In this document: one piece after another, positions 1 through 64,000 of the stretch | How positions within the stretch are numbered: the stretch's first letter is position 1 | Layout of the letters: each line of letters opens with the position of its first letter | IMG/VR virus record: IMGVR_UViG_3300029305_006219 | Source of the DNA: a virus | Length of the DNA stretch: 64,000 nucleotides | Reading direction: 5' to 3' (one strand) | Notes under the pieces: generated by a model | Told to the model about the DNA's origin: nothing | Databases searched by the model: none | The model's input: only the letters and a program-made list of their open reading frames with translations | Translations under genes and position numbers: made by a program

Positions 1-306
1 GTTTCTAAAATAATATGCTCAAACTAGTCCCAGCCATATTTATTAATTGCGTGAAAAAAATGAGGACAGTTTTCATATCGTTTTCCATTGTCTCCCCAAC
101 GATATTCAGGTTTCTAATTTGTCTATCCAATATAAACCTTACCATTAACCTTATTTTTGTGCATATAAATACAATAATTATTTGTCATAAATTTTCTCCT
201 TTAATATGTTTATTTAAGCCTTATTGACTTCATTAATATATTATTTTTGTATTAAATAATTTATATAACTTTAACCTGAATTTTTTCACTATTCAACTAC
301 TTTAAA

Positions 307-1128
307 TCAATTATTCTTTTTCTTTTTAATGACAAGATTCTTTTGTTTTAGCTTTTCACTGATATTAAGAACTCGATCACAGATAGAACAATGTTCGCCT
401 TTCATACATTTTCGTCCACAACTTTTACGCAATTGCGCAAACCCTGGTACGATGCGACTAGAGTCAAAAGATAAATCAAAATCAAGAATAATTTGATTTA
501 AATCTCCAAGCCAAACTCCTTTTTTATAGATTCTATATAAAATCTCTTGTCTATTGGTTGGGCCCCAGAATTCAAGAGTCGAAATGCAATCTTCATATTC
601 TACTACATCTTCTGGACGAATAAAGAATTTTTTGAGCGCCGGTCCAGATTGAATGCTTCCTTGAGCTACATTTGGAAATGCTCTAATCTGCACCCCATAA
701 TTGTCACATACCTTCTTTGCGCGCTTCAGATCAAAGCAAATATCTTCTGCAAGATAAACTTCCGAAACACCTTGTTCTACAAGATAATGTAGTTGGTCAA
801 AATTGACTACTGTATCTCCAGTAAAATAAGGTATCTCTAAACTTTGTATACATTCTACCATCATTTCAGACATTACAGTAAAATATCCTACTTCTTTAAA
901 ACATACTGTAAAACCTAGCTCAGGATATTTTTGATGAATTGCATTAAGTTTTTTCCATTCTTTTGCTTCATAGAAATCTTGAAGATTTGTTATCCTTAAA
1001 ATAATTTTCTTGTTTGAATACTTTTGCATAAAAGGAACAAGCTCTTTATCTTGTCTATCATAAAGAATCGCAATTTCATCAAAGGCATTTAAGTTTATTT
1101 TATTGGAAAATAAAGCACAATATTTCAT
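307..1128 (-). CDS. hypothetical protein (273 aa) with a C-terminal Cys cluster (C-x3-C-x5-C-x2-C)
   Basis: Intact ORF in the track with a TGA stop. No motif recognised apart from the Cys cluster. Lies at the left edge of the early leftward region. Confidence 0.5.
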   Translation of the reverse strand: MKYCALFSNKINLNAFDEIAILYDRQDKELVPFMQKYSNKKIILRITNLQDFYEAKEWKKLNAIHQKYPELGFTVCFKEVGYFTVMSEMMVECIQSLEIPYFTGDTVVNFDQLHYLVEQGVSEVYLAEDICFDLKRAKKVCDNYGVQIRAFPNVAQGSIQSGPALKKFFIRPEDVVEYEDCISTLEFWGPTNRQEILYRIYKKGVWLGDLNQIILDFDLSFDSSRIVPGFAQLRKSCGRKCMKGEHCSICDRVLNISEKLKQKNLVIKKKKNN

Positions 1129-1156
1129 ATTATTAATCTCCTTTTACGAGTAAAAA

Positions 1157-1190
1157 ACAGGCGGCGATAATCAATCCCGCCGCCTGTTTT
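1157..1190. terminator. bidirectional intrinsic terminator
   Basis: GC-rich hairpin caggcggcg...cgccgcctg. An A-run precedes it and a T-run follows it. It sits between two minus-strand genes. Confidence 0.6.
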
Positions 1191-1224
1191 AAGTCTTAAG
1201 TTCAAATATTACGTTCTATTGCTA

Positions 1225-1614
1225 TTACTCAGCATCAGTATCAACGGGAAGAGTGTAAGCTGTCTTTGTCTTACCATCCTCAGTCTTTACCTTGCACTTT
1301 GCAATTGCGCCAGACTCAACAAGGTTGTTAAGCTTAGCCTGAATCTTATGAACAGTAAGCTCGCCGCTCTCGTCATTCATTGCAACAAGAATGTCGTCTC
1401 TTGTCTGAGGCTCGTTAGTAATTACTGCAAAGACGTTGCCTTGAAGCTCGTCGCCTTCAGCTCTCTTAGCGGCTGCGCGCTCTCTGTTCTTTGCATTTTT
1501 CTTGTCAAGCTTTGCAAGCTCGTTCTCTGCGTACTCTACGAATTCTGCGTTGTCTGCATAAAGCTCCTTCCACTCGGTGAGCTTCATAGCTGTTGTTCTC
1601 TTTGTGTCTGCCAT
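1225..1614 (-). CDS. small protein, paralog family member 1 (129 aa), possible winged-helix C-terminus
   Basis: Intact ORF with a TAA stop. It shares its architecture with the ORFs at 9817..10227 and 10799..11203: a K/R/A-rich segment in the N-terminal half (KKNAKNRERAAAKRAE in this member) and a conserved C-terminal block ending ..K..Y.L. Confidence 0.55.
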   Translation of the reverse strand: MADTKRTTAMKLTEWKELYADNAEFVEYAENELAKLDKKNAKNRERAAAKRAEGDELQGNVFAVITNEPQTRDDILVAMNDESGELTVHKIQAKLNNLVESGAIAKCKVKTEDGKTKTAYTLPVDTDAE

Positions 1615-1654
1615 TGTTTTTTTCTCCTTAAAAATTAAATTATTTTTTTTATTT

Positions 1655-1795
1655 GGTGTTATTATTATACCAAAAATTTTTTATTTTTTCAACTTTGGGT
1701 ATATTGCCCACGAATAATTTTTATTATTACTCGTTTCTGCTTTTCCCATTCTTTACATTTATATTATACCAAAAATTTTTGGATTTTTCAAGTGA
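1655..1795 (-). promoter_or_regulatory. two tandem leftward sigma-70-like promoters (TTGAAA-N17-TATAAT each)
   Basis: Reverse complement of ggtgttattattatacc..ttcaac and of tacatttatattatacc..tttcaag. Each gives TTGAAA, a 17-nt spacer and TGgTATAAT upstream of the gene starting at 1614. Confidence 0.45.
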
Positions 1796-1987
1796 AGCCT
1801 TTGAACTAACTTTAAATCCTCGTAATACAAGAAATATGAATCCTGTAATTAAACAGCTTGTGATAGTACCTAGAACTGCGATCCCTATACCTGCGGCTAT
1901 TGGCGCAGTAGGAACAGCTATGATACATGCTGCTAGTCCAAGCCAAAACATTGCGATAGTTATTAAATAGATAATTGCAACTGCCAT
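1727..1987 (-). CDS. small hydrophobic/membrane protein (86 aa)
   Basis: Strong RBS (gaaaggaggttaaaaaATG on the minus strand) and a hydrophobic N-terminus. The 3' end of the ORF runs into promoter DNA. Confidence 0.45.
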   Translation of the reverse strand: MAVAIIYLITIAMFWLGLAACIIAVPTAPIAAGIGIAVLGTITSCLITGFIFLVLRGFKVSSKASLEKSKNFWYNINVKNGKSRNE

Positions 1988-2004
1988 TTTTTAACCTCCT
2001 TTCT

Positions 2005-2871
2005 TTACCATTCTCTATATCCAGAGTAATCGAAAAGGATTGGCGCCCCATTAAGATATCCTATATTTGCGGCTCTTAAATCTCCTATTCGATATTCATC
2101 AAGGAAGTCATATAGTCTTTTTAGTTCCTCTTGTCCATAACAAGCAATAAAATCTGCTACCCATATATCGTTAAAAGCGATAATATCTAGCTCCTGACAA
2201 ACTTTATCTGATATTTTCTTTTTCTTTTTATAGTCATCACTATTGTAATCAATTCCCATTTCATCAAGAGGAATACATCTTTGCTGATAATAAATAGGTG
2301 TTTCATCTATCATACCAAGGAAACCTTCTTCAGCGAAATAGGCGCCCAAACCTGCCTCAAGCGCGTGTTCATAAAGTATAGTTTCCAGCGCGCAATAGTT
2401 CCAAGGTTCAATATATTGTTCTTCATCATGAGGCAGTTCGATATCATTTGCGTATTCAAGATCTGTATACCATATCCTATCTCCTTCATCTGGCTCAGGA
2501 TATTTGGTATCATAGTCTTTCATTTTTTCGTCCATTTTTTGACGAGCAAGTTGTATATCACCGTTACATTTGATAAGCATTTGTTGCGCCCATTCTTCAT
2601 AATAGTCATCTCTTGCTGATTCCCAATCACAATAGGCATCGTCATAACTATCCTGCTCAAATACGCAATGAAAAGGAATTTTAATAACATAAGGCTCACC
2701 TTTAATAAGCAATACAGCTTTCGATATTCCTCCATCAAGAGAAAATTCAAAAGGCGGTTGAGCTTCACGTATAGGATCTTCAAGATAAGCCTCTGTATCT
2801 TTTAAGTTAAATCCAGAATCAAGTACTGGGATTGTATTTTTTAAGAAATTTAGTATTTCTTGTTTTGTCAT
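2005..2871 (-). CDS. hypothetical acidic protein (288 aa)
   Basis: Intact ORF with a TAA stop. An upstream extended -10 promoter (TTGATT-N17-TgtTATAAT at about 2885-2925) and a terminator at 2941-2975 bracket it. Confidence 0.55.
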   Translation of the reverse strand: MTKQEILNFLKNTIPVLDSGFNLKDTEAYLEDPIREAQPPFEFSLDGGISKAVLLIKGEPYVIKIPFHCVFEQDSYDDAYCDWESARDDYYEEWAQQMLIKCNGDIQLARQKMDEKMKDYDTKYPEPDEGDRIWYTDLEYANDIELPHDEEQYIEPWNYCALETILYEHALEAGLGAYFAEEGFLGMIDETPIYYQQRCIPLDEMGIDYNSDDYKKKKKISDKVCQELDIIAFNDIWVADFIACYGQEELKRLYDFLDEYRIGDLRAANIGYLNGAPILFDYSGYREW

Positions 2872-2940
2872 TTATATATTTATTTCCTCTCTGATTTTTT
2901 CTTATACTTAATTATAACATAAATTAAATAAAAAATCAAT

Positions 2941-2975
2941 AAAAAACAGAGCGGCGCGAATGCGTCGCTCTGAGA
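2941..2975 (-). terminator. intrinsic terminator for the leftward transcript
   Basis: Hairpin cagagcg..cgctctg followed on the minus strand by TTTTTT. Confidence 0.55.
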
Positions 2976-3010
2976 GGCGTAAAGTGATTATTCGGCGCCG
3001 TCATAAACTG

Positions 3011-3229
3011 TTATCGTTGGTTTATCTTTTTCGATACCTGTTGAATAATATATTCCTGTTCTGATTCAAATCCATCATCGAGCAATCCATACTGCTTCAT
3101 AACCTCGTCAAAAATTTTTTTATCTGCAATATCGACATCATCGTAATATAAATCTACAAGATAATTAATTGCTTTTTCAACATTTTCATAATGCTGAGCT
3201 ATTGCTATATTTAAAGGATTAAAGTTCAT
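3011..3229 (-). CDS. hypothetical small acidic protein (72 aa)
   Basis: ORF from the track. It overlaps the start/stop of 3219..3506, consistent with an operon. Confidence 0.45.
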   Translation of the reverse strand: MNFNPLNIAIAQHYENVEKAINYLVDLYYDDVDIADKKIFDEVMKQYGLLDDGFESEQEYIIQQVSKKINQR

Positions 3230-3506
3230 TAGGCGTAACCTCCTCTATGGTATAATAACAAGCATCATAGATTTCGTCTGAATTCACGTCGGGAAGTTTA
3301 GCAAAAATGACATCTGCGTGCATATCAAGATAAGCTCCAACACACTCTTCTGCGCAGTATTCCATTTCCTCTTTATTTGTAATATCGACGCGGTCACAGA
3401 TAAATTCTTCGATAAGTCCATGTAGATAAGAATTTCCAATAGTAACTTTAATAGCGTTCATTTTATTTCCTCTCTTTTCTTTTTTATTACATATATATTT
3501 TATCAT
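3219..3506 (-). CDS. hypothetical small protein (95 aa)
   Basis: ORF from the track. An upstream promoter TTGATT-N17-TAAAAT lies at about 3515-3545 on the minus strand. Confidence 0.45.
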   Translation of the reverse strand: MIKYICNKKEKRGNKMNAIKVTIGNSYLHGLIEEFICDRVDITNKEEMEYCAEECVGAYLDMHADVIFAKLPDVNSDEIYDACYYTIEEVTPNEL

Positions 3507-3574
3507 ATTTTTTGAAAAAAATCAATTAGAAAGCAAAAGGTGGTGATAATATAGCAGATAAGAAGTTAAATTTG

Positions 3575-3605
3575 ACTTTATTTTAATTTTATATTATAAT
3601 TAATA
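3575..3605 (+). promoter_or_regulatory. rightward promoter TTGACT-N17-TATAAT
   Basis: aaatTTGACTttattttaattttatatTATAAT lies upstream of the RBS aaaggaga and the GTG start at 3636. Confidence 0.5.
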
Positions 3606-3635
3606 TGAATAAAAGAAATAAAAGGAGAAAGATAC

Positions 3636-4115
3636 GTGGAAATAATTGGATTAATTATTTTAATAGCTGGATTAATATTTATTGGATTTGACTATGGACG
3701 TATGTTAATTAAGAATCGGCGCCTATAGGCAAAATTAGGTGATGATTCGGCGCCTTACACACCTACAAGGAATATTATGGTAATGGATGAATATTGCCCT
3801 TATTTAGTTAAATTAACGACACTATGTATTAAAGCTCATGGAGATGCTAATATTAAAATTACAAAATATGATAGTAGTCAAGAGAATGTTGGTGTGATTA
3901 AAGTGTATTTTGATAATGATGATGAACTATTGGTTTATTAGTATGGTAAAGCAAAGATTAAAGAGTTAACAAATAGAGAAAAGAAGAATTATGCTAATAA
4001 AATTTTTCTTGACTATAAGTTACCAGAGGGTGCGGCCGGCGCAGTAATAAAAGATTTAGGATTAATGAATCACATGGTTTATTTCGGCTTTTGTGATGAA
4101 AGGAGTGTAAAATGA
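3636..4115 (+). CDS. membrane protein (about 159 aa, N-terminal TM helix) with 2 in-frame TAG codons
   Basis: GTG start after the RBS AGGAGA. The frame is open to the TGA at 4113-4115 when the two TAGs are read through. The ATGA overlap with the next gene suggests translational coupling. The gene is absent from the ORF track because of the TAGs. Confidence 0.5.
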
Positions 4116-4519
4116 GTAATTGGGCAAAAACAGGTGAAGCTTATTTTGGAGATTCTTTTGATAGAAAAATAACTCTTGGACCTGGGGAATTGAGTTTTAG
4201 CGCTAATAATTGCGTGATAGATCAAGATGCTTTATCTTCTATAGTAGGATATGATAGTGCTAATACTTATGCAATGGCAACTAGTTATGAAAAGCCAATA
4301 AGTATAGGCTACTGTGGAGATATAAGTGCTAAGGCAGATTCTGTTAGCGCTTTACAAGTGGATATTTCAGCAAGAGTAGATCAGCTTGAAGAGAAGCTTG
4401 ATACAGTAATGGCGCGCATTGATGAGTTAAAGCAGTCTGTTTCACGTACTTCAAGATTGCGTTCGTTATTAAGAACGTTGCATTATAATAGCGAAGTTGA
4501 AAGTGGCGCCAACTTTTGA
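4112..4519 (+). CDS. hypothetical coiled-coil protein (135 aa)
   Basis: ORF from the track with an RBS gaaaggag and no in-frame TAG. Confidence 0.55.
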   Translation: MSNWAKTGEAYFGDSFDRKITLGPGELSFSANNCVIDQDALSSIVGYDSANTYAMATSYEKPISIGYCGDISAKADSVSALQVDISARVDQLEEKLDTVMARIDELKQSVSRTSRLRSLLRTLHYNSEVESGANF

Positions 4520-4776
4520 TGTAAGCTGCTAAGGGTGCAGATTGGCGCATGAACCAACACGATTTTGCTACGATTTTAATTGAACTTGCTTTTGATAAAA
4601 GGCGGCATGACAACAGATTGTTGCAAAACTATTAAAGATGATGCGATAAGGAAAATATAGAAAAGAGTATATCGTCGAAAAATTGGCAAATTAAGGTAGT
4701 ATTATGGAAAAAATTTTGGACAAAAATAGATACAATTACTACCTTAATTTTTATATAATAGTGAAAGGAGTTAGTA

Positions 4777-4974
4777 ATGACTCGTGAAGAAATAATATTT
4801 TAGTTAAAGGAGATGCGCGCAAAAGGTTATACGTATAAGTTGATTGCGAAAGAGGCAAAATTAGATAATCCTGATTAGCTTTATAAGTTTATCAATAGAG
4901 ATGCTCCTGCTATTTGGGTGAAGCAGCAATTAGAGAACTATTTGCGCCGAGTAAACGGAAATGGGTCAAATTAA
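4777..4974 (+). CDS. small HTH-like protein (65 aa) with 2 in-frame TAG codons
   Basis: RBS gaaaggag plus ATG at 4777. With TAG read as sense the protein is MTREEIIF(Q)LKEMRAKGYTYKLIAKEAKLDNPD(Q)LYKF..., ending on TAA at 4972-4974. Confidence 0.4.
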
Positions 4975-5162
4975 AGAAAGAGTGATTTACACTCGAAAAA
5001 TGGCGTACGAATTACGCAAGTTGGGTTTTAAGATTATTAGAGTGATACCTGATGAGAAGAAACCTTATTTTGATAATTATGTATTTGAAGATAGTCTTGA
5101 GTTACAAGAGGCTATGCGCAAATTATCTTAGGTTTAAAATAAGGAATCGGAGGTATCGGATA

Positions 5163-5846
5163 ATGATTAAAGAATTTAAGAATAATCCTGTAAGAGATTT
5201 TGGTAACGTATATCAGACTATGTTGTCACAGATAAAAAAGAGATATGAGAAAGATCCTGTACAAGCTGGAGAATTAGCTATTAGTTTTATTGAATATGTA
5301 TTAACAGGTGATATTAGTAGTGACGATGATATTATTGAAGGCTTTGTTGAAGGATATAAGGTTACGACTAAAAAGAATCAAGATAAATATGATGCTAAGG
5401 TCGCTGCAACAAGAGACGCGCTAAAGCCAATTGCAGATATGTATAATAGGGGTATGACACAGGCGGCGATTGCGCGTGAGCTAGGTGTTCAGCCGCCCGC
5501 TATTTCAAAGAAAATGTCTACCATTCGTACACAGTTTCCAGAGTTGTTAGATAATGAAGGAAAATTAAAGAAAGTTTCCGAAAATTCTGGAAATAATGGA
5601 AAGTTTCCAAAAAATGAGGAAAGTATAGAAAAAGTTTCTGAAAATTCTGGAAATATTAAGAAAGAAGAAGAAAGTTTAGAAACGTTTCCAAGTTTCCAAA
5701 GTTTCCACAATAATAATAACTATAATAACAATAATAACTAGAATAATAATAATGAAGTTTCCATTTCGCCTCGCGGCGAGTCAGGGCTTCGCCCCGACAC
5801 CCCTGCGGCTTCGCCGATAAAGAAGATTGGAGGGTTTGAGTTTTGA
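5163..5846 (+). CDS. HTH DNA-binding protein (sigma-70 region-4 / ArpU-RinA-like helix-turn-helix), with a possible C-terminal extension past the TAG at 5739
   Basis: RBS ggaggt plus ATG at 5163. HTH motif GMTQAAIARELGVQPPAISKKMSTIR. The track ORF stops at the TAG at 5739-5741, and the frame then stays open to the TGA at 5844-5846. The 3' end is built from repeated KVSENSGN / GTTTCCA units. Confidence 0.5.
5571..5770. repeat. iteron-like direct repeats (A)AAGTTTCC(A/G)AAA, at least 7 copies including three tandem copies, followed by an AT-rich (AAT)n tract and a GC-rich segment
   Basis: aaagtttccgaaaa, aaagtttccaaaaa, aaagtttctgaaaa, cgtttccaa-gtttccaaa-gtttccacaa and agtttccattt, all inside the 3' end of the HTH gene. 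Confidence 0.5.
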
Positions 5847-6124
5847 GGGGAGTATATGTAATTGCTGATGATATGGGAAGAGTTTACTATGTGGGACAGA
5901 GTGAATAGTTGGAAAATAGAACATGGGGACATTTAGCTAAAATAAAACAAGATGAGAATAAATATAAGAAAAATAAATTATATTGGATATTGGGTAGATT
6001 GAATGATTTAAAAGTTGGGCTTCATTGTTATTTATTAGAAGAGTATCCGTCATGGAATAGAATCGATATTAAGACAAGAGAAAAAGAAAATATTCGATTG
6101 TTAAAACCTGTATTAAATACTTAG
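5843..6124 (+). CDS. small GIY-YIG nuclease (about 93 aa) containing 1 in-frame TAG
   Basis: RBS GGAGGG plus a TTG start. The motif GVYVIADDMGRVYYVGQSE(TAG)LENRTWGHL matches GIY...YIG...R...H. The TAG lies inside the conserved block, at a position that is D/N-like in I-TevI and UvrC. Confidence 0.55.
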
Positions 6125-6315
6125 GTTCCTACTGATTGCATTTGTTATATGAAGAATATTTGGAATGCGGTAACAGCGGCAGTTCAGGCAGATGAAAATG
6201 GAAGATGGGATTTTAAAGGATGTAGGAAAATATGGTGAAGATGTGGAGAAATTATAGTAGAGTGGAGAGTTGTCCTGCGACCGAATCCAGAACCACTTCC
6301 ACTCATCTCTCGTCT

Positions 6316-6350
6316 TCGTTATCCCTATTGATTTATAATAAAATATATGA
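6316..6350 (+). promoter_or_regulatory. promoter TTGATT-N17-TATAAT
   Basis: attgatttataataaaatatatgatataat lies upstream of the RBS and the ATG at 6391. Confidence 0.45.
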
Positions 6351-6390
6351 TATAATAATTATAGAAAATATAAGAAAGGAAATAATACCA

Positions 6391-6762
6391 ATGAATATTG
6401 AAGATATGATCATGAATGGTGCATCTGAAGAAGAGATTGCAGAAGCTATAGACCAGATTCGCGCCAAGAGAACCTTGAAAATGGAAGAAGAGCGTCAGGC
6501 GCGCGAATCTCAAAAGAAGAAAGATGAAGAGCAGACCGCGAAAGAGGCGCTTAAGGCAGAGGCTCGCGCGCATTTCATCAATGCTGTACTTGCATATAGT
6601 GAGGCTTTTGACCTTTTGGAAGAGGGAGAGAGCTGGACTGAAGAAGATCTAAAAGAGGTGGAAGAGTACCTTATTCAGATTGAAGGAATAATTCCTATGT
6701 ATGCTAAGATGATGAAGAAGAAAAAGGAATTCGGATTTGGAGATCTTTTTGGATTGATATAA
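6391..6762 (+). CDS. hypothetical acidic coiled-coil protein (about 123 aa)
   Basis: The most plausible start is the ATG at 6391 (RBS aagaaaggaa) inside track ORF 6232..6762. Confidence 0.5.
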   Translation: MNIEDMIMNGASEEEIAEAIDQIRAKRTLKMEEERQARESQKKKDEEQTAKEALKAEARAHFINAVLAYSEAFDLLEEGESWTEEDLKEVEEYLIQIEGIIPMYAKMMKKKKEFGFGDLFGLI

Positions 6763-6974
6763 GCGCCGGTCCAGGTTATAGAAGTATAAATATAGAGAAT
6801 AGAGCGTTGGGTAAAACCCGGCGCTCTTATTGTTTTACCTCTTGACGCGACGAAGGCGCATTGGCGCCGAGGAGCGAAAGTTAAAAATTTTTCAAAAGTA
6901 GATAATTGTATTACCTTAATTTTAATATAACAATGACAAAGAAATACATTGTCACTAAGAAAGATTGTAACGAA

Positions 6975-7040
6975 TTATTAAACTACTTAATTTTATAGTC
7001 ATTATAAAAGTCATTACAATCTTTCCAATACTAAAAGAAA
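6975..7040 (+). promoter_or_regulatory. structured 5' leader of the HTH regulator gene, with a 10-bp inverted repeat AAGATTGTAA...TTACAATCTT
   Basis: A perfect 10-bp inverted repeat separated by about 50 nt, together with the direct repeat tcattataaaag/tcattacaat, lies immediately upstream of the RBS and the GTG at 7055. Confidence 0.4.
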
Positions 7041-7054
7041 GGAGATGAATTATA

Positions 7055-7762
7055 GTGAAACTTGTTGAAGGTAAAATAACTTTAGCTAATTTGGCTACTT
7101 GGCTAGGAGTATCTGCAGGCACCCTGCGCAATAATAAAAGTAAGTATTTAAATATTTTAGCTCGCTATTGCCGATATCATGAAGAAGGAACTACCAAAAA
7201 GACTCTTTATATTGATGAAGTATACGAAGCAGAATATTCGGCGCTATAGGGTCCAAAACCTTATCAAAGAGTAAAAGAGTTAACAAGAGAGGGTTGGAGC
7301 GCAGAAGGGCTAGATAGTTGTGCTCTTGTTGCAAGTCGTAATTTTCCTATTCTATAGCAAGAGGGATACACAATTACAGAAAATACCAATTATAATTATA
7401 CTTGTTAGAGCAGAACGGAACTTTGGGGCAGTCCTATGAAGCGCACAAATGGTGAGCTTGGCTATTGTCGTTATGAGTATTGTAAAATTGGACCTTAGGG
7501 CAAGCTTGTTCCGCTTAATGAGGAAGAATAGAAGATTAAGCGCTAGATCACAGAGAAATACTTTGGTAATTTAGAAGATTTTACTCTTGGGATAGCTGAT
7601 GATATTAAAACTGGTAAGATTACTGCGGAAGAGGCTGGTATTGCATTAGCTAATTTAGGTAGTCATGGAGAATATTTAGCTTGGAAGAATGAACTTGAGG
7701 CTAGACTAGGTTGTAAGATTTATAAAGGAACAAGAATACATAATGAAGAGAGTGCGTTTTAA
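7055..7762 (+). CDS. Xre-like HTH transcriptional regulator (about 235 aa) with 6 in-frame TAG codons
   Basis: N-terminal HTH motif ITLANLATWLGVSAGTLRNNKSKYL. The track ORF ends at the TAG at 7247. The same frame then continues for about 170 codons with five more TAGs and no TAA/TGA until the TAA at 7760-7762. A terminator follows directly. Confidence 0.55.
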
Positions 7763-7777
7763 TGCGCACTCTTTTTG
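7749..7777 (+). terminator. intrinsic terminator
   Basis: Hairpin agagtgcg-ttttaat-cgcactct followed by TTTTT. Confidence 0.6.
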
Positions 7778-8374
7778 CCGTGTATTTATTTTTACTATGC
7801 ATTTCTAGCAAAAGTACTACACGTAGTAAAATCAATACACGATGAATGTGGTAATTTGCTAAGTTTTTTAATCATACTCAGCCTATACTTCGCTTGATAA
7901 TAAATAATATTAGGTACATTTGCAACCTTTCTGCGTTACCCTTTTTTAAGGCAACGGCAACTATAAGTAAGGAGTATGAGAAGTTGTTGCCTTGTTTTAA
8001 GGTAACAGAAGCGCCTTTCCATTTTATTACATTTTTACCAAATTTTGGTAATACGCATCTATACTACCCTCAAGTCACGGCCTCCCCTTAACTCATTAAC
8101 CAATAGTAGCTCCTTTCTTCTTTACTATTGTCATCTTTTATTCTTTTCACTATAATTATACCATAATTTTCACTAAAATTCAACTTTTTCTCTTGGATCT
8201 AGGCGGCAATCATCATATTTTTCATTTCTGCGACCAAATTTTAGCATTATTGAAAGAACAAAAACAAGGAAAATACATTAGAAATATGAGTTTTTGATAA
8301 AATATTCATATATTATGCGAAAAAATTGATAAAAATGCTAATTATAGGAAAAAATAATGAAAATGAAACAACCA

Positions 8375-8600
8375 AAAATCGCGGGCGTTATAGTGGAAAG
8401 CACTGGACTAGAGCGATGACGGCTCTTTGCGATTGTCCGCGGCCCGAGCATATGCGCGTGCGCGCTATAGAGGTAGAATTAAGGGAAAACAGTGACTGCG
8501 CCAAACAACTATTTTTCGGTCGGTATAATATGGAAGAGATGGTAGATTCTGGAAACGGGGCTAGCCGGTGGCTAGCGACCCGCGCAATTATGAACAAAGT
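8375..8600. other. GC-rich structured island (candidate ncRNA or DNA recognition element)
   Basis: A sharp local rise in GC content. A CGCGGG...CCCGCG helix closes the element. Inside it are the hairpin AGAGCG..GCTCT, the palindrome GCGCGtgCGCGC and a tandem palindromic GGCTAGCC-ggt-GGCTAGC. Track ORF 8326..8604 is unconvincing as protein. Confidence 0.35.
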
Positions 8601-8618
8601 GTGAACAAGGGCGCAGAT

Positions 8619-8655
8619 AAAAAAAACAGAAGGCTTTACCCTCTGTTTTCTTTTA
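8619..8655. terminator. bidirectional intrinsic terminator (ends the leftward early operon)
   Basis: An A8 run, then hairpin acagaagg..cctctgt, then a T-rich run. Confidence 0.6.
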
Positions 8656-8669
8656 GTGACATTTGGCGC

Positions 8670-8912
8670 TCAATCCTCTGTCACCTCTTCCTCTCCGTTT
8701 TTATCATACAATTTTCCGTCTGTACAACAGCCGTCATAGGTCAGGCGCATATATTCTATCCAATGATGACCGCAGTTATGACATCTGCGCTCTATTGAGA
8801 TTATCTCGTATAAGTCACCATTCTGTTCGGTGACATCTATCTCGGGGTCACTTGAATTATAGACCTTTTCAAACTCGCCGCATTTCGGACATTCGTATTC
8901 TCTTGTTTTCAT
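8670..8912 (-). CDS. small zinc-ribbon protein (80 aa)
   Basis: CPKCG...CHNCGH motifs. Intact ORF. Confidence 0.5.
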   Translation of the reverse strand: MKTREYECPKCGEFEKVYNSSDPEIDVTEQNGDLYEIISIERRCHNCGHHWIEYMRLTYDGCCTDGKLYDKNGEEEVTED

Positions 8913-9196
8913 TCTTCTTCCTCGCTTTCTTCGGGAATATCATAAGATAGGATTGTTCCATAGTATATGGCAGTATACAAATTGCGCCATCGTTTTTCGC
9001 AATTAAGACATTGATAAGTTTCCTCAACGAAGCCGTTGTTGTCATTTGGATATTCAAATGGATTTACTCCACTTCCATCATTCCAAACGATATTATCAGA
9101 TTTGCAAAAAGGACACACAATCCCTGCTTTGGGAAGTCTTACCATAGTATTATTGGCGGTATAGTTTCCTGTTTGTAATTTCTTATATATATTCAT
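8909..9196 (-). CDS. small zinc-ribbon protein (95 aa)
   Basis: CPFC...CLNC motifs and a TGA stop. It overlaps the neighbouring genes. Confidence 0.5.
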   Translation of the reverse strand: MNIYKKLQTGNYTANNTMVRLPKAGIVCPFCKSDNIVWNDGSGVNPFEYPNDNNGFVEETYQCLNCEKRWRNLYTAIYYGTILSYDIPEESEEEE

Positions 9197-9232
9197 TCCT
9201 CTTCCTCGCTTTCGTAGTGGGGGTGACTTTCG

Positions 9233-9703
9233 TCACCCCTCGGTAAAGTAGGTGTCAAATTCGCCTTTAGTTTTAAGCGATTCAAGACCTTTCTTCGTGT
9301 ATCTCGTCAAGTCAAGCTTAAAGTATTCACCGCCTTGCTTGAACACTATCATTTTACCCGCCTTGACGATTTTACAGTAGTCTGCATTTTCCGATATAGC
9401 GGTTTCGATTGCTTGGATAATTCCGTTCTTAGTTTTATCCTCTTTCACTACCCTCTCGCGCTGTGTCTTTTGCTTATACTCGGTTGATTTAGCTTTATGA
9501 ACCGTTGCGCTAACTCGATTCTCTTTAGCTTTTGCGGTGAGTGCTTGTTCTTCTTCGTTGTCGATATAATCGTTATCAAAGAGCCAAAGGTCAACCGCCT
9601 CTTGCCGTGAGCATTTAAGCATACGCATATTCAGCTCTATTGCCTCATTCGGTACTCGCACTGTGCGCCCGTTCTCAAGGGTATAAAGGCTATAATCTGC
9701 CAT
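9233..9703 (-). CDS. hypothetical protein (156 aa)
   Basis: Intact ORF with a TGA stop. A class-A promoter lies directly upstream. Confidence 0.55.
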   Translation of the reverse strand: MADYSLYTLENGRTVRVPNEAIELNMRMLKCSRQEAVDLWLFDNDYIDNEEEQALTAKAKENRVSATVHKAKSTEYKQKTQRERVVKEDKTKNGIIQAIETAISENADYCKIVKAGKMIVFKQGGEYFKLDLTRYTKKGLESLKTKGEFDTYFTEG

Positions 9704-9730
9704 TGGTTTTTACCTCTCTTTCTGTCCTCT

Positions 9731-9759
9731 TGACATATATATTATACCACACTCTTGGT
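9731..9759 (-). promoter_or_regulatory. early leftward promoter (class A: TTGACA-N17-TGgTATAAT plus an upstream A/T tract)
   Basis: The reverse complement reads cTTGACAaatgaccaagagtgtggTATAAT. On the minus strand an A-tract aaaaaatttttcaaaaac lies upstream of the -35. Confidence 0.55.
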
Positions 9760-9816
9760 CATTTGTCAAGAGGTTTGGTAAAAGTTTTTGAAAAATTTTT
9801 TTGGTATGAGGGAGAA

Positions 9817-10227
9817 TTACTCTCCCTCTACCTCGTCTACTACCCCGTAATTAAGGGAGTAGTATGCAACTTTCTTTTCAAGGGTGCGCTTAAAGTCTGC
9901 GCTCTTGGACACGATAGCGGTAATCATCTGTGACGATACGTTATCTCCGTTAGCTCTCTTATACTCTTTGATAGAATCGACCTTGAGGAGTGAGCCAACG
10001 GTCATTCCCTTTTCATCTACACACTCGGCGAGAGCGTCCTTGATAAGTTCGGTTACTGCGAGAGCGTCTTTCTGCGCAGGAGTGAGAGAAGCGGACTTTG
10101 AGTTCTTACGGGAGAGAAGCTCTATCTCGTGAGCCATAACATCTGCCCACTCGGTTTTGCCGTTCTCTATGAGGAACGCTTTGATGTTCTCAAAATTCTC
10201 TCTCTTGGTGATTTTCTTTTCTGCCAT
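9817..10227 (-). CDS. small protein, paralog family member 2 (136 aa)
   Basis: Similar in length and blocks to 1225..1614 and 10799..11203, e.g. ...SSQMITAIVSKSADFKRTLEKKVAYYSL. Confidence 0.55.
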   Translation of the reverse strand: MAEKKITKRENFENIKAFLIENGKTEWADVMAHEIELLSRKNSKSASLTPAQKDALAVTELIKDALAECVDEKGMTVGSLLKVDSIKEYKRANGDNVSSQMITAIVSKSADFKRTLEKKVAYYSLNYGVVDEVEGE

Positions 10228-10306
10228 AGTTTTCTACCTTTGCGATCTGTGACCGCCCTTTCAAAATTTTTTATTTCAAGAGGATTTTCCTCTTGATTAC
10301 ATATAT

Positions 10307-10335
10307 ATTATATCACAAGTTTGTGATTTTGTCAA
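10307..10335 (-). promoter_or_regulatory. early leftward promoter (class A)
   Basis: The minus strand reads TTGACA-N17-TATAAT (plus-strand attatatc...ttgtcaagggg). Confidence 0.5.
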
Positions 10336-10429
10336 GGGGTTTTTGAAAAGTTTTTCAAAAATTTTTTATTTTTTTCAGTGGTTGCAACTACGGGACGATG
10401 CCTCGCAAGGTCGTTCTATCCGTCACCGC

Positions 10430-10476
10430 CCCTTGACTACGATAATATTATATCATAAAAAGATAAATTTGTCAAT
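10430..10476 (-). promoter_or_regulatory. early leftward promoter (class B, with upstream TGCACAA operators)
   Basis: The minus strand reads TTGACAaatttatctttttatgaTATAAT. It lies about 80 nt upstream of the class-A promoter, a tandem arrangement. Confidence 0.45.
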
Positions 10477-10491
10477 AGAAAATGGGAAAAT

Positions 10492-10545
10492 AATTTGCAC
10501 AAATTTGAGAGGAATTTTGGTGAGAAAATTGTGCAACTTGCACAA
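10492..10545. promoter_or_regulatory. operator-like palindromes AATTTGCACAAATT and TTGTGCAAcTTGCACAA
   Basis: A perfect 8-1-8 inverted repeat at 10529-10545. The same 17-mer recurs at 12857-12873 and 16958-16974, and related half-sites occur upstream of other class-B promoters. Confidence 0.5.
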
Positions 10546-10557
10546 AAACGCACAAAT

Positions 10558-10625
10558 CGGCCCAGCGGCGGCCGCCGTTGGGCCGGTCAAAAAAAGACCT
10601 CTGCCGTCGCAGAGGTCTATCCTCG
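10558..10625 (-). terminator. tandem terminator: a GC-rich palindrome plus a hairpin with T7
   Basis: ggcccagcggcggccgccgttgggcc, then hairpin agacctctg..cagaggtct followed on the minus strand by T7. Confidence 0.5.
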
Positions 10626-10798
10626 AGGTTGACCATTCTCGCTTTCTCGCCACTCCTTGCGCATAGGGGACTTTGGTTTTAATGGTCTGCAAAGGCGTGT
10701 GATTTGAACACACATCTGTTGGAAACGAAACCAACTGTTCTTCCATTAAACTACCCTTTGTTATGTATGAGGGGCGCATTTGCGCCCCTGTGCCTCAC

Positions 10799-11203
10799 TC
10801 ACGCAAGGCGAAAGTAAGTGACCTTTTTGTCAATGGTCTTGACTACATCACCGCAGTCAACGAGCTTTTTAAGCATAGAGGAAACTCGCTGTGAAGATGT
10901 TTCCTTACCATCTGCCCACTCAAACTCTGCGATACGAGAATCCTTTGCTATCGCACCGCACTGCATACCCTTTACATCGGTTGCTTCTGCGAGAACATCA
11001 TGAATGAGGTCAAGGAAAGTATCAACTTCCTCTGCGCGCTTTGCGCTGACCTTACCACTCTTGCTTTCAAGCTGACCGAGCTTCTTTTCGGCAAACTCGA
11101 TTACTTTATCCATAGGGATTGTGGTCGGCTCTCCGCTTGCCATCTTGATGATTTCCTCATACATCTGCTTCTGTGTGTACTTGATTTCCTTGATTTCTGC
11201 CAT
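10799..11203 (-). CDS. small protein, paralog family member 3 (134 aa)
   Basis: Third member of the family, e.g. ...SSQRVSSMLKKLVDCGDVVKTIDKKVTYFRLA. TGA stop. Confidence 0.55.
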   Translation of the reverse strand: MAEIKEIKYTQKQMYEEIIKMASGEPTTIPMDKVIEFAEKKLGQLESKSGKVSAKRAEEVDTFLDLIHDVLAEATDVKGMQCGAIAKDSRIAEFEWADGKETSSQRVSSMLKKLVDCGDVVKTIDKKVTYFRLA

Positions 11204-11354
11204 AATTTTTTTCCTCTCTTGCTATTAGGTTGCAACCCTTTAATTTTATTTATCAGAGGTATTCCCTCTTGATTACATATATATTATACCATACTTTTTG
11301 GTATTTGTCAATAGGTTTTTGAAAAATTTTTTATTTTTTTTCTTGGGTAGAGGG

Positions 11355-12074
11355 TTATTCACCCTCTACCTCTTTGCGCTTATGAAAGGGATATACCCAT
11401 TCACCCTCTGGAGTTAAGCAACCGAGTTTCGTGCGCTCTTGGAAGATATTACAACCTCTTTTTCCAAGTTCACAAAGAATACGGAGTTCCCATTGAACAT
11501 CGGAAAGTGCGGTATGTTCCTCAACAAAATCTTTATCTTGGTTAAGAAATGCGGTTACACCCTCAACAGAGGTCGGTATATATTTACCACTTGGAGTGCG
11601 GAGTTCGTGTTCGTTGCAAAATGCGATATAATCTGCGGTAGAGCATATGTCGTATTGTGCATTACACCATATATCTATAACCTCGATTTTGTCAAGTGGA
11701 TTCAAAATACCGAGCGCAGTTGCGGTTCTGCGGAATTTGTCCTCGTCAAACTCGGAGTTATAGGCAAAGCCATACTGTATGCCATATCGGTCAATATCTC
11801 TTGCTATTTGCTCAAATATCTGTTTTTCGGTACGGAGTATTGCCGTTCCGTTCTCAACATTCAAGTCAAACTTTGCGAGTTTTTCTGCTTTGACGAACAT
11901 ATCATTCAAGAGCCAAATGCGGTTGTGATAATGTTTGCCTACAAGATAGTCTTTGCCTTTGAGTATCTTATACTTAAAGGTTGTTAAGTCAACATCTGCT
12001 ATACAATAGCCTATGTTAAGTAGTGTTTGGGTACAACACCCTGCGGTTTCGGTATCAAATACCATAATGTTCAT
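11355..12074 (-). CDS. DEDDh-family 3'-5' exonuclease (DnaQ / RNase T-like), 239 aa
   Basis: Exo I motif MVFDTETAG, a later FDxxF block and the Exo III motif H-TALSDVQWE. Intact ORF with a TAA stop. Confidence 0.7.
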   Translation of the reverse strand: MNIMVFDTETAGCCTQTLLNIGYCIADVDLTTFKYKILKGKDYLVGKHYHNRIWLLNDMFVKAEKLAKFDLNVENGTAILRTEKQIFEQIARDIDRYGIQYGFAYNSEFDEDKFRRTATALGILNPLDKIEVIDIWCNAQYDICSTADYIAFCNEHELRTPSGKYIPTSVEGVTAFLNQDKDFVEEHTALSDVQWELRILCELGKRGCNIFQERTKLGCLTPEGEWVYPFHKRKEVEGE

Positions 12075-12159
12075 TTTTTCTTTTCCTCTCTTTCTGTCAT
12101 AGGGAGTAGCCCTCGCTCTCCACTCGACATATATATTATATCACATCTTGACGAATTTG

Positions 12160-12606
12160 TCAAGAGGTTTTACAAAATTTTTTCAAAATTTCAAAAATTT
12201 TTTCGGGCGGAAATGCGTCACCCTTAGTCCACTCAAGGCGGTTGCGCTCTTCATCGTCAAACAGTATGCCCTCACTCTTGGCTACGGACGATTTGGGTGT
12301 GCCATATGGAACGATATGCAATTCATCAAAAATAACGGACTTCAAGTGCTTTTTGAGCCATTTGCGCTTGGCTTTAGTGACCGCCTTGTTATAGTCCTCA
12401 GTTGCGGCTTTAGACAGCCACGATATAACACCTATATGAACGCCATTGCGCTGAGCCTTATTCAATGCTCTTGCAAGTGCAGACATATTGTGCATAGGTC
12501 TTGCTTCTTCATATGGGCGCGTTCGCTTGGCTTCAAGGTCATCGAGCCAGCCTTCGACCGCATAAAGGTCAGCAACGGTGCCGTCAAGGTCTAAATAAAT
12601 TGTCAT
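12160..12606 (-). CDS. HAD-superfamily 5'(3')-deoxyribonucleotidase-like phosphatase (NT5C-like), 148 aa
   Basis: HAD motif I LDLDGTVADL at the N-terminus. Size and layout are typical of phage NT5C-like enzymes. Confidence 0.6.
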   Translation of the reverse strand: MTIYLDLDGTVADLYAVEGWLDDLEAKRTRPYEEARPMHNMSALARALNKAQRNGVHIGVISWLSKAATEDYNKAVTKAKRKWLKKHLKSVIFDELHIVPYGTPKSSVAKSEGILFDDEERNRLEWTKGDAFPPEKIFEILKKFCKTS

Positions 12607-12640
12607 TTGGTTTAGTTCCTTTCTTCCTTACTGCTCTTAT

Positions 12641-12669
12641 ATTATACCATACTTTGAGCGATTTGTCAA
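12641..12669 (-). promoter_or_regulatory. early leftward promoter (class A)
   Basis: Plus-strand attatacc...ttgtcaagggg with a 17-nt spacer. A second, class-B promoter lies at about 12745-12795. Confidence 0.5.
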
Positions 12670-12856
12670 GGGGTTTTTGAAAAATTTTTTCAAAAATTTT
12701 TGAGTGTCCACTGATTAGCAAGTCCATTTCACTGCTTTTGTTTCTCACCCCTTGACTACGATAATATTATACCACAAAGGGCGCAAAAAGTCAAGCGGTT
12801 TTGGGAATTTTCTTTTCGTCAATTTGCACAAACTTTTGGCGAAAAAATGCGTGGAA

Positions 12857-12935
12857 TTGTGCAATTTGCACAAAAACGGCGCCACACCGATCGGTGGCGC
12901 GCCGACCAAAAAGAGGGAGATTAATCTCCCTCTAT
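12857..12935 (-). promoter_or_regulatory. regulatory/insulator cassette: TTGTGCAAtTTGCACAA, then the GC palindrome ggcgccaCACCGATCGGTGgcgcgcc, then a terminator hairpin
   Basis: Same element order as at 10492-10625. The terminator hairpin agagggagattaatctccctct overlaps the TAA stop of gene 12921..13130. Confidence 0.5.
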
Positions 12936-13130
12936 TATGATTTTATTGATAACTTTTGCATAGTCTTCTTGCGCTCTTCGGAATGCTTGTGCCGCAGTAT
13001 GCAAAGGGCATTCTTCGCAATCAATTTCGCCGCACTGTATATGAATGCAGGGGTCAATCATTATAGCTTCAAGAGTGTCGTGCTGTTCTGTTGCGGTTAT
13101 TGTGACTATGATTTTCATATTTACCTCCAA
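12921..13130 (-). CDS. small Cys-containing protein (69 aa)
   Basis: ORF from the track with a TAA stop. Confidence 0.45.
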   Translation of the reverse strand: MEVNMKIIVTITATEQHDTLEAIMIDPCIHIQCGEIDCEECPLHTAAQAFRRAQEDYAKVINKIIIEGD

Positions 13131-13381
13131 ATTAAATTGATAAGATAATAAGTATTCATCGCAAATAATGCGACATTAAGTATTACAAGATTTATGCGCC
13201 TTGCGCTAAAGCAAAATGCGGTTGCGATTGCCGAGCCGATGAAGAATAATACTGTCATATCGGCGCCACACATAACACCTATTGCGCAAGCGGTATAGAT
13301 TAGTGCGGTGATATCGGTGATATCAAATTCATAGGGGCGGTCAAGGCTGAAATAGGTTTTTAGTTTACCAATCAAAGTCAT
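13121..13381 (-). CDS. small membrane protein (86 aa)
   Basis: Two hydrophobic segments. TAA stop. Confidence 0.5.
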   Translation of the reverse strand: MTLIGKLKTYFSLDRPYEFDITDITALIYTACAIGVMCGADMTVLFFIGSAIATAFCFSARRINLVILNVALFAMNTYYLINLIWR

Positions 13382-13553
13382 CTACCTCTTCTTCCTCATA
13401 ATCATTAGTATAATAATATTGCGTGGTTTTGAACTCTTTACCACAACCGCATTTATATTTGCGACTTGCGACAATTTGCTCTCCGTCCTCTTCATATTTT
13501 GCCGATAAATATTTAACTTGGGCGGTGCTACCGCAATTTGGACATTTAATCAT
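13365..13553 (-). CDS. small zinc-ribbon protein (62 aa)
   Basis: CPNCG...CGCGKEF motifs. Confidence 0.5.
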   Translation of the reverse strand: MIKCPNCGSTAQVKYLSAKYEEDGEQIVASRKYKCGCGKEFKTTQYYYTNDYEEEEVDDFDW

Positions 13554-13753
13554 TTTAATTTAAGCTCCTTTCTAATATTGATAATTCCACGAAATTCTGC
13601 GGTATAGATTGCTTCACAGTGAGGGCAACAAACTTTAGCCTCAAAATCTGCTTCATACCCGTCAAAATTCCATATCTTTGCATCCACATCTCCACAGAAC
13701 AAGTCATCTCTGGTTATAAGTTTATCGCAATTTGGGCATTTAATCATTTTCAA
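13550..13753 (-). CDS. small zinc-ribbon protein (67 aa)
   Basis: CPNC...CCPHC motifs. Confidence 0.5.
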   Translation of the reverse strand: MKMIKCPNCDKLITRDDLFCGDVDAKIWNFDGYEADFEAKVCCPHCEAIYTAEFRGIINIRKELKLK

Positions 13754-13945
13754 ATTCTCCTTGATATTCTCTTATTGTGCAATATCCACTCCAACGCCAT
13801 TCAAGGCATTGTTGATTGATATATTCTTGTGCCTGTTCTTGACTATCAAAGATAGGCGGTTTATTATCTCCTATGAATCCTTTATGCAAGAAGCCGTTTG
13901 GACAAGAGCGAGTATGAATATAAATTACATATTGCATAAGTATTA
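13740..13945 (-). CDS. small protein (about 68 aa); the longer track ORF 13740..14273 is rejected because it runs through the tRNA
   Basis: An internal ATG with RBS aagaggtaatacttATG lies just downstream of the tRNA. Upstream of it, the ORF translates tRNA and promoter DNA (..GSIPIRF.. matches the T-arm). Confidence 0.35.
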
Positions 13946-13957
13946 CCTCTCTTTTTT

Positions 13958-14032
13958 TGGTGAAGCGAATGGGAATTGAACCCACAACGCAGTTGAATAG
14001 TGTCAACCTCATTACCTTTGTGATACCGCTTC
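13958..14032 (-). tRNA. tRNA with CTA in the anticodon loop: candidate amber (UAG) suppressor tRNA
   Basis: Minus-strand sequence GAAGCGGTATCACAAAGGTAATGAGGTTGACACTATTCAACTGCGTTGTGGGTTCAATTCCCATTCGCTTCACCA. The 7-bp acceptor stem has one G.U pair. U8, A14 and GG are in the D-loop. The T-arm is GTGGG/CCCAT with loop TTCAATT. CCA is encoded. The anticodon stem GTTGA/TCAAC is perfect but the loop CACTAT has 6 nt, which is atypical, so the fold needs software confirmation. Confidence 0.6.
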
Positions 14033-14045
14033 TTATTACATTTAT

Positions 14046-14074
14046 ATTATACCATATAATCTTGCTTTTGTCAA
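14046..14074 (-). promoter_or_regulatory. consensus promoter driving the tRNA (TTGACA-N17-TGgTATAAT)
   Basis: The reverse complement reads cTTGACAaaagcaagattatatggTATAAT. The predicted transcription start is about 7 nt before the tRNA 5' end. Confidence 0.55.
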
Positions 14075-14217
14075 GAGGTTTTCGAAAAATATTTGCAACT
14101 ATTTTTCTTATCTCCGATACTTTCCTACTCAAAGCTTTCGTGTCCGTTCTCTTGTTGTACACCAAGTTTCTGATTTCCATTCCTTGCAAGTTAATTTCTC
14201 CGCACGAGGTTCCCCCT

Positions 14218-14258
14218 CTTGACATTATTATTATATCATACAATCGGGAAAATGTCAA
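14218..14258 (-). promoter_or_regulatory. second (class-B) promoter upstream of the tRNA
   Basis: The reverse complement reads cTTGACAttttcccgattgtatgaTATAAT. TGCACAA-type sites lie at 14275-14319, a GC palindrome at 14321-14347 and a terminator at about 14350-14385 further upstream. Confidence 0.5.
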
Positions 14259-14461
14259 GTGGTAATGTTGCACAAAGTTTCAACAAAAAAATGGCGGGAA
14301 GTGTACAAAATGCACAAAACGGAACGCGCCGGCCGGGCTCGTTCCGCTCGGATTTCAGGCAAAAAAGAAAAAACCCAGAACTCATGAAAAGCTCTGGAAA
14401 TTTGTTGAGAGGTCTACTTCGTGGAAATTCGGACTTGGCGCGACCGCCTTCGTCCGTCAGC

Positions 14462-14764
14462 TTAATGGCTGAAGTGTTTCAACACGTCTTGTACATTGTA
14501 CTCATTTTCATCATCACTCATAATTATAATTTTATTTTCCCATTCAGCAGGAATGCTTAAAATTTTAAATGTTTCCTTTAAGAATGAAATCATATTCGTA
14601 CAATCATTTTTTTGATTGTCAGAATGAAAGAGAAGGGCGCCCAACTCTTCACAATAAAGTGCATGAAGTGGATAGTCTTGCGCCGAGAGGGTTTCCCAAT
14701 CAAGGGGAGTAAGTGATGATTCAAAAGAAGTGATGACAAGAGCGTGGATGAAGTGATACTTCAT
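14462..14764 (-). CDS. hypothetical protein (100 aa)
   Basis: ORF from the track with a TAA stop. Confidence 0.5.
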   Translation of the reverse strand: MKYHFIHALVITSFESSLTPLDWETLSAQDYPLHALYCEELGALLFHSDNQKNDCTNMISFLKETFKILSIPAEWENKIIIMSDDENEYNVQDVLKHFSH

Positions 14765-14846
14765 ACCGCGTGACCTCCTTGTATCTCTTATTTCTTTTTA
14801 CATTTATATTATAATATAAAATTTTATAAAAATCAATGGGTGTGGA

Positions 14847-15055
14847 TTATTCCACACCCAAGAGTTCCTTTATTTTATTGACTACTTGCTCTTGTGCTTG
14901 TTTCAGAATGTAATAATCACAATTATCAAGTGTTGCAATATAATCATCTACCGCTATGCGGATTTCAATTTCATTACTATTATGATTAAGATCATACTCC
15001 TTAATGATTTCTTTTTCATTGATTTCTACGCCCGTAGTAATCTCTATATACATAT
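14847..15055 (-). CDS. small protein (about 68 aa, starting MYIEITTGVEINEKE)
   Basis: A strong RBS aaaaggagaaaacaatATG lies inside track ORF 14847..15173. A class-A promoter at 15386-15414 serves the operon. Confidence 0.45.
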
Positions 15056-15096
15056 TGTTTTCTCCTTTTGCGAATTTCCAAATTTTTCCAATGCGC

Positions 15097-15354
15097 CTAC
15101 CAAGCGACTCGGATATGATATCTACCTTCAAAAAGGTTTTTTTCAATCTCAGCCTTGTAGCCAAATTTTTCAAGATTCGCTCTTATGAGTTCGACCTCAT
15201 CTTTGGAAACCTCTTTTACTCCACTGAAATAACCTTGTGAAGCCCTTTTTTTGATGAAGCGCAACATCTCTTTCATTGCCCACGAATGCATGAATTGGTT
15301 TTGATTATTTTCTGCCATCTCTCTTGCTTCCTTTGCGGTCATAGGGTTTTTCAT
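15097..15354 (-). CDS. hypothetical protein (85 aa); the only early gene found that ends on TAG
   Basis: The stop codon is cta on the plus strand at 15097-15099, which is TAG on the minus strand. The frame stays open for about 22 more codons. Confidence 0.5.
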   Translation of the reverse strand: MKNPMTAKEAREMAENNQNQFMHSWAMKEMLRFIKKRASQGYFSGVKEVSKDEVELIRANLEKFGYKAEIEKNLFEGRYHIRVAW

Positions 15355-15428
15355 AAGTATTTCCTCTCTTTCTTTTAGTATATATATTATACCATACTTT
15401 TATATATTTGTCAAGTAGTTTTTGAAAA

Positions 15429-15653
15429 TTATTTGAAAAAAATTTCAAGCACAATTACATCGTCGCAACAACCCTCAATAGTTATTTCCATACTATCTAT
15501 CTTGCGGTTAGCATACTCTTTAATATGCTCACATTCTTTAACATACCAATCGATTGATTGAGCACCAAGCCATTGTTCTGCTTTGAGTAAGAAGTTGTCA
15601 TAAATGCGGATTTTATCTATGTTGTAGATAAGCGGAAGTTGTGCAAGTGTCAT
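15429..15653 (-). CDS. hypothetical protein (74 aa)
   Basis: RBS AGAGAGG. A class-B promoter lies at 15686-15714. Confidence 0.5.
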   Translation of the reverse strand: MTLAQLPLIYNIDKIRIYDNFLLKAEQWLGAQSIDWYVKECEHIKEYANRKIDSMEITIEGCCDDVIVLEIFFK

Positions 15654-15832
15654 AAGTCATTTTCCTCTCTTTCTTTTACACTTATATTATACCACAAATA
15701 TCGGGAATTGTCAATAGGTAATAATCAACAAAGTTTTGCGCCGATTTTTGTGCAAAATGCCAGCCCACAGATAAAACGGCTCGGCGCGCCCGATGCCGAG
15801 CCGCCAAAAAACAAAAGAGGGCAATCGCCCTC

Positions 15833-16213
15833 TTAGGTTTGATATTTAGTTATCTCTGTGGAAGAGCTTTGCGCCACCATTAGCGAAATACACCTTTGCA
15901 TTGTATCGAGTTCAACCACTCTGATGACTTTGCCTTTAGCATACGCATATCCGCACTCCCAAGCTGATCCAAGGTCACCATTGGCGCCTTCGCAAAAATA
16001 GAGAATTTCATCACATTCATCTATTGCTTGAACGTCGTGTTGGAATACCTTGCGCGCCCATTCGGAGTTAGGTAAAGCTTTAGCATTAGGTATCTCTAAT
16101 TCGTGGGGAACGTAAACTTTATATCCTAACTGTCGTAAGAGTTTTGCGTGCTTGTTTATTCTGTCCTTTTGGCTTTCGGTAAACATAGCACTTGCTATAT
16201 AAAACTTTTTCAT
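15833..16213 (-). CDS. nucleoside 2-deoxyribosyltransferase-like protein (NDT / Rcl-DNPH1 fold), 126 aa
   Basis: N-terminal FYIASAMFTE and catalytic-region DLGSAWECGYAYAKGKVI match the NDT family pattern (YxAGxxF ... D.G...E.GyA.a.gK). Confidence 0.55.
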   Translation of the reverse strand: MKKFYIASAMFTESQKDRINKHAKLLRQLGYKVYVPHELEIPNAKALPNSEWARKVFQHDVQAIDECDEILYFCEGANGDLGSAWECGYAYAKGKVIRVVELDTMQRCISLMVAQSSSTEITKYQT

Positions 16214-16238
16214 ATCTCACCTCTTGATAGTGGATAGA

Positions 16239-16457
16239 TTATTCATCTATCCACTCTTTTACTTTATAGGCTGTAACCTCGACAATATCAGCGGTGAATT
16301 TTATCTCTCCCGTAAAGTTATAGATTACGTAAGTATTACCTCTGTTATTTGTCGTAAACTCTCTTGCAAACTGAATTGCCATACTAAGATCGTCAAAATC
16401 AGCAATATGTTTGCCGTCCGCATAGACGCCATAGTCAAGAATGTCAAATTTTACCAT
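16239..16457 (-). CDS. hypothetical protein (72 aa)
   Basis: RBS AAGGAAGG. A class-B promoter lies at about 16486-16522, directly preceded by ATTTTGCACAAAATT. Confidence 0.5.
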   Translation of the reverse strand: MVKFDILDYGVYADGKHIADFDDLSMAIQFAREFTTNNRGNTYVIYNFTGEIKFTADIVEVTAYKVKEWIDE

Positions 16458-16555
16458 AATATTAATACCTTCCTTCCTTTACTGTGCCTATATTATATCA
16501 TATTACTTGCCTCTTGTCAATAGGCATTTTGCACAAAATTTTGCGGCGGGTCTTG

Positions 16556-16864
16556 TTAACAATATACAAGACCCATATCACGCCAACGGAGAATAGAAAT
16601 TTGAGAGCAGGCGCGCCCGACCTCAAGCGCTTTTTTCAAGGTACTTTCGCGATGGCTCTTGTCTATGTAATAAACTCCAGAACTATACCATATACCACAG
16701 TTGCCTTCGTATGCCTTAACGGCGTTGATTGCTTCGCGCGGGTCACGGGTTTCGATACCTTCGGTGGCTACTTGGTAGCCTGTTTTGAACGTGACGCGCT
16801 GACCCTTTTTGAGAGTTAAGCCGTCATTATCTTTAAGTTTGAGAATCGAGCGAATGTTAATCAT
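16556..16864 (-). CDS. hypothetical protein (102 aa)
   Basis: A class-B promoter at about 16895-16925, with TTGTGCAAcTTGCACAA at 16958-16974 upstream of it. Confidence 0.5.
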   Translation of the reverse strand: MINIRSILKLKDNDGLTLKKGQRVTFKTGYQVATEGIETRDPREAINAVKAYEGNCGIWYSSGVYYIDKSHRESTLKKALEVGRACSQISILRWRDMGLVYC

Positions 16865-17041
16865 AGGTGTTTCCCCTTCCTTTATCTTACGTACTTATTA
16901 TACCATAAAAGCGGGAATTTGTCAATAGGCAAAAGTAACAAAGTTTTGATAGTAAATTTGTGCAACTTGCACAACTATGCGTAAAGCGTCACGCCGCGGC
17001 CCTTGGCGTGACGGCGAAAAAAAAAGAGGGCGCAAGCGCCC

Positions 17042-17242
17042 TCATATGAAGTCGGCAAATTGGTCTTCCACCCAAGCCATTATAAGAGGATTAAAGGTTT
17101 GTATCTCAACCTCTACGCATGAGGGATGGACTTGGAGAAGAATTGCCTCTCCTGCGTTATTAGCGGCGAGGAATGAGCAGACTTTTTGCACCGCCATACC
17201 GCTTTCAAAAGTTTTATTAAGCATAAAATTCTTATACTGCAT
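17042..17242 (-). CDS. small protein (about 66 aa)
   Basis: RBS ataagaaaggagatatatATG. It is the C-terminal part of track ORF 17042..17443, whose 5' part overlaps gene 17271..17558 out of frame. Confidence 0.4.
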   Translation of the reverse strand: MQYKNFMLNKTFESGMAVQKVCSFLAANNAGEAILLQVHPSCVEVEIQTFNPLIMAWVEDQFADFI

Positions 17243-17270
17243 ATATATCTCCTTTCTTATGGGGATTGCC

Positions 17271-17558
17271 TTAGCAATCCCCCGTATAGCAACCCATATA
17301 GGGGTCAAAGCCGTTTTCATCAGGCTCTTCTTCCTCATAGTCATACCAGTCGTCATTATAATAGAGGGTCTCAGAGCCGTGATGGTAAATGATGCGCGCC
17401 ATATCTGTCGCCTCTGCTTCAGTAAGATAGCCATTAGCAACAAGCTCTATAAGTCTGCCTATTGCAAGAGAATGAGTATCTTCAAGTCCAAATTCCGTAC
17501 AAGCAAGATTGAAGCAAGTCTGCAAGTCGAGTTTTGTGTAATCCATAATGCACCTCAT
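17271..17558 (-). CDS. hypothetical acidic protein (95 aa)
   Basis: ORF from the track. A class-B promoter lies at about 17596-17632. Confidence 0.5.
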   Translation of the reverse strand: MRCIMDYTKLDLQTCFNLACTEFGLEDTHSLAIGRLIELVANGYLTEAEATDMARIIYHHGSETLYYNDDWYDYEEEEPDENGFDPYMGCYTGDC

Positions 17559-17832
17559 AGTATTTATTTGAGAGTCTATTCCCTCTCTTCTTGCCTATAT
17601 TATATCATATATTCTTGCATTTGTCAATGAATAAAATGTAAACAATATATGAATTATGGGACGGGATCCAATCATAGTTTATTCAATCAATTGAAATAAA
17701 AAATTTACAAATTGTTCACAAATTGCTTTAACGGTGCGCGCCGACCGTGCCCGCACCGAGCGATATAAAAAGGCGCGCCAAAGGTCACCCTAAGGCGCGT
17801 TATAGTGTTGATATGAGATGCTAAGGGCGCGC

Positions 17833-18126
17833 TCAGGCGCCCTCATCATCAAGCTGACTCTCTATAAATGGTATGATGATATTGAATATTTCAACTTCTT
17901 TATTGGTTAAGCCTATAATATCGCAATATGCTATTGGCTCTGCTATATCTTTATATACCGTGCGTACTGAGGGGCTTAAATGGTATGGGTCAATATAAGG
18001 GTCGCTATCACTATCACCCCACATTCTGTCACCTTTGACATCGTATATTGCCAATACATCGCCGAAGTAGCGGGCAAGATATTCTGCCCATTGTGTAAAC
18101 TCATTTTGTATGCTTATTCTTTTCAT
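17833..18126 (-). CDS. hypothetical protein (97 aa)
   Basis: ORF from the track. Confidence 0.45.
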   Translation of the reverse strand: MKRISIQNEFTQWAEYLARYFGDVLAIYDVKGDRMWGDSDSDPYIDPYHLSPSVRTVYKDIAEPIAYCDIIGLTNKEVEIFNIIIPFIESQLDDEGA

Positions 18127-18130
18127 TATA

Positions 18131-18346
18131 TTATTCCCCCATTATCTCCGCTATTGTGTTATCATATATTCTTTTTGCTTTAGTAACGCCATATTGAAAC
18201 GATATAATACCCTTACGATAGTCATCTAATATATGCCCTATGGCGATAGTTGTAGGGTGTTCAAGTCCTAACTCTTTACACGCTTTATTAAAGTATCTTC
18301 TTATGCTCATAATATTCTCCCTTCTTGAGAGGTGGATTATCTCCAC
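18131..18346 (-). CDS. hypothetical protein (71 aa)
   Basis: ORF from the track. Confidence 0.45.
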   Translation of the reverse strand: MEIIHLSRRENIMSIRRYFNKACKELGLEHPTTIAIGHILDDYRKGIISFQYGVTKAKRIYDNTIAEIMGE

Positions 18347-18681
18347 CTCTCACCTCTCTCTATATCAAAGTAATATATAATTTCATCAGCGTCAATGAAT
18401 TTATTTAAGTCAAGACCGCTATTGTAAAACAAGTCATTTAATTCATCAAGATTATTATAGTCATAAGGGTCAAACTCATAAAGTTCATCTTCATTATTGC
18501 AAAATGGGCAAGGGTCATTGTATTCCATAGCATACTGAGGAAGAGTCACTTTATGACACTTGCTACAATAAAGTAAATCTGTTAAACGGGCAGGGCGAGT
18601 AACTATTTTGTTATTAAGATAAAACGTCGCAAGATATTTGTTATTGTATTCATTGTGCTTTGTGTTAATAGTAATTTTCAT
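18337..18681 (-). CDS. Cys-containing small protein (114 aa)
   Basis: CSKCHK...CPFC motifs. Confidence 0.45.
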   Translation of the reverse strand: MKITINTKHNEYNNKYLATFYLNNKIVTRPARLTDLLYCSKCHKVTLPQYAMEYNDPCPFCNNEDELYEFDPYDYNNLDELNDLFYNSGLDLNKFIDADEIIYYFDIERGERWR

Positions 18682-19269
18682 TATTATATACCTCTCTTTT
18701 CTTTATCTTGACGGGGCTATTATATAGCCCCGTATAATTTCATAGGGTTACTTATATTGATTTTCTCTTGAGTGTTTTCTAACTGTTGTATTAAAGCTTT
18801 TTCCTCTAACTCTTGTAAAGCAAGTTCAAACTCATACTCTCGACGGTTATCAATGTGCTTGTCGACCACTATTTTATTTTTCATTATCTTCACCCCCTTT
18901 GTCTATAATGGTAATAGCAATTTTTGCAACAAGTGCAATTAAACCTATTACTAACCAAGTGCCAATAAATTCACCTAACATTTTTTTACCTCTCTGTTTT
19001 GATTTTTTGTTTGCGCTCTCTCTCTTGGAGCATACTCATTGTATCACTTCTTTTTGAACTCCAAGTTTCGAAATTATGAACTTTTTGTAAATCCGACGGG
19101 ATTTTTCAAATTTTTTTTGTTAACAACTACACAACAATCTCGACATCTTTTGTTCATAATTTATTCATAACTTTTTTAGTTATTTTCGGGAAAAAAATTA
19201 TTCACAATTTGTTCACAATTCCGCTCACGACATCTCCCTCCTAGAATATTTCTTTTATTTCAAAAAACG

Positions 19270-19310
19270 AACTTCTAACAACAAAAGAGGGATTTTAACA
19301 AATCCCTCTT
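19270..19310 (-). terminator. intrinsic terminator (leftward)
   Basis: Hairpin agagggatt..atccctct followed on the minus strand by TTTTGTTGTT. Confidence 0.5.
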
Positions 19311-19346
19311 TGCTTCTCATATTCAATTGAAAATTACGCACACGTA

Positions 19347-19826
19347 TTATAGTTCCTTAAAACGCTCGTTTTCTATTTCTCCTAGACTCTTTCGAATCTC
19401 TTCAGGATAATGATGTTTTACGCATTTAAAAATATTCTTTTTACCCATTGGATATAATTCGCCAACATGGCGGAAAAAGAAGCATATAGGCGGCAAATGT
19501 GTAACTATATCACTTCCATTTCTAAACATGGTGAAATGTGCCCAGCGCTCTCTTAATTCTTTCTTAACGCGCCAGCCGCCATAGATTCTAGGTCCATCAA
19601 ATCCAATACCGGTTAACCCCTCTGCGCGCAAGTCTTCTCTATGAAACCACACAGCTTCATGACATAATGCGGCAAGAGCTGCGCCATGACTATAACCAAC
19701 TACTACAATACGTTTCCACCTATAATCGCCGCTAAATCCTTTCTCGGTTGCGCGCCTAATAACAATATCTTCTATTGTTTTCCAGCACTTTAAGAAGCCT
19801 CCATGTACCCTATATTTTATCTTCAT
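19347..19826 (-). CDS. class-3 lipase-like alpha/beta-hydrolase fragment (159 aa), possibly N-terminally truncated
   Basis: GxSxG nucleophile elbow GYSHGAALA. The protein is shorter than typical Lipase_3 family members. No start codon is available further upstream in frame. Confidence 0.4.
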   Translation of the reverse strand: MKIKYRVHGGFLKCWKTIEDIVIRRATEKGFSGDYRWKRIVVVGYSHGAALAALCHEAVWFHREDLRAEGLTGIGFDGPRIYGGWRVKKELRERWAHFTMFRNGSDIVTHLPPICFFFRHVGELYPMGKKNIFKCVKHHYPEEIRKSLGEIENERFKEL

Positions 19827-20167
19827 ATCTTTATAGGGGCGGCGCCAGTAGGCGAAGTTAGCGCACCAATCTAGCTTACCGCGACTTGGCTAGAAAAAGA
19901 TGTAAAGTGTCTTATCGCTCTCCAAAAATGCATAATTTACTTTGCCCTCTGCCTCTTGGTACTCAATCCAATTATTGCACCAATTAAATAACTATACTAA
20001 ATTCATGGCGCGCCCACCCTTAGCCGCTTAAGGTAACTGTCTAAGGAAGATATAACCTAGACCGGCGCTCTCTTAAAATAATAATCATCTCTTTTCTCCT
20101 TTCATATGATGATACTATTATTATAACAGATTTTTTTATAAAGTCAAGTACTTATTTCATTAACCTC

Positions 20168-20196
20168 TTGACATAGTAAAAATTTTTTGGTATAAT
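20168..20196 (+). promoter_or_regulatory. consensus sigma-70 promoter at the head of the rightward structural operon (TTGACA-N17-TATAAT)
   Basis: ctcTTGACAtagtaaaaattttttggTATAATttat, then the RBS aaaggag and the ATG at 20227. Confidence 0.6.
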
Positions 20197-20226
20197 TTAT
20201 TTAAAGATAGATGAAAGGAGTTTTGA

Positions 20227-21399
20227 ATGGATACATTACAAACTTTAGACGACCTTTTGTCTGATGAGGATTTAGATATTGAAGACTCTTCTGAACAAGA
20301 GGAAGAAAATATAGAAGAGAAAATTATCACTGAAGATATTGCGCAAACTATAAAATTAGATTATAAGTTAGCTACCTGCGAAGAGCGCTCGGCGTTGGTT
20401 AATAAGATTATAGCCCAAACCCCTGCCGCCTCTTTAACAAATCGTTATTTAGAAATTTTAGGCGATTATATTATGGGAGGTATCACAAAAGAAGAACGTA
20501 AATCGCACCTATACCTTACTGACAATAGAATGATTACTGTTGCAAGGCGCGAAACGTCTTTTGAAGGTTTGGCAGAAAAATTTGAAAATGGAGAAGATGG
20601 TATTTATAATTTAATGACAAATGATAAAAATATTATCTTTGCACCAAAAAATACAATCACTGAAGAAGATATAGAAAATGTTCCTGGTCTTAAGCAATTG
20701 CGCGAGGCTATTATTCAAATTGAAGAGGAGGGGAAACGTGCTATAGGAAAGCGCAAATACCTTCTCAAAAAGCAACTCATAGAAATGCGTAAAGACCAAT
20801 ATATCTTAAAGAATTCATATTAGGCCCCCATGGTTTGCACTCCTTGTGCAAAAGGAGCAAATAAAATTGATTTAAGTGAAAAAAAATATGTAGATGAAAA
20901 TGGAGATCCACAAAGCACAGGTTTAATTTCTTTTTTTAAACCAGAGCATATTCAAGCAATTTTAAATAATTATAATGCTTTAAAAATAGAGACTAAAGGT
21001 AAATATTCTAGTGACTTTTTTTATTTGATGGAAGATTTTGATAAATTATTACATAAGGCATTAGATAATTATCCTATGTATTTTGATATTGTAAAAATGA
21101 AAGTAAATGGAAAAACAAATATTGAAATTCAAAAAATGTTAAAAGAAAAACATAATACAAGTTTTACTGTGTAGTACATTTCCAGTCTATGGTGTAAAAA
21201 AATTCCTAAAATTATAGCTGAGAAAGAACAGCATGACTTCTTAATCTGGTATTATCGTAATGAACAAAAAGGCCCATGGAAGCGTTGCTCTTGTTGTAAA
21301 GAATTTAAACCAGCTAATTCGCGCTTTTTCTCTAAGAATCGCACAAGTAAAGATGGATTTTATAGCATTTGCAAAATGTGCCGCAATAAGAAAAAATAA
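20227..21399 (+). CDS. hypothetical protein (about 390 aa, 2 in-frame TAG) with an acidic N-terminus and a C-terminal CxxC..CxxC motif
   Basis: Track ORFs 20227..20823 and 20830..21174 plus a further segment share frame 1. They are separated only by TAG codons and end on TAA at 21397-21399. Confidence 0.5.
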
Positions 21400-21480
21400 G
21401 GACAAAAATAATTATATATATACGCTTAATTTTATAAATCAATAAAGGCAAGCAAAATATAATTAAGAAAGGAGATTCTA

Positions 21481-22692
21481 ATGGCTAAATATCATTGTAA
21501 TAAATGCAATAAAGAATTAGAAGAAATTAATTTTTATAAGTATAGAGATGGTAGTTATGTAGAACTTTGTAAAAAATGTTTGACAATGCATGTTGATGTT
21601 TTTGATCCTAGCACTTTTACATGGCTATTAGAAAAATTAGACGTTCCTTATATCCCTCAAGAGTGGAACGCAGTAATTGAAAATAAAATGGCGAAAAAGC
21701 CAGATAAGCCTATTTCACATTCTGCTGTATTTGGATCTTATTTATCGAAGACTAAATTAAAACAGTGGAAGGATTATTATTGGGCAGATAATGAGCGTAT
21801 TCAAGAATTATATTATCAACAAAGCGCGCAGGCTTCTGCGGAAAAGGCTGAACTTGATGCGATGTATCAGGAGTAGTTTGAAGCGGGTCAGATTTCAGAA
21901 GCATAGTATAAAACTCTTACCTCCCCAAAGGCGCGCAATGATTCTATGATGGCGGCGCTTAGCGCAGGTGGCCCTTATTTAGGAGAAAATAACTCTTTTA
22001 ATGAGAATGATTTTATTGATGACTCTGCATTACCCGATTTATCTGCGCAAATGACACAAGAAGAAAAGATTACCTATGCAATGAAATGGGGTAAGTTATA
22101 TAAGCCTAGTGAATGGATAGAGCTTGAAACAGATTATCAAAAGATGAAAAAATCATTTGATATTCAAGATGCAGACTCTGAAAATACATTAATTCTTTTA
22201 TGTAAAACAAATTTAAAAGCTAACCAAGCTATTGACTGTGGCGATATCGAAGGCTTTTAGAAATTATCAAAAGTATCTGAATCATTGCGTAAATCAGCTA
22301 AGTTTACAGCAGCGCAAAATAAAGAACAAAAAGATGATTATGTAGATTCTATTGGATAGCTTATCGCTATTTGCGAAAAAGATGGTTTTATTCCAAGGTT
22401 TGCGACAGATATACCTCAAGATAAAGTTGATATGACTTTACGAGATATGAATGAATATGTGCGTAAGCTAGTTACCCAAGATTTAGGCTTTGGACAACAA
22501 ATTGAAGACTCTTTAAAGAAAATTATGATTCAAAATGAAATGAATCGTGAGGCGGAAGCGCGCCAGGCAGAAGAGGGTGATGACTTTGACCCTTATGCGC
22601 CAACGGAACTCGAGGATGAAGATATTGTTGCGCATTATGACAATTTACTAGAGATGAGACAAAAAGATCGAGATTTACTCGAGAAAGAGTGA
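21481..22692 (+). CDS. hypothetical protein (about 403 aa, 4 in-frame TAG) with an N-terminal zinc ribbon; candidate small terminase subunit by position
   Basis: Track ORFs 21481, 21946 and 22432 are all in frame 1 and joined through TAG only. The N-terminus carries CNKCNK...CKKC. The gene lies immediately upstream of the large terminase. Confidence 0.45.
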
Positions 22693-22696
22693 AGCT

Positions 22697-24445
22697 ATGG
22701 CAGTTCAAGATCTAATTAATCTCGCCCTTTGTGGAGACCAGAAAAAAATAGGGTTGTCAAAAGAACGCATTATGAAATAGATACCAATAGTGCGGTAGTA
22801 TGTTGCCTATTGGCGCGAATATCCTGATATGTTTGTAGAATTCTTATGCGGTCCAGAGAACAAAGAAAATTTTTAGTTATTTTTTTATTAGCGTTTATTT
22901 TTACGCGCAGTTATGCGTCATAGATATGCCTATGCAACGTTTCCTCGTGCGTATTCAAAAAGTTTTCTCTCAGTACTTGTATTAATGCTAAGATGTATAC
23001 TATATCCTGGTAGCCATTTATTCGTTACCACAGGGGGTAAAGAGCAAGCGGCAGGTATTGCTAAAGAAAAATCAGACGAGCTTTGCAAATTAATACCTGG
23101 ATTAAAGAATGAGCTCGATATGACAAGAGGTAAGACTAAAACAAGTAAAGATAATATTGAATTAATATTTAAAAATGGTTCAAAATTAGATATTATGGCG
23201 GCGCGCCAGTCGTCTCGTGGTAAACGTGCTACCGGTGGTCTAATGGAAGAGTGTATTCTTATAGACTAGACCTTGCTGAACGAAGTTATTATTCCTACAA
23301 TGAACGTAGATCGAAGATTATCAGACGGTTCCCGCGTAGAGGAGGAAACTGTTAACAAGAGTCAGATTTATGTGACGACCGCAGGATGGAAGAATAGCTT
23401 TGCTTATGAAAAACTTATAGAGTTGCTAATTCGTCAAATTATTTATCCTGATGAAGCAGTTGTTATGGGTGGAACCTGGCGTATTCCAGTTATGGAAAAA
23501 TTACTAAAAAAGAGCTTTATTGAAGAACTAAAATTAGACGGAACTTACAATGATGCTTCCTTTAGTCGAGAATATGAATCAGAATGGAGTGGAGATGCTG
23601 AAAATGCCTTCTTCTCTGCTGAAAAATTTGATAAGCATCGTCAATTATTACAACCAGAATACGAGTATTCCGGACGTACGTCAAAGAGTGGATATTACGT
23701 ACTTGGCGTCGATGTGGGTCGTCTTAAGTGTACAACTGAAGTTTGTATTTTCAAAGTCACTCCTTAGGCGCAAGGCGCAGCTTTAAAATCTTTAGTCAAT
23801 CTCTATTCCTATGAAGCCGAGGACTTTGAAGCACAAGCTATTAAAATTAAAAAGTTATTTTATAAATACAAGGCTCGTATGATCGCAATTGACGCCAATG
23901 GACTTGGAGTTGGTTTAATAGACTTCATGACCAAAGGACAAGAGGATCCAGAAACAGGTGAATATTTGCCGCCTTTTGGAGTTGATGGAGGCACATCTGA
24001 TGAGTTTAATGAGCAGTATAAGAAAGTTAAAGGCGCCGGAGTGGAAGAAAATGCAATGTATTTAATTAAAGCTAATGCGCCTATTAATACAGAAGCTCAT
24101 ACTTACGTACAAACTCAATTGGTTGGAGGTAAAATTAAACTTTTAATTGATGAAACTTAGGCTAAAACAAAATTAATGGCAACAAAGATGGGACAAGAAA
24201 TGGATGCGTCCAAGCGCGCCGATTATTTAATGCCATTTACACAAACTACAATTTTGCGTGAGTAGCTTTTGAATCTTGTAGAAGATAACGAAGGTACAAA
24301 TATTATTCTTAAGCAATCATCTCGCGGGATTCCAAAAGATAAGTTTTCTGCTTTTGAATATGGATTATATTATATTAAGCAAGAAGAAGACCGTAGTCGA
24401 AAACGTAAAAAGAGAAATATATCAGAGATGATGTTCTTCTCTTGA
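22697..24445 (+). CDS. terL: terminase large subunit (about 582 aa) with at least 8 in-frame TAG codons
   Basis: Frame-2 ORFs 22913, 23273 and 23879 and their flanking segments are contiguous through TAG. The N-terminal ATPase-like block is ..ATFPRAYSKSF..VTTGGKEQA... The gene ends with TGA at 24443-24445 followed by TAA. The position before the portal gene supports the call. Confidence 0.6.
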
Positions 24446-24518
24446 TAAAAATTAGGACAATTTTAAATAAATTATAACTTATAATTTTTATATAACAATA
24501 GTAAAGGAGTGAAGAGAT

Positions 24519-24875
24519 ATGAAAGCAAGTCGAGGCGAAATTAAAATTTGTGATATTTTAACCGAGGCTGGCGTCTCTTTTACAGAAGAGTATTCATTTT
24601 CCGATCTTGTTGGTTATACTAAAACCCCTTTAAGATTTGATTTTGCAGTATTAGACGATGATGGAGAGGTTGATTTTTTAATTGAATATTAGGGTATTCA
24701 ACATTATGAACCTAAGTCTAAATTTGGCGGAGTGGCTGGATTGCGCCAATAGCAATACTACGATATGTTAAAAAGGGAGTATTGTAAAAAACATAATATT
24801 CCCTTGGTTTTAATTCCTTATTATGATGAAGGAAGAATAAACTACGATTATATCTTTAAGGCCGCTGGCTATTGA
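24519..24875 (+). CDS. DUF559/Vsr-like PD-(D/E)xK endonuclease (about 118 aa, 2 in-frame TAG), likely a homing endonuclease between terL and the portal gene
   Basis: Motif RFDFAVLDDDGEVDFLIEY(Q)GIQHY matches the DUF559 pattern. An upstream motif-B promoter and the RBS aaaggag are present. TGA stop. Confidence 0.5.
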
Positions 24876-24917
24876 CAAGATTGAAAATTTTGAATATAAT
24901 ATTTAGAGAAAGAAGAG

Positions 24918-26522
24918 GTGCTTAGTTTGGACGAAAGAATAGAGCAAATTCATAAAAAAGGCTTTAACATGAGCACCCCAAGAAGTATCCCAACAGAAGG
25001 GAATGTAATTCCTGAATTAGATTATTCACGAATAAAAATAGGAATTAAGGCGCTTGATGATGCAGTTATAAATCTAGGAGCATATAAAAAACTAAATCCT
25101 AATATGACAAAAGAAAGGATTTAGAAGGCAATTGTAACTGGAGATATAGAATTTATGCGTGAAGCATCTAATTTTTATTTTAAAATAAGTGGTATCTATT
25201 CAAGACTATGTAAACACTTAGCTAATTTTTATAGATATGATTGGTTTATTACTCCTTATGTTAAAAATGCTACTCCAGAAAAGGTTATTGATGGCTTTAA
25301 TAAATGGAATGAGTATTTAGATAATTTTGGAGTAAAAGAGAATTTAGGCGATATAGCTTTGAAAGTATTGCGTAATGGATGCTATTATGGATATATTATA
25401 AAAACAGACAATGGCGCTTACCTTTAGGAGCTATTACCAAAGTATTGCCGCAGCCGCTTTAGTGTCAAAGGGCGCCCGGCGGTTGAATTTAATATGAAAT
25501 TCTTTAATGACTATTATAGAGATGAAGATTATCGTATTCAAGTGTTGAAAATGTTCCCTAAGGACTTTCAAAAAGGTTATACTGCTTTTATAAATGGAAA
25601 GCTGCCACCTGTTGAGCCGGGGGATACTGCGGGATGGTATCTACTTGATCCAGAATGTGCTATTAAGTTTAATATTAATGGCGAAGATTATCCTCCTTTT
25701 ATTTCAGTTATTCCACATATTATTGATTTGGATGCTGCGCAAGAGTTGGATAGAAAGAAAATGGCGCAAAAACTTCTAAAAATTATTATTTAGAAAATGC
25801 CATTAGACAAAAATGGTGATTTAATATTTGATGTTGAGGAAGCACAAGAGCTTCACAATAATGCAGTTAAAATGTTGGGCAAGGCTATTGGTATTGATGT
25901 ATTAACGACTTTTGCAGATGTAGAAGTCGCTGACATGGCTGATAAAAATACTGCTACTACTATTGATGAATTAGAAAAGGTTGAAAGAACCGTGTATAAT
26001 GAGTCAGGTACGGCATAGAATTTATTTAATACTGATGGTAATATTGCTCTTGAAAAAAGTATTCTTGATGACGAAGCTAATTTATATAATCTTATTCTTT
26101 AGTTTCAATCATTTTTGAATTAGCTTATTGAAGATAAGAAAAATAAAAAATTGTATTATAAAGTTCAAATATTACCAACTACAATTTATAATTATAAAGA
26201 TATGTCAAAAATTTATAGAGAGCAAAGCGCGCAAGGAGGTTGTTCTAAGGTTCTTGCAAGTGTTGCACTTGGGCAATCTTATGCTTCAGTAATAGCCACA
26301 GCGAAATTTGAAAATGAAATTCTTGATGTATCTAACCTTTTCCAATCGAAATAGTAGAGGGAAGAGGCAAAAGCAAAAATGAAAACAGATAATAACAAAA
26401 CTACTAATCCTGCAAATAAACAGGAAGAAGTTGTTGTTGAAAAGAAAAAAGTCGGGCGCCAAGAGAAGCCTGATGATCAAAAGTCAGAAAAGACAATTAA
26501 AAATCGCGAAGCCATGAGCTGA
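24918..26522 (+). CDS. portal protein (about 534 aa, about 8 in-frame TAG)
   Basis: Five track ORFs (24918, 25155, 25494, 25797, 26151) are all in frame 0 and joined only through TAG, with a TGA at 26520-26522. The position between terL and the scaffold/capsid genes supports the call. Confidence 0.55.
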
Positions 26523-26539
26523 GGAGAGGAGAAACGGAA

Positions 26540-27901
26540 ATGCACAAATCAGTTGCTACGATAAACTCTCCTGAGTTTATCAATTTAAAACCACTTGATA
26601 TTAATCCTTTAATGTCTGCATGTGAAATTAAAGTTTTGTATGTTGGCGAAAATCGTAATAGGTCATATATAACCAAGGATGTTGCAACCGAAATGGCTAA
26701 GACATTACGAGGTGCGCCTATTGTAGGTTATTATAAAGAAGACATTGGAGACTTTAGAGACCACGGACAAGAAGTTATTATTGATAACGATGGGATTAAA
26801 TTTAATTGCAAAACTGTTCCTTATGGTTTTGTAGCTCCAGATGCAAAGGTATGGTTTAAAGAATTTGAAGATACTAATGACTTTGGAGAAACTATTTTGA
26901 GAGAATATCTTATGACTACAGGATATTTGTGGACTGGCCAATTTGAGGAATGTAAATCTGCTGTTGAGGGCGATGGCAAGCCGCACTCGATGGAATTAGA
27001 TGAAGCAACCGTTAAAGGACATTGGGAAACAAATACCAAAGGCATGGATTTCTTTATTATAAATGACGCAATTTTTTCAAAACTTTGCATTTTGGGCGAC
27101 GATGTTGAACCTTGTTTTGAAGGCTCAAGCATAAAAGCACCAAATGTTAGTGCGTCTTTTACGAAAGTAGATGATACTTTCAGACAAACATTATTTACTA
27201 TGATGCAGGATTTAAAGACTGCATTAGGAGGAGGTCAGCAAATGATAGACGCTATCGTCGATAATGCTGTAGTTGAAGAGCCTATTGTAGCGCCTGCGGC
27301 AGAACCTGCTGCGGAACCTATTATCGAGCCTGAAACTCCAGTAGAACCTTCTTTTGCTGCATCACAAGAGCCAGCTGTTGATACACCTGCAGTGGTTGAA
27401 GAGCCTGCGGCAGAACCTGTCGTAAATCCTGAAGACCCTGCTCCTGTAGATCCTGAACCGGCGCCCGCGCCTTCAATAGAAGAGCAGTTTACTGCACTTC
27501 AGCAGGAACTTGAGGAAGAAAGAACTGCACACTCTGCGCTTGCAGAACAGTATGCGCTACTTCAATCTCAGTATAATACCCTTTCAGCTGAGCACCTAGA
27601 ACTTGTTGAATTTAAAAGACAAAGTGACGATGCAAAGAAAGACGAAATGATTGGAAAATTCTATATGCTTAGCGATGAAGATAAGGCAGAGGTCTTATTT
27701 AATAAAGCTAATTACACTGTAGAAGAAATTGAAGAAAAACTTTCTGTAATTTGTTTCAGAAAAAAGGTCAATTTTGAATTAGAGGATAACTCTAAAAATA
27801 ATAATAAAGTAGAGCAACCACCTGTGACATTTAATATGTCCAACCCTGGTGCTTCAATGCCTGCTTGGTTACAAGCAGTTGAAAATGCAAAAAATAAATA
27901 A
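26540..27901 (+). CDS. scaffolding protein with a P/A/E-rich linker and a coiled coil (453 aa), possibly fused to a prohead protease domain; no in-frame TAG
   Basis: Intact track ORF. The central repeat region is AAEPAAEPIIEPETP..., followed by a C-terminal coiled coil. The position supports the call. Confidence 0.45.
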   Translation: MHKSVATINSPEFINLKPLDINPLMSACEIKVLYVGENRNRSYITKDVATEMAKTLRGAPIVGYYKEDIGDFRDHGQEVIIDNDGIKFNCKTVPYGFVAPDAKVWFKEFEDTNDFGETILREYLMTTGYLWTGQFEECKSAVEGDGKPHSMELDEATVKGHWETNTKGMDFFIINDAIFSKLCILGDDVEPCFEGSSIKAPNVSASFTKVDDTFRQTLFTMMQDLKTALGGGQQMIDAIVDNAVVEEPIVAPAAEPAAEPIIEPETPVEPSFAASQEPAVDTPAVVEEPAAEPVVNPEDPAPVDPEPAPAPSIEEQFTALQQELEEERTAHSALAEQYALLQSQYNTLSAEHLELVEFKRQSDDAKKDEMIGKFYMLSDEDKAEVLFNKANYTVEEIEEKLSVICFRKKVNFELEDNSKNNNKVEQPPVTFNMSNPGASMPAWLQAVENAKNK

Positions 27902-27921
27902 TTTTAAGGAGGACATATAAC

Positions 27922-28446
27922 ATGGCTACTATTAAGCGTGTTGGATTTGGTCAAGTCGAGCCTAATCATCTTTCCGCTCAAAGAAATGGTCAAGTTTACG
28001 CTTCTCTTCCTTGCAATAAGGATATTGCAATCCTTGAAAATGGTCAGTTTGTAAAATATGACTATGCAAAGAATGAAGTTAACTTTACTGGCGAAGGCGA
28101 GTGGATGCTCGTTATGAATGAAGTCAAGCTTTATGATGACTTCTGGAGAGAGTCTTACAAAGATTTTGCTCTTATTAAAGATAATTATAATAATGGTGTT
28201 ATGGCGCCTAGAGTTTTAAAGACTATGCCTGGCGACATTTACACAACAAACTGCCTTGAGGACGCTAATACCTCTGGCAAAGCTACTTTCACTGGCACAG
28301 AGGAAATTGAGGTTGGCACTGAGCTCAAGATCAATGCTAAAGGTTTCCTTTCTACTAATGGAACTAGCGATATTGTATTCCAAGTTGTAAAAGTTTACAC
28401 AATGCCTGATGGCCAATAGGGCGTCAAGGTTATGCGTATTAAATAA
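27922..28446 (+). CDS. head protein, possibly a decoration protein (165 aa, or 174 aa if the terminal TAG is read through)
   Basis: Strong RBS aaggagg. The ORF ends on the TAG at 28417-28419, and a TAA lies in frame 9 codons later. Confidence 0.45.
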
Positions 28447-28464
28447 TAAGGGAGGGATATAGTA

Positions 28465-29517
28465 ATGGCATTAGATAGAAATAGTTTATTTACATTAGGT
28501 CACCGCGTTGCTGACGCTAATCCTTCTGCTCCCGTTGCTTATTCTTTTGAGGATAAGAGTTATAGCTATGCAGATTTAAATAATGCTTTCCGTGCAGAGC
28601 TTAAGGATCTTATTGGTACATATGCTCTTTGGAGAGAGAACCATAATACAGTTTATACTCTTATGGAGGAAATTATCACTGATAAGCTTCCTGCTAAAGT
28701 AATGCAACAATATGGCGCATTTGCTGAAGTTAAGACATATCGTCAAGGCGAAAAGCCTGTATTCGTTCAGAGAATTACCGAGGCTTCCAAGAGACGTGCA
28801 AAGCAGTTTATTGCAATGCCTGCAGGTCTTGCTGGTCGTTATGAGGTCTTTAAGCTTGATGGACGTAGCTACGAAGTAAAGACTTCTGCAATGGGTGCAG
28901 CATGTCAGATCGCTATTGAGGAATTCCTTGATGGTAGAATTGATATGGCTACAGTTCTTGATATTGTTATGGAAGGTATGGATGATAAGATCTATGCTGA
29001 AATCGCAAATGTTCTTATCGCTGCTGTTGAGAATATTCAAGATGCTAACAAGGTTCTTGCTGATAGCTTCGTTGAGGCTGAAATGGACGCTCTTCTTGCA
29101 GTTGCGGACACTTATGGAAACGGTAGATCGACGATTTATTGTACATTTGAGTTTGCTTCTCAAATGCTTCCTGACAATGCTTGGGATCAAGGAAGAATGT
29201 CTGATAGTATGAAGGATGAGTACTGGAGAAATGGTCGTCTTGCAAACTACAAGAACCATCAAGTCATCGTTCTTCGTCAATCTTTTGTTGATGAAACAAA
29301 TACTGAAAAGGTTATCGATCCTTCATATGCTTGGATTATTCCTGGCGGCGCTGAGAAGCCAATCAAGATCGCTTTCGAAGGTGATACAATGATTAAAGAA
29401 GAAGATAATGAAGACTGGTCTAAGAGCATCCACTTCTATAAGAAGGTTGGCGTTGCGGCTATGATCAACAATGATATCTGTGTTTATAAGAACAGATCTC
29501 TTAAGAAAACCAGATAA
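28465..29517 (+). CDS. major capsid protein (350 aa, no in-frame TAG)
   Basis: Strong RBS aagggaggg. Size and position downstream of the scaffold gene fit a major capsid protein. A stem-loop follows at 29535-29569. Confidence 0.55.
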   Translation: MALDRNSLFTLGHRVADANPSAPVAYSFEDKSYSYADLNNAFRAELKDLIGTYALWRENHNTVYTLMEEIITDKLPAKVMQQYGAFAEVKTYRQGEKPVFVQRITEASKRRAKQFIAMPAGLAGRYEVFKLDGRSYEVKTSAMGAACQIAIEEFLDGRIDMATVLDIVMEGMDDKIYAEIANVLIAAVENIQDANKVLADSFVEAEMDALLAVADTYGNGRSTIYCTFEFASQMLPDNAWDQGRMSDSMKDEYWRNGRLANYKNHQVIVLRQSFVDETNTEKVIDPSYAWIIPGGAEKPIKIAFEGDTMIKEEDNEDWSKSIHFYKKVGVAAMINNDICVYKNRSLKKTR

Positions 29518-29603
29518 TTAAACTTGAACTTTCAGAGGGAAGAGAAGAAGGTGGGTCTTCCTTCCCTCTTAAATTCTAAATGGAGATAAAAGGAGATATA
29601 ATT

Positions 29604-30182
29604 ATGTTAAATAATACTGATAAAATCAGAGTAGAAAATCGCGCAAATGCGATTGTTTGTTACAGAGTACCAGAATCTAAGGTTATTAGACGTTTTGAGC
29701 CAAAAGAAACAAAAGAAATTCCTATGGGCGAATTGCGTCAAGCAGTACAAATCCCAGGTACTTATAATCTAATAGCTAGTGATTTGATTCTGCATAGTAA
29801 AGAAGCTGTTGAAGAACTAATTCCAGATGCAGAACCTGAGTATTTTTATGATAAAAATGATGTTCTTTTTCTTCTTGAAAAAGGCACTTTAGATCAACTT
29901 AAAGATGCATTAGATTTTGCGCCTGAGGGTGTTATTGATCTAATTAAAGAAGAGGCTGTTCTTACAGAACTTAACGACATGAAGAAAAGAACTGCAATTT
30001 TTGAAGCTACTAATTTTAATGTAACTAAAGCAATTGAGCTTAGACATGAAGCGCAAAAGGAAACTAAAGTTGAAACTAAGACCAGACGTGCGGCGCCAAT
30101 CGGTGAAGCAGAGACTGAAGAAACAACTCAAGCGCCTGTGCGCAGAACGGCTATGCCCAATAAATACACTATTGTAAAGTAA
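29604..30182 (+). CDS. hypothetical head-completion or connector-region protein (192 aa)
   Basis: RBS aaaggagatataattATG inside track ORF 29580..30182. Confidence 0.45.
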   Translation: MLNNTDKIRVENRANAIVCYRVPESKVIRRFEPKETKEIPMGELRQAVQIPGTYNLIASDLILHSKEAVEELIPDAEPEYFYDKNDVLFLLEKGTLDQLKDALDFAPEGVIDLIKEEAVLTELNDMKKRTAIFEATNFNVTKAIELRHEAQKETKVETKTRRAAPIGEAETEETTQAPVRRTAMPNKYTIVK

Positions 30183-30200
30183 TATTAAGGAGGTGTTCGT

Positions 30201-30677
30201 ATGCCAGTAACATCAACACCTTTTTCCGTAGTGCATGATAGATTTTTATCGAAAATAACTGACGATATGTATATGGAAATTACTCCAGAAGAAACCGCCG
30301 CAGCATTGAATGAGCTTCTTGATAGCGCAATACCGTGGTTTGAATTTCCTAGGGTTAATTTAAACGATAAAACAAATGAAGTATTTAATGCTTCATTAAG
30401 TGATGAAGAAATTAATATTCTTGCTATATATATGATAGTCGAATGGATTGGATATCAATTGGCTAATATTGAATTGATTCGTATGAAGTATAGTGGAAGT
30501 GATTTTAAATTTACTTCTCAAGCTAATCATATGCACAAGCTTAAAGATATGCAAAAGGAATATGAAAGAAAAGGATTCCATTTGCAAAGACTTTATAAAC
30601 GGAGAAAAGCAGATAGTAAAGGTATTATGAAATCTACTTTTGGAAGTATTATGGAATCTTCTTTTAAGGAGGACTAA
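30201..30677 (+). CDS. hypothetical structural protein (158 aa)
   Basis: RBS taaggagg. ORF from the track. Confidence 0.45.
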   Translation: MPVTSTPFSVVHDRFLSKITDDMYMEITPEETAAALNELLDSAIPWFEFPRVNLNDKTNEVFNASLSDEEINILAIYMIVEWIGYQLANIELIRMKYSGSDFKFTSQANHMHKLKDMQKEYERKGFHLQRLYKRRKADSKGIMKSTFGSIMESSFKED

Positions 30678-30679
30678 AT

Positions 30680-30991
30680 ATGCTTTTAAAGTATGATTAT
30701 AATATAGGTAAAGAAGCAATAAAAATTAGTTTTACTCGATTAACTAATTAGATATATAAGCTTCTCCCATTGCGTGAAGAAGGGAGCGATTGGCGCAAAC
30801 CTTTAATCACAATTATGGAAGAGCTTTAGGGTATGAATAGGTTATTTCTCGATCAATAGCCTAATCTATATAAATTACTTTGTAAATTAGAAGGACTATT
30901 TACTCTTGATTCTGAAGAAGATTTTATGACTTATCGTGGAATCATTTTTGAGTGTCTGAGTATTTTAAGTGAATTACAACAATGTCTTTAA
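30680..30991 (+). CDS. hypothetical protein (about 103 aa, 3 in-frame TAG)
   Basis: ATG at 30680. Frame 2 is open through three TAGs to the TAA at 30989-30991. Confidence 0.4.
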
Positions 30992-31971
30992 ATAATTTAA
31001 AAACAAGATTACAATATCATGGCGGCGCCAAGTAGATTGATCGAATGACGGAAGATAAGAAAAGAAGTTTGAATAAAGCTTTATTATATTCTTATTAGTC
31101 AGCTACTGCAATCCTTGAAGATGGGCGCGAATTTAGATGTCTTATTAATCCAAATAAAATTAGTATGGAAGCAGATGATAAAATGTTATCTATTCCATTT
31201 GAAGATATTTGTTTAAATAAAGAAAGGCCAGAAGGAGAAAAAACTTCTGAAGGAAAAGAGATTATTGGAGTTAAAAGTGGAAGTCTTATTCAATGGAAAG
31301 AGAATGGAACCTATTGGTTAGTATATTCACAGTATCTCCAAGAAACTGCTTATTTTAGAGGCTTGATGCGCCAATGTGATGCCGAAGTAGAATGGGAAGA
31401 TGATAATGGTAATAAACATCGTCGTCGAGTATATCTTAAAGGCCCTGATGAAAAAGGTATCGATTGGCAAAAAACTAAGAATTTTATTTTTAACGATTTA
31501 AATTATACTGTAGAAATTTATATTTCTAATATATAGGAAACAAATGAGTTCTTTCATAGATTTAAAAAAGTAAAAATTCAAGGAAGACCATTTGAAGTAC
31601 AAGCAGTCGATGATTTATCAACAGATGGTATCTTGACTGTTTATCTAAAAGAAGACTATACGAATGTCTGGGAAGAGGTTGCGCCCGAGGCTAAAGAAGA
31701 AAATGCTGATGCCTTAAAGGGAAATGATGTAACAACTCCCGTAATCGAAGGTCCTACTGAGGTATATCCATACGATATTGTTGAATATAAGGTGCGCAAT
31801 AGTGCGCCTGGCGCGTGGGTATTGAGTAATCATAGGGCGCAGATTATCGAATCGAATGAGTCTTCTGTTAAAGTTGAAATCACTACAGGTAAAAGTGGTA
31901 GTGTTAGTTTAATATATAAAATTGATGGTATTAATGATATTATTCACAATATCGAGATATTGTCATTATGA
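30982..31971 (+). CDS. structural protein with a C-terminal Ig-like (Big_2-like) domain (about 329 aa, 3 in-frame TAG); candidate major tail or head-tail protein
   Basis: Track ORFs 31165 and 31633 share frame 1 and are joined through TAG. The ATG at 30982 overlaps the end of the previous gene. The C-terminus reads ..VEYKVRNSAPGAWVLSNHRAQIIESNESSVKVEITTGKSGSVSLIYKIDG. Confidence 0.45.
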
Positions 31972-31988
31972 GATAAAAGGAGTACACT

Positions 31989-32579
31989 ATGAAGAGAGAT
32001 ACAATTGCTAAACCTTTAGAATCATCCTTTCTTTCATGTGAACGTGATACGGAAACTATATTAAAAAAATTATTTATTGATAGCCGCCAGCACAGTAAGA
32101 TTTTAAAACGATTACTTGTTGTTACAAATAACGATTGCTTAATTGATACGAGTGCAAAATATCAAGATGCTGAAAATATGAGTATTAAATAGCTTATTGA
32201 TCAAGGATATATTATTACGTCTCCAGTAATAAAGCAAAATGAGCATGAATAGTTAAAGGCGGCATTGGTGATTAGTTTTGACAATTTCTTGCCAAATGGA
32301 ACTAATCCAGAGTTTAGAGATTGCTCAGTAAATATTGATGTATTATGTCCTCTTGATTGTTGGGATTTAACTGATTATCAACAGCGACCTTTTAAAATTG
32401 CGGGTTATGTTGATGGTATTTTAAATAAGGCAAAATTATCTGGAATAGGAGAACTAAATTTCTTGGGCGGCAATGGGCCAATTATAGATGGAAACGTAGG
32501 GATGTTTTCTTTAATCTATCGTGCTGTGCATGGAACCGATGATATCCTTCCAGATGATGAATATCATGGCACTGAATAA
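31989..32579 (+). CDS. hypothetical protein (about 196 aa, 2 in-frame TAG)
   Basis: Track ORFs 31989 and 32265 are in the same frame and joined through TAG. TAA at 32577-32579. Confidence 0.45.
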
Positions 32580-33327
32580 TGAGTTGCTCTTACTCTCTGG
32601 AGCAGATATTCCTTTTGTCGAAGGCACGGTAACAATTCATTAGCCTACGATATATGAAATCTCTTTAATTGGAGAGGAAACATTATTTACTGGTTGTGAG
32701 TTGTTGAGGTTTTCAAAAGATATGTTAAATTCTGAGGACAAAATTAAATTATCTAATTATACTGATTTTAATATATTAATGTCAATAATGAATGATAAAA
32801 GTGGGTCAATGATATTTAATATATCTTGTGCTAAATAGGTGTTAGATTTAATCTTTCCCTTTTATACTGTTGAATTGGCGCCCAATGCGATACTGCTTGT
32901 TGACGCTAATGATAAATTTACACAATGCGGTGAAATTAATGATACTAATTTCCTTGTATTTAAAGATGTTCTGACTCAAATGTTTTGTTTGAAAAGGGCA
33001 TCGTCTACACAAGATTATAATGTGTAGGGTGAGTTAGCGAAGAAAATTGCAGACAAATTTAAACGCAGACAAAAATAGCTTGCCGAACTATCTGCGAAAC
33101 CAAACAAGATTGCAATTTTTAGTAGATATATTTCAATATTAACAGTTGGAGAGCATAAAGATATGAATTCTTTTATGAAATACACTGTTTATCAATTATT
33201 TGATGAGTTTTAGCGCTATGAACTTAAAACGGGATATGATATTTATTTCAAAGCTCGTACGGCTGGCGCTAAAGACATAAAAGAGCCTGAAGATTGGATG
33301 AAAGATCTCCATAATGAAGGCGCTTAA
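32566..33327 (+). CDS. hypothetical protein (about 253 aa, about 5 in-frame TAG)
   Basis: ATG at 32566 in frame 1. The gene contains track ORF 32839..33027 and ends on TAA at 33325-33327. Confidence 0.4.
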
Positions 33328-33362
33328 TAAAAAACTTAAAATATTTTAAGGAGGACAACTCT

Positions 33363-34286
33363 ATGCAATTTGGTATTAGAGAAATATGCGACGTCGTATT
33401 TAAGGCTAAAAATGCTGGAAACCTTGGTTCCTTTAAGTATGTTGCAGGACAGCCTGTTCTTTATATTGACAGCGCAAAAACTTCCACAATGGAAGGCGCA
33501 GCTACCACTGTTTATGCTCAGGGTGGTAAGGGTAATGCGCGTTTGATCGCTTGGGAAGGTGAGAGAACTCTTACTTTCACGGTTGAAGACGCACTTCTTT
33601 CTGAGCTTGGATTTGCTATTCTTTCTGGCGCTGGTCTTTTAAAGGCTGGTGAAAAAGTTGGAGAGAATACTCATGTTGCTCATGTTCATTCTACTTCTAG
33701 AACTGTTATTGGTACAGATGGAAAAATCGATCTTAGTGATGTTCTCGGTGAGAATGAAACTATCGATGAAGCTTCTCCTGTTTTTGTTATGCTAATGGAG
33801 CATGGTTCGCTTAAGAATATTCTTACTGGTTGCACTATTGCAGAAGATGGTAAATCAATTACTGGACCCATCCAAATGGACGGTGAGACGGCGGTTGAAG
33901 CAGATGTCTTTGTTGACTTCTATATTCAAAAGACAGCTGGTGTTACAGAAATGACTATTGATATGGAGAACTTTGCAGGTTATTATTATGTTGAAGCATC
34001 TACTCTCTTTAGACGTCAATCTGACGGTAGAGACTTACCTGCTGAGCTTATTTTCCCGAACGTTAAAATTCAATCTAACTTCACATTCTCAATGGCTTCT
34101 ACTGGTGATCCTTCTACATTTACATTCACAATGGATGCAATGCCTGGATACACTCGTTTTGATCGTTCTAAGAAAGTTCTTTGCGCAATGCAAGTTGTTG
34201 ACGAAGATACTAGCGATGACAAGGATCCTGATAAAGATTCTGCTGATTTGATAGCAGATGCAGAAAAACTTTATCCTATTGCTTAA
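33363..34286 (+). CDS. abundant tail protein (307 aa, no in-frame TAG); candidate tail tube protein
   Basis: Strong RBS taaggagg. Intact ORF followed by a strong terminator. The position upstream of the chaperone/tape-measure genes supports the call. Confidence 0.45.
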   Translation: MQFGIREICDVVFKAKNAGNLGSFKYVAGQPVLYIDSAKTSTMEGAATTVYAQGGKGNARLIAWEGERTLTFTVEDALLSELGFAILSGAGLLKAGEKVGENTHVAHVHSTSRTVIGTDGKIDLSDVLGENETIDEASPVFVMLMEHGSLKNILTGCTIAEDGKSITGPIQMDGETAVEADVFVDFYIQKTAGVTEMTIDMENFAGYYYVEASTLFRRQSDGRDLPAELIFPNVKIQSNFTFSMASTGDPSTFTFTMDAMPGYTRFDRSKKVLCAMQVVDEDTSDDKDPDKDSADLIADAEKLYPIA

Positions 34287-34310
34287 GCAGTAAGTAATTA
34301 AATAGTATTT

Positions 34311-34341
34311 AAAAGGCGGTGGGTGGTCCACCGCCTTTTTA
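34311..34341 (+). terminator. intrinsic terminator
   Basis: Hairpin aaggcggtgg-gtggt-ccaccgcctt followed by TTTTT. Confidence 0.6.
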
Positions 34342-34363
34342 TTATGAGTAAAAGGAGGTATGT

Positions 34364-36124
34364 ATGAGTAAGCTTGGAGATTATATTCATGTTAGCTGGA
34401 AAAATTATCGATTATATGGTACTACTAAACAAGGCCCTAGTAATTTTGATCCTATGATTTTTGCTCATCATAGAACAGAGGTTGCGCGCGAAATTTTAAA
34501 AACTAAAGAAATAAATAATATTGCAAAATTAGAATAGCAATACAATAGTGGAGCAAAAAAGTTAAATTCATTTATATCTAATGTTATTGCACATAAAAAT
34601 GATAATAAAGATTTTTTAACTTAGCTTTTAAGTATTATTAGTAAAAATTATAAATCTATTTCAGATTATATTATAAAAGGATTAAAATGGGATCCTCATA
34701 GAGAATGCATTATTTATGATCCTGAAATTACTACTGAAGCATTAAAAGCGGATGAAGTAAATGCGCAAAAAACAATGCAAAATTTTCAACGACAATCTGG
34801 TATACATATCGACCCATTGGTAACGCATCTATAGTCAATAAAAAGTAAATTATCAAAATTAAATGAAAGTTCTTTAAAAATTGGATTATTAGCTACTTGT
34901 CAAAGTTACATTTTATCTTTGCAACAAGCGAAAGGTGAAGATAGTTTATTAGCAGATTCAATTAGGGTAATTACTCGTGGTAAGGTACAAGGCGGTTTTT
35001 TATCAATAGCAGAAGAAACAAAATAGGGGAAAAAAGGTTTTTTAAATGGATTTTTAGCTGATATTTAGAAGCTAACTGCATAGTCATTGAGCGCAATTAG
35101 AATTTAGAATAATATTGGAGCAGAATTAGCAGAAATTATGGGTACTGTTATTAGTGAAAATCTTAATAATCTTTCTAGAACTGCGCTGGAAGAATATTTT
35201 AAGTCATTCGTTAATTCTAATAAAACTACTATGGGGCGCGCAATGACGAAAGCTTGGACAAAAAAAGTAAATGGAAATATGACGGGCGCAGGTATTGGAT
35301 CTATTGAATTAAATTTAGATAATATTGATTTAGGAACTTTATTTGATGATAAAAACTCTCATAGAAAAGCTATTCAAAAATATGAGTCTAAAAAAACGGG
35401 AGAAATTAGTTACTCAATTGAATCTTTTTCTGATACAGTTTAGCAAAAAGCGGATTTCATTGTTACTTTAAAAGATAATACACAATTTGGAGTGTCTATG
35501 AAAAATTATGATATGTCTGATATTTCAGCTATTGAAACAAAAGTTGGAACAAAAATTCCTAATAGCATTGCTTTACAGGATTCTAGTTTAGCTTTATATC
35601 TAGGAGCATTAGAATTGAAACACAAACCTGGAAACTTAGGCAATCATTATTTATAGATTTTAAGCCAATAGAGAGGATATGAGAATGGAAAATATGCGGC
35701 TGAAATATAGCGAATGCGTACGTAGGCTAATCAAGCTTTATCTTTATATATTTTATGGAGCGCAATGACTGGGCGCGGTCAGGGTAGAGGTTTTAGTAAT
35801 TAGTTTGCTGATATTTTAGCTATTTATGATAAAGCAGATAAATTTGCTGCTATAACTGGTTTTAGAAGAATTCGTTTATATAGCATGAGAGATATTTTAA
35901 AAGATATTATGACTATGACTCAGGATTCTTTTAATTAGGTGGCAATATTTACACCTCGTATTTCTCAAATTCTATTAGATAATAAAAGGGTAGGTGATAA
36001 ACCTGATTTTGCATTGGCAAAAGAGCGTATTTCTAAATTAGTTATTCATGCAAAATCATAGAATATAGCGGTTTCTTTATCTAAAATATATCTTAATACT
36101 ATTGCAGGTATTTCTTATAAATAA
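34364..36124 (+). CDS. hypothetical tail-region protein (about 586 aa, about 17 in-frame TAG)
   Basis: RBS aaaggagg plus ATG at 34364. Frame 2 is open to the TAA at 36122-36124 and contains track ORF 35138..35443. Confidence 0.45.
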
Positions 36125-36133
36125 TATTTAAAC

Positions 36134-36162
36134 TTGACTTTTTAAAAATTTTTTCTTATAAT
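36134..36162 (+). promoter_or_regulatory. internal consensus promoter TTGACT-N17-TATAAT
   Basis: aacTTGACTttttaaaaattttttctTATAAT lies upstream of the chaperone and tape measure genes. Confidence 0.5.
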
Positions 36163-36205
36163 ATATATGTAAGAACTAAGTAAGAGTAAAAGGAGATTAA
36201 AGAAT

Positions 36206-36733
36206 ATGAATTATTCTAATTTTAATATTCATCTTAATAAAGATGTAAAAACTATTGAATATAATAATAATACTATTAATATATTATAGTATCTTCCTAT
36301 TGAAGAAAAAAATAGTATTATTCAACTCGCACTTCAAAATAGTGAAGAAAATGGTATTTATAATGTATTAATGTTAGATATGTATTTTAAACTTTATATT
36401 GTATATTCTTATACAGATATTGAATTTACAGAAGATGAAAAAGATAATCCTGTTAAGCTATATGATGAGTTGTATAGCGAGGGATTAATACAAGCAATTA
36501 TATCGGCGATTCCTATTCATGAATATGAATATCTTTGCGATAACCTTAAACATATGATGGATCTTAAACTTCAATATCGCAATACTATTGCATCTGTAAT
36601 TAATAATTTTGTAGAGAATCTACCTATTAATGCAAATGCGGCAAAGGACATTATTGAGAAGTTTAATCCTGAGGATTTTCAAGAGGTATTAAAGTTTGCA
36701 CAAGCTGCAAATGGCAATCGTCCAATTAATTAA
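36206..36733 (+). CDS. tail assembly chaperone-like protein (about 175 aa, 1 in-frame TAG)
   Basis: RBS aaaggag plus ATG at 36206, in frame with track ORF 36371..36733. The position immediately upstream of the tape measure gene supports the call. Confidence 0.4.
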
Positions 36734-36828
36734 GGTCAAAATAAGATAAATTTAATACCCTAACTATTATATATTAGTAGTATAGGGTATTTTATTTTAC
36801 CTAAAACGAGAAACAAGGAGGATATATA

Positions 36829-39800
36829 ATGGCTAATTAGGAAAGAATTAATTTCTAGGTTGGTTTTAATGTAGATTAGTCTGGTTTAAATTAGTTAAAA
36901 ACAAGTTTATCTAATTTATAGAATATGAAACCAGCGGACTTAACTAATATTAAAAATTTGGCTGAGGCTAAAAAAGAATTATCTATTATTCAACAAGAGG
37001 CTAAGAAAGTATAGAATGCACTTGAAGCTAGTTTTAATCCTACGTTAGGCACGCATAACATTGATATTTTTAAACAAAAATTAATAGAAAATGGTGCTTC
37101 TATTTAGGATATAAAAAATAAATTTGCATCTGCGGGTGCCGAAGGTACAACTGCATTTAGAAATTTAGCAACAGCAATTTCATCAACTAAATTACCGCTT
37201 CAAGAGACACATAATTTATTGCGCTCTATGGGCACTACATTGATGAATACTATTAAATGGTCTATTGCATCTTCAGCTTTATAGACGATCACTTCTTCTG
37301 TTCAATAGGCATGGAATTATACTAAATAGCTAGATAAATCATTAAACAATATTATGCTTGTTACTGATAAAAGCGCAGAGTCAATGGAGAAATTTGCGCG
37401 TCAAGCAAATAAAGCGGCTAGGGAATTAGGTAAAAGTACTAAAGATTATGCCAATGCTGCTTTAATATATTACCAACAAGGTTTATCTGAAGAAGAGGTA
37501 AGAGCTAGAACAGAAACAACGCTGAAAGTTGCAAATGTTACGAAACAAAGCACAGAAATGGTTTCTGAACAATTAACCGCGGTTTGGAATGGTTATAAGG
37601 TATAGGCGCAAGAAGCTGAAGCTTATATCGATAAAATTGCAGTTGTAGCAGCAACAACCGCAGCCGACTTAGAAGAGCTCTCTACTGGTATGTCTAAAGT
37701 TGCTTCTGCGGCTAGCAATATGGGAGTTAATATTGATTAGTTAAATGCAATGTTAGCAACTGTTATTTCCGTTACGCGCCAGGCGCCTGAGTCTGTTGGT
37801 ACAGCATTTAAAACCATTTTTGCTCGTATTAGTGATATTGAAGCGGGCTTAGATGCAGAAGCTACTCTTGGAGAATACACAAAACAAATGTCGCAATTGG
37901 GCTTTGATGTTTTAGATGCGAATAATAAACTACGCGATATGGGTAGCGTTGTTGAGGAAATTGGTAGTAAATGGAATACATTGTCGCGTGAACAATAGAT
38001 TTCATTGGCATAGACAATGGCTGGTACTCGTCAGTATAATAATCTTTTAGCGTTATTTGAAAACTGGAGTATGTATGAGAAGTCTGTACGAGATTCTGCT
38101 ACTGCAACCGGATTTTTACAAGAACAACAAGAAAAATATTTAGATTCTGTTGAAGCTCATTTAGAACAATTAAGCGCGGCAGGTGAGCGTGTATATGATG
38201 CTTTGTTTGATTCAAAAAGTACTAATAATCTTATTGATATTTTAACTGATTTTGTTACATTTTTTGGTAATGCTATTGAATCAATAGGGGGCGGCGGTAC
38301 TTTATTAATGGCTATTTTACCAGTAATGACTAAATTATTTTCTGGTAGTTTAGCATCTGGCATGGCTACATTTGTTACTAACATTCAAAATGCATAGCAG
38401 TCTGCTCAATCGCTGCGTGGATTATTAGAGAATATTAAAGAAATTCGTTTAAATGGGGATACTTTGACTTCTGATTATGATGAAAAAATTAGCGCTTTAA
38501 GAGAAAATTTAGTATTATTAAAGCAATAGGGTATTATTACAAATGAAACTTTTAATAATTTAACAGATACTATTAATGCTTTTGCAAATGCAGCTAATGA
38601 ATACGAGAAATCTATAGAAGCTTATGATCCTACTACAATAGGAGATTAGTATACAAAAATTTTATAGCGTGGCTTTAATATGCCTCCTGCTGGAAGTAAA
38701 TCCTCTGTCACAGAAGAGTCTGCATAGCTTTATATAAATCGTTTATCTGAATATGCTCGTGAAAATCCATTTTCAAATGAAGATTTTATAAGAATGGAAA
38801 ATTCAAGTGTTGAATATATGGATGCTTCTGCTGAAAATTCTTATAAGAGATTATATTTTGAGTTAGAGAATGTTTAGGCTGCATATAACGAAACTATAAA
38901 ACGTGCATAGAATTTAACAAAAATTATTAACAATACATCATGGGATAAATTTAAGCAAGAAGGAAGCCCTGCGGTTAAAAAGTTTAATGACGAACTTCAG
39001 CATACGTTAAATGATGTTAATAAAATTTCATAGTCTGGATTACTTTCTGGATAGGACTTAACTCATTTTAATAAATATGCGTCAGTATTAAAAGGATTTA
39101 ATAAAGATACAAAAATTACTCAAGAATAGTTTGATCAAATATAGACAGCCGTGTCTGAAATTGAGCGTTTAACTAAACGCGCAATGGGCAAGGGCAATAC
39201 AGAAGCTAAAAAGATGTAGCAATCTTTACGTGAGCTTGGCGCAGCGGGGGTTGAGGCAAAATCTACTATGGATTAGTTTGGTGTGGCTGCTGAAATGGCA
39301 TTGCGTAAAGCTAACCTTGAAAAGCAAATTAATTCATTTATTCAATTAACATCTAATATTAGTATGGCAATTTCTGCGTTGACAATATTGTCTAATTTAG
39401 GTTCTATTTGGAAAAATGAAGATTTAACTGTTGGAGAAAAACTGTTATAGACATTATAGAATACTGTTACTACAATATCATTATTAAGTCCATTGATTAC
39501 AGGTCTAATTAAATTATATAGTACCCATAATGCTAAACTTGCAGAAAAAAATATTTAGACTGCTCAAGAAATTGCTTTAACACAAATTTTAACAACATTA
39601 AAAGATAAAGAAGCTAATGCAGAAACTAAACTGTGGGCAGCCAAATGTTTAGTAGATTTAGCCGGGGATGAAATAAATGATGAACTACGCGAAGAAATTA
39701 ATAATCATATTTTAAACGGTGAAGCATTAGATAATGAAACTATAGCAATTTTAAAAAATGCTGCTGCTAAAAAAATTGCTAATAATACTGATAATCCTTC

Positions 39801-42800
39801 TTTTAAAGATACAACGAAAGATATTTTTGATAGTGGGAAAAATAAATTTAAAGATTTTGGTAGTGGATTCAAAGAAGGCTGGAAAGGCACTGATTTAAAA
39901 GGCGTTAAAGGATGGAAAGCAGGTGGCGCAGGAGCCAAGGCAGGCGCAGCAAAAGGTGGCGCTGCTGGTATTGGACAAGCTATTGGAGCGGTGGCGCCTT
40001 ATATTGCAGCATTTGCAGCAGTGGCCGCGATTATTACAGGAACTGCAGCAATCGGCATTGCTGTTTAGAATAAAGAGCAAAAAGCTTTTGAGCAAGCAAC
40101 AGAAGCTGCAAAAGCTCAATAGGCACAATTACAAGCCACACAACAAGAATGGGATAATTTATAGTCTTCTATTTCAAATCTAGAAAATGCTAAAACTGCT
40201 TTAGAAGATTTAACTGAAGGAACGGTTGAATGGAATAAGGCTTTAACAGATATTAATAATCAAGTCTTAGATTTATTAACTAAATATCCTGAATTAGCAT
40301 CATATATGGAGCGCGATCCTATTACTGGAGAATTATCTATTGATCCAGAAGGCTTAGAGCTAATATAGCAGAAATAGTATGAAGAACTACAACGTGCTAC
40401 ATCTCGTACCTTACTTACAGATATGGCTGCCGATCGCAAGGAATATGAGTATGCTCGTAAAGAATATGTAGAAGGTTCTAGTTTTGGAGGTCAAGCAGGT
40501 GCAGATTTAGCAGCGGGAGCAGGTGCCATTGGCGCCACAGCAGGAGCTGGTATTGGCGCAATTTTTGGACCGTTAGGTATGGTTATCGGCGCAGCTATTG
40601 GTGGAGTTGGCGGCTTAATTGTTACAGCGATTACGGATGCAAATGAAGATACTAAAGCTCAAAACTTAGAATCTGATGAATCTTATCGCAAAGCTATGGA
40701 TGCCTATACCGCTGGTAACACAGCTGTTTTTAATTCTTATGAAACATTAGCAAAGGTTTTAGGTAAAACAACGAATGAGTTAACGGATACTGAAAGAGCA
40801 TTGGTTGATAATACTGCAGAGACTAAGGCTTTAGCTGAAGCTTATCGTGCAAATGAAGCAGGAAAATAGGATAAATATATTGAGCTTGGTAAATCTATAT
40901 TAGGAGAAGGCTATTCTTTAGGTGAGTATTATGCAGCAGGAGAAAAGGCTGATACAGAATACTAGGCCTCATTAGAATAGGTTAAATCTCAATATGCTGG
41001 TTTTGATCAAGCAGACAAAAAAGCAGGAATAGATTATTTAAAAACATTAGGGTTAGATGAGAGTAATTTTGTAGGCACTAAAGGTTCTAATAGATTTTAG
41101 TATATCGATGCGGAAGGCAATGAACAAGATATATCGATGACTTAGATATATGCGGCTTTAGCTTCAGATATGGCTTCAGATTTAGCCAAATCGACTAAAG
41201 GCATTACGACAATGGCATTGGCGCCAATTGTAAATAAATTTCAAGATGAAACTGCAAAATCTGCTGTATCATTATTAAGATCTGGTAATGCAAATTATGA
41301 AAAGTTAAATAAGGCTGCCTTAAAAGAATTAACATCAGTTACATTAACCGCCGAAGAATTAACTAAATTAAGTGAAGCAACTGGTAAATCTGCAGATGAT
41401 TTATTGAGTGTTCATGAGGCTGCTGTGACGGCAGCTAACGCCTCATGGGATAAAGTAACTTTAGATATGCCTATTCATATGCAAGCTGCTTTTACTACAT
41501 TAGAAAACTCAATTACAACTGATTTATTAAGTCCTGAGCAGTGGGCTGCATTTAGTGGATATTTTACTGAATTATGGGAGCGCTATGGCGCAGAATCAGC
41601 TAATAAATTTGCTGCCGTATTTACTTCTATGGGTGAAGCATCAGATGATGTTATCGTAGCAATATAGGAAATAGATTGGTCTTCTATTGATAATGTTGAA
41701 AATGAAATTAAGAGAATTTTTACAGATTTAAATGTTACAGTTCCTAATGATGTTTTTGATGATTTTACGGCACAATGGCGTGCTTTGTGGGGCCAGGCCA
41801 TTACTCTTGAAGAGCTTCAAGATAGTTATGCTAATTTTCAATCTATTATGCAAAAAGTTGCAAAAGAGAGTAAGATTGCATAGGATGAATATGATAAGTT
41901 ATCAGATAAACAAAAAGAGTATTTTACCGTTTTAGCTGACGGTACAGCATTATTAATTGGTAATGCTAATGAATTATACTAGCAAGGTAAAAAAGACGAG
42001 AGAGAAAAGTTTTTTAATAGTTTAAATATTAGTCAAGGTAATTTACAAAATTATACATAGAAAAATATTGAAGCAAATAAAGCAAGAGATGACCTAAATA
42101 ACCTTGATAGAGTATCAAAGTTTATTGATGTATCAAATTTAAATATTCCAAACACAATAACAGTTTCAAATATACCTAATTTGACAAGTGGAGAGGCTTC
42201 TTTTGATACAATTGTTGCTGCATTTACAGGAAATAAAACTGGAGATCTAACATGGTCTAAAAATTAGACACAAATTATAAATGCAGCTTGGGAAAAAATA
42301 AATAATGCTTCAGCATCAGATTTATATTATAATAAGGATAAATTTTTACTTTCTGGAGGTTTTGGCCATTGGGGGTAGAGCCGAGTAAAGGAACAAAATG
42401 CCTTACAAGGGTTTAATACTTTATTTTCAGATTATATAGATATATTAATAAAGAAAAAAGTAGCAGCCGGAGATTTAATTGAAAATAAAGATTATGACAC
42501 TTATGAAAAAGAATATAATGAGCTGCAAGGTAAAATTGAAAGTGAAGTAAGTAACACGACTATAAATGAAGAACAAAGAAAGTATGATGGTGTAATGCAT
42601 CAGCTGCTTACTACTTATGATTCTGTCACAGAGCTTGAAAATGCATTAATTAATGGAACAGCAATTAAAGATTTTGTAAAGGGAGATATTTATACTGTTA
42701 CAGAAGACTAGAAAAAATAGGCTATTGAAGCTATTGAACTTCGTACTGTCATTAATTCGTTATAGGGACAAGAAAATGAATTAAATTTAGATAGTTTTAA

Positions 42801-45800
42801 TATTTTTAAAAAGAATTTTTCATCTCAGGAAGAAGCTTTAAAACAGCTAATTTTAGGACATAAAGATTTATCGCATTTAATTACTGATAATACTAATGAA
42901 CTTGAATATTTATAGAAAGCTTATGAGTCTTTAGGTAAAAGTGAATAGCTTGATAATTTAATAAAATAGTCATCTTTATTGTCAAAAAATATTAATTTAA
43001 CTCGGTAGTCATTAGGACGTGATGTTCAGCTTGATAAGACAATTATTGAAGCTAATTTACAAAATGTTGCTACAAATATGCAAGCAACTGGCATTAAAGT
43101 TGACGCAGCTTTGTTTAGAAAAATGTTTGCTGCAGATGGAACTTTTGATGCGAGTAGTTTAGTAGCGTTAGAAACATATTATGCTGAAAATGTATCAGAA
43201 ATTATAAATAATCCTATTTTAAAAGAGAGTTGGAATAATTTATTTGAAGCGATAGAAAAATCATAGTCTAATTATGAAGAAAACTATAATGCATGGCTTG
43301 ATAGTATTTATAATTCATTTGATAAAAATCTTGAAGTATTAGAAATAAAACTAGAATTAGCTTTTGATAAAACAGATTTTGAAAGAGCTTATAATGATTA
43401 TATTAAAACTATTTATGATGATGATTATGTAAAAATAGGAGAAGTTTTATTAGGAGATATTAATACTTATGCAGATGATATTAACAATATTAACGAAGCA
43501 ATTAAGGGCCTCAATGAGGGATTAATAATTTCAGAGGAGACTTTTGAGAAATTTTCATAGCTACCTGCTGAAATTACTTAGGCTACTTATGATGCTATGG
43601 ATGACAGTGCCAAAAAGTTTTATGATGAAGATACCTTAAAACTTCGTACAGACATTTATACGTTAAAAGGTGCTGAAGAGAAAAAATAGGAACTTTTAAA
43701 CCAGTTAATGGAAAAAGGTCTGTCCCTTGAAGAGGCGCGCGCCGCAGTTTATGACCATATTAATTCGTACTTAGATGATGTATCTAGTGCATATGAAACT
43801 TATATTGGATACCTTGAAGATATTTCAGAGATATTGGAACAATAGGTTTCTTTAAATGAATTACTTTATGGAGATAAAGCATTTAAATATTTAGATGGTT
43901 ATTATAAATCTGCTTTAAGCAATCAAACGAAAATAACAGAAAAGCGTAGAGAAGATTATGAGACTTAGCTTAAAGAATATGAATTAGTAAAAGATAGCGA
44001 AGAATTGAGCCCAGAATAGGCTGAAAGATATTTAACTGCTCGCTCTAATTATTTAAGTGAATTGGTTAATAAAGCTACTCTTATTACTGAACAATTTGCA
44101 AATGATGTCAAAGTAACCATTGCAAACTTTGAAGAAGAGGTATTTGGTAATACTGTTGCATCTCTTAAAGAAGAGTGGGAATGGTTCAAAGATATGAGTG
44201 ATGATTATCTGGATTAGATTGATGCTGGCTATGGTATTGATGCTATTGAAATAGCTTTTGAAAAGGCATTATAGTCTACTAAATTATCTGTTAATGCGCA
44301 ACAAAAACTAAATGATTTAAGAAATCTTGAATTAAAGGCTTTGCGCAAAAAGGATAAATTAACTCAATATGATTTAGATAGGGCGCAAAAGCGTTTAGAC
44401 TTATTACAAGCAGAAATTGCTCTTCAAGAAGCTCAAGAAAACAAAACTCAAATGCGCCTAATGCGCGGAGCAGATGGTACTTATAGTTATCAATATGTTG
44501 CTGATTAGAGTAAAATTTTAGAATAGCAAGAAGCTTTAAATAAGGCGCAATAGGAACTAGTTAACTTAGACGAGGAAGAGTTGAAAAAGACTTTGGACAA
44601 TGTAGCTTCTCTTTGGGAAGATTGGCAATAGACTGTCTCTGAAAAGATTACTAGTGGCGAATGGGATAAGGAAGAAGATGCTCAAGAGTATACAGATAAA
44701 TAGTTAGCGCGATTTAAAGATAGTTAGCTTCGAACAAAAGAGTTACTCGATAAGCTTGGCTGGAGTGCAGAAGATGCATAGATTAATTTAGGTTTAGATT
44801 ATGAGTTAAGTGAAATTTTTACCTGGTTATAGTCAGATTGGGCCGAAAGTATGACCACTGCAGAAAGTACTTTTGCAGATAAGTCGCAAGAGATTATAGC
44901 TGAAATTTTTGCATCTAAAAAAGAAGCCGATGAACAACTAAATAATATAAATATGGCTTTTAAAGGTATTTCGGATAATTTATTATCTGACACAGATGGT
45001 ATTTTATCAAAATAGGAATAGGTTATTGAAAAATTAGAGGCAATACGTAAGGGTATATTAGGAGACGGAGAAGAAAAAACTGAAAGTCTACTATCTAGTA
45101 TAAAAGGGTTAGAAGGTGCAATTTCAGAATACACTGGTACAATCGCTCAGACGGTTCAAGGGGCTATTAATAATGGATTAGGACTTTAGGGCGGTGGATC
45201 TCCTGATACCAATCTTAGTCTTAGTAAAAGTGATATTGAAGATGCTCAATATTTTCTTAATAATAAAGGATTTACAGTTACAGATACAGTATCGACTTCT
45301 GGTGGTGCAAAACCTGGAGACACTAGCTTAACAATAACTGGAGAATTGGACTCAGGTACCGAAGAAGCGATTAAAGAGTATTAGCTCCGAATGGGATTAG
45401 CTCCTACTGGTAAATTAGACGCTCAAACTTGGGAGGCAATGAAGAAAGATCCAGAATGGGAAAAATCCAGTGGAATTAATGATGCAGGTTCCGATCATCT
45501 TGATTTTATTGACAATGAATAGAATATAAAAGATTTGGCGCGTACTTTAACTGAGATGGGTCATGGTTTGTTTTACGAGGATTTAACAACATATACGGGC
45601 GCTCTTAGAGACATGGTGGCAAAGATTCAAGAAAGAGCTGGTTTACCTGTCACTGGTTTAATGGATAAAAATACCTAGTAGTTAATTGAAAGAATAGGCT
45701 CTTATTAGACTGCTACTAGATTAAAATAGTATAATGAAATGTTTAATAAGAATTATTCATCATGGGCAGCTCTCAATCAAAGTGGAGATTTATCTAAAAA

Positions 45801-46257
45801 CATAACGCAAAACCAAAACTCAAATGATAGAAGTGGAGTATATTTAGATAATGCTGAAGAGGTTCTCAATTTTACAGAACTTTATAATAATTATAGACGA
45901 TTATCTAAGTTTGATACTGGTGGTTACACAGGAGACTGGGGCGCCGAGGGCCGACTTGCGATGCTTCATGAGAAAGAAATAGTTCTCAATAAACAAGACT
46001 CTTCGAATTTCCTTGATGCACTTGATATTCTCCGCACTTTAAATCTTTCGATGGTTGATTAGATGGCGAATTACAATTTTGGTTTTACGCATTCTCAAGC
46101 GGCATGGGAAGCGCTTAATAGTTCGACTATTGAATAGATTGTTAATATTAATGCGGAGTTCCCGAATGCTACTGACAAGGACGAAATTAAAGAAGCTTTT
46201 GAAGACTTGGTTAATTTAGCATTGTAGTATACAGGTAAGAATTCTCGAGTTAAATAA
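36829..46257 (+). CDS. tail tape measure protein (about 3142 aa, many tens of in-frame TAG codons)
   Basis: Track ORFs 37354, 37750, 38017, 40423, 41170, 43078 and 45739 are all in frame 1. Hand translation of the intervening stretches meets only TAG, never TAA or TGA, until the TAA at 46255-46257. Gly/Ala-rich glycine-zipper TM-like segments (GWKAGGAGAKAGAAKGGAAGIGQAIGA..) are present. The TP901-type region EELSTGMSKVASAASNMGVNID and the C-terminal FDTGGYTGDWG block are recognisable. A hairpin terminator follows at 46261-46295. Confidence 0.6.
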
Positions 46258-46363
46258 AATAAGGCGGCTAAGGGCAACTTTAGCCGCCTTTGGGCATTTC
46301 TATTTAATTTATTTATTATAATTTTTATATTTTTAGAAGAGAAAAAAGGAGGTATAATAATTT

Positions 46364-49300
46364 ATGAGTAATAAATATGCTGATAATTTATTTCAAGCTA
46401 TTGAAAAAATAGCCAATACTAATTCAACTTGGAGAGTTGTTACTGGTGAAATCGTAAATTGCACTGCATATATTGATGGACAATACGTTTATAAAGTGCG
46501 GTATGAAGGAAATATAAGAACCGTTAATACTCCTTTGAGTTTGGCAGAAGGCGATTTAGTTAGACTAGGAGTAGATAATACTAATACAATAAGCGGAGAG
46601 CAATGTTTTATTTTAGAGAAAATTATTTCTAATACATTGACAGAAACTCAAAAAATATCAAAATCATATACTAGAAAAGGAACTGTGCTTTCTATTGATG
46701 AAGAATTTGATTATTCCCCGCAAGAATTAGTATTATATGATATAGAGGTGCCTGATGATTCGATTATTTCTAAAGAAGAAATAAATAATTTAAATGTTAG
46801 TTTAAACGAAGAAGATTTTGACCATATAGTTTTAAGTTTAAATTATACTTCGGCAATAGCTTCTACGAAAAATAGAGCATTGGTGGTTACTATAAAAGAT
46901 GACTCAAAGCCCGCGAAAGAGATTCTAATAACTCTATCATTTTTATAGACTTCTTTAATTCAAAAAGAAGTTGCTTAGGTTAGTGAATTTATAAAAACAG
47001 AAGGTAGAATCTATACTATTACCAAAGTTGTGTTAAAGGGTCTTGAGGAAGGAGACAAAGTATCTAATATCAACATTTATTGCGCCAAAAAGAAAGAAAC
47101 TTCTGATTTGTTTGAGGTTATTATCAAGGCGCGTGATGGGTTAACTTTTGTCTAGAATGATGTTGATTCAATCTAGGTCAGCGCCTATTTATAGTTTAAA
47201 GATGCAGGTTTTAGCTAGGCTTTTGATAATAGTAATGTAACGTATGCACTTTATGCATATAATGGTGCAGACACTTGGATTCAAAAAATAGCTCCAGGTA
47301 CAGAAACTACATTTAGTATTCAACGCGATTGGATTTTTAATCAAACAAGAAAATTTAAAGTTGTTATTAGATACAATGGAGAGGATTTCGAAAAAGAGTT
47401 TACTGTTCGTAATTTAGCGGCGTCAAAGATTGACGTTATTGTTAGCTCTTCTCAATAGAATAAGGATTATTATCTTGATGATAATGTTATATTAATAGGT
47501 AGTCCTGGAGAGGGTTATACTTACTCTTGGTATAAAGCCGATACATTAGGTGGAGAATGGAGCGAATAGTTTGGTAAGACGGATGCTTCACTTATAGTTC
47601 AGAATGCAGATATTGTGGATCAAGATGAGTATTTATTTGTCGTTTATAAGAATGTTGAATATGTGGGTGAAGCTTCGATATCAGTCTTTAACAAGTAGGC
47701 GCTTGAAAAAAGTATGATTTCTTTTAGTATTTAGTATTTATCTTCAAAAAAAGAGCCTAAAGAAGATACTGACGGTTGGCAAAATGAAATGCCAGAAAAA
47801 GAAAATGATAAATATATTTGGCAAAAAATAGAGCGAATTTATATTAACGGATTAAAGTTGGTTTCTATTATTAATATAAGTGGCGCAGACGGAACACCTG
47901 GCGCGCCGGCGATTTCAATACAATCTAATGTTGAGACTTTAACTTTTATTAAGTCAAGCATTGGCAATATAAGTCCTGCCTCAATAGGCTCTATTATAAT
48001 TACAGTCAATAAAGGCGGGGTTGCAGATACAGTCACAAATTATTTTTGTAAATGGTATAAAGGTACTGATTCTAATATAATAAATTCTAATTTATCTTCT
48101 AATAAGAATATTGAAAATGGTATATTTACTTTGGATATTGAAAATATGGCTATTGGATAGGTTGTTTATAAAGTTGAGGTTTATCAAGGTGAAACCACCG
48201 CTACAGATCCTCCATTGATAGGAACTAAAACTATTACAATAATTTGTAATGCAGCTCAAGTTAGTTATACTTTAGTTCCTGATAAGAAATAGATTACTAT
48301 TACTTCTGAAATGCTAATTGATTCGTCTAAACTTCCAAAAGTGCGTTTAGACGTTTATAAAAATGAAGCCGGAATATCAACTCCTATTTTAATACAAGAT
48401 ATCAATAACTCAAAGATAGCGCCTAGTATCGAAATAAATGGTAGTAGAACAATAACATCATTAGTCGAGGGTGAAACAGACTAGACTAAAATACGTTATT
48501 TTCAATACTCTATTACAGAAAATGATTTGAAAACTGCCGAAAATATAATCTTTACTTTAAAAGTAGCTGACCAATTAAATACAACTGCTAAAGAATGGGA
48601 TACCGAAACTTTAAGTTTTATTATTACAGTTGATAAAATAGAGCCATAGTACGCAGGAACTTTAACTTCAGCTTAGCCGGATATAGAATCAGATGCTATT
48701 GAGAACAGTGAGACAGAAAAGAGTTTAGTTCCAGGTGGTTGGTCTACATCTCTTGATAAAGTCGTTCAACTTTCAGGTATTTTATATATTTGGTATCGAG
48801 AAAAAATATATTTTAGTAATGGAACATATGATTTTACCGATCCAAGAGTTGATAGTTCTGAAATGGCTTTAAGAGACTGGGCAGTAAGTGAAAATAAAAC
48901 TTTAATTGATGGTTCAAAAATTTATACTGGATCCATTAGCGCTGATAAAATAAATGTTGATAATCTTAATGCGCTTGCCGCCGAAATTGGCGGTTGGAGT
49001 ATAAATGACTATGGCATTTACAAAGACGATGGAGATAGTAAATCAGCAATGGTTTCTACCTCTGGAGAATAGCGTTTTGCTTCTGGAGGTACTATAGCTT
49101 GGGAAAATATTATAAGTGGAATAGAGTGGGATAGCGATAGGGAAAATGTTATTATTACAACAGACGATACTCATAAATTTAAATTTTCTTTTAGATTTAA
49201 AGGTAGACCATATTCAATGCCTTATGAAGGTAAAATTGGAGAATAGGTGTTTTCTTATACTAATTTTCAAACTTGGTTATCTAACGTGTTTAATCCATAG

Positions 49301-51328
49301 TTAACACTATATTATAAATAGATTAATATTAATAATGGTGAACAAGAAGCTTCTTGGTAGTTATTAAATAAAAATGTATATAGCTTTGAATGGAAAGAGC
49401 CAAAACAAAATAAAATTGAATGCACTGGTTAGATAAATAATACAGCTGGTTTAAGCGGCGGTCTGATTTTAAAAGTAGTAGTCATATATAAGAATTATGA
49501 TTTCTCTGGAATGACAAAGCCTACGTATGAAGTAACAGCAGATGGTAGTATGTCAGCAAAGTTAGGCTATATTGGTGGTTGGAAAATTGATGAAAATAGT
49601 ATTAGTGTTGAGAATGAGAGTTTCTCCCTTATATCAGACGATAGTAGTATGGGAATATCACTTTTAGGTGGAGGAAACTCACCGCACCGTATAGTTGTAG
49701 GCGGAAGCGGTGGAGGTGGCAGCGGTGATGGTGATAATAGCGGTGGCGATGATAATGGTGGTAGTGGAGATTCTACTACTATAACAGTTTTAGTTTCGAA
49801 AGAGAAAAGCATAACTCTGTCAGCTTAGAAGACTGAAGCAAAACAATTTTTACATGAAGGTGTAGATAGTACGTTTATATTAAACTCAATAGAAGGAGAA
49901 GGGGGTTCTTATATTACTTCTATTGAATATAATCCTGATACTAAGTAGATTACTGTCTATTATAGTAATCCAACCTCTTCAGATGCTTAGATAACTATTG
50001 GATATACTGTTCATACTTATTAGACTATACCAAATACAACTACGAGTAGTGCTAATTTAACTGCAAGTAGTAGTACTAGCTCAAGCAACTATACTTTTTA
50101 GTTATTAGCAGACGGTAGCCTGTATGCGAGCGCCGTAGATATTAAAGGTACTATTACTACAGAAAATGGATATATTGGTGGTTGGAATATCGGTCCAAAT
50201 GGATTATACAGTCCCAAATTAGCATCTGGCTCAATATTTAGTTTAAATAGTACTGGCATTGGTAGTTATGATTATCCTTTATTATAGTTACTTAGCTCTT
50301 TTAATATTCCTTCAGATATTAAAGATAGCATAAAATTAGAAGATTTGGGAGTACTTATAGAAAAGGAAGAATATATGTTAAAAGCATCAGCAAGATTTTC
50401 GTTCAATGGTCTTTCGGTAGACGAGTTTAATGCGCAGTATGGTTACAATTTTACAGTTAGTATACGTAATGAAGGAGATTTTTAGTATATAACATTTACA
50501 TATGGAGCGGAACTAAATGTTAAAACAGTAAAAATTGACATATTTGTTGATAATGTTTTTTCTACTTATTCTTTTGCCGTACTTCCTCGACATTTATATT
50601 ATTCTACTGGAAATTTATCTGGTGACATCTACTATGGTGACTGGATTATATTCGATGGCTTATATTTTCAAAACGGTTCTGACAATGGCGCGACTCCCTT
50701 TGGTACAAGTTTAAAATATATTGAAAGTGGTTATCCAACCATATTTTCTACAGCTACTGCTTTAAAAGAAGATCCTAACAGTGGAAATATAATAATATAG
50801 CCAGGGGAATATTTTACAGTTATTCTTAATCAAACAGTTTATTCTTCATGGTCATGGACGCTTATTAAAAGGAAAGCTGATGAAAAGACAGTTTTTTTAC
50901 TTACAGGTTCAAATGGCGATCCTCTTGCCTTTTTAGACTATAATGGTAATTTATTTGCTCAAACTGTAAATTCAACAGGTAGTGACTAGAGAATAAAAAA
51001 TTCGATTCAAGCTATTCCTTTTTAGTACGAAGAAGCTTATGATAATTTTGAACCTGTTATTTATAAATATAATGATGGAACCTCAGACAGATATCATACT
51101 GGTTTTATTGCACAACCAATGGCACAGGCGATCGAAGATGCAGGCTTAACATTGCAAGATTTTGCTGCAGTATGCAAGCCAGCCTATGACGGTGGTACTT
51201 GGGGTATTCGTTATGGAGAAATTGTTTCGCTGAATACATGGCAAATTCAAAAAGCTAAAAAACGTATCACGGCACTTGAACAAGAAGTTTAGAATTTAAA
51301 AGATATAATTACTTCATTGGTTAAATAA
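46364..51328 (+). CDS. giant tail fibre / host-specificity protein (about 1654 aa, many in-frame TAG) with a C-terminal peptidase S74 intramolecular-chaperone domain
   Basis: Track ORFs 46364, 47789, 48863 and 49511 are all in frame 2 and joined through TAG. A Gly-rich linker GGSGGGGSGDGDNSGG is present. The C-terminus SD(TAG)RIKNSIQAIPF...HTGFIAQPMAQAIEDAG...YGEIVSLNTWQIQKAKKRITALEQEV matches the auto-cleaving chaperone domain of phage tailspikes and fibres. TAA at 51326-51328. Confidence 0.55.
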
Positions 51329-51362
51329 CCAATGAAGTAATTATCTGAAAGGAGAATTAATA

Positions 51363-51650
51363 ATGGCTTTACAAAAACCAATAATTTAGCAGAATGGAGT
51401 AGTAACGCACTATCATCGTATTAGTAATTTGCATTTAAGCTCATAGGAAGAAAAACAGCATATTTTTTCTGTAGTTGTTGATTCCTATCTCTCAGAAGAG
51501 TCGCGTCGAGCAGATATTCATGATATATATGCAAGTGCTAGTTTTATTATTTAGGCTGAATGGTATGAAGTTGACCATTATGGCGCCTTAATTCTCATTT
51601 ATCAAAAGTTAAAAGAACTTAAATTCTTTGAAGGCGCTACAGATTGCTGA
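51363..51650 (+). CDS. small protein (about 95 aa, 4 in-frame TAG)
   Basis: RBS gaaaggag plus ATG at 51363. TGA at 51648-51650. A hairpin terminator follows at about 51710-51745. Confidence 0.4.
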
Positions 51651-51765
51651 TTAAAATTCTTATCAAAATGATTTAATCGAATTATTTTAGTTTTTATATA
51701 TTTATAGACAAAGAGAGAAATAATTTATTTCTCTCTTTGAATTTTAAGATAGGAGGTTATTGAAT

Positions 51766-52098
51766 ATGGTTATTCAACAAAATTGTAATTTTATTGAAAA
51801 TGCCAGTGCTCCTATTGTATCAAAAACATTTTCTAATGCGGCAAGCGACACCTTAACGCTGCAAATAAGTGGCGCTAATGGTAAGTATTATCTTGAAGGA
51901 CGCAATAATTCTATGGGTGACTGGTTTGCGCTCGCAGGTATTAGCTTAAGTGACTTCTCTGCCCACCGAGGAGTGTTTACAAAAGCTGGTATCTATGAGA
52001 TTGGCGTAGTCGGTATTCGTGAAGTACGCGTACGAATAGAATCAGTAGAAGGAAATGTTTCTATTTTTGGACAAATGATAAGCACGGAGGAGACGTAA
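51766..52098 (+). CDS. hypothetical structural protein (about 110 aa)
   Basis: RBS ataggagg plus ATG at 51766, inside track ORF 51760..52098. Confidence 0.45.
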   Translation: MVIQQNCNFIENASAPIVSKTFSNAASDTLTLQISGANGKYYLEGRNNSMGDWFALAGISLSDFSAHRGVFTKAGIYEIGVVGIREVRVRIESVEGNVSIFGQMISTEET

Positions 52099-52099
52099 G

Positions 52100-52987
52100 A
52101 TGGCGATAGATATTATTGCAAGAGGTCTTGCGACTTCGCTTATTGGTTCAGATGGACGAATTTCTTCAGATAAACTACCTGTGATGGGCGCAGTCCCAGA
52201 AGGCGCGACATTTTATCCAGTTGGCGCCATTACGGACCCTAAGCAGCTTGAAGGCAAAACATCTGAAGAGATTCTTTTAATGATGCTTTACGGCGTAGTA
52301 AGTCCCACCCTTACGAATCCTAGTTTAGCAGTTGAAGTTACCTCAGGATTAACAGCTGTTGCTGGAAAACCCGTTACTATTAATGGAACTCTAGTTTTTG
52401 ATCGAGGCGCAATATCGCCTGCCTATGGTACCTCAGGGTATCGCGCGGGCGCCCCATTATCATATACAATAAATGATATTGAAGTCCCTTCTGCTACTTT
52501 CACCATTGATTTAATACCTATTGCAGGTGAAAATATAATAAACTGCACTGTTTATTATGCAGAAGGAGAACAGCCATTAAACAGTATTGGATAGCCTTTT
52601 GATTTACCTTTATCTGCAGGTTATTTAACGACAAGCTTTACTATTGTCGGTACCCATCAAATATATACTGCTGATGGTAAAGAGTTAGATTTTACTTGGT
52701 TTGAAGATGAAAATGGCGCCGGATACGAAGTTGAATTATTAATAGAAACAGGAAATACAAAGCAATCTTTTGCAGTTAATGCTAATTTAAAAGTTATTGG
52801 TATTAAACAATTTGAGACAATGACTCAAACATGGCAATGGATTGGAGGTAGTCCTGAAGCATCATTAGCTACTTTTGATACATCTTTAATTGAAGGAGAC
52901 TCCTTAGATTAGTCTGATGACTATATGGTATATACTCATAATGGTTCTAAGACTGGTAATAGAGAATTGCGTATTTACGTAGAGTGA
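52100..52987 (+). CDS. hypothetical tail protein (about 295 aa, 2 in-frame TAG)
   Basis: Track ORF 52100..52594 continues in frame past the TAG to the TGA at 52985-52987. Confidence 0.45.
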
Positions 52988-53005
52988 AAGGGGTATAGAT
53001 AAGAT

Positions 53006-53872
53006 ATGGCAAGAGAAAAAGGTACATTTCTAGTCTCAGCTAATTATGAGCCGCAAAAAGCTGCCCCATTCGATGCGCGGGCTTTGGTTGAAACTAAAGC
53101 AGATTTATTTGCGGCAAATACATGGGCTATAAATAACGAATTGTGGATTTATAAAGGTATGATAGTTGCAGTTGCAACTGACATTGAGCCTAAAAACAAT
53201 GGTATTTATATGCTCTTAGACGATGTAAATTATTTTAATGAAGATGCTTGGCTTAAAATGTCTGACTCAACCATGGACGGCGAGTCTGCTGGTGAGGTTC
53301 TAGGTCAATTAAATTCTTATAAAGAGACTAACGATGCGGTAGTTGCTGCTATCAATGGTAAGATTGGAACTCCTGGTGAGGGACAAAATGATGAAGGCGA
53401 TACGCTTTATAGCTTAATTGCAGAAGCGCAAACTCAGGCTAATAAAGGTGTTGCCGATGCGAAGACAGCGAATGACGCAATTGCAGCGTTAACCAATGGC
53501 GCAATTGCTACTAATACATCTGACATTAGCGCAATTAAAGGTAGACTTACTACTCTTGAGACAGAAGTTCTTCCTATTATCAATAAGCATAGTGATATTC
53601 TTGCAGGCATTGGCGGCGATGGTGAAAAAGCAACAGTTAAGGCATATGTTGATGATGCTATTGCAGCAATTCCTACTTATGAACTTCCTGCAGCTACTGC
53701 TGAAACTCTTGGTGGAGTTAAGTCTGCGGCTGATGTTGACGGGAAAGCAGTTACAAATGCAGTTTATGTTGATGCAACTAGCAATGTTGGTAGTGTAAAA
53801 ACTATAAGCACAGATATATTAGTCCAAGGGGTCGAAGAGCTTATTCTTAATGGCGGTAGCGCCAAGGCTTAA
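53006..53872 (+). CDS. fibre-like structural protein (288 aa, no TAG)
   Basis: Intact ORF with an Ala/Thr-rich repetitive C-terminus. A GC hairpin at 53903-53926 carries the same 23-mer as 17775-17797, in inverted orientation. Confidence 0.45.
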   Translation: MAREKGTFLVSANYEPQKAAPFDARALVETKADLFAANTWAINNELWIYKGMIVAVATDIEPKNNGIYMLLDDVNYFNEDAWLKMSDSTMDGESAGEVLGQLNSYKETNDAVVAAINGKIGTPGEGQNDEGDTLYSLIAEAQTQANKGVADAKTANDAIAALTNGAIATNTSDISAIKGRLTTLETEVLPIINKHSDILAGIGGDGEKATVKAYVDDAIAAIPTYELPAATAETLGGVKSAADVDGKAVTNAVYVDATSNVGSVKTISTDILVQGVEELILNGGSAKA

Positions 53873-53966
53873 TTATAAGCCACTTAATATATAAAATATA
53901 AGACGCCTTAGGGTGACCTTTGGCGCCGATTAAATAAATTCATAATTTAAAGGAGATTTTAAAATT

Positions 53967-55481
53967 ATGGCGAAACAAATTAATACTCGTATCATGCTTA
54001 AGCATGATAGCTTAACTAATTGGAATGAATCCTCTATAGTTCTTAAGCCAGGTGAAGTTGGTATAGCATATGTAGATGTTACAACCACTGATGCCAAGGG
54101 CAATATTATTCATGTTCCTACTGCTCTTTTAAAAGTAGGTGAAAATGTAGAGAATTCTACCAAAACTTTTAAAGAGCTTCCCTTTATGTCTGCTATTGCA
54201 GCTGATGTTTATGCATGGGCAAAGAAGAGCGGAATTGAAGTAGTAGACGAAGGAGAGGGAGAGGTTCTTTCTGATGTAACTTGGGAGAATGACAAACTCG
54301 TTCTTCATAGATTAGATGTTGTAACTCCAGCAGAACTTACAACGGCTCTTGGAAGTTACTATACAAAAGATGAAATTGATGGCAAGATTGAGGAAATCAG
54401 TCAGTCTATTTCGGACCTTGACGTATCTGCTCTTGAAGGTAGAGTTGATGCAGTAGAGACTGCTGTCGAAACAACACTCCCTGGTCAAATCAGCGCAGTA
54501 GATGCAAAATTTGCAAGCTATACAACAACAGCTGCGCAACAAGCAATTGATGCGGAACAGGATCGTAGACTTGGCGTTATCGAGGGTGATTATGTAAAAT
54601 CTGCTGATATTGCCAACTTTGAAACAAAAGAGAATGTTCAGAAGGTTGCAAACGATCTTGCAGGATATCAAACTTCTAATGACGCAGCTCTTGCAGCAGT
54701 AAAAGCAACAGCTGATGCGGCTGCAGTTAAGACTGAGGTTGAGACAGCTCTTGCTGATAGATATACTAAAACCGAGGCAGATGCTGCTTTTGATGCAAAA
54801 GGCAGTGCTGATCAAGCATTAACCGATGCTAAGGACTATACTGATACCCAAATTCAAGCTATCATGGGTGGAGAAGTCGATGAAGCTTATAACTCTTTCT
54901 TAGAGATTCAGAATTTCTTAAAGGCTGATGAAACTGCTACTGCTCAGCTTGTTGAAAAGGTAAATGCGAATGAGGCGGCCGCAGCTGCAGCTCAGGCAAA
55001 GGCTGATGCTGCACTTCCTACAGCTACCGCGGAGGCAGATTACTTAAAGAAAACAGATGCATCTACCATTTACGAGCCTATTGGTGCACAAGCTGCTGCA
55101 GAGGCTACTGCTAAAGGTTATACCGATACAGAGATTGCAAAGCTTAGCAATGTTTATGATGCTAAGGGTGCTGCTGCTGATGCACAGGCGGCTGCTATCG
55201 CAGATGCTGCGGGCAAGTATGAGACAAAAGGTACTGCTCAAGGTATTGTTGACGCTTTAAACCTTGCTCAAACTTATGAGCCTATTGGCGCAGAAGGTAG
55301 AGCTATTGCTGCGGCAAAGACTGAAACTGAGAACCAGATTGCAGCTCTTGGTATTGAAGATTATGCAAAGAGCGCAGATGTGGCTACTACATATCGCGCA
55401 AAGGCAGATAAGATTACTTCTGATGATCTCTCTGACGAAGTTTTCATCTTTAATTGCGGAACAGCATCTACTGTTATATAA
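53967..55481 (+). CDS. coiled-coil, alanine-rich tail fibre protein (504 aa, no TAG)
   Basis: Strong RBS taaaggag. Long Ala/Glu/Thr-rich repeats are typical of fibre shafts. A strong terminator follows. Confidence 0.5.
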   Translation: MAKQINTRIMLKHDSLTNWNESSIVLKPGEVGIAYVDVTTTDAKGNIIHVPTALLKVGENVENSTKTFKELPFMSAIAADVYAWAKKSGIEVVDEGEGEVLSDVTWENDKLVLHRLDVVTPAELTTALGSYYTKDEIDGKIEEISQSISDLDVSALEGRVDAVETAVETTLPGQISAVDAKFASYTTTAAQQAIDAEQDRRLGVIEGDYVKSADIANFETKENVQKVANDLAGYQTSNDAALAAVKATADAAAVKTEVETALADRYTKTEADAAFDAKGSADQALTDAKDYTDTQIQAIMGGEVDEAYNSFLEIQNFLKADETATAQLVEKVNANEAAAAAAQAKADAALPTATAEADYLKKTDASTIYEPIGAQAAAEATAKGYTDTEIAKLSNVYDAKGAAADAQAAAIADAAGKYETKGTAQGIVDALNLAQTYEPIGAEGRAIAAAKTETENQIAALGIEDYAKSADVATTYRAKADKITSDDLSDEVFIFNCGTASTVI

Positions 55482-55500
55482 TAAATTAAACAGATATTTG

Positions 55501-55534
55501 AAAGGCGCTAATAGTTAGCGCCTTTCTTTTTTTG
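55501..55534 (+). terminator. intrinsic terminator
   Basis: Hairpin aaaggcgctaa-tag-ttagcgccttt followed by T8. Confidence 0.65.
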
Positions 55535-55609
55535 GTCATTTTAAGTTAATCTCATTTAATGAATTTTAATATATAATTAGAGAATTACTGGGAAAGGAGG
55601 AATTCCTAC

Positions 55610-56116
55610 ATGGCTGAATTAATTGGAACATTTGGTGCTGGTACTGTAATTATTATTTTATTAATTGCGATTCCAGCCATTGTTAATTTTATCTCTTGGT
55701 GTAAAAAAATATGGTCTACAAGAGAGAAGTTTAAAGAAGAAAATATCCAAAAAGGTAAAAAGATAGAAGCGGAAACTGAGCAAAAAGAGGCGCGTCTCGT
55801 GAAGCATGAAGACAGAATTAAGTTATTAGAAGATAACTTAATTGAAATGAAAAAAATTAATGAAGCGCAAAGTAAAGAGTTAACTCGTTTGCGTAAATCT
55901 GATAGATTAGCAATCAAAACATGGATAAAAGAATAGCATGAAAAGTGGATTAGATTAGGATGTATTGATAACTACACTTTAGATTTACTTGAAGAAAGAT
56001 ATGCTATTTATAAAGAAGAAGGCGGCAACAGTTGGGCTAAGAAGCTTATGGACGAGCTTCGCGCCCTTCCCACAGTAACCGTAGTTGCTATATCAGATAT
56101 TCATGAATAGGAATAA
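55610..56116 (+). CDS. membrane-anchored coiled-coil protein (about 168 aa, 2 in-frame TAG); possible holin or lysis-associated protein
   Basis: An N-terminal TM helix GAGTVIIILLIAIPAIVNFISW is followed by a coiled coil. Track ORF 55610..55936 continues through the TAG to the TAA at 56114-56116. Confidence 0.35.
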
Positions 56117-56146
56117 GATATATGGAGATAAAAGGAGAAAAAGATT

Positions 56147-57502
56147 ATGGCAACACAAACACTTTATCCACCTATTATTGATACTGCAAAAGGAACAGTT
56201 TTCACTAATTAGGGTATAACTGTTTATTTTAATTTAATAAACAAAATAATCTCTAACAAAGATAAAATTTTAATAAAACAAGAAGACATTGAAACTGGCA
56301 ACATAGATTGGCAACTTTTAACCAGTTCTAATAATAGTATTAAAGCTAATTATATAGATGGTTTTAAAGATATACTTATTTATCTATATTTAATAGACAC
56401 TTCTGTTTCTACTACTCCTGTAGAAGGATGGAAGGATTGGTTAAAAAATACTAATAATAAATCTTTACACTCAGAAGCGAGTACTGGAGTGAGATTTAAT
56501 TATTTGACTCAAATTCCTAGTTTAGATATAAGTTGGACGAATATTGGTCGTAATAATACAATATCTATAACAGGACAAGATAGTTTATCTGAGGAAGATT
56601 TTATTACTTATTTTGCATTTACTTGTGCGGGAAAAACTTAGGAATTTTATTCTTCTCTACCTACAGATTTTAAGTTTATTTTATCATATAATTTAGTTGG
56701 AACCGCTATTAATTATCAATATACTTATAAAACTTTTAAAGGATATGTATATTCTGGATCTGGCTTAAGAGAATGGACGGCATCAAACGAATCTTTGGCG
56801 CCCATTACTTATTCTTTTGAAAAAGAATATAGTATTAAAATATCTAATCCTAATGGTTATGAGATATATAAGAAAATAGACGAACAAGAACACAGTTTAG
56901 GCACTGATACTGATATAACCGATTATCTTTTAGAAGGTTCTCATGATGTTTATTACTATAATAACCCTGATGCCTCTGTTATAAATGAACCTCATATCGT
57001 GATAAATAAAGTCTTTGATGATATGTTTTTATTGTCTAAAAATAAAACATTACGTATTAGATTTAATCCAGATATATCTAGCTATAAACGCAACGTAGCA
57101 GATGTAATCACTGCCACATTAGGGGGCGCCTATCCATTTGTAAGACGCAACGGCGCACAAAAATATCGCACTTTTACTATTAATGGTATGATTTCCTACG
57201 AAGGCGAAGATTTAACTGATGATAGATCTTTACTTAATGAAATTACATTATTATCCGATGATTCATATGATAATCATGTAATTAATGAACGTAAATATCG
57301 CGATAAGGTTTTAGACTTTCTTTATACACCAGATATTAAATTGTTTAAATCAACTCAAGAGGGTAATATTTTTGTTTATTTATCTAACATTTCATTGACC
57401 CCTGAGAAGACGCTTTGGCGCTCAATTTACTCCTTTTCTTGCACTGCGACAGAAGTTGCTCCTTAGTATGACATGTTTAAGTTGGAGTCAATAGGAGGTT
57501 GA
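56147..57502 (+). CDS. hypothetical structural protein (about 451 aa, 3 in-frame TAG)
   Basis: RBS aaaggag plus ATG at 56147, in frame with track ORF 56795..57466. TGA at 57500-57502. Confidence 0.45.
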
Positions 57503-57504
57503 TT

Positions 57505-59715
57505 ATGGCAAAATATAGCTACTTATCTAATCCTTAGATATTAAGATATGTTGATAATTTAATAGTAAAAGAACAATATGTTAAAATTATTTTATTCAAC
57601 ATGAATGACGAACCTCTTGAATCTATTGAAGGGTTTGCCACTACCGGTAGTATTTCAGTAAATGGTTAGTCTTCAATGCGTAGAACTGGCTCTTTAACAA
57701 TGTTAACTTATACGGATAAAGATATTTGTAAAAATCCTAATTTTATAATGAATAAAGTAACTGATATTAATAATAAATTATCAATGAATAAAAAGATTGA
57801 AATTGAAGTTGGTATTAAAAATACTGGCGCATAGTATTTAGAATATTCTATCTTTTGGTTCCCTGTTGGAGTTTATGGAATTACAGATGCTTCTGTGAGT
57901 TCAAATAATTCGGGTATTCAAATATCTTTAAAATTTAATGATAAAATGGCATTTTTGAATGGCTCTTTAGGAGGTACTTTTTCAGTTAAGACAACGCATT
58001 CTCCTATTTATGTAGAGGGCGGTGATCCTGAGCCTGTTTTAAATCGTAAATTAATTGAATCTCTGGTACATGATGCAGGTGGTATTCCTAAAGAAAAAAT
58101 TATTATTGAAGATGTTCCCTTTTAGATTAAAAATGCAATTCGATGGACATCAAATTATCCAGCTTATTTAAAGCATATAGATGGTAACAAATATGAGTTA
58201 ACATTAGGATAGGCGCCAAATGATGGAGCTATTGATGAATATATTTTTGGAGATGCTATTGGATATCAAATGACTAATTTTACTTATGGCGCAGGTGATA
58301 GTCAAGCAGAGTTAACTTCTAATGCAGGTGAAACTATTGAATCTGTCTTAAACAAGATAAAAAATACTATGGGTAATTATGAGTTTTTCTTTGATTTAGA
58401 TGGGAACTTTAGATTTAGAGAAATTAAAAATTATCTTAATGAAGGTAGTGCTATTAACAATCTTGTAGATGCTATTAATGATAAATATTTTATTAATTAG
58501 TCGCGAGGTAAATCAATCTACTCTTTTGATAATACTAATTGTACTGTTTCCTATTCTAATAATCCACGTTATAGTGAAATTAAAAATGATATTATTGTAT
58601 GGGGGTAGACTGCTAAAAATAAAACCCCAATTTGTTATCATTTAATTATTGACACACCGCCTTAGTCTGGTAACGAATACTGGGTTGTGTTTTAGATGGA
58701 TGCAGATGGTACATAGAGAGCTAAAGCAGTATGGGATGTGTAGCCTGAGAATGATAAACTTAGTGCAAAAAAAGTAAGGACTTAGGACTGGCGCCAAGAA
58801 CTCTATATGTAGTATATTAGAGATGGAGTTCAAACTCCTTTGGCTAAAGAGTTAATTTAGAATTTGCCTTTGATTTATAATGTTCAATATGGAATAGAAG
58901 CCGATAATATTAAGCCTGGTGATAACGGCTTCTTTTATGATAATTAGCCTGATGCAACACCTTATTTTATAGATATGATAGACCCTAATCTTTTTGGCGG
59001 AGATAATATTATACCAATTTTAGCCAAAAAAACAGCAACGGTAATTATACCTGCCACATAGAGCGGAACGGAAAAAATTCCATATGAAGGGATGGATAGT
59101 ATACTTAAATTACATTCTATTGAAGGCGAAGAAACAGCTTGCATTACTTCTATTGAACATGATGCTAATTATATTATTATAAAATATAACAACACAACCG
59201 ATACATTACTTTCTATAATTATTAATTATTCTGTTGTTACTGGTTATTAGACTATACAATCAAATACAATAGGTGTTACAGGTTTAGAATCAATAAAATA
59301 GTTTGGAGTTTAGACTATAGGCCGCCGACAAAAAGTTATTAATGATTCAAAAGTAAACTGTGTCTTTGCGCCAGTGCTAAAAGATATTTTATATGTTGAA
59401 AAAGCAGAAGATGCATCTGCTAATCAAAAGTATATTATTGCAGATACTTCGATTCAATCAGCTATTGGAATAGGCGTAGCAACTAATTCAGCATATGATT
59501 TAGTACGCAGTGCATTACATTAGTACACTAGTTACAATAATAGTATTAGTTTATCTTGTATGCCTATTTATCATTTAGAGCCAAATACTCGTATTACAGT
59601 AAATGATGATGATAGTGATATTCATGGAGACTATATTATAAATAGTTTAACAGTTCCACTTACAGCGAATGGAACAATGAGTATAAGCGCAAGTCGTGCG
59701 ATTGAAAGAATATAA
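57505..59715 (+). CDS. hypothetical large structural protein (about 736 aa, many in-frame TAG)
   Basis: Frame 1 contains track ORFs 57895 and 58270 and is joined through TAG. TAA at 59713-59715. Two tandem terminators follow at 59723-59751 and 59802-59829. Confidence 0.45.
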
Positions 59716-59930
59716 TAAAAATAAAGGAACTCATTTTGAGTTCCTTTTTTATTGAAAGAAATAATTTAATACGATTTTAATTGATTACTGTTAAAATGAT
59801 TTCCTCATCATATGGATGAGGATTTTTTTATTCTCCTGTTAAATTTCAAAATTTATATCAAAATTTATTAAAGCGATTAAGTAAATTTTAATATAAATTT
59901 GAACAAGAGTGAAAGGAGAAATAAACTCGA

Positions 59931-60416
59931 ATGAATATGTATAATAATCTAACTCAACAGACACCCTATATGTATGGATATGGGATGCAACCACAGTATC
60001 AGAGAATGATGCAGACTCAACAGACAGATTAGAGTGCGCCTAGCGTTGCTCCATAGCAGCAATATACCGCGCCTATAATGATGTCACAAGGCAATTACAT
60101 TAAAGGTCGTCCAGTAGTCTCGATTGATGAAGCAAGAGCTAGTCAAATCGATTTAGATGGATCGCTCTATGTTTTCCCAGACTTAGGAAATAAGAAGATT
60201 TATACCAAACAGATTAACATGGATGGCACTGCCGCTTTTAATGTATTTGAATTAAGCACTCCAAGTGAAGCTGCGCCGGCGCCGGTGTATGTTACTAAGG
60301 ATGAGCTTGATGAAATTTTGGCAAGTTTTAAGGCAAGTTTGGTTTAGGAAAAATCACAAGAACCTGGACCGGCGCGCAATGTAAAAGCGCAAGTAAATGC
60401 GCCATTTAATCTATAA
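59931..60416 (+). CDS. hypothetical protein with a Q/M/Y-rich N-terminus (about 161 aa, 4 in-frame TAG)
   Basis: RBS gaaaggag plus ATG at 59931. Track ORF 60078..60347 is in the same frame. TAA at 60414-60416. Confidence 0.45.
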
Positions 60417-60427
60417 GGAGGTAAAAT

Positions 60428-60676
60428 ATGGCTTACAATGTAGACCCCGCATATTTATTAATGCAAATGCGTTAGGGCAAAAATCCAGAACAATTAATGA
60501 TTGATATTCTTGAAGGAGAAGCGTCACAAAATCCTATTATGGGTAATCTCTTGTCAATGGCAAAAGATAATCGTACAGCAGATATTGAAAAATTCGCACG
60601 TAATCTTGCCAAAGAACAAGGAATTGATTTTGATAAAGAGTTCAGTAGGTTCAAAAAGCAGTATTTTGGACTCTGA
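60428..60676 (+). CDS. small protein (about 82 aa, 1 in-frame TAG)
   Basis: RBS ggaggt plus ATG at 60428. TGA at 60674-60676. Confidence 0.4.
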
Positions 60677-60709
60677 ATCTAAATATATTTTTATAAAGGA
60701 GGACATAAT

Positions 60710-61159
60710 ATGTTCAACACTTCAAATGGATATTCTTTATCCGACATCGCCGCAGTAACAGGCGGCAACAGAGGAAATGGAGGTTTCGGTGACGGCTTTG
60801 GTGAGAACGGTTGGTGGATCATCTTATTGTTTCTTTTCACTGGATGGGGAAGAAATGGTTGGGGCAACAACGGAGGCTCTGAAGGAGGCGCAGGTTACAT
60901 TTTAAATCCTTACTTCTATGGAGCTAACTTTGGTGGATCAGCTTGTGCAACTAAAGATGATGTTCGCGCTGCAGTCGATCAGCAAACTTTAATTTCTAAA
61001 CTTGATAACCAAACTTATGGTTTAGCTGATAGCACATACGCATTAAGTAATGCTATCACAACAGGATTCCACGGAGTAGATAACGCTATCTGTACTCTTG
61101 GATATCAAAACCAAGCTGGATTTACAGCCCTTGGTAACCAGATCGCAGAATGCTGCTAA
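60710..61159 (+). CDS. glycine-rich membrane protein (149 aa) with a YjcZ-like Gly/Trp-flanked hydrophobic core
   Basis: Strong RBS aaaggagg. Core GGNRGNGGFGDGFGENGWWIILLFLFTGWGRNGWGNNGG. No TAG. Confidence 0.5.
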   Translation: MFNTSNGYSLSDIAAVTGGNRGNGGFGDGFGENGWWIILLFLFTGWGRNGWGNNGGSEGGAGYILNPYFYGANFGGSACATKDDVRAAVDQQTLISKLDNQTYGLADSTYALSNAITTGFHGVDNAICTLGYQNQAGFTALGNQIAECC

Positions 61160-61335
61160 AGTCATTGGCAGCCTAATAGGTAACTATTAGAAAACAATTC
61201 GGAGAATTGCTGGAAGGCTAATTTCACAAAATAAAAAATTAAGGACAAAAATTATTCATCCATTAAACTCAATTTTAAATATATATTGAACAATGAAGTT
61301 CATAATTCAATATAGAATAATAAAGGAGATTAAAA

Positions 61336-62136
61336 ATGGAAGAAAATAAGTTTTATGTATATGAATGGTATAATGTTGATACCAATTATGTCTTTTATGT
61401 AGGCAAAGGCTGCGGGAAACGATATCGAGAGATGGCGCGCAGAAATCAATTATTCAAATAGTATTGTATGGATTATAATGTAGATTCAAGAATTGTTAAA
61501 GATCAGCTCACAGAAGAACAAGCTTTTAAATATGAAGCAGAGTTAACTTATTACTACAAAGAAAAAGGTGAATGTCATTGTAGTTTAGCTAAACCTGGAA
61601 CTGGAGGCTACTCTTTTGTATGGACAGAGGATATGAAACAATATTGGTCTAAATATAACCCAATGAAAGCTCAAGAATAGAGAGAAAGAATGTCTAAGAA
61701 TAATCCTATGAAAAATCCAGAATTTGCAAAAAAAGCTGGAGATAAACATAAGCGACCTATTATAATAAACAAAACCCGATATGATGGTCTAGTTGATGCA
61801 GCAAGAGCATATGGAGTAGCAGAGACAACTGTCGTAGGATGGTGTAAAAAAGGAGGCAATCCTCAAGGAGAATTATGTTATTATGAGGATGAAGGACCCA
61901 AACCATTCACTCCTAGTTTAAGTACAAAAGTTCCTATTATTGTAAATGGAATATGGTATGAGAGCAAAGGAGCCGCAGCGAAAGCTATTGGTGCGCCAAA
62001 TGGTTCTTGTTTCAATAGCGCGTTAAAAAATGGGATTTTATATAAAGGACAATATAAATGTGAATATGCTAATCAGCAGCCGAGCCAAGGGAATTCCAAT
62101 AACAGTACCTTGGAAGGTTCAACGACTAACGAGTGA
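61336..62136 (+). CDS. GIY-YIG homing endonuclease with NUMOD-like C-terminal repeats (about 266 aa, 2 in-frame TAG)
   Basis: RBS aaaggag plus ATG at 61336. GIY-YIG motif FYVYEWYNVDTNYVFYVGKGCGKRYREMARRN. Track ORFs 61468 and 61690 are in the same frame. The C-terminus repeats NPMK... Confidence 0.55.
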
Positions 62137-62366
62137 GGATGGATACCAATAATCTCGACACGAGTACCGAACTCCTATTTAGATAGGATGAAGATATAGT
62201 CTGATCTTATAGGAAACTATAAGAAATACAAGATAAAGAGCTTGTATGATAACATAATGGTGACACTCGCGCCGCAATTGCTGATGTAAAAACTCAAGGC
62301 GTTATAAATACTAACGCTCTTGCTTCACAATTAGCTGCTTGCTGCTGCGACATTGAGAAGGCTAAC

Positions 62367-62687
62367 ATGGAAAATCGTTTTGCCGCTCAAACTTATAACT
62401 GCAATACGCTTCAAGCTATTGACAAACTTGGTGATAGAATCATCGATTTCATGACGCAAGATAAGATCGCTTCTCTTACTGCAGAGAATCAGTCTCTTAA
62501 ATTCGCGGCATCACAAGCAAATCAAAATGCATTTATCACTGCAAATCAAGAAGCTCAGACTGCAGAACTTATTCGCAGACTTTCGACTCCATGTCCCGTT
62601 CCTGCGTATGTAGTTCCTAACCCCAACTGCTGCTACGATTATCAAGTAACTCGTAACTGCGGTTGCGGTAATTGCGTAAGCTTCTAA
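62367..62687 (+). CDS. small protein with a Cys-rich C-terminus (106 aa)
   Basis: ORF from the track. The C-terminus is CPVPAYVVPNPNCCYDYQVTRNCGCGNCVSF. Confidence 0.45.
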   Translation: MENRFAAQTYNCNTLQAIDKLGDRIIDFMTQDKIASLTAENQSLKFAASQANQNAFITANQEAQTAELIRRLSTPCPVPAYVVPNPNCCYDYQVTRNCGCGNCVSF

Positions 62688-62715
62688 TTAATTTTAAACG
62701 GAGGCTTAGATAAGA

Positions 62716-63135
62716 ATGGAAATTACAGCAAATGCTCTGCAGACGGTAGAGCTTAATCAAAATGTTCAGTTTACCGACACTGCGGTTTGCGGCAGCTGCT
62801 CCATTATGCATCGTGATGGTAGTGGTTTAGTAACTCTTCGTGGTCTTACTAACCAATGTCGTGCGAGATTTAAGGCGTTCTTCAGCGGGAATATAGCCAT
62901 TCCCGCTGACGGAACTGTTGAAGCGATCTCTCTTGCGATTGCTATTAACGGAGAGGCTGTGGCTACAACCACAATGATCCAAACTCCAGCGGCAGTAGAA
63001 GAATTCGCTAATGTAGCTAGCGCAGTATATATTGACGTTCCTGCTAATTGCTGCATCACAGTTAGCGTAAGAAATACTAGTACGCAAGCTATTGATGTTC
63101 AAAATGCAAACTTAATTATAGAAAGGGTGGCGTAA
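62716..63135 (+). CDS. BclA-C-terminal / C1q-TNF-like jelly-roll domain protein (139 aa)
   Basis: The pattern ..LAIAINGEAVA....SAVYIDVPANCCITVSVRNTSTQAIDVQNANLIIERV resembles the exosporium BclA C-terminal domain and phage receptor-binding C1q-like domains. RBS acggagg. Confidence 0.4.
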   Translation: MEITANALQTVELNQNVQFTDTAVCGSCSIMHRDGSGLVTLRGLTNQCRARFKAFFSGNIAIPADGTVEAISLAIAINGEAVATTTMIQTPAAVEEFANVASAVYIDVPANCCITVSVRNTSTQAIDVQNANLIIERVA

Positions 63136-63136
63136 T

Positions 63137-63856
63137 ATGGAAAAATTAAAATAGATGAAAGAGGCGCTCGTCGGTTGTGTTCAAGGCCAGGTCTATGGCA
63201 ACATGGAGAAGGTCGACGCTCAAGAGCTTGGCGCCGCCATTGATATGATTAAGGATCTTAGTGAAGCTATCTATTATTGTACAATTACTGAGGCTATGGA
63301 GGAAGAAGGCGAAGATAAAGAAGGTAAAGGCAAGCACGGAATGATGTATTATTCTCGTACAACTCCTATGTATCATATGCCTTATCCTGTTGAGATGTAT
63401 GACCCTCGCAATAGAGAAAGATATTATTCACCAATGTATGCGCAAAGTGGCGAAAATAGTGGTGGCTATTCTAGCTCGTCTAATGGCAATAGTTCGAACT
63501 CCTCAGGTGGTAATGATGCGCGCGGAGGCGGCACTCGTGGCTACCATGAGGGAATGATTCCAGGTGAACATTATCCAATGTATAACGATGGTATGTATTC
63601 AATGTACGAACGCGGCGGTAATCGAGGATATATGGAAGCTATGAGTCGTGACCCTAAAGAAGGAAGAAGCGGCGAACGCCGCAAGATGTATATGGACGGT
63701 AAAGGTATGAAAGATAAAGCTCATCAAATGAAAGAGCTTGAATCTTATATGCAAGAACTTTCCAGTGATCTCACAGAGATGATTCAAGACGCATCTCCTG
63801 AAGAAAAACAACTTCTACAACAAAAGATAAGCATGCTCGCTACTAAAATTAAATAA
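63137..63856 (+). CDS. Tyr/Met/Gly-rich low-complexity protein (about 239 aa, 1 in-frame TAG near the N-terminus)
   Basis: RBS gggtgg plus ATG at 63137, in frame with track ORF 63155..63856. Repeats MYxxMY, GYSSSSNGNSS and GGNRGYMEAM are present. Confidence 0.45.
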
Positions 63857-64000
63857 TGTTTACCATTAATGGAGAACAATGGTGGATTGTTTTAGTTATG
63901 CCATACGACGTTGCGCTTTTAATGCCTGACGGTAACTTTGCTATTGGGGCGTGTAATGATGCAACTAAAACTATCTATATTAGTAACGAACTTTATGGTG
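63856..64000 (+). CDS. partial ORF (5' end only) running off the window
   Basis: ATG at 63856 overlaps the previous stop. The frame is open to the end of the window. Confidence 0.3.
   Translation, partial: MFTINGEQWWIVLVMPYDVALLMPDGNFAIGACNDATKTIYISNELYG

Follow-up and report, generated by a model that had tools for sequence, protein, structure and literature searches.

Gut phages in which TAG is recoded to Gln (code 15) have been described (Borges et al., bioRxiv 10.1101/2021.08.26.457843), and TAG-to-Gln recoding has been validated by proteomics (Peters et al., PMC9523058). The Agate clade consists of phages of Firmicutes, approximately 127–154 kb in size, which mix codes 11, 4 and 15 (Borges et al., bioRxiv 10.1101/2021.08.26.457843). 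phAss-1 (OQ749652) belongs to the proposed Phassvirus group, the members of which share 80–86% nucleotide identity (Babkin et al., 2023; PMC10607447). NCBI lists it in the 'Caudoviricetes code 15 clade', and it carries three tRNA-Sup-CTA genes. The phenomenon, the amino acid, the bias towards late genes and the phage group have all been published already, and the present phage adds nothing new in kind.

In the current study the window is the whole stretch of DNA analysed (64,000 nt), within which the late-module interval is 20,227–63,856 on the + strand. The sequence suggests, with a probability of roughly 0.92, that UAG is read as glutamine and that UAA and UGA are the sole terminators in a tailed phage of approximately 135 kb, probably infecting Bacillota. 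The features of the window are listed in Table 1.

Table 1. Coordinates of features in the 64,000 nt window
Feature	Coordinates	Strand	Length (aa)	In-frame TAG	Remarks
Second block requiring TAG as sense	3636..7762	+			Coding density 0.84 vs 0.56
GIY-YIG protein	5843-6238	+			Pfam match; VGQSE(TAG)LENR..H at 5891
Early region, small genes	8200..19300	-		0	TAG terminators 0
tRNA-like gene	10689..10760	-			8-nt anticodon loop UUUCGUUU
tRNA-like gene	13961..14032	-			6-nt anticodon loop CACUAU (includes CUA); encoded CCA
Lipase_3-domain gene	19347..20006	-		2	Homologues align over both TAG
Perfect TTGACA-17-TATAAT promoter-like site	20168..20196	+			31 nt upstream of first late ORF
Late (virion and tail) module	20227..63856	+			34 ORFs, 33 genes after intron correction
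First late ORF	20227..21399	+	390	2	Matches PHROG 5767 'sigma factor'
Terminase-region protein	21481..22692	+	403	4	PHROG 3314 (function unknown)
Large terminase	22697..24445	+	582	8	One alignment to standard-code TerL covers all 8 TAG
HNH or homing-endonuclease-like protein	24519..24875	+	118	2	
Portal protein	24969..26522	+	517	8	
Protein at major-capsid position	28465..29517	+	350	0	Position from gene order only
Virion structural protein, tail-tube position	33363..34286	+	307	0	PHROG 2729
ORF	34364..36124	+	586	15	No family match
Tape measure protein	36829..46257	+	3,142	82	
Tail fibre	46364..51328	+	1,654	32	C-terminal Peptidase_S74, residues 1540-1595
Tail protein	57505..59715	+	736	20	
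Exons of intron-split late gene	60710-61157 and about 62260-62687	+			
Group I intron, ~1.1 kb	61158..62261	+			Splits one late gene
Homing-endonuclease ORF	61336-62136	+		2	Inside group I intron

Gene prediction with TAG as a sense codon

With TAG read as sense, 33 genes are predicted on the + strand between 20.2 and 63.9 kb at a coding density of 94%, compared with 81 short ORFs and 63% under code 11; the values for 20.1–64 kb are likewise 0.94 and 0.63. When TAA and TGA are the only stops, the summed length of + strand ORFs with 150 aa or more rises from 5,667 to 15,121 aa, and the longest + strand ORF from 511 to 3,150 aa. No comparable gain is obtained if TGA or TAA is freed in place of TAG. 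Both coding density and protein length therefore rise sharply from table 11 to table 15. Since code 11 yields approximately 81 fragments for 33 genes, table 15 is required for annotation; the tape measure gene in its full length would otherwise be missed, and the warning in the initial annotation that standard-code calling mis-annotates this region was justified.

The 34 late ORFs contain 205 in-frame TAG codons among 13,891 (1.5%) and no in-frame TAA or TGA, including between the segments joined across TAG. This bears out the proposal that TAG alone splits the long late genes, among them those for the tape measure, large terminase, portal and tail fibre, and the frame numbers assigned earlier agree with the start coordinates modulo 3. 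At the off-frame rates of 0.047 per codon for TAA and 0.036 for TGA, the chance of the tape-measure frame lacking both is approximately 10^-117, in keeping with the argument that such frames cannot arise by chance. That every long gene is broken by TAG was an overstatement: 23 of the late ORFs are, and the 11 that are TAG-free include ORFs of 504, 453 and 350 aa. TAG accounts for 45% of the Gln-equivalent codons in the tape measure gene, and its share is highest, at 65%, in the tail protein gene at 57505..59715.

Late ORFs terminate on TAA (24/34) or TGA (10/34), as had been claimed, and never on TAG (0/34); the early genes are similar (TAA 15/23, TGA 8/23, TAG 0/23). TAG is not demonstrably the terminator of any early or late gene; one or two cases are ambiguous, and a few TAGs close to gene ends may be either sense or stop. 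Examples are the TAG that forms the penultimate codon of 55610-56116 and one at a possible 85-aa early ORF (15097-15354).

Pfam gave no match for most of the late proteins, including TerL and portal, while the PHROGs were informative. The protein encoded at 28465..29517 has no sequence match in the PDB, and its single-sequence AlphaFold model (pLDDT 36) is uninformative; its designation as major capsid protein is a positional guess.

Recoding outside the late module

The initial annotation tied recoding to 20.2–63.9 kb, and this limit is too narrow. Sense TAG also occurs in a second + strand block (3.6–7.8 kb), in the - strand lipase gene and in nrdD, which lies outside the window. Two motifs had been cited as containing TAG. 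The first, SD(TAG)RIKNSI at 50981, lies within the Pfam Peptidase_S74 match of the tail fibre; the second, in the GIY-YIG protein, is real but belongs to the second block. The gain in density from reading TAG as sense is confined to the + strand blocks. The early - strand region reads alike in both codes (density 0.80 vs 0.81) and contains 13 perfect sigma-70 consensus promoters.

Suppressor tRNA and tRNA-like genes

No canonical tRNA(CUA) was found in the window (ARAGORN and Rfam) or in the adjoining 9.7 kb on the left, a segment that contains a tRNA array; approximately 74 kb of the genome was thus covered. At least 10 relatives carry a Gln-type tRNA(CUA) at one conserved site, flanked by rnhA and gyrB; the TerL of one such relative is 94% identical to that of the present phage. 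These tRNAs have an ordinary cloverleaf, a weak or mismatched 1-72 pair, G73 and acceptor features resembling those of tRNA-Gln. The suppressor tRNA(CUA) of the present genome probably also lies between rnhA and gyrB. A suppressor next to nrdD, its position in phAss-1, was found neither in 20 of 80 relatives with a tRNA-finding tool nor in any of the fetched loci with ARAGORN.

Decoding of UAG by the host, through a sense reading or a host suppressor, would account for the lack of a canonical suppressor in the 74 kb covered, and recoded relatives with no detectable tRNA-Sup have been noted (Babkin et al., 2023; PMC10607447). It is nevertheless very unlikely. TAG is absent from the early genes, an avoidance that would serve no purpose in a host able to read UAG, and in the closest relatives tRNA(CUA) is encoded at the conserved site, the counterpart of which lies outside the 74 kb covered.

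ARAGORN and Rfam reveal two tRNA-like genes in the window, both non-canonical. The gene at 13961..14032 is directly downstream of a consensus early promoter and shows no clear isoacceptor affinity. The sole further hit to it in the metagenome collection has a loop of 5 nt, and the gene itself is identical in five independent assemblies, so that no covariation is available. A role for this gene as the suppressor is unsupported, given its 6-nt loop, the A at the U33 position and the U at the purine-37 position. Were the two genes functional, they might act as a non-canonical amber decoder, or as a decoy that engages RF1 or a synthetase.

The first rightward ORF, with its 'sigma factor' PHROG match, contains TAG and is preceded by a consensus host promoter; late transcription might therefore be gated by recoding. 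The sigma factor assignment has no support from Pfam, and the homologue in Geobacillus virus E3 is annotated differently. It is very unlikely that the aberrant tRNA-like genes are working parts of a code switch and not decayed tRNAs, or, as a second and weaker idea, that gating of late transcription through this ORF occurs; this judgement applies to the two ideas jointly.

Amino acid at TAG positions

In alignments with 80 related IMG/VR contigs, Gln occupies 1,011 of 2,275 TAG-aligned cells (44.4%; CAA 846, CAG 165), an enrichment of 11.7-fold. It is the plurality residue at 19 of 38 TAG sites, several of which are near-invariant; one column holds 74 Gln and 6 TAG among the 80 sequences. In relatives, near-invariant Gln stands opposite both TAG codons of the HNH or homing-endonuclease-like gene. 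The closest standard-code relative, MT836163, has Gln at 16 of 33 TAG sites, and in the reverse direction the TAG codons of relatives align most often with Gln of the present phage. When TAG is counted, the Gln content of the late proteins is 4.6%. The predominance of Gln at these positions indicates that TAG encodes glutamine (code 15), as was guessed initially.

Full-length alignments of TerL, portal and tape measure with proteins of standard-code Enterococcus phage H1, Geobacillus E3 and Alicyclobacillus KKP_3916 run through the TAG positions. PHROG matches for the same three proteins, and Pfam matches for S74 and GIY-YIG, also span TAGs. Homology thus crosses TAG in each of the proteins for which alignment had been proposed.

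A sense reading of TAG as an amino acid other than Gln, such as Glu or Lys, is highly unlikely. Glu is the second commonest residue (12.4% of cells), relatives mostly have Glu at five of the 38 sites and Lys at four, but the enrichment is 1.4-fold for Glu and 0.9-fold for Lys. Near-invariant Gln columns coincide with TAG, and the tRNA(CUA) of relatives has a tRNA-Gln-like acceptor. The Glu- and Lys-dominated sites fit ordinary substitution, but do not prove that each TAG is read as Gln.

The view that the TAGs are genuine stops, in fragmented pseudogenes, with rare leaky readthrough or through assembly errors, has nothing in its favour except the standard-code reading, and it is extremely improbable. 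Frames interrupted by TAG and never by TAA or TGA, with the probability given above for one gene, argue against it, as do the identical recurrence of the same proteins in 16–24 independent contigs and the TAG positions that are in some cases common to the present phage and its relatives. Leaky readthrough is excluded by 82 TAGs in one essential gene. Pyrrolysine, the residue implied by the default ARAGORN label 'tRNA-Pyl' for the CUA tRNAs of relatives, has a negligible probability, as the frequent TAG codons align with Gln, a non-exhaustive scan of proteins gave no pyl-like matches, and these tRNAs are ordinary cloverleafs with Gln-like acceptor ends. Pyrrolysine decoding would be marked by UAG that is rare and limited to particular genes, together with pylTSBCD.

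A proposed model of the code switch

If UAG is read as glutamine, a Gln-type tRNA(CUA) encoded by the phage between rnhA and gyrB, outside the window, could be supplied from an early or middle transcription unit and would outcompete host RF1. The early leftward genes, TAG-free and behind consensus sigma-70 promoters, would be readable by the host from the outset, and the TAG-containing late genes would be completed only after the switch. Among those locked until then would be the opening ORF of the rightward operon and the genes for packaging proteins, tail proteins and the intron homing endonuclease. The virion proteins of highest abundance, putatively the capsid and tail-tube proteins by gene position, would remain TAG-free. 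The timing in this model is drawn only from gene order, strand and promoter-like sites. The phage can serve as a further clear illustration of the 'code switch' model, with early genes that are host-readable and late genes behind amber codons.

Comparison with known systems

As in described code-15 gut phages, in-frame TAG is concentrated in genes for structural proteins, tail proteins and endonucleases, the early genes can be read in both codes, TAG aligns to Gln and the host phylum is expected to use the standard code. In relatives of the present phage a suppressor tRNA(CUA) is seen as well. The present phage differs in that no suppressor was seen in the window and no RF2 gene was found; a search for the GGQ motif revealed no release-factor gene.

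By descriptive traits only, the phage resembles the Agate clade in its genome of approximately 135 kb, in its relatives, which mix TAG, TGA and the standard code, and in a group I intron homing endonuclease with recoded stops. The published gene-level analysis of Agate was on TGA-recoded members, whereas the present genome is TAG-recoded. A lineage in which close relatives differ in code, being TAG-recoded, TGA-recoded or standard, may be useful for studying the tempo of code change.

The similarity to phAss-1 extends to genome size (135,976 bp in phAss-1, 135,189 bp here), tape measure length (3,149 and 3,142 aa), TAG-to-Gln recoding in terL, tape measure, portal and tail fibre, a large tRNA array on the opposite strand and syntenic late genes. 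However, TerL is only 42% identical, and megablast with 24.8 kb of sequence gave no match to phAss-1 and no close relative among GenBank phages. These values fall short of genus-level similarity to Phassvirus and suggest a different genus at least. The suppressors of phAss-1 follow nrdD or belong to the array; close relatives of the present phage have the suppressor after rnhA.

The standard-code Enterococcus phages H1 and EF1, Geobacillus virus E3, Alicyclobacillus phage KKP_3916 and MT836163 (human faeces) have their late genes in the same order as the present phage between the terminase region and the tape measure, and their TerL proteins are 42–67% identical to that of the present phage. 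These relatives lack in-frame TAG, and have Gln codons where the present phage has TAG.

Reading frames with TAG as a sense codon

The G+C content of the window is 35 %. With TAA and TGA as the sole stops, the total length of plus-strand ORFs of at least 150 aa rises from 5,667 to 15,121 aa, and the maximum length increases from 511 to 3,150 aa. No comparable gain follows in the window when TGA or TAA is freed in place of TAG, and the minus-strand ORFs are almost unaltered by reading TAG as sense. On the plus strand between 20,227 and 63,856, 34 closely packed ORFs result; their 13,891 codons include 205 in-frame TAG codons and no in-frame TAA or TGA, and they terminate on TAA (24) or TGA (10). 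Off-frame TAA and TGA together occur at 0.082 per codon in this late module, so a frame free of both over the tape measure gene would arise by chance with a probability of about 10^-117. In a simple greedy gene call, the late module has a coding density of 0.94 with 33 genes when TAG is sense, versus 0.63 with 81 fragments under code 11. Gene calls at ENA for strain contigs already read through TAG.

These results agree with the initial annotation, which had described same-frame pieces separated by TAG, never by TAA or TGA, with clean gene ends, and had proposed re-prediction with table 15. Its frame labels are correct, being the coordinate modulo 3, and the TAG counts confirm all of its gene examples: tape measure, terL, portal, tail fibre and two terminase-region proteins (see table). 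Its statement that every long late gene is broken by TAG holds for these examples, but 11 late ORFs contain none.

Features of the window (in-frame TAG codons counted with TAG read as sense)
Feature	Position	Strand	TAG codons	Remarks
tRNA-like gene	10689-10760	-		8-nt anticodon loop UUUCGUUU; four-base anticodon tcgt (ARAGORN)
tRNA-like gene	13961-14032	-		6-nt loop CACUAU (CUA inside); CCA encoded; overlooked by ARAGORN
Two proteins upstream of terL		+	2 and 4	
terL	22697-24445	+	8	
Portal	24969-26522	+	8	
Tape measure	36829-46257	+	82	3,142 aa
Tail fibre	46364-51328	+	32	
Group I intron	about 61158-62261	+		about 1.1 kb; splits gene at 60710-62687
Homing-endonuclease ORF in intron	61336-62136	+	2	
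TAG-free late ORFs	26540-27901, 28465-30677, 33363-34286, 51766-52098, 53006-55481, 60710-61159, 62367-63135	+	0	

Late gene identities and homology across TAG

PHROGs matches identify a large terminase, a portal, an HNH-like endonuclease and virion structural proteins, and 12 tape-measure families match residues 1-1,079 of the 9.4-kb ORF. The Pfam Peptidase_S74 match covers residues 1540-1595 of the fibre and contains the motif SD(TAG)RIKNSI, as the initial annotation had noted. Homology does not end at TAG: in tblastn against GenBank phages, TerL is matched over its full length in a single alignment that crosses all eight TAG positions. Identity is 67 % to MT836163, a human-faecal scaffold, 46 % to Geobacillus E3 and Alicyclobacillus KKP_3916, and 42 % to Enterococcus phages H1 and VRE9_4 and to the TAG-recoded phage phAss-1. 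From the terminase region through to the tape measure, the genes of this phage follow the same order as in phage H1. For the first late ORF, the matching PHROG bears the label 'sigma factor'; there is no Pfam match to support this and the E3 homologue carries another annotation, so this putative function is taken as unverified.

One late gene appears to be split by an intron. The ORFs at 60710-61159 and 62367-62687, both TAG-free, correspond to the N- and the C-terminal half of a single family, PHROG 16490. Relatives have orthologues without the intron in which the two parts are continuous, only 2 nt being left unaccounted for; this comparison indicates that the two ORFs are exons of one gene. 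Within the insert, Rfam recognises a group I intron core at 45.8 bits, slightly below the gathering score of 50.

Amino acid at TAG sites

In MT836163, the closest standard-code relative, 16 of 33 aligned TAG sites carry Gln (CAA 14, CAG 2) and four carry Glu. A wider comparison used 80 IMG/VR contigs with TerL 60-94 % identical to that of this phage, in which the 38 TAG sites lying no more than 10 kb from terL gave 2,275 aligned cells. Gln occupies 44.4 % of cells (CAA 846, CAG 165), which is 11.7 times its background of 3.8 %; Glu occupies 12.4 % (1.4-fold), Lys 7.5 % (0.9-fold) and TAG itself 4.9 %. Gln is the plurality residue at half of the sites (19/38). Several positions are essentially invariant, for example TerL 65 (74 Gln, 6 TAG), TerL 357 (75 Gln, 5 TAG) and portal 275 (61 Gln, 3 TAG). 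In the reverse comparison, Gln of this phage is the commonest partner of TAG codons in relatives. In the late module, TAG is used for 32 % of Gln-equivalent codons, and Gln with TAG included accounts for 4.6 % of residues, a normal level. Together, the enrichment and this normal content indicate that TAG codes for glutamine. Thus both the observation and the interpretation in the initial annotation, which had suggested glutamine as probable, were correct.

Extent of recoding and the early region

Recoding is confirmed in the late module, to which the initial annotation had assigned it, but extends beyond it. In a plus-strand block at 3.6-7.8 kb, coding density rises from 0.56 to 0.84 with TAG as sense. 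The GIY-YIG motif VGQSE(TAG)LENR..H is real, with TAG spanned by the Pfam GIY-YIG match (28.6 bits), but it lies in this block, at 5,891, and not in the late module. A minus-strand Lipase_3 gene (19347-20006) has two TAGs, and homologues align over both. To the right of the window, the nrdD gene found in a strain variant (L017, 4866-7829) has two in-frame TAG codons besides an intein, which places recoding also in an early or middle gene.

The 11 TAG-free late ORFs are G+C-richer (0.38-0.44 versus about 0.32). Among them are the proteins at the capsid and tail-tube positions, together with two Ala-rich fibre-like proteins. Selection in highly expressed genes may explain the absence of TAG, as may a recent acquisition of these ORFs. 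The capsid assignment is by position only, since neither searching PDB sequences nor modelling the single sequence with AlphaFold gave a usable result. At 56108-56116 (+), TAG is the penultimate codon of a 168-aa late ORF, where either sense or stop is possible.

The minus strand at 8.2-19.3 kb encodes about 23 small genes with no in-frame TAG, ending on TAA (15) or TGA (8). Coding density here is not raised by TAG as sense, and translation of the early genes is the same under either code. Since neither early nor late genes end on TAG, it seems to be avoided as a terminator genome-wide. At 15097-15354 (-), TAG either ends an 85-aa early ORF or, if sense, adds 26 residues.

The sequence TTGACA-N17-TATAAT, with at most one mismatch, occurs 22 times in the window, where 1.26 occurrences are expected. 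The minus strand at 9741-17627 holds 13 perfect copies with an extended -10 TG, which are putative promoters of the leftward early genes; they form part of a repeat, about 60 nt long, that relatives also have. Perfect plus-strand copies are found at 20168-20196, 31 nt ahead of the first late ORF, and at 24872-24900, just ahead of the portal gene.

Decoding machinery

Just two tRNA-like genes lie in the window, both aberrant. The one with CUA in its loop has a perfect sigma-70 early promoter directly upstream and is identical in five independent assemblies, so it is not an assembly error. It could not be called a suppressor: it has neither U33 nor a purine at position 37, shows no resemblance to isoacceptors, and has a sole other match, in a metagenome collection, on a G+C-rich contig with a 5-nt loop. 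No release-factor motif was found.

The window maps onto JGI contig Ga0318466_10002543 (135,189 bp). The 9.7 kb to the left of the window hold a tRNA array with at least 12 members, among them Gln(UUG) but none with a CUA anticodon. Other tRNAs of the array are also unusual, for example one whose anticodon is given as 'tgga'. Adjoining the 3' end of tRNA-Gln(UUG) is a match to an HDV-like ribozyme family (L008, 19943-20010; 37 bits, gathering score 44). It is reminiscent of the 'theta ribozymes' that gut phages with recoding are reported to carry beside tRNAs (PMC10879173).

The closest IMG/VR relative, with TerL 94 % identical, and at least nine more encode a tRNA with the loop CUCUAAA or CUCUAAC between rnhA and the gene preceding gyrB. 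Its 1-72 pair is weak or mismatched and it has G73, features like those of tRNA-Gln. By analogy with these relatives, we strongly infer, rather than observe, that the phage encodes a Gln-tRNA(CUA) outside the window; no tRNA with this anticodon lies in the window or in the 9.7 kb to the left. The mechanism would then be the published code-15 switch. One TAG-recoded relative (L188, 3640-3715) has in its array a UCA-anticodon tRNA, a reader of TGA, besides a CUA suppressor.

Comparison with known recoded phages

The phenomenon is already known, and a specialist is unlikely to be surprised by it; TAG as glutamine matters here for correct annotation, and the phage is useful as a comparative case. 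No close relative was found among GenBank phage records; there are many in IMG/VR. phAss-1 (OQ749652), filed by NCBI under 'Caudoviricetes code 15 clade' and annotated with three tRNA-Sup-CTA, has a 135,976-bp genome, a 3,149-aa tape measure and TAG to Gln recoding in 41 ORFs, and belongs to a wider monophyletic group of which only part is recoded (Babkin et al., PMC10607447). Membership of Phassvirus is ruled out by the lack of any nucleotide match to phAss-1 and by the low TerL identity.

In the general pattern described for such phages, structural and lysis genes are recoded, early genes keep the standard code and suppressor tRNAs are present (Borges et al., bioRxiv 10.1101/2021.08.26.457843). 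The same authors described the 'Agate' clade of Firmicutes phages (lineage analysed, about 127 kb), in which close relatives use codes 11, 4 or 15 and the group I intron endonuclease is preferentially recoded. The 80 TerL relatives (L100-L179) show three states, with in-frame TAG in some, in-frame TGA in many and neither in others, so that the code differs between close relatives; 320 of 424 in-frame TGA codons align with Trp of this phage. In its mixed codes among relatives and its recoded intron endonuclease, the phage thus resembles the Agate clade, a likeness drawn by description only.

What the first reader, a model, noticed from the sequence alone, without database searches (positions are those of the whole stretch)
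26540..55481. The most abundant structural proteins avoid TAG entirely
Scaffold (453 aa), major capsid (350 aa), tail tube candidate (307 aa), the 288-aa fibre protein and the 504-aa alanine-rich fibre have zero in-frame TAG and strong AGGAGG sites. Low-copy proteins (terL, portal, tape measure, fibre, chaperones) are TAG-rich. This suggests selection against relying on suppression for high-flux proteins. Alternatively, capsid precursors may be makeable before suppressor levels rise.
Basis: seen in the sequence. Interest (0 to 1): 0.5.

Follow-up and report, generated by a model that had tools for sequence, protein, structure and literature searches.

The report
Abundant virion proteins avoid recoded TAG
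In this gut phage that reads the stop codon TAG as glutamine, the capsid, tail-tube and a few other probably high-copy virion genes almost never use TAG, while neighbouring low-copy genes use it as freely as CAA; the pattern is conserved in relatives and is best explained by selection against a slightly costly codon in heavily translated genes.

Summary
The window holds the late operon of a TAG-to-Gln recoded siphophage that is distantly related to phAss-1 and has an SPbeta-like structural module.

- **In the window:** the five named genes have no TAG anywhere in their stop-to-stop frames. Heterogeneity of TAG among Gln codons across 33 late genes has p=1.7e-13.
- **In relatives:** pooled over 10 recoded genomes, TAG/all Gln codons is 0/117 in the major capsid protein, 4/139 in the scaffold-like gene, 4/81 in g7, 1/56 in g9 and 2/63 in the tail tube. 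It is 341/777 in the tape measure.
- **In TAG-rich genes:** TAG is about as common as CAA and both far exceed CAG (576:614:141). That is what neutral AT-biased mutation predicts.
- **In depleted genes:** CAA/CAG switching at conserved Gln sites is common (64/187) but TAG is rare (5/187). The TTG/CTG control is unchanged.
- **Link to codon bias:** TAG share tracks independent codon-bias markers, and is predicted by CAG preference in a standard-code relative.

Selection against TAG in high-flux proteins is therefore the best explanation. Ribosome-binding-site strength does not discriminate. The abundance of the two fibres and of the 'scaffold' is inferred, not shown. No suppressor tRNA was found in the window. 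The effect is plausible from codon-usage theory and has been noted anecdotally before.

The parts
26540..27901 (+). g6, 453 aa, scaffold-like protein (YonD_N family). TAG-free here; 4/139 Gln codons are TAG over 8 genomes.
   Evidence: No TAG in the frame. Orthologues carry Pfam YonD_N. Weak PHROG scaffold match at residues 311-369, E=0.007. Confident long helix at 313-373; the N-terminal domain is not modelled. Pooled counts.
27922..28446 (+). g7, 174 aa, unknown head-module protein between the scaffold-like gene and the capsid gene. One TAG at codon 166 of 174; 4/81 pooled. Codon usage resembles the capsid gene.
28465..29517 (+). g8, 350 aa, HK97-fold major capsid protein (YonB family). 0 TAG in 117 Gln codons over 10 genomes.
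   Evidence: AlphaFold model, pLDDT 74; the top Foldseek PDB matches are all HK97-fold capsids or encapsulins. Weak NCBIfam HK97-fold capsid match. Counts.
29604..30182 (+). g9, 192 aa, unknown. TAG-free; 1/56 pooled.
33363..34286 (+). g15, 307 aa, tail tube protein (YomU_Tube family). TAG-free; 2/63 pooled. Flanked by the TAG-richest genes, g14 (65/138 pooled) and g16. A terminator-like hairpin lies at 34318-34336.
   Evidence: Orthologues at 59% identity carry Pfam YomU_Tube. phrog_2729 virion structural protein. Counts. Hairpin.
53006..53872 (+). g23, 288 aa, fibre-like protein. TAG-free, but it has only 6 Gln codons.
   Evidence: Sub-threshold Pfam phi29 head-fibre match. Larger genes at the same position in relatives have 0/21 and 1/22 TAG.
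53967..55481 (+). g24, 504 aa, alanine-rich fibre. 0/19 TAG here and 0/13 in the 78%-identical orthologue. Followed by a strong terminator at 55500-55526.
   Evidence: Codon-bias markers.
22697..24445 (+). terL, comparator. 8 TAG; 44:99:61 TAG:CAA:CAG pooled.
   Evidence: PHROG terminase matches. Counts.
24927..26522 (+). Portal, comparator. 8 TAG; 54:156:51 pooled.
   Evidence: phrog_2739 portal. Counts.
32566..33327 (+). g14 (YomV family), the gene with the highest TAG share in the relatives. 5/10 here; 65:57:16 pooled.
36829..46257 (+). Tape measure protein, 3142 aa. 82 TAG : 89 CAA : 13 CAG here; 341:352:84 pooled.
   Evidence: Orthologues carry PhageMin_Tail. Counts.
46364..51328 (+). g19, 1654-aa distal tail protein. 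32 TAG : 33 CAA : 3 CAG.
57505..59715 (+). g27, 736 aa. 20 TAG of 31 Gln codons.
60710..62687 (+). It is split into g29 (60710-61159) and g31 (62367-62687) by a group I intron that carries g30. 0/46 TAG pooled.

Best explanation
TAG is decoded as glutamine in this phage, presumably by a phage suppressor tRNA(CUA) of the kind its relative phAss-1 encodes. In most late genes TAG is an effectively neutral synonymous codon. AT-biased mutation along the chain CAA<->CAG<->TAG has brought it to the same frequency as CAA.

In a small set of genes TAG is removed by purifying selection. These are the major capsid protein, the tail tube, the scaffold-like protein, g7 and g9 of the head module, the g23/g24 fibres and the intron-split g29/g31 gene. 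Their products are needed in hundreds of copies per virion, or are otherwise heavily translated.

The likely cost is a small per-codon loss, either from competition with host release factor 1 or from slower decoding by a less abundant tRNA. That cost scales with translation flux. It may be made worse for lattice-forming proteins by truncated subunits that poison assembly.

Shown here: the codon pattern, its conservation, the mutational opportunity and the link to codon bias. Inferred: the copy numbers, the nature of the cost, and the suppressor tRNA in this particular genome.
For: 1. **Conserved depletion.** TAG:CAA:CAG pooled over the recoded genomes that have each orthologue (up to 10) is 0:59:58 for the capsid protein, 4:92:43 for g6, 4:42:35 for g7, 1:38:17 for g9 and 2:42:19 for the tube. 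It is 341:352:84 for the tape measure, 65:57:16 for g14 and 44:99:61 for terL.
2. **Neutral equilibrium elsewhere.** In the TAG-rich class TAG/CAG is 4.09 and CAA/CAG is 4.35, with AAA/AAG at 3.4.
3. **Specificity.** The analogous first-position C<->T synonymous pair TTG/CTG is 2.3 in depleted genes and 2.8 in rich genes. TAG/CAG falls 50-fold, from 4.09 to 0.08.
4. **Opportunity.** At conserved Gln sites of depleted genes, 64/187 comparisons are CAA/CAG switches and only 5 involve TAG. In rich genes 122/269 are TAG/CAR switches.
5. **Link to translational selection.** Pooled TAG share correlates with ATA/Ile (rho 0.77), with C-ending two-fold codons (rho -0.71), and with AAG and GAG (rho about -0.7). 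The CAG preference of each gene in the standard-code relative L007 predicts TAG avoidance in the recoded relatives (rho -0.72, p=0.004).
6. **Gene-specific, not regional.** The tube gene lies between the two TAG-richest neighbours.
7. **Quantitative, not absolute.** Single TAGs occur in the g6, g7 and tube genes of some lineages. g7's TAG sits 9 codons from the stop.
8. **Identities.** HK97 fold for g8. YomU_Tube label for g15 orthologues.
9. **Suppression must be efficient.** A tape measure with 82 TAGs has to be made in full, so the per-codon cost is small. Established knowledge: tape-measure length sets tail length, so a 3142-aa tape measure implies a very long tail and hundreds of tube subunits.
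Against: - No expression or proteomic data exist for this phage. Abundance is inferred from homology and from the general stoichiometry of siphophages.
- g6 and g9 are TAG-depleted without marked general codon bias, so flux is not demonstrated for them. The N-terminal domain of g6 could not be modelled.
- The role and copy number of the fibres g23 and g24 are unknown. g24 homologues also occur in standard-code phages.
- The genomes compared are related (three of the ten are close to one another), so pooled P values overstate independence.
- No tRNA(CUA) was found in the window or in about 10 kb upstream of it.
- In-frame TAGs show no significant +4 context bias (p=0.075) and no positional bias, although some would be expected under release-factor competition.
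- In crAss-like phages a tail-tube family is reported to prefer TAG (cited in the preprint read), so the rule is not universal.
Confidence: 0.65

Rival explanations
1. Temporal gating. TAG-free late genes can be translated before the suppressor tRNA accumulates, so shell and tube subunits are stockpiled early while TAG-bearing genes wait. This extends the published model of recoding as a translational timer.
For: - Early minus-strand ORFs of the window are nearly TAG-free: 2 TAG against 55 CAA and 21 CAG (my tally). This fits the timer model for early genes.
- Perfect sigma-70 consensus promoters lie before g1 (20168-20196) and before the portal gene (24872-24900), so host polymerase might transcribe the operon early.
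- g6 to g9 form a contiguous, nearly TAG-free block.
Against: - The portal (8 TAG) and the sigma-like g1 (2 TAG) need suppression. It is established for tailed phages that proheads nucleate on the portal, so capsid protein made first would be wasted.
- Orthologues of g6 carry a TAG at codon 134 or 167, and a tube orthologue at codon 190 of 307. Without suppression these would be lethal.
- The tube and fibre genes are isolated between TAG-rich genes.
- The depletion grades with codon bias, which a timer does not predict.
Confidence: 0.12
2. Recent horizontal acquisition. The TAG-free genes, above all the fibre genes g23 and g24, were imported from standard-code phages and have not yet accumulated TAG.
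For: - g24 homologues at 37-55% identity lie in standard-code phages with GC about 0.40.
- The fibre region is mosaic: in relatives L019 and L020 the matching genes differ in length and domains.
- The TAG-free genes have higher GC (0.385-0.42) than the tail genes (0.29-0.33).
Against: - The capsid, g6 and tube genes diverge from relatives in step with terL and portal. For example, identity to the standard-code relative is 56/52/57% against 61/52%, so there is no sign of recent exchange.
- TAG/CAR turnover is fast at this level of divergence, yet g24 orthologues at 78% identity are both TAG-free.
- The extra GC of g24 lies in codon positions 1 and 2 (Ala/Gly-rich). Its GC3 of 0.24 matches the tail genes.
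- The TTG/CTG control shows the same mutational pressure in both classes.
Confidence: 0.08
3. Adaptive enrichment. The signal is selection for TAG in low-copy genes, throttling their yield to set virion stoichiometry or lysis timing. It is not selection against TAG in abundant genes.
For: - Published work reports gene families significantly biased towards recoded stops.
- Some genes here exceed CAA: g14 has 65 TAG to 57 CAA, g27 has 20 TAG to 11 CAA, and g10 in L008 has 8 TAG of 9 Gln codons.
Against: - In the rich class as a whole TAG:CAA is 576:614. That is the neutral expectation of the mutation chain, not an excess.
- TAG positions turn over rapidly and are spread evenly along the genes.
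- The intermediate class (terL, portal) has fewer TAGs than neutral although its products are low-copy.
Confidence: 0.1
4. Chance or amino-acid composition. The five genes simply have few glutamines.
For: Gln-type codons make up 2.1-3.8% of these genes, against 4.6% overall. g23 alone is not significant.
Against: Tests conditioned on Gln codons remain extreme, and the pattern recurs in relatives.
Confidence: 0.01

Closest known systems
Stop-codon (TAG-to-Gln, code 15) recoding in gut phages with gene-specific bias (Ivanova 2014; Yutin 2021, PMC7886860; Borges et al., preprint 10.1101/2021.08.26.457843; Peters 2022, PMC9523058)
   Same: - In-frame TAG aligns with Gln.
- TAG is concentrated in late structural genes, and early genes are nearly TAG-free.
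- The genome is AT-rich.
- Close standard-code relatives exist.
- The authors already propose that selection enriches or depletes recoded stops in particular gene families.
   Different: Those studies stress enrichment in lysis genes and some structural genes, read as a timer. They do not mention capsid genes at all (0 occurrences of 'capsid'). Here the salient feature is depletion inside the late operon, in the highest-copy virion genes, with TAG at neutral equilibrium elsewhere. In crAss-like phages a tail-tube family is reported as TAG-preferring, which is the opposite of this tube gene.
phAss-1 / proposed Phassvirus group (Babkin et al. 2023, PMC10607447)
   Same: - A siphophage of about 135 kb from the human gut.
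- TAG recoded to Gln.
- A tape measure of about 3150 aa.
- Homologous capsid (46% identity), portal, terL and tube N-terminus.
- The phAss-1 capsid is also TAG-free, with 15 of 15 Gln codons CAG. The paper lists only terL and the tape measure as recoded among the marker proteins.
   Different: The window's phage is a different lineage with different synteny. Its closest relatives are uncultivated contigs at 76-85% capsid identity. The paper does not analyse or discuss TAG avoidance. phAss-1 has three tRNA(CUA) genes, whereas none was seen in this window.
Codon-usage bias by translational selection in highly expressed genes, including lower use of reassigned stop codons in highly expressed ciliate genes (own knowledge, not checked here)
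   Same: A synonymous codon served by a weaker decoding route is purged in proportion to expression. The effect co-varies with other non-optimal codons such as ATA and the AAA/GAA-type endings.
   Different: The disfavoured codon is also a stop signal for the host release factor, so the cost includes truncated proteins. g6 and g9 avoid TAG without strong general codon bias.
Remark in a 2026 preprint on an amber-reassigned Crassvirales phage (10.64898/2026.08.21.746148)
   Same: The authors report, as a surprise, that the capsid gene shows no alternative codon use.
   Different: It is a single genome in an unrelated order. There is no statistics, comparison or codon-bias analysis, and the authors explain it by diversifying selection.

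Membership tests
Code-15 (TAG-to-Gln) recoded phage | Conserved genes are interrupted by in-frame TAG, and coding density rises when TAG is read as sense | tested here: met
   Total ORF length rises from 47.4 to 77.3 kb and the longest ORF from 512 to 3151 aa. terL, portal and the tape measure are restored.
Code-15 (TAG-to-Gln) recoded phage | TAG positions align with glutamine in homologues that use the standard code | tested here: met
   25 of about 61 window TAGs align with Gln in L007; the next most frequent are Glu, Asn and Lys. The profile matches that of CAA/CAG Gln.
Code-15 (TAG-to-Gln) recoded phage | A phage-encoded suppressor tRNA with anticodon CUA | tested here: not met
   None was found in the 64-kb window, in about 10 kb upstream or in 3 kb downstream. 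About 60 kb of the 135-kb source contig could not be read. The relative phAss-1 has three. The literature notes recoded phages that lack a detectable suppressor.
Code-15 (TAG-to-Gln) recoded phage | Early genes are compatible with the standard code | tested here: met
   Minus-strand ORFs between 8.6 and 18.7 kb hold 2 TAG against 55 CAA and 21 CAG (tally).
SPbeta-like / phAss-1-like structural module | A syntenic set of YonG, YonD, YonB, YomW, YomV, YomU and YomO families followed by a giant tape measure | tested here: met
   Precomputed Pfam labels on orthologues that are 50-90% identical to the window genes, in the same order. The local Pfam copy lacks these newer families.
HK97-fold major capsid protein (g8) | HK97 fold | tested here: met
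   Model pLDDT 74. The top 50 Foldseek PDB matches are phage capsids or encapsulins with probability 1.0, but the TM-scores are only 0.3-0.5.
Tail tube protein (g15) | Membership of a tube family, or the tube fold | tested here: inconclusive
   The YomU_Tube label is on orthologues, not scored on g15 itself. PHROG says virion structural protein. There is no PDB sequence match, and the fold was not predicted.
Scaffolding protein (g6) | A helical protein encoded between portal and capsid genes, present in proheads and absent from virions | tested here: inconclusive
   The position fits. A long confident helix spans 313-373, and there is a weak PHROG scaffold match (E=0.007). The 230-aa N-terminal domain was not modelled and its role is unknown. 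Presence in proheads cannot be tested with these tools.
Translational-selection codon bias | Codon avoidance scales with measured expression | not testable with these tools
   Only proxies were available: protein identity and other codon-bias markers.
Translational-selection codon bias | The bias is conserved in orthologues despite synonymous turnover, and is not explained by mutational pressure | tested here: met
Recoding as a lysis or late-gene timer (Borges model) | Late and lysis genes all depend on suppression | tested here: not met
   Eleven of 33 late-operon genes, including the capsid, tube and fibre genes, have no TAG. The lysis genes were not identified.

The most novel reading that the evidence does not exclude
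The TAG:CAA ratio of each gene acts as a built-in gauge of selection on translation in recoded phages. It is 1 in genes where suppression costs nothing that selection can see, and it falls to 0 in the capsid gene.

If so, suppressor decoding carries a real, TAG-specific fitness cost, from release-factor competition or from truncated subunits that poison assembly. That cost is separable from ordinary codon bias: g6 and g9 avoid TAG without general bias. The ratio could then be used to rank protein flux and to bound suppression efficiency in uncultivated phages from sequence alone.
Probability: 0.4. Interest if true: 0.55.

Novelty: new variant of a known kind. Interest (0 to 1): 0.4.

Why it matters
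Recoded phages are common in gut viromes. The prevailing view treats in-frame stops as a switch that holds back all late genes. This locus points to a finer picture.
- The recoded codon is neutral in most late genes.
- It is actively purged from the proteins made in the largest amounts.

That implies suppression is efficient but not free. It also means the most abundant virion proteins do not depend on the code change.

Practical consequences:
- Capsid genes of such phages will look 'standard code' to gene callers and marker-based surveys. A survey that tests for recoding on the capsid gene can therefore miss it.
- The TAG share of each gene may serve as a sequence-only proxy for expression.

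Tried and rejected
- **Ribosome-binding-site strength as a discriminator:** no difference.
- **TAG context and position:** the +4 base does not differ significantly from that after CAA/CAG (p=0.075), and TAGs are spread evenly along the genes.
- **Anchoring relatives with the 1654-aa tail protein:** nothing found. With the g24 fibre in IMG/VR, only standard-code phages were found. The fibre region of relatives came instead from homologue look-ups.
- **Local Pfam, NCBIfam and PDB sequence searches** gave almost nothing for the focal proteins.
- **Structure prediction of g6** failed for the N-terminal 300 residues (pLDDT below 50), so no fold search was run on it.
- **Search for a suppressor tRNA:** none in the window or the reachable flanks. 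A scan with phAss-1 NrdD, which lies next to that phage's suppressors, returned only close phAss-1 relatives and none from this clade.
- **g10 as a TAG-avoiding gene:** rejected, because its orthologues carry 22/77 TAG.

Full report
**What the window is.** The sequence is 35% GC. Reading TAG as a sense codon raises the summed length of ORFs of at least 100 aa from 47.4 to 77.3 kb. The longest ORF grows from 512 to 3151 aa. Reading TGA or TAA through gives no such long frames. From 20.2 kb to the end, the + strand carries one late operon of 33 genes (my numbering g1-g33).
- g1 is sigma-factor-like, g3 is terL, g4 is an HNH endonuclease and g5 is the portal.
- g18 is a 3142-aa tape measure.

The capsid protein is 46% identical to that of phage phAss-1, a TAG-to-Gln recoded gut siphophage of about 135 kb. 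Orthologues in closer uncultivated relatives carry the newer Pfam families of the Bacillus SPbeta structural module: YonG, YonD, YonB, YomW, YomV, YomU_Tube and YomO. Window TAGs align mainly with Gln in a standard-code relative (25 of about 61), with the same replacement profile as CAA/CAG glutamines. TAG therefore encodes Gln here.

**The observation.** No change of start site can alter that. The late operon holds 204 TAG, 350 CAA and 77 CAG in 13,803 codons.
- Conditional on Gln codons, heterogeneity among genes is extreme (G=128, 32 df, p=1.7e-13).
- 95 Gln codons lie in TAG-free genes, against 9.4 expected. No permutation in 100,000 exceeded 55.
- The five focal genes hold 60 Gln codons with no TAG (P about 1e-10 or less).

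The claim about strong ribosome-binding sites is true but not informative. Nearly every gene in the operon has an AGGAG-type site, and TAG-rich genes have some of the best.

**Identity of the TAG-free genes.**
- g8 folds as an HK97-type capsid protein. The model has pLDDT 74, and all top PDB matches are phage capsids or encapsulins.
- g15 orthologues are labelled YomU_Tube.
- g6 lies between the portal and capsid genes. It has a proline/alanine-rich linker and a confident 60-residue helix with a weak scaffold match. Its conserved N-terminal domain could not be modelled. 'Scaffold' is plausible, not shown.
- g23 and g24 look like fibres: a sub-threshold phi29 head-fibre match and alanine-rich repeats. 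Their place in the virion and their copy number are unknown.

**Conservation.** I collected the head-to-tape-measure region from nine further recoded genomes and one standard-code relative. I also collected the distal tail region from two recoded relatives. Pooled TAG:CAA:CAG counts are as follows.

| Gene | TAG:CAA:CAG |
|---|---|
| capsid g8 | 0:59:58 |
| g6 | 4:92:43 |
| g7 | 4:42:35 |
| g9 | 1:38:17 |
| tube g15 | 2:42:19 |
| terL | 44:99:61 |
| portal | 54:156:51 |
| g14 | 65:57:16 |
| tape measure | 341:352:84 |

The g24 orthologue at 78% identity has 0/13 TAG. The larger fibre genes at the same position in relatives have 0/21, 1/22 and 1/18. Depletion is therefore conserved but not absolute. 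One clade has a TAG at codon 134 of g6 and another lineage at codon 167. One tube gene has a TAG at codon 190. Three of the ten genomes are close to one another, so the pooled counts are not fully independent.

**Neutral baseline and specificity.**
- In the TAG-rich genes the counts are 576:614:141. TAG/CAG (4.1) equals CAA/CAG (4.4) and resembles AAA/AAG (3.4). Both CAG-to-CAA and CAG-to-TAG are G:C-to-A:T transitions, so this is what AT-biased mutation predicts if TAG is selectively equivalent to CAA.
- In the depleted genes TAG/CAG is 0.08. The analogous first-position synonymous pair TTG/CTG is 2.3, against 2.8 in the rich genes.
- At conserved Gln sites of depleted genes, 64 of 187 pairwise comparisons are CAA/CAG switches and only 5 involve TAG. 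In rich genes 122 of 269 are TAG/CAR switches.

The precursor codon and the time were therefore available. TAG is specifically removed.

**Link to expression.**
- Across 26 orthologue groups, TAG share correlates with ATA among Ile codons (rho 0.77). It correlates negatively with C-ending two-fold codons (-0.71), AAG (-0.69) and GAG (-0.71).
- In the standard-code relative L007, each gene's CAG preference predicts TAG avoidance in the recoded relatives (rho -0.72, p=0.004). Its capsid gene has 15 CAG to 4 CAA, and its tape measure 6 CAG to 61 CAA.
- The phAss-1 capsid uses CAG for all 15 glutamines, while its tape measure has 110 TAG, 114 CAA and 25 CAG.
- By established siphophage stoichiometry, capsid, scaffold and tube subunits are needed in hundreds of copies. 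A 3142-aa tape measure implies a very long tail. Portal, completion proteins, tape measure and distal tail proteins are needed in 3-12 copies.
- The ranking of TAG share follows this order. g6 and g9 avoid TAG without marked general codon bias, which suggests a TAG-specific cost on top of ordinary bias.

**Rivals.**
- *Early translation before the suppressor appears.* This is attractive because early genes are nearly TAG-free, and perfect sigma-70 promoters precede g1 and the portal gene. However, the portal and g1 need suppression, mid-gene TAGs occur in g6 and tube orthologues, and the depletion grades with codon bias.
- *Recent import from standard-code phages.* This is conceivable only for the fibres. 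Even there, GC3 matches the resident tail genes, and the 78%-identical orthologues both remain TAG-free.
- *Positive selection for TAG in low-copy genes.* This is not needed, because TAG is about as common as CAA overall.
- *Chance or composition.* This is excluded.

**What is missing.** No tRNA(CUA) lies in the window or the flanks I could reach. In-frame TAGs show no significant context bias and no positional bias. No expression data exist.

**Relation to the literature.**
- Gene-specific bias of recoded stops is known, and selection 'enriching or depleting' them has been proposed. The emphasis there is on enrichment in lysis genes and a timer function.
- The phAss-1 paper lists only terL and the tape measure as recoded among the marker proteins, without comment.
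- A 2026 preprint notes with surprise that a crAss-like capsid gene lacks TAG.
- Metaproteomics found capsid proteins among code-15-dependent proteins in other crAss-like phages. A crAss tail-tube family is said to prefer TAG. The rule is therefore lineage-dependent.

The quantitative picture here is a modest extension of a known phenomenon: a neutral equilibrium elsewhere, and specific, conserved, graded depletion in high-copy virion genes. It is not a new kind of system.

Noticed in passing
window 10689-10760 (- strand): The only tRNA in the window (Rfam 44.6 bits) has an 8-nt anticodon loop, TTTCGTTT. ARAGORN reports a four-base anticodon, 'tcgt'. It is not a TAG suppressor. It could be a quadruplet or frameshift-type tRNA, or a degenerate Arg/Thr tRNA.
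   Followed up: partly
window 60710-62687: A 288-aa gene (phrog_16490, unknown function, TAG-free, strongly codon-biased) is split into g29 and g31 by an insertion of about 1.2 kb. The insertion holds a group I intron match (RF00028, 45.8 bits, just under the gathering score; 62027-62223) and a GIY-YIG-like ORF (g30, 61336-62136, 2 TAG). The gene is intact in the relative L020 at 16806-17672.
   Followed up: partly
window 20168-20196, 24872-24900 and 32785-32756 (- strand): Three perfect TTGACA-17/18-TATAAT promoters, where about 0.04 are expected by chance (my estimate). Two lie just upstream of the sigma-like g1 and of the portal gene. The third is antisense, inside g14.
   Followed up: no
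L021 13900-19950 (about 3-9 kb upstream of the window start on the source contig): A tRNA array of 13-15 genes. Three of them (Thr-tgt, Asn-gtt, Gln-ttg) appear to carry inserts of 78-171 nt in the anticodon loop. The 78-nt insert itself contains a T-arm-like hairpin. No CUA suppressor is among them.
   Followed up: partly
window 24519-24875; L016 3165-5951, L026 5160-7895, L028 5107-7893: Homing endonucleases cluster around terL. In the window, a free-standing HNH gene (2 TAG) lies between terL and the portal gene. In three relatives terL is split into two ORFs by an HNH or GIY-YIG ORF, which suggests an intron.
   Followed up: no
window 28417-28419 (g7 codon 166 of 174): The single TAG of the otherwise TAG-poor, capsid-like-biased g7 lies 9 codons before the stop. 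The relative L027 also has a single TAG at the matching distance from its stop (codon 164 of 172). Failure to suppress it would remove only the last 8 residues.
   Followed up: partly
window 3636-7762 (+ strand): A second small cluster of TAG-containing ORFs lies outside the late operon, amid TAG-free minus-strand early genes. For example, 7055-7762 has 6 TAGs. Function unknown.
   Followed up: no
window 34318-34336 and 55500-55526: Terminator-like hairpins lie directly after the TAG-free tube gene and after the TAG-free fibre gene g24. The second has a 12-bp stem and a T-run. This fits these genes being the 3' ends of abundant transcripts.
   Followed up: no

What the first reader, a model, noticed from the sequence alone, without database searches (positions are those of the whole stretch)
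36829..46257. Exceptionally long tape measure protein (about 3140 aa) encoded with dozens of TAG codons
One continuous 9.4-kb reading frame carries TP901-type tape measure motifs and Gly/Ala glycine-zipper segments. At about 0.15 nm per residue this implies a tail around 450 to 470 nm long. TAG density here, in terL and in the fibre is far higher than in the capsid, scaffold and tube genes. TAG use may therefore be tuned to low-copy, late-assembled proteins.
Basis: partly seen in the sequence, partly recalled or inferred. Interest (0 to 1): 0.5.

Follow-up and report, generated by a model that had tools for sequence, protein, structure and literature searches.

The report
Giant amber-recoded phage tape measure gene
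This is a real 3,142-residue phage tail tape measure gene in which 82 TAG "stop" codons are read as glutamine. It is an ordinary member of a large, partly known family of long-tailed gut phages. In that family the reassigned codon is kept out of the high-copy capsid and tail-tube genes.

Summary
Window 36829-46257 (+) is one uninterrupted frame of 3,142 codons with 82 in-frame TAG, no TGA, and a single TAA at the end.

- **It is a tape measure protein (TMP).** It matches the TP901 tape measure core (TIGR01760, PF10145), has Gly/Ala hydrophobic segments, and aligns collinearly at both ends with full-length homologues from standard-code phages.
- **TAG means Gln.** Conserved homologue columns show Gln at TAG positions, and TAG, CAA and CAG interchange among relatives.
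- **The phage is a giant siphovirus of Firmicutes.** It is SPbeta-, Tsamsa- and Enterococcus EF1/VRE9-like, and resembles the published phAss-1 and Agate code-15 phages.
- **The length is normal for this family.** The top 120 homologues span 2,032-3,320 aa. Tsamsa has a 3,123-aa TMP and a 440-nm tail. I estimate a tail of about 400-470 nm.
- **The TAG-skew idea is supported and generalises.** High-copy genes (capsid, scaffold, tube and others) have 1 TAG in 67 Gln codons. Low-copy genes have 165 in 366. In 15 recoded relatives (8 TAG, 7 TGA) the capsid gene never carries the reassigned codon, while the TMP always does.
- **No canonical suppressor tRNA lies in the window.** One odd tRNA-like insert carrying CUA in its anticodon loop is a candidate.

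Verdict: a new member of a known kind, of modest interest.

The parts
36829..46257 (+). Tape measure protein gene: 3,142 codons plus a TAA stop, with 82 in-frame TAG read as Gln
36815..36821 (+). Ribosome-binding site AAGGAGG, 7 nt before ATG 36829
37327..38310 (+). TP901-type tape measure core, aa 167-494. PF10145 covers aa 194-399.
   Evidence: TIGR01760 135.7 bits; PF10145 E = 3e-32
38272..38361 (+). First hydrophobic segment, aa 482-511 (IGGGGTLLMAILPVMTKLF)
   Evidence: The segment is conserved in homologues.
39919..40074 (+). Gly/Ala-rich hydrophobic (glycine-zipper-like) segment, aa 1031-1082
40459..40644 (+). Second Gly/Ala-rich hydrophobic segment, aa 1211-1272
   Evidence: weak DUF1269 match
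45226..45708 (+). Two PG_binding_1 peptidoglycan-binding repeats (about aa 2800-2960). This is a lineage-specific insert not shared by most homologues.
   Evidence: PF01471 E = 3.5e-16, two stretches. Homologue coverage is 0-7 of 120 across aa 2700-3000.
45889..46254 (+). Conserved C-terminal tape measure module, aa 3021-3142 (FDTGGYTG..LHEKE.VLN ... EQ.V.I.AEFPN)
   Evidence: 42-67% identity to the C-termini of the full-length homologues shown; 47% over 47 aa to SPbeta YomI
46261..46290 (.). GC-rich hairpin right after the TMP stop, terminator-like
33363..34286 (+). Tail tube protein (YomU_Tube family), 0 TAG, followed by a terminator-like hairpin at 34318-34336
34364..36124 (+). Unknown 586-aa protein between the tube and chaperone-like genes, with 15 TAG. 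Its position is conserved in relatives but its length varies.
36206..36733 (+). YomO-like 175-aa protein at the position of a tail assembly chaperone (phrog_30570)
46364..51328 (+). 1,654-aa tail fibre with a Peptidase_S74 intramolecular chaperone (aa 1540-1595), 32 TAG
28465..29517 (+). Major capsid protein (YonB family, phrog_4088), 0 TAG. Used as the high-copy comparator.
13961..14032 (-). tRNA-like element with CUA in a 6-nt anticodon loop, inserted in an early-gene leader. A candidate amber suppressor, but unproven.

Best explanation
The ORF is the tail tape measure protein of a large (about 120-160 kb) long-tailed siphovirus of Firmicutes. The phage reads TAG as glutamine in its late genes.

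**Inferred function.**
- A few copies of the mostly extended protein fill the tail tube lumen during assembly.
- They set tail length at roughly 400-470 nm.
- The Gly/Ala hydrophobic segments and the two peptidoglycan-binding repeats probably act at the cell envelope when the protein is ejected ahead of the DNA.

**What a full-length product requires.** It needs 82 consecutive amber read-throughs. Per-codon suppression must therefore be very efficient late in infection: 0.99^82 = 44%, while 0.95^82 = 1.5%.

**The codon skew.** TAG has been purged from the proteins needed in hundreds of copies (capsid, scaffold, tube, and a possible head fibre). It has drifted up to about 45-65% of Gln codons in proteins needed in a few copies (TMP, fibre, distal tail protein).

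**Shown versus inferred.** Shown: gene integrity, family membership, TAG = Gln, and the codon skew with its recurrence in relatives. Inferred: tail length, copy numbers, the envelope role of the C-terminal domains, and the selective cause of the skew.
For: **Gene integrity and identity.**
- One frame with no TAA/TGA over 3,142 codons.
- TIGR01760 and PF10145 hits above their cut-offs, and ten tape measure PHROG families.
- 3,418 homologues at E <= 1e-10. The best 120 are 2,032-3,320 aa and align at both termini.

**TAG = Gln.**
- With X placed at TAG positions, homologues show Gln at 19.9% against a 6.1% background.
- Six of the eight strongly conserved columns are Gln: 304, 390, 395, 874, 3103 and 3133.
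- TAG, CAA and CAG interchange at aligned Gln sites among TAG-recoded relatives.

**Family and synteny.**
- Precomputed Pfam hits on identical genes give YonB, YonD_N, YomW, YomV, YomU_Tube and YomO.
- Gene order matches SPbeta, whose YomI TMP is 2,285 aa.
- Gene order also matches Enterococcus phage VRE9_2, whose TMP is 2,673 aa.
- Tube-protein relatives include Tsamsa-like, Lactococcus 949-group and phiCD211-like giant siphoviruses.
- Tsamsa has a 3,123-aa TMP and a 440-nm tail (PMC3903500).

**Codon skew.**
- High-copy gene set: TAG 1, CAG 22, CAA 44.
- Low-copy gene set: TAG 165, CAG 24, CAA 177.
- Fisher's exact test gives p = 1e-14 for TAG against all Gln codons and 4e-16 for TAG against CAG.
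- In 15 recoded relatives the capsid gene has 0 recoded codons in all 15 and the tube gene 0 in 13. The TMP has 4.5-40 per 1,000 codons.
Against: - No canonical tRNA-Sup(CUA), release factor or Gln-tRNA synthetase lies in the 64-kb window, so the decoding machinery is not seen.
- TAG share falls as GC3 rises (Spearman -0.62). Part of the skew could therefore be compositional.
- Two conserved TAG columns align with Asn (152) and Lys (160) rather than Gln.
- Only the first 2.2 kb of the gene is confirmed by an independent assembly.
- Tail length, non-contractility and copy numbers are inferred from relatives, not measured.
Confidence: 0.9

Rival explanations
1. The TAG-free state of the capsid, scaffold and tube genes reflects timing, not copy number. 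These proteins can be translated before the code switch and accumulate. TAG-laden assembly initiators (portal, TMP, distal tail protein) are held back until the suppressor is active, so recoding gates the start of head and tail assembly.
For: - A consensus host-type promoter (20165-20196) reads directly into the TAG-containing + strand block.
- The published model holds that recoding blocks premature translation of late genes (bioRxiv 10.1101/2021.08.26.457843).
- The TMP carries 5 TAG and no CAA/CAG in its first 31 codons.
Against: - TAG-free and TAG-rich genes are interleaved on one strand with short gaps, for example portal (8 TAG), then scaffold (0), then capsid (0). This does not look like separate early and late units.
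- The portal gene has 0 TAG in relatives L010 and L034.
- There is no general tendency for an early first TAG across genes. The fibre's first TAG is at codon 195.
Confidence: 0.2
2. The skew is neutral. TAG simply accumulates in AT-rich, fast-evolving genes through C-to-T changes at CAG, and TAG-poor genes are merely the GC-richer ones.
For: - TAG share correlates negatively with GC3 (rho = -0.62, p = 0.003).
- TAG-rich genes (TMP, fibre, the 586-aa unknown) are the most divergent among relatives.
Against: - CAG and TAG both end in G, yet high-copy genes have 22 CAG to 1 TAG while low-copy genes have 24 CAG to 165 TAG.
- Summing by hand: capsid genes have 0 TAG against 99 CAA/CAG in eight TAG-recoded relatives, and 0 TGA against 18 TGG in seven TGA-recoded relatives. 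The TMPs of those genomes use the recoded codon for about 37% and 64% of such sites.
Confidence: 0.12
3. TAG is still a stop codon and the 9.4-kb frame is a decayed or fragmented gene, or an assembly chimera of several genes.
For: Under the standard code the region breaks into 83 fragments, and no suppressor tRNA was found in the window.
Against: - There is no TAA or TGA in 3,142 codons (P about 1e-59).
- The protein aligns collinearly with 2,600-3,300-aa single proteins from standard-code relatives.
- Gln sits at conserved TAG columns.
- The same pattern appears across all late genes, and late genes end only in TAA or TGA.
- Near-identical sequence occurs in four independent assemblies over the parts they cover.
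Confidence: 0.01

Closest known systems
Bacillus phage vB_BanS-Tsamsa tape measure protein (3,123 aa; 440-nm non-contractile tail; 168.9-kb genome)
   Same: Almost the same TMP length. The TP901-type N-terminal core is homologous: Tsamsa-like phages hit over the first ~375 aa. The tube protein is homologous at about 30% identity. Both are giant siphoviruses of Firmicutes. Tail length and TMP length come from PMC3903500.
   Different: Nothing in the Tsamsa paper passages read here indicates stop-codon recoding; its genetic code was not checked directly. TMP similarity is confined to the N-terminal core. The host is aerobic Bacillus, whereas this phage comes from metagenomes.
Enterococcus phages EF1 / EF5 / H1 / VRE9_1-4 (about 134-142 kb; TMP 2,673 aa in VRE9_2)
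   Same: These are the best cultured matches. The TMP aligns at about 29% identity in three collinear pieces, including both ends. The tube protein is 40% identical. They share the same PHROG families and gene order: 4088 capsid, 31155, 2729 tube, 30570, then TMP 34405.
   Different: The TMP is annotated as one uninterrupted 2,673-aa CDS, which implies standard code; the code was not checked directly. It is about 470 aa shorter. The genes between tube and TMP differ.
Bacillus phage SPbeta (SPBc2) tail module, YomI tape measure (2,285 aa)
   Same: Pfam families named after SPbeta genes hit the window's genes: YonB, YonD_N, YomW, YomV, YomU_Tube and YomO. Gene order is the same. YomI matches the TP901 core (24% over 415 aa, E = 1e-23) and the C-terminal motif (47% over 47 aa).
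   Different: The relationship is very distant; other proteins are not detectable by BLASTP. SPbeta is temperate, and its genes are annotated as uninterrupted CDSs, implying standard code. Its TMP is shorter. From my own knowledge, UniProt describes YomI as a transglycosylase, whereas this protein carries only PG-binding repeats.
phAss-1 / proposed Phassvirus and related code-15 gut phages (PMC10607447); Agate clade of recoded phages (bioRxiv 10.1101/2021.08.26.457843)
   Same: These are TAG-to-Gln gut phages of about 127-154 kb in which TerL, portal, TMP and fibre genes are interrupted by TAG. The Agate clade mixes standard, TGA- and TAG-recoded members, as the window's relatives do. phAss-1's TMP N-terminus is 33% identical and its tube protein 44% identical.
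   Different: The window is a different, distant lineage. phAss-1 encodes three tRNA-Sup(CUA), but none is seen in this window. Membership of Agate could not be tested because no Agate sequences are held here. Those papers report which genes are enriched in the recoded codon. In the text I read, they do not report its absence from capsid and tube genes.
Thermus phage P23-45 tape measure (5,002 aa; 800-nm tail)
   Same: It is an even longer TMP that sets an extreme tail length (PMC10770324).
   Different: It is unrelated in sequence as far as tested. Its N-terminal third is a virion RNA polymerase, and no such enzymatic domain was found here.

Membership tests
Phage tail tape measure protein, TP901 family | Match to the curated core models above their cut-offs | tested here: met
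   TIGR01760 scores 135.7 bits against a cut-off of 28.8. PF10145 scores 112.5 bits against 33.2.
Phage tail tape measure protein, TP901 family | Position in the tail module, after the tube and chaperone genes and before the distal tail and fibre genes | tested here: met
   The order is tube 33363-34286, YomO-like 36206-36733, TMP, then the S74 fibre at 46364. SPbeta and VRE9_2 have the same order.
Phage tail tape measure protein, TP901 family | Single long polypeptide collinear with full-length family members, including the conserved C-terminal module | tested here: met
   The N-terminal HSP starts at residue 1-4 in 8 of the 9 homologues shown. Conserved C-terminal HSPs reach the last residues of 2,633-3,320-aa homologues.
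Phage tail tape measure protein, TP901 family | Hydrophobic or transmembrane-like segments | tested here: met
   Segments at aa 482-511, 1045-1082 and 1227-1272.
Phage tail tape measure protein, TP901 family | Protein length proportional to tail length (about 0.13-0.15 nm per residue) | not testable with these tools
   This needs electron microscopy. Calibration comes from Tsamsa (3,123 aa, 440 nm) and TP901-1 (937 aa from my own knowledge; 118-nm tail).
Code-15 (TAG = Gln) bacteriophages | Coding density collapses under the standard code and is restored when TAG is sense | tested here: met
   ORF coverage is 47% under the standard code, 87% with TAG as sense and 56% with TGA as sense.
Code-15 (TAG = Gln) bacteriophages | In-frame TAG aligns with Gln in homologues | tested here: met
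   Gln is 3.3-fold enriched at TAG columns, and six conserved columns are Gln. TAG, CAA and CAG interchange among relatives.
Code-15 (TAG = Gln) bacteriophages | TAG not used as a terminator of recoded genes | tested here: met
   All 32 + strand late genes end in TAA or TGA.
Code-15 (TAG = Gln) bacteriophages | Phage-encoded suppressor tRNA with anticodon CUA (common, but not universal) | tested here: inconclusive
   ARAGORN and Rfam find no canonical one in the 64 kb. One tRNA-like element has CUA in a 6-nt loop. The window is only part of the genome.
SPbeta / Tsamsa / EF1-like giant siphoviruses of Firmicutes | Shared structural-module protein families and synteny | tested here: met
SPbeta / Tsamsa / EF1-like giant siphoviruses of Firmicutes | Genome of about 115-170 kb | tested here: inconclusive
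   The window is 64 kb of unknown total. Closest IMG/VR relatives sit on 123-150-kb contigs.
SPbeta / Tsamsa / EF1-like giant siphoviruses of Firmicutes | Non-contractile tail (no sheath) | tested here: inconclusive
   No sheath family hit was found among the tail-module proteins I searched, and the Tsamsa relative is a siphovirus. The 586-aa unknown protein has no match at all, and morphology was not observed.
Agate clade (Borges et al.) | Placement in the Agate TerL clade | not testable with these tools
   No Agate sequences are available here. The resemblance rests on genome size, gut origin and the mix of three codes.

The most novel reading that the evidence does not exclude
In this phage family the reassigned stop codon may work as a built-in dosage filter. 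Whichever codon a lineage reassigns (TAG or TGA), selection keeps it entirely out of proteins made in hundreds of copies per virion. It is allowed to become a major codon in proteins needed in 3-12 copies. The 82-TAG tape measure then acts as a stringent sensor that only yields product once termination at TAG has been almost abolished (at least about 97-99% read-through per codon). The odd CUA-bearing tRNA-like insert, placed behind a strong early promoter, could be the non-canonical suppressor that achieves this.
Probability: 0.3. Interest if true: 0.55.

Novelty: new member of a known kind. Interest (0 to 1): 0.35.

Why it matters
**Practical.** Under the standard code this 9.4-kb gene is split into about 80 fragments. 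Such phages are then mis-annotated and their tail biology is missed. Read correctly, the phage falls among the giant long-tailed siphoviruses of Firmicutes, a group with cultured models (SPbeta, Tsamsa, EF1/VRE9).

**Conceptual.**
- A protein that needs 82 successive amber read-throughs puts a hard lower bound on suppression efficiency in the infected cell.
- The clean split between recoded-codon-free high-copy genes and recoded-codon-rich low-copy genes recurs in TAG and TGA lineages.
- That recurrence gives a testable, quantitative angle on why phages recode stop codons: cost of suppression versus regulation.

None of this overturns current views. It refines them.

Tried and rejected
- **Close relatives in the phage collection.** Megablast of the gene found nothing.
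- **IMG/VR scans seeded on TMP segments.** Scans with aa 150-463 and aa 1440-1612 found no relatives. The middle of the protein is too divergent, and Gln-containing seed peptides fail on TAG. Seeding on the TAG-free tube and capsid proteins worked.
- **Internal tandem repeats as the source of length.** TRF found none at score 40 or above.
- **Programmed frameshift between the YomO-like gene and the TMP.** There is no overlapping frame, and the only slippery heptamer (AAATTTA, 36748) lies after the stop. I rejected this.
- **Solved structures.** There are no PDB sequence matches for the tube protein or the TMP ends.
- **Suppressor tRNA.**
  - ARAGORN and Rfam found none on the window.
  - ARAGORN found none on 18 structural loci.
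  - Neither ARAGORN nor Rfam found one on the early regions of relatives.
  - An exact-match scan for the CUA tRNA-like 3' half in IMG/VR found nothing.
- **A 5' TAG cluster acting as a general gate.** It holds for this TMP and its nearest relative only, not across genes, so I kept it as a note.
- **The 586-aa unknown protein as a sheath.** I rejected this. It has no sheath family hit, it lies downstream of the tube gene, its length varies among relatives, and it is TAG-rich.
Full report
**1. The observation.** Frame +0 of 36829-46257 contains 3,143 codons. There are 82 TAG, no TGA, and a single TAA as the last codon. Every other frame carries 123-413 TAA/TGA. At the lowest off-frame TAA+TGA rate (4.2% per codon), an open run of 3,142 codons has a probability near 1e-59. 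In-frame TAG occurs at 2.6% against 2.2% expected from base composition, so it behaves as an ordinary sense codon. Across the whole window, ORF coverage is 47% under the standard code and 87% when TAG is sense. All 32 + strand genes from 20.2 kb onward end in TAA or TGA. The start codon is well defined. AAGGAGG lies 7 nt upstream, and the N-terminus MANQERINFQVGFNVDQSGLNQLK aligns from residue 1 with homologues. A GC-rich hairpin follows the stop. I found no internal tandem repeats and no frameshift signal.

**2. What the gene is.** Several lines of evidence identify it as a tape measure protein (TMP).
- The protein matches PF10145 (E = 3e-32) and TIGR01760 'tape_meas_TP901' (135.7 bits, cut-off 28.8, aa 167-494).
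- It also matches ten tape measure PHROG families, two of which have profiles of about 2,650 positions.
- Hydrophobic Gly/Ala segments lie at aa 482-511, 1031-1082 and 1211-1272.
- Near the C-terminus there are two PG_binding_1 repeats, followed by a conserved terminal module.
- A search of 5.8 billion proteins gave 3,418 homologues at E <= 1e-10. The best 120 are single proteins of 2,032-3,320 aa (median 2,842), and 11 are longer than this one.
- BLAST segments are collinear. The N-terminal core aligns over the first ~530 aa, extending to ~1,750 aa in the closest homologues. A central coiled region (about aa 2000-2600) and the last ~120 residues also align. The PG-binding stretch (aa 2700-3000) is lineage-specific.

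This is therefore one gene, not a fusion or a set of fragments.

**3. TAG means Gln.** I placed X at the TAG positions so that the alignment could not be biased toward Gln. Homologues then show Gln at 19.9% of those columns against a 6.1% background. Six of the eight strongly conserved columns are Gln (304, 390, 395, 874, 3103, 3133). The other two are Asn (152) and Lys (160). Between TAG-recoded relatives, TAG, CAA and CAG interchange at aligned Gln sites.

**4. Which phage this is.**
- The capsid and tube proteins have relatives on 75-165-kb IMG/VR contigs.
- Identical genes in other assemblies carry precomputed Pfam hits named after SPbeta genes: YonG_N, YonD_N, YonB, YomW, YomV, YomU_Tube and YomO.
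- Gene order matches SPbeta, whose YomI TMP is 2,285 aa. YomI matches this protein weakly but significantly at the TP901 core and at the C-terminal motif.
- The nearest cultured relatives are the ~134-142-kb Enterococcus phages EF1/EF5/H1/VRE9. VRE9_2 has a 2,673-aa TMP and the same PHROG order.
- Tsamsa-like Bacillus phages, Lactococcus 949-group phages, Brevibacillus phage Sundance and C. difficile phiCD211-like phages share the tube family.
- phAss-1, a published code-15 gut phage, is a distant relative.
- Among 87 related loci, the long ORF downstream of the tube gene runs off the locus end at 2,000-2,700 aa or more in most loci long enough to show it. It is open under the standard code in most, only with TAG as sense in about ten, and only with TGA as sense in about ten.
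- That mix of three codes at about 127-154 kb is what Borges et al. describe for their Agate clade. I could not test membership of that clade.

**5. Tail length.**
- Tsamsa has a 3,123-aa TMP and a 440-nm non-contractile tail (PMC3903500), which is 0.141 nm per residue.
- TP901-1 has a 118-nm tail. With its 937-aa TMP (length from my own knowledge) that is 0.126 nm per residue. Its deletion series gives about 0.15 nm per residue.
- Applied to 3,142 residues, these figures give about 400-470 nm. The most likely value is near 440 nm, or somewhat less if the ~160 globular PG-binding residues do not contribute.
- The length is not a record. P23-45 has a 5,002-aa TMP and an 800-nm tail (PMC10770324).

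**6. The TAG skew within the window.** The TAG share of Gln-type codons differs strongly among the 32 late genes (chi2 = 99, df 31, p = 5e-9).
- It is zero in the scaffold, capsid and tube genes, and in the 53006-55481 pair. One of that pair has a weak head-fibre match.
- It is 45% in the TMP, 47% in the fibre, 65% in the distal-tail-like protein and 44% in the 586-aa unknown. TerL (31%) and portal (35%) sit near the mean.
- Pooled, the high-copy genes have TAG 1, CAG 22 and CAA 44. The low-copy genes have TAG 165, CAG 24 and CAA 177. Fisher's exact test gives 1e-14.
- Because CAG and TAG both end in G, the CAG-versus-TAG contrast (4e-16) is not a GC3 effect. TAG share nevertheless does fall with rising GC3 (rho = -0.62).

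**7. The skew in relatives.** I repeated the count in eight TAG-recoded and seven TGA-recoded relatives.
- The capsid gene carries no recoded codon in all 15 relatives. Summed by hand, that is 0 TAG against 99 CAA/CAG, and 0 TGA against 18 TGG.
- The tube gene carries none in 13 of 15.
- The TMP always carries many, at 4.5-40 per 1,000 codons.
- Several of these loci are close relatives of each other, so they are not 15 independent events. At least two different codons and several lineages are nevertheless involved.
- The Borges preprint tested for gene families enriched in the recoded codon and does not mention capsid genes. This depletion may therefore be a modest new point.

**8. Mechanism.**
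- Full-length TMP requires 82 read-throughs. The yield would be 44% at 99% efficiency per codon, 8% at 97% and 1.5% at 95%.
- From general knowledge of siphovirus tails, a ~440-nm tube needs roughly 100 hexameric rings, or about 600 tube subunits, against a handful of TMP copies. A cost per recoded codon would therefore matter most for the capsid, scaffold and tube genes.
- The terminator-like hairpin right after the tube gene fits a step down in expression at that point.
- I rank selection against the recoded codon in high-copy genes as the most likely cause. A timing or gating role comes second, and pure mutational drift third.

**9. Decoding machinery.**
- No canonical suppressor tRNA lies in the window or in the relatives' loci I fetched.
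- One element at 13961-14032 (-) scores 38.9 bits as a tRNA and folds as a cloverleaf. Its anticodon loop has six nucleotides, CACUAU, and contains CUA.
- It starts 6 nt after the -10 hexamer of a consensus promoter and precedes the ribosome-binding site of a small early gene. It is missing from the same leader in the two closest relatives.
- It is a candidate suppressor at perhaps 30-35%. Nothing here proves function.

**10. Verdict.** The gene is a new, TAG-recoded member of a known kind: very long tape measure proteins of giant Firmicute siphoviruses. Its length is ordinary for its family. The most useful by-product is the family-wide exclusion of the reassigned codon from the capsid and tube genes.

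Noticed in passing
window 13961-14032 (-), promoter 14046-14077 (-): A tRNA-like element scores 38.9 bits against Rfam tRNA but is not called by ARAGORN. Its anticodon loop has 6 nt (CACUAU) and contains CUA. It sits between a consensus promoter and the ribosome-binding site of a small early gene. The same leader in the two closest relatives (L095, L096) lacks it, so it is a lineage-specific insertion of about 80 nt. It is a possible non-canonical amber suppressor.
   Followed up: partly
window 10689-10760 (-); L095 11322-11391; L096 11294-11363: A tRNA gene (Rfam 44.6 bits) has an 8-nt anticodon loop, UUUCGUUU, which ARAGORN reads as the 4-base anticodon 'tcgt'. The homologous tRNA in relatives has anticodon AGG (Pro) or AGT (Thr), while the acceptor stem changes with compensatory pairs. 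The anticodon arm therefore varies far more than the rest of the molecule.
   Followed up: partly
window 1763-16928 (- strand, 14 sites) and 20165-20196 (+): Fifteen near-consensus sigma-70 promoters with an extended -10 (CTCTTGACA-N14-TGGTATAAT, at most 3 mismatches) are present, against 0.08 expected by chance. Fourteen of them lie on the - strand among the small, largely TAG-free early genes. One on the + strand reads straight into the first TAG-containing gene at 20227.
   Followed up: partly
loci L002-L088 (relatives of the tube and capsid proteins): Within one structural-gene family, different lineages use the standard code, TAG as sense, or TGA as sense. This is judged from which code keeps the long tape measure ORF open.
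   Followed up: partly
window 36829-36921 (first 31 codons of the TMP); L023 13353 onward: All five Gln positions in the first 31 codons are TAG (codons 4, 10, 17, 22, 31). Four of them are shared with the nearest TAG-recoded relative. The post hoc probability is about 0.001, and the rest of the gene is uniform (KS p = 0.69). Other genes show no such 5' clustering.
   Followed up: yes
window 45226-45708 (TMP aa ~2800-2960): Two PG_binding_1 repeats, with no detectable catalytic domain, sit just before the conserved C-terminal module. Most homologues carry different, unrelated inserts at this spot, so it looks like a swappable cell-wall-interaction cassette.
   Followed up: partly
window 34364-36124 (+): A 586-aa protein with no Pfam or PHROG match and 15 TAG lies between the tube and chaperone-like genes. 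An ORF of 334-571 aa occupies the same slot in the TAG-recoded relatives, and only some of them are detectably similar.
   Followed up: partly
window 53006-55481 (+): Two Ala-rich fibrous proteins carry no TAG at all. The first has a sub-threshold head-fibre match (PF11133, 22.5 bits against a cut-off of 24.6). If they are head fibres, they fit the pattern of high-copy proteins avoiding TAG.
   Followed up: partly
window 61336-62136 (+): The N-terminus of this ORF (FYVYEWYNVDTNYVFYVGKG) looks like a GIY-YIG homing endonuclease motif, in the middle of late genes. Pfam gave no hit at E <= 0.01, so this rests on the sequence motif only.
   Followed up: partly
window 19805-39002; loci L090-L093: The same phage appears in four independent assemblies from ENA and JGI. 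Identity is 100% over 11.2 kb, 99.99% over 10.4 kb, 98.8% over 9.7 kb and 98.0% over 14.6 kb. At 98% divergence the only TAG-involving codon changes are TAG/CAA (twice) and AAG/TAG (once).
   Followed up: yes

What the first reader, a model, noticed from the sequence alone, without database searches (positions are those of the whole stretch)
46364..51328. 1650-aa fibre with a self-cleaving S74 chaperone domain whose SD-x-R motif contains a TAG
The C-terminal roughly 110 residues match the intramolecular-chaperone auto-processing domain of tailspikes and fibres (SD(TAG)RIKNSIQ ... HTGFIAQ ... NTWQIQ ... ALEQEV). The codon right after the cleavage-site Ser-Asp is TAG. The residue inserted there, and any failure to insert it, would directly affect maturation of the receptor-binding protein. 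This is a sensitive position for a recoded codon.
Basis: partly seen in the sequence, partly recalled or inferred. Interest (0 to 1): 0.5.

Follow-up and report, generated by a model that had tools for sequence, protein, structure and literature searches.

The report
Recoded-TAG phage fibre with S74 chaperone
This is a genuine 1654-residue phage tail fibre ending in a self-cleaving S74 chaperone domain, in a phage that reads TAG as glutamine; the TAG after the cleavage-site Ser-Asp sits at the most variable, glutamine-tolerant position of the motif, so it is an ordinary recoded codon.

Summary
Window 46364-51328 (+) is one reading frame of 1654 codons plus TAA, with 32 in-frame stops, all TAG. 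The last 115 residues match Pfam Peptidase_S74 (36.6 bits, cutoff 22, full profile) and solved chaperone domains. Codon 1542 (nt 50987-50989), directly after Ser1540-Asp1541, is TAG.

The claim that this is a sensitive position is not supported.
- In 158 diverse S74 domains, Ser, Asp and Lys(+5) are each 157/158. The TAG column (+2) is hypervariable (3.2 bits; R, A, K, I, E, V, L, Q and others).
- Four standard-code fibres carry a true CAA (Gln) at +2.
- Another recoded fibre has TAG at the same site.
- TAG behaves as a Gln codon. Across 15 syntenic genes of a 75%-identical relative, 36 of 55 TAG/non-TAG pairings are CAA/CAG.
- TAG supplies 47% of the fibre's Gln codons and is not enriched in the S74 domain (3 found, 2.2 expected).
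- Failure to decode TAG would already truncate the protein at codon 195, so codon 1542 adds no special risk.

Verdict: a new member of two known kinds, an S74 fibre and a code-15 phage with recoded late genes. Interest is low. No canonical tRNA(CUA) was found in the 77 kb examined, only a non-canonical candidate.

The parts
46364..51328 (+). Tail-fibre gene: 1654 codons plus TAA, with 32 in-frame TAG codons read as Gln
   Evidence: all internal stops are TAG, there is no TGA, and the only TAA is the terminator. PHROG 1980 'tail fiber protein' matches the C-terminus. The gene lies directly after the tape-measure gene.
46346..46353 (+). Ribosome-binding site AAGGAGGT, 10 nt before the ATG at 46364
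   Evidence: Read directly from the sequence.
46261..46290 (.). 11-bp G+C-rich hairpin between the tape-measure gene and the fibre gene
   Evidence: The scan scores it as terminator-like on the - strand only; its function was not tested.
46364..50980 (+). Predicted mature fibre (residues 1-1539) left after autocleavage; contains 29 of the 32 TAGs
   Evidence: Inferred from the position of Ser1540 and the known cleavage N-terminal to the catalytic Ser (PMC8326128). No Pfam domain was detected in this part.
50981..50998 (+). Cleavage motif S1540-D1541-TAG1542-R1543-I1544-K1545: Ser nucleophile and Lys general base, with TAG at +2
   Evidence: S 157/158, D 157/158, K 157/158; the +2 column has 3.2 bits of entropy.
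50987..50989 (+). The TAG codon in question (codon 1542), read as Gln
   Evidence: Gln (CAA) is found at this column in standard-code fibres L023-L026, and TAG at the same column in the recoded fibre L022.
50981..51325 (+). Peptidase_S74 / C-terminal intramolecular chaperone domain (residues 1540-1654); the Pfam match covers 50981-51148. It holds two further TAGs at 51023-51025 and 51290-51292.
   Evidence: (4182 homologues at E<=0.001). The C-terminal helix is the only confidently modelled part.
36829..46257 (+). Upstream neighbour: giant tape-measure protein of about 3140 codons (82 in-frame TAGs in the 3150-codon open frame 36805-46257)
   Evidence: Pfam PF10145 PhageMin_Tail at 109 bits.
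13958..14032 (-). Candidate, non-canonical amber-suppressor tRNA: a six-nt anticodon loop CACTAT that contains CTA
   Evidence: Rfam tRNA 38.9 bits against a gathering score of 29 when searched locally. ARAGORN at a relaxed threshold labels it 'Ser|Pyl'. It is unverified and was not found in IMG/VR.

Best explanation
The gene encodes the long tail fibre (receptor-binding protein) of a roughly 135-kb siphovirus related to large phages of Bacillota. The phage's late genes are written in genetic code 15, where TAG means Gln.

Proposed sequence of events:
1. The full 1654-residue chain is translated once amber suppression is active in the infected cell (inferred).
2. The C-terminal 115 residues act as an intramolecular chaperone. 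Three chains associate through this domain, which nucleates folding of the upstream fibre (inferred from family membership).
3. Ser1540, activated by Lys1545, cuts the bond between Gly1539 and Ser1540. This releases the chaperone and leaves a mature fibre of 1539 residues (inferred from family membership; both catalytic residues are present).

Codon 1542 is one of 32 ordinary Gln-coding TAGs. It lies two residues after the nucleophile, at a position the family leaves free to vary and where Gln occurs naturally. It also lies in the fragment that is discarded after cleavage. It therefore has no special role in maturation beyond that of any in-frame TAG: the fibre cannot be made until TAG is decoded.
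For: S74 membership:
- Pfam 36.6 bits against a cutoff of 22, full profile.
- PDB matches to the GA-1 neck-appendage chaperone 3GUD, the long tail fibre 6F45 and the tailspikes 6EU4 and 9VVR, all with S-D-x-x-x-K.
- 4182 homologues, mostly at the C-terminus of proteins of 900-2300 aa.

Catalytic residues:
- Ser, Asp and Lys(+5) are each 157/158, and all three are present here.
- The dyad's role is documented in PMC8326128.

Tolerance at +2:
- Entropy is 3.2 bits: R41, A21, K20, I17, E16, V10, L10, Q8.
- CAA at +2 in four standard-code fibres, and TAG at +2 in another recoded fibre.
- CGT and ATC at +2 in two further fibres.

TAG = Gln:
- At TerL's 8 TAG columns, Q is the majority residue in 7 and is 120/120 in 3.
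- The codons interchange in both directions between TAG and CAA/CAG against relative L009.
- Over 15 genes, 36 of 55 TAG/non-TAG pairings are CAA/CAG.

No enrichment:
- 3 TAGs in the domain against 2.2 expected, P = 0.37.
- TAG is 47% of the fibre's Gln codons, giving a normal 4.1% Gln.

Late-gene bias matches the published pattern (bioRxiv 10.1101/2021.08.26.457843; proteomic proof of TAG->Gln in PMC9523058; the related recoded phage phAss-1 in PMC10607447).
Against: - Autocleavage, trimerisation and the identity of the inserted residue are not shown experimentally for this protein.
- No canonical tRNA(CUA) was found in the 77 kb of the roughly 135-kb genome that could be read. The only CTA-bearing tRNA-like gene has an abnormal 6-nt anticodon loop.
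- The AlphaFold monomer model was too poor (pLDDT 54.7) to confirm the fold.
- About 35% of TAG/non-TAG pairings are not Gln. That is roughly what 75% protein identity would give, but no control with ordinary CAA/CAG codons was run, and it does not exclude occasional misincorporation.
Confidence: 0.85

Rival explanations
1. Programmed checkpoint at the cleavage site. The TAG at +2 is decoded less efficiently than the other TAGs, so a fraction of chains terminate at Ser-Asp1541. These would closely mimic the mature fibre but lack the chaperone, and suppression efficiency would then tune fibre assembly.
For: A stop at codon 1542 would give a product only two residues longer than the predicted mature fibre. 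A second recoded fibre (L022) has TAG at exactly the same position.
Against: TAG is not enriched in or near the motif. The shared TAG is what a Gln codon would give at a column where Gln is found in 5% of homologues, and 4 of 5 such Gln residues are plain CAA in standard-code phages. Other recoded or related fibres have CGT, ATC or Ile there. Thirty upstream TAGs must be read through first, so nothing singles this one out. From my own knowledge, chaperone-less endosialidase does not fold and the chaperone does not act in trans.
Confidence: 0.03
2. TAG encodes an amino acid other than Gln (for example Lys, Glu, Tyr or pyrrolysine), which would change the chemistry next to the nucleophile.
For: No canonical tRNA-Gln-like CUA suppressor was found. 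The candidate tRNA has G1-C72/A73, unlike the phage's own tRNA-Gln(UUG), which has U1-A72/G73. Lys is the second most common partner of TAG, at 6 of 55 pairings.
Against: CAA/CAG account for 36 of 55 pairings. Three TerL TAG columns are invariant Gln in 120 relatives. TAG->Gln is the reassignment proven by proteomics in other gut phages (PMC9523058). Even if the residue were different, the +2 column accepts K, E, R, A, I, V, L, S and M.
Confidence: 0.05
3. The TAGs are true stops, and the region is a decayed or fragmented gene, or a set of small ORFs.
For: Standard-code gene callers split it into about a dozen ORFs of 40-194 aa.
Against: There are 1654 codons without a single TGA or internal TAA, against 69-182 in the other five frames. 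The Pfam alignment runs in frame across two TAGs. The same pattern is seen in TerL, portal and tape-measure genes, with TAG aligned to Gln codons in relatives. The sequence is identical in at least 8 samples.
Confidence: 0.01
4. The S74-like domain is retained only as a trimerisation or chaperone module and no longer cleaves itself.
For: Cleavage was not tested. The residues upstream of the Ser that help catalysis in endoNF (Arg897 of the beta-helix; PMC8326128) cannot be identified here.
Against: Ser1540, Asp1541, Lys1545, Ile1548 and the H-T-G-F-I-A-Q core are all intact, matching the near-invariant columns of 158 homologues.
Confidence: 0.08

Closest known systems
C-terminal intramolecular chaperone domains (Peptidase_S74, PF13884) of phage fibres and tailspikes: endosialidase endoNF of phage K1F, GA-1 neck appendage protein (PDB 3GUD), long tail fibre distal subunit (6F45), tailspikes 6EU4 and 9VVR; also the ICA domain of eukaryotic MyRF
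   Same: It sits at the C-terminus of a long fibre. It has the S-D-x-x-x-K motif with Ser and Lys(+5), the conserved G-T-S-D-R-Y-H-T-G-F-I-A-Q core and a C-terminal helix. It scores above the Pfam gathering threshold. The expected mechanism is trimer-dependent Ser/Lys autocleavage N-terminal to the Ser (PMC8326128).
   Different: Three codons of the domain, including +2, are TAG. Sequence identity to the solved examples is low (E from 2e-7 to 5e-3). The upstream fibre (residues 1-1539) matches no Pfam domain, so the fold the chaperone assists is unknown. Cleavage is untested.
Code-15 (TAG->Gln) phages with recoded late genes: crAss-like phages, Lak and the other clades of Borges et al., and the 136-kb gut phage phAss-1 (OQ749652)
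   Same: In-frame TAGs are concentrated in the structural module, while most long early-region ORFs are TAG-free. TAG aligns to Gln in relatives. The genome is low in G+C (35%) and large, with a tRNA cluster. TerL is 42% identical to that of phAss-1.
   Different: phAss-1 carries three canonical tRNA-Sup(CTA) genes (PMC10607447). None was found in the 77 kb seen here, only a tRNA-like gene with a 6-nt CACTAT loop. The virion module is of the SPbeta type (YonG, YonD, YonB, YomU-X Pfam families in the relative).
Other S74 fibres found here in metagenomes: L022 and L014 (TAG-recoded); L012, L023, L024, L025, L026 (standard code)
   Same: Fibres of 1000-1900 aa ending in the same domain (45-57% identity in the domain). 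L022 even has TAG at the same +2 site, and L023-L026 have CAA there.
   Different: The fibre shafts are unrelated or highly diverged. The full-length search found only one weak relative.

Membership tests
Peptidase_S74 / C-terminal intramolecular chaperone domain | Match to the family profile above the curated threshold | tested here: met
   PF13884 at 36.6 bits against a gathering score of 22, E 5.5e-9, profile 1-58/58, residues 1540-1595, with X at the TAG positions.
Peptidase_S74 / C-terminal intramolecular chaperone domain | Catalytic Ser at the start of the domain, with Lys five residues downstream (Ser/Lys dyad) | tested here: met
   S1540 and K1545 are present. Both columns are 157/158 in homologues. 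The dyad is defined in PMC8326128.
Peptidase_S74 / C-terminal intramolecular chaperone domain | Position at the extreme C-terminus of a long fibre or tailspike protein | tested here: met
   The domain is the last 115 of 1654 residues, and the gene follows the tape-measure gene. In homologues the domain ends within a few residues of the C-terminus.
Peptidase_S74 / C-terminal intramolecular chaperone domain | Sequence similarity to solved chaperone domains | tested here: met
   3GUD at E 2.2e-7, 6F45 at 1.7e-5, 6EU4 at 8.2e-5, 9VVR at 5e-3 with a family profile. 3GUD at 2e-3 with the single sequence.
Peptidase_S74 / C-terminal intramolecular chaperone domain | Three-dimensional fold of the chaperone domain | tested here: inconclusive
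   The AlphaFold2 monomer model has mean pLDDT 54.7, and only the C-terminal helix is confident. No fold search was attempted on it.
Peptidase_S74 / C-terminal intramolecular chaperone domain | Trimer-dependent autoproteolytic release of the domain | not testable with these tools
   Needs expression and SDS-PAGE or mass spectrometry.
Genetic code 15 (TAG->Gln) phage | Long conserved genes interrupted only by TAG, never by TGA or TAA | tested here: met
   The fibre has 32 TAGs, the tape-measure frame 82, TerL 8 and portal 8.
Genetic code 15 (TAG->Gln) phage | TAG positions align with Gln in homologues, shown at the DNA level | tested here: met
   36 of 55 TAG/non-TAG pairings are CAA/CAG, and three TerL columns are invariant Q.
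Genetic code 15 (TAG->Gln) phage | Recoded codons concentrated in late structural and lysis genes | tested here: met
   The pattern is as described in bioRxiv 10.1101/2021.08.26.457843.
Genetic code 15 (TAG->Gln) phage | Phage-encoded suppressor tRNA with a CUA anticodon | tested here: inconclusive
   No canonical one was found in the window plus about 13 kb of flanks. There is one tRNA-like gene with a 6-nt loop CACTAT. About 58 kb of the genome could not be read. Some recoded phages lack suppressor tRNA genes (PMC10607447).
Genetic code 15 (TAG->Gln) phage | Gln detected at TAG positions in the protein | not testable with these tools
   Needs proteomics.

The most novel reading that the evidence does not exclude
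The TAG two residues after the scissile bond might be a leaky last checkpoint. Chains that terminate there would end at Ser-Asp1541, mimicking the mature fibre but lacking the chaperone. The level of amber suppression would then set the ratio of chaperone-bearing to chaperone-less chains, and so the timing or yield of fibre assembly. The only hint is that TAG recurs at the same site in an independent recoded fibre (L022).
Probability: 0.03. Interest if true: 0.6.

Novelty: new member of a known kind. Interest (0 to 1): 0.14.

Why it matters
The finding matters mainly as a clean worked example and a caution. Standard-code gene callers break this 1654-residue receptor-binding protein into about a dozen fragments in public metagenome annotations. 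As a result its S74 domain appears as orphan 57-aa to 235-aa 'hypothetical proteins'. Recognising code 15 restores a complete fibre with a predictable maturation site at Gly1539/Ser1540, which helps host-range prediction and fibre engineering. It does not reveal new biology of the cleavage reaction, because the recoded codon sits at a tolerant position. The open question it touches is how this phage decodes TAG when no canonical suppressor tRNA is visible. That question lies outside the finding's coordinates.

Tried and rejected
- Megablast of the fibre against deposited phages found no match.
- Back-translated pattern search of IMG/VR with the C-terminal 214 aa found no confirmed relative.
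The X-containing alignment gave a poor monomer model (pLDDT 54.7), so no fold search was run.
- Hunt for a suppressor tRNA:
  - ARAGORN and Rfam on the window, plus about 10 kb upstream (L019) and about 3 kb downstream (L016), found no canonical CUA anticodon, with or without introns.
  - The exact-pattern scans of IMG/VR for the candidate tRNA's anticodon arm and 3' half found nothing.
  - An apparent match of the tRNA region to relative L009 turned out to be a repeated element next to the tRNA, not the tRNA itself.
- I considered and rejected enrichment of TAG in the S74 domain (P = 0.37).
- I considered and rejected a recurrent, selected TAG at +2: 4 of 5 Gln residues at that column are CAA in standard-code phages.
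Full report
**1. What is in the sequence**

The frame starting at the ATG at 46364 runs for 1654 codons to a TAA at 51326-51328. It contains 32 in-frame stops. Every one is TAG, there is no TGA, and the only TAA is the terminator. The other five frames of the same 4965 bases contain 69-182 TAA+TGA codons, so this is a real reading frame.

A strong ribosome-binding site (AAGGAGGT, 46346-46353) precedes the ATG. An 11-bp hairpin (46261-46290) separates the gene from the one before it. The DNA at the site of interest reads GGT AGT GAC TAG AGA ATA AAA, that is G1539-S1540-D1541-TAG1542-R1543-I1544-K1545, with TAG at 50987-50989.

The same fibre sequence is 99.97-100% identical in contigs from at least eight independent metagenome samples. 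One of the contigs holding this phage is 135,189 bp long. The TAGs are therefore not sequencing errors.

**2. Genomic context**

The window is part of a tailed phage. Identified genes:
- large terminase, 22658-24445;
- portal, 24900-26522;
- capsid-like protein, 28450-29517;
- tube-like protein, 33318-34286;
- a giant tape-measure protein, 36829-46257 (Pfam PhageMin_Tail, 109 bits);
- the fibre;
- further tail proteins downstream.

In a 78%-identical relative the same module carries the Pfam families of the Bacillus phage SPbeta virion (YonG, YonD, YonB, YomX, YomW, YomV, YomU). By terminase, the nearest annotated phages (42-46% identity) are large siphoviruses of Bacillota and the TAG-recoded gut phage phAss-1 (PMC10607447). 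No deposited phage is close at the DNA level.

**3. The code**

In-frame TAGs are abundant in the + strand late module: 206 TAG against 353 CAA and 78 CAG. Most long early-region ORFs on the - strand have none and end in TAA or TGA.

- At the eight TAG columns of the terminase, 120 relatives of 79-95% identity have Gln as the majority residue in seven columns and as the only residue in three.
- Those relatives were themselves called under an alternative code, so I checked the DNA. Where the window has TAG, relative L009 has CAA/CAG at six of eight sites. Where L009 has TAG, the window has CAA/CAG at three of four.
- Over 15 syntenic late genes (75% protein identity), 36 of the 55 sites where TAG faces a non-TAG codon are CAA/CAG. 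The next most common partner is Lys, with 6. Eleven sites are TAG in both genomes.

TAG therefore behaves as a Gln codon. This is the reassignment already proven by proteomics in other gut phages (PMC9523058), with the late-gene bias described by Borges and colleagues (bioRxiv 10.1101/2021.08.26.457843).

**4. The S74 assignment**

With X at all TAG positions, Pfam Peptidase_S74 (PF13884) matches residues 1540-1595 over the whole 58-position profile, at 36.6 bits (gathering score 22, E = 5.5e-9). The match begins exactly at Ser1540.

- The domain also matches solved chaperone domains: GA-1 neck appendage protein 3GUD, long tail fibre 6F45, and tailspikes 6EU4 and 9VVR (E from 2e-7 to 5e-3 with a family profile).
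- An exhaustive search found 4182 homologues. Among the 163 sequences aligned, 87 are proteins of 900 aa or more with the domain at the C-terminal end.
- A PHROG 'tail fiber protein' family matches the same region.

**5. Is the TAG position sensitive?**

The chemistry of the family rests on a Ser nucleophile and a Lys five residues downstream. Cleavage occurs on the N-terminal side of the Ser (MyRF S587/K592, equivalent to endoNF S911/K916). In MyRF, S587A and K592A abolish cleavage, while mutating the +3 Arg has only a partial effect (PMC8326128).

In an alignment of 158 diverse domains the columns look like this:

| Position | Residues |
|---|---|
| Ser | 157/158 |
| Asp (+1) | 157/158 |
| +2 (the TAG column) | 3.2 bits of entropy: R 41, A 21, K 20, I 17, E 16, V 10, L 10, Q 8, S 6, M 4 |
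| +3 | N 71, R 67 |
| Lys (+5) | 157/158 |
| Ile (+8) | 154/158 |

The +2 column is about as variable as the unconstrained linker columns in front of the Ser. The solved structures have E, R, A and A there.

I checked five of the eight homologues with Gln at +2 at the DNA level. Four are standard-code fibres with no in-frame TAG and a plain CAA at +2 (L023-L026). One (L022) is another TAG-recoded fibre with TAG at exactly this site. Other fibres have CGT (L014, recoded), ATC (L012, standard code) or Ile (L015). Gln is thus a natural, tolerated residue here, and TAG is its recoded spelling.

**6. Is the placement more than chance?**

TAG supplies 47% of the presumptive Gln codons in the fibre (32 TAG, 33 CAA, 3 CAG), which gives a normal Gln content of 4.1%. 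The S74 domain holds 3 TAGs where 2.2 are expected from the rest of the gene (P = 0.37). One of 32 scattered TAGs landing on one of the three free positions between Asp and Lys is unremarkable.

The argument that 'failure to insert' would affect maturation applies equally to all 32 TAGs. Termination at the first one (codon 195) would already remove everything, including the chaperone. The +2 residue also belongs to the released 115-residue fragment, not to the mature fibre.

**7. Most likely mechanism**

Shown:
- one open frame with recoded TAGs;
- a bona fide S74 domain with an intact Ser/Asp/Lys motif;
- TAG equivalent to Gln by comparative evidence.

Inferred from family membership:
- three chains associate through the C-terminal domain, which templates folding of the upstream fibre;
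- Ser1540, activated by Lys1545, cleaves the Gly1539-Ser1540 bond;
- the chaperone leaves, and a mature 1539-residue fibre remains.

Inferred from the published model: the fibre, like the other late proteins, can only be completed once amber suppression is active, so recoding acts as a late-gene gate on the whole gene and not at this codon.

**8. What remains open**

- No canonical tRNA(CUA) was found in the window or in the ~13 kb of flanking sequence I could reach. About 58 kb of the genome was out of reach.
- One tRNA-like gene (13958-14032, - strand) scores 38.9 bits with Rfam's tRNA model. It has an abnormal six-nucleotide anticodon loop, CACTAT, which contains CTA. It is a candidate suppressor at best. 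Its acceptor end (G1-C72, A73) differs from that of the phage's own tRNA-Gln(UUG), and it was not found in IMG/VR.
- The fold could not be confirmed, because the monomer model was poor.

**9. Verdict**

The idea that the TAG occupies a sensitive position is not supported.
- The gene is a new member of two known kinds: S74-capped fibres and code-15 phages.
- Interest is low for the finding itself. The unusual tRNA genes of this phage are the more curious lead.

Noticed in passing
window 13958-14032 (-): A tRNA-like gene missed by the default scans. Rfam's tRNA model gives 38.9 bits (gathering score 29) when the region is searched on its own. It has a perfect acceptor stem, a canonical T-loop, an encoded CCA, and a six-nucleotide anticodon loop CACTAT that contains CTA. 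It is a possible non-canonical amber suppressor located in the early region.
   Followed up: partly
window 10689-10760 (-): A tRNA (Rfam 44.6 bits) with an eight-nucleotide anticodon loop TTTCGTTT. ARAGORN reports a four-base anticodon 'tcgt'.
   Followed up: no
L019 13900-19950 (the ~10 kb just before the window start, same phage): A cluster of about 12-15 tRNA genes (Arg x2, Leu, Trp, Ile, Glu x2, Met, Ser, Ala, Gln-UUG and others). At L019 19030-19180 a tRNA-Thr(UGU)-like gene (Rfam 50 bits) carries a 78-81-nt insert in its anticodon loop. The insert itself looks like a tRNA, with its own acceptor stem, T-arm and ACCA.
   Followed up: partly
window 26501-27901, 28450-29517, 29580-30677, 33318-34286, 53003-55481: The scaffold-like, capsid-like, tube-like and two fibrous (Ala/Thr/Glu-rich) genes have no TAG at all, while their neighbours use TAG for 13-65% of their Gln codons. 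This may be avoidance of the recoded codon in the proteins needed in the most copies; expression level was not tested.
   Followed up: partly
window 49766-50059 and 58996-59286: The fibre (aa 1135-1232) and the tail protein encoded at 57481-59715 (aa 498-594) share a module of about 100 residues (36% identity, E 6e-11). It may be a shared docking or structural domain.
   Followed up: partly
window 46364-51328, fibre residues ~876, ~1071, ~1272 and ~1113-1136: Three copies of a G-Y/E-I-G-G-W-x-I motif are spaced about 200 residues apart. A Gly/Ser/Asp-rich linker (GGSGGGGSGDGDNSGGDDNGGSGD) lies in the middle of the fibre.
   Followed up: no
window 14019-14111: The sequence just upstream of the tRNA-like gene matches four places in the early region of relative L009 (71-86% identity). 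It appears to be a repeated early-region element, possibly a promoter or regulatory site.
   Followed up: no
window 36829-46257: The tape-measure protein is exceptionally long, about 3140 residues, with 82 recoded TAGs in its open frame. That implies a very long tail.
   Followed up: partly
window 51748-52098: The gene after the fibre and a small ORF is annotated PF27453 (XepA) in the precomputed calls for the identical contigs. My own Pfam scan of the window translation found no family at E <= 0.01.
   Followed up: partly
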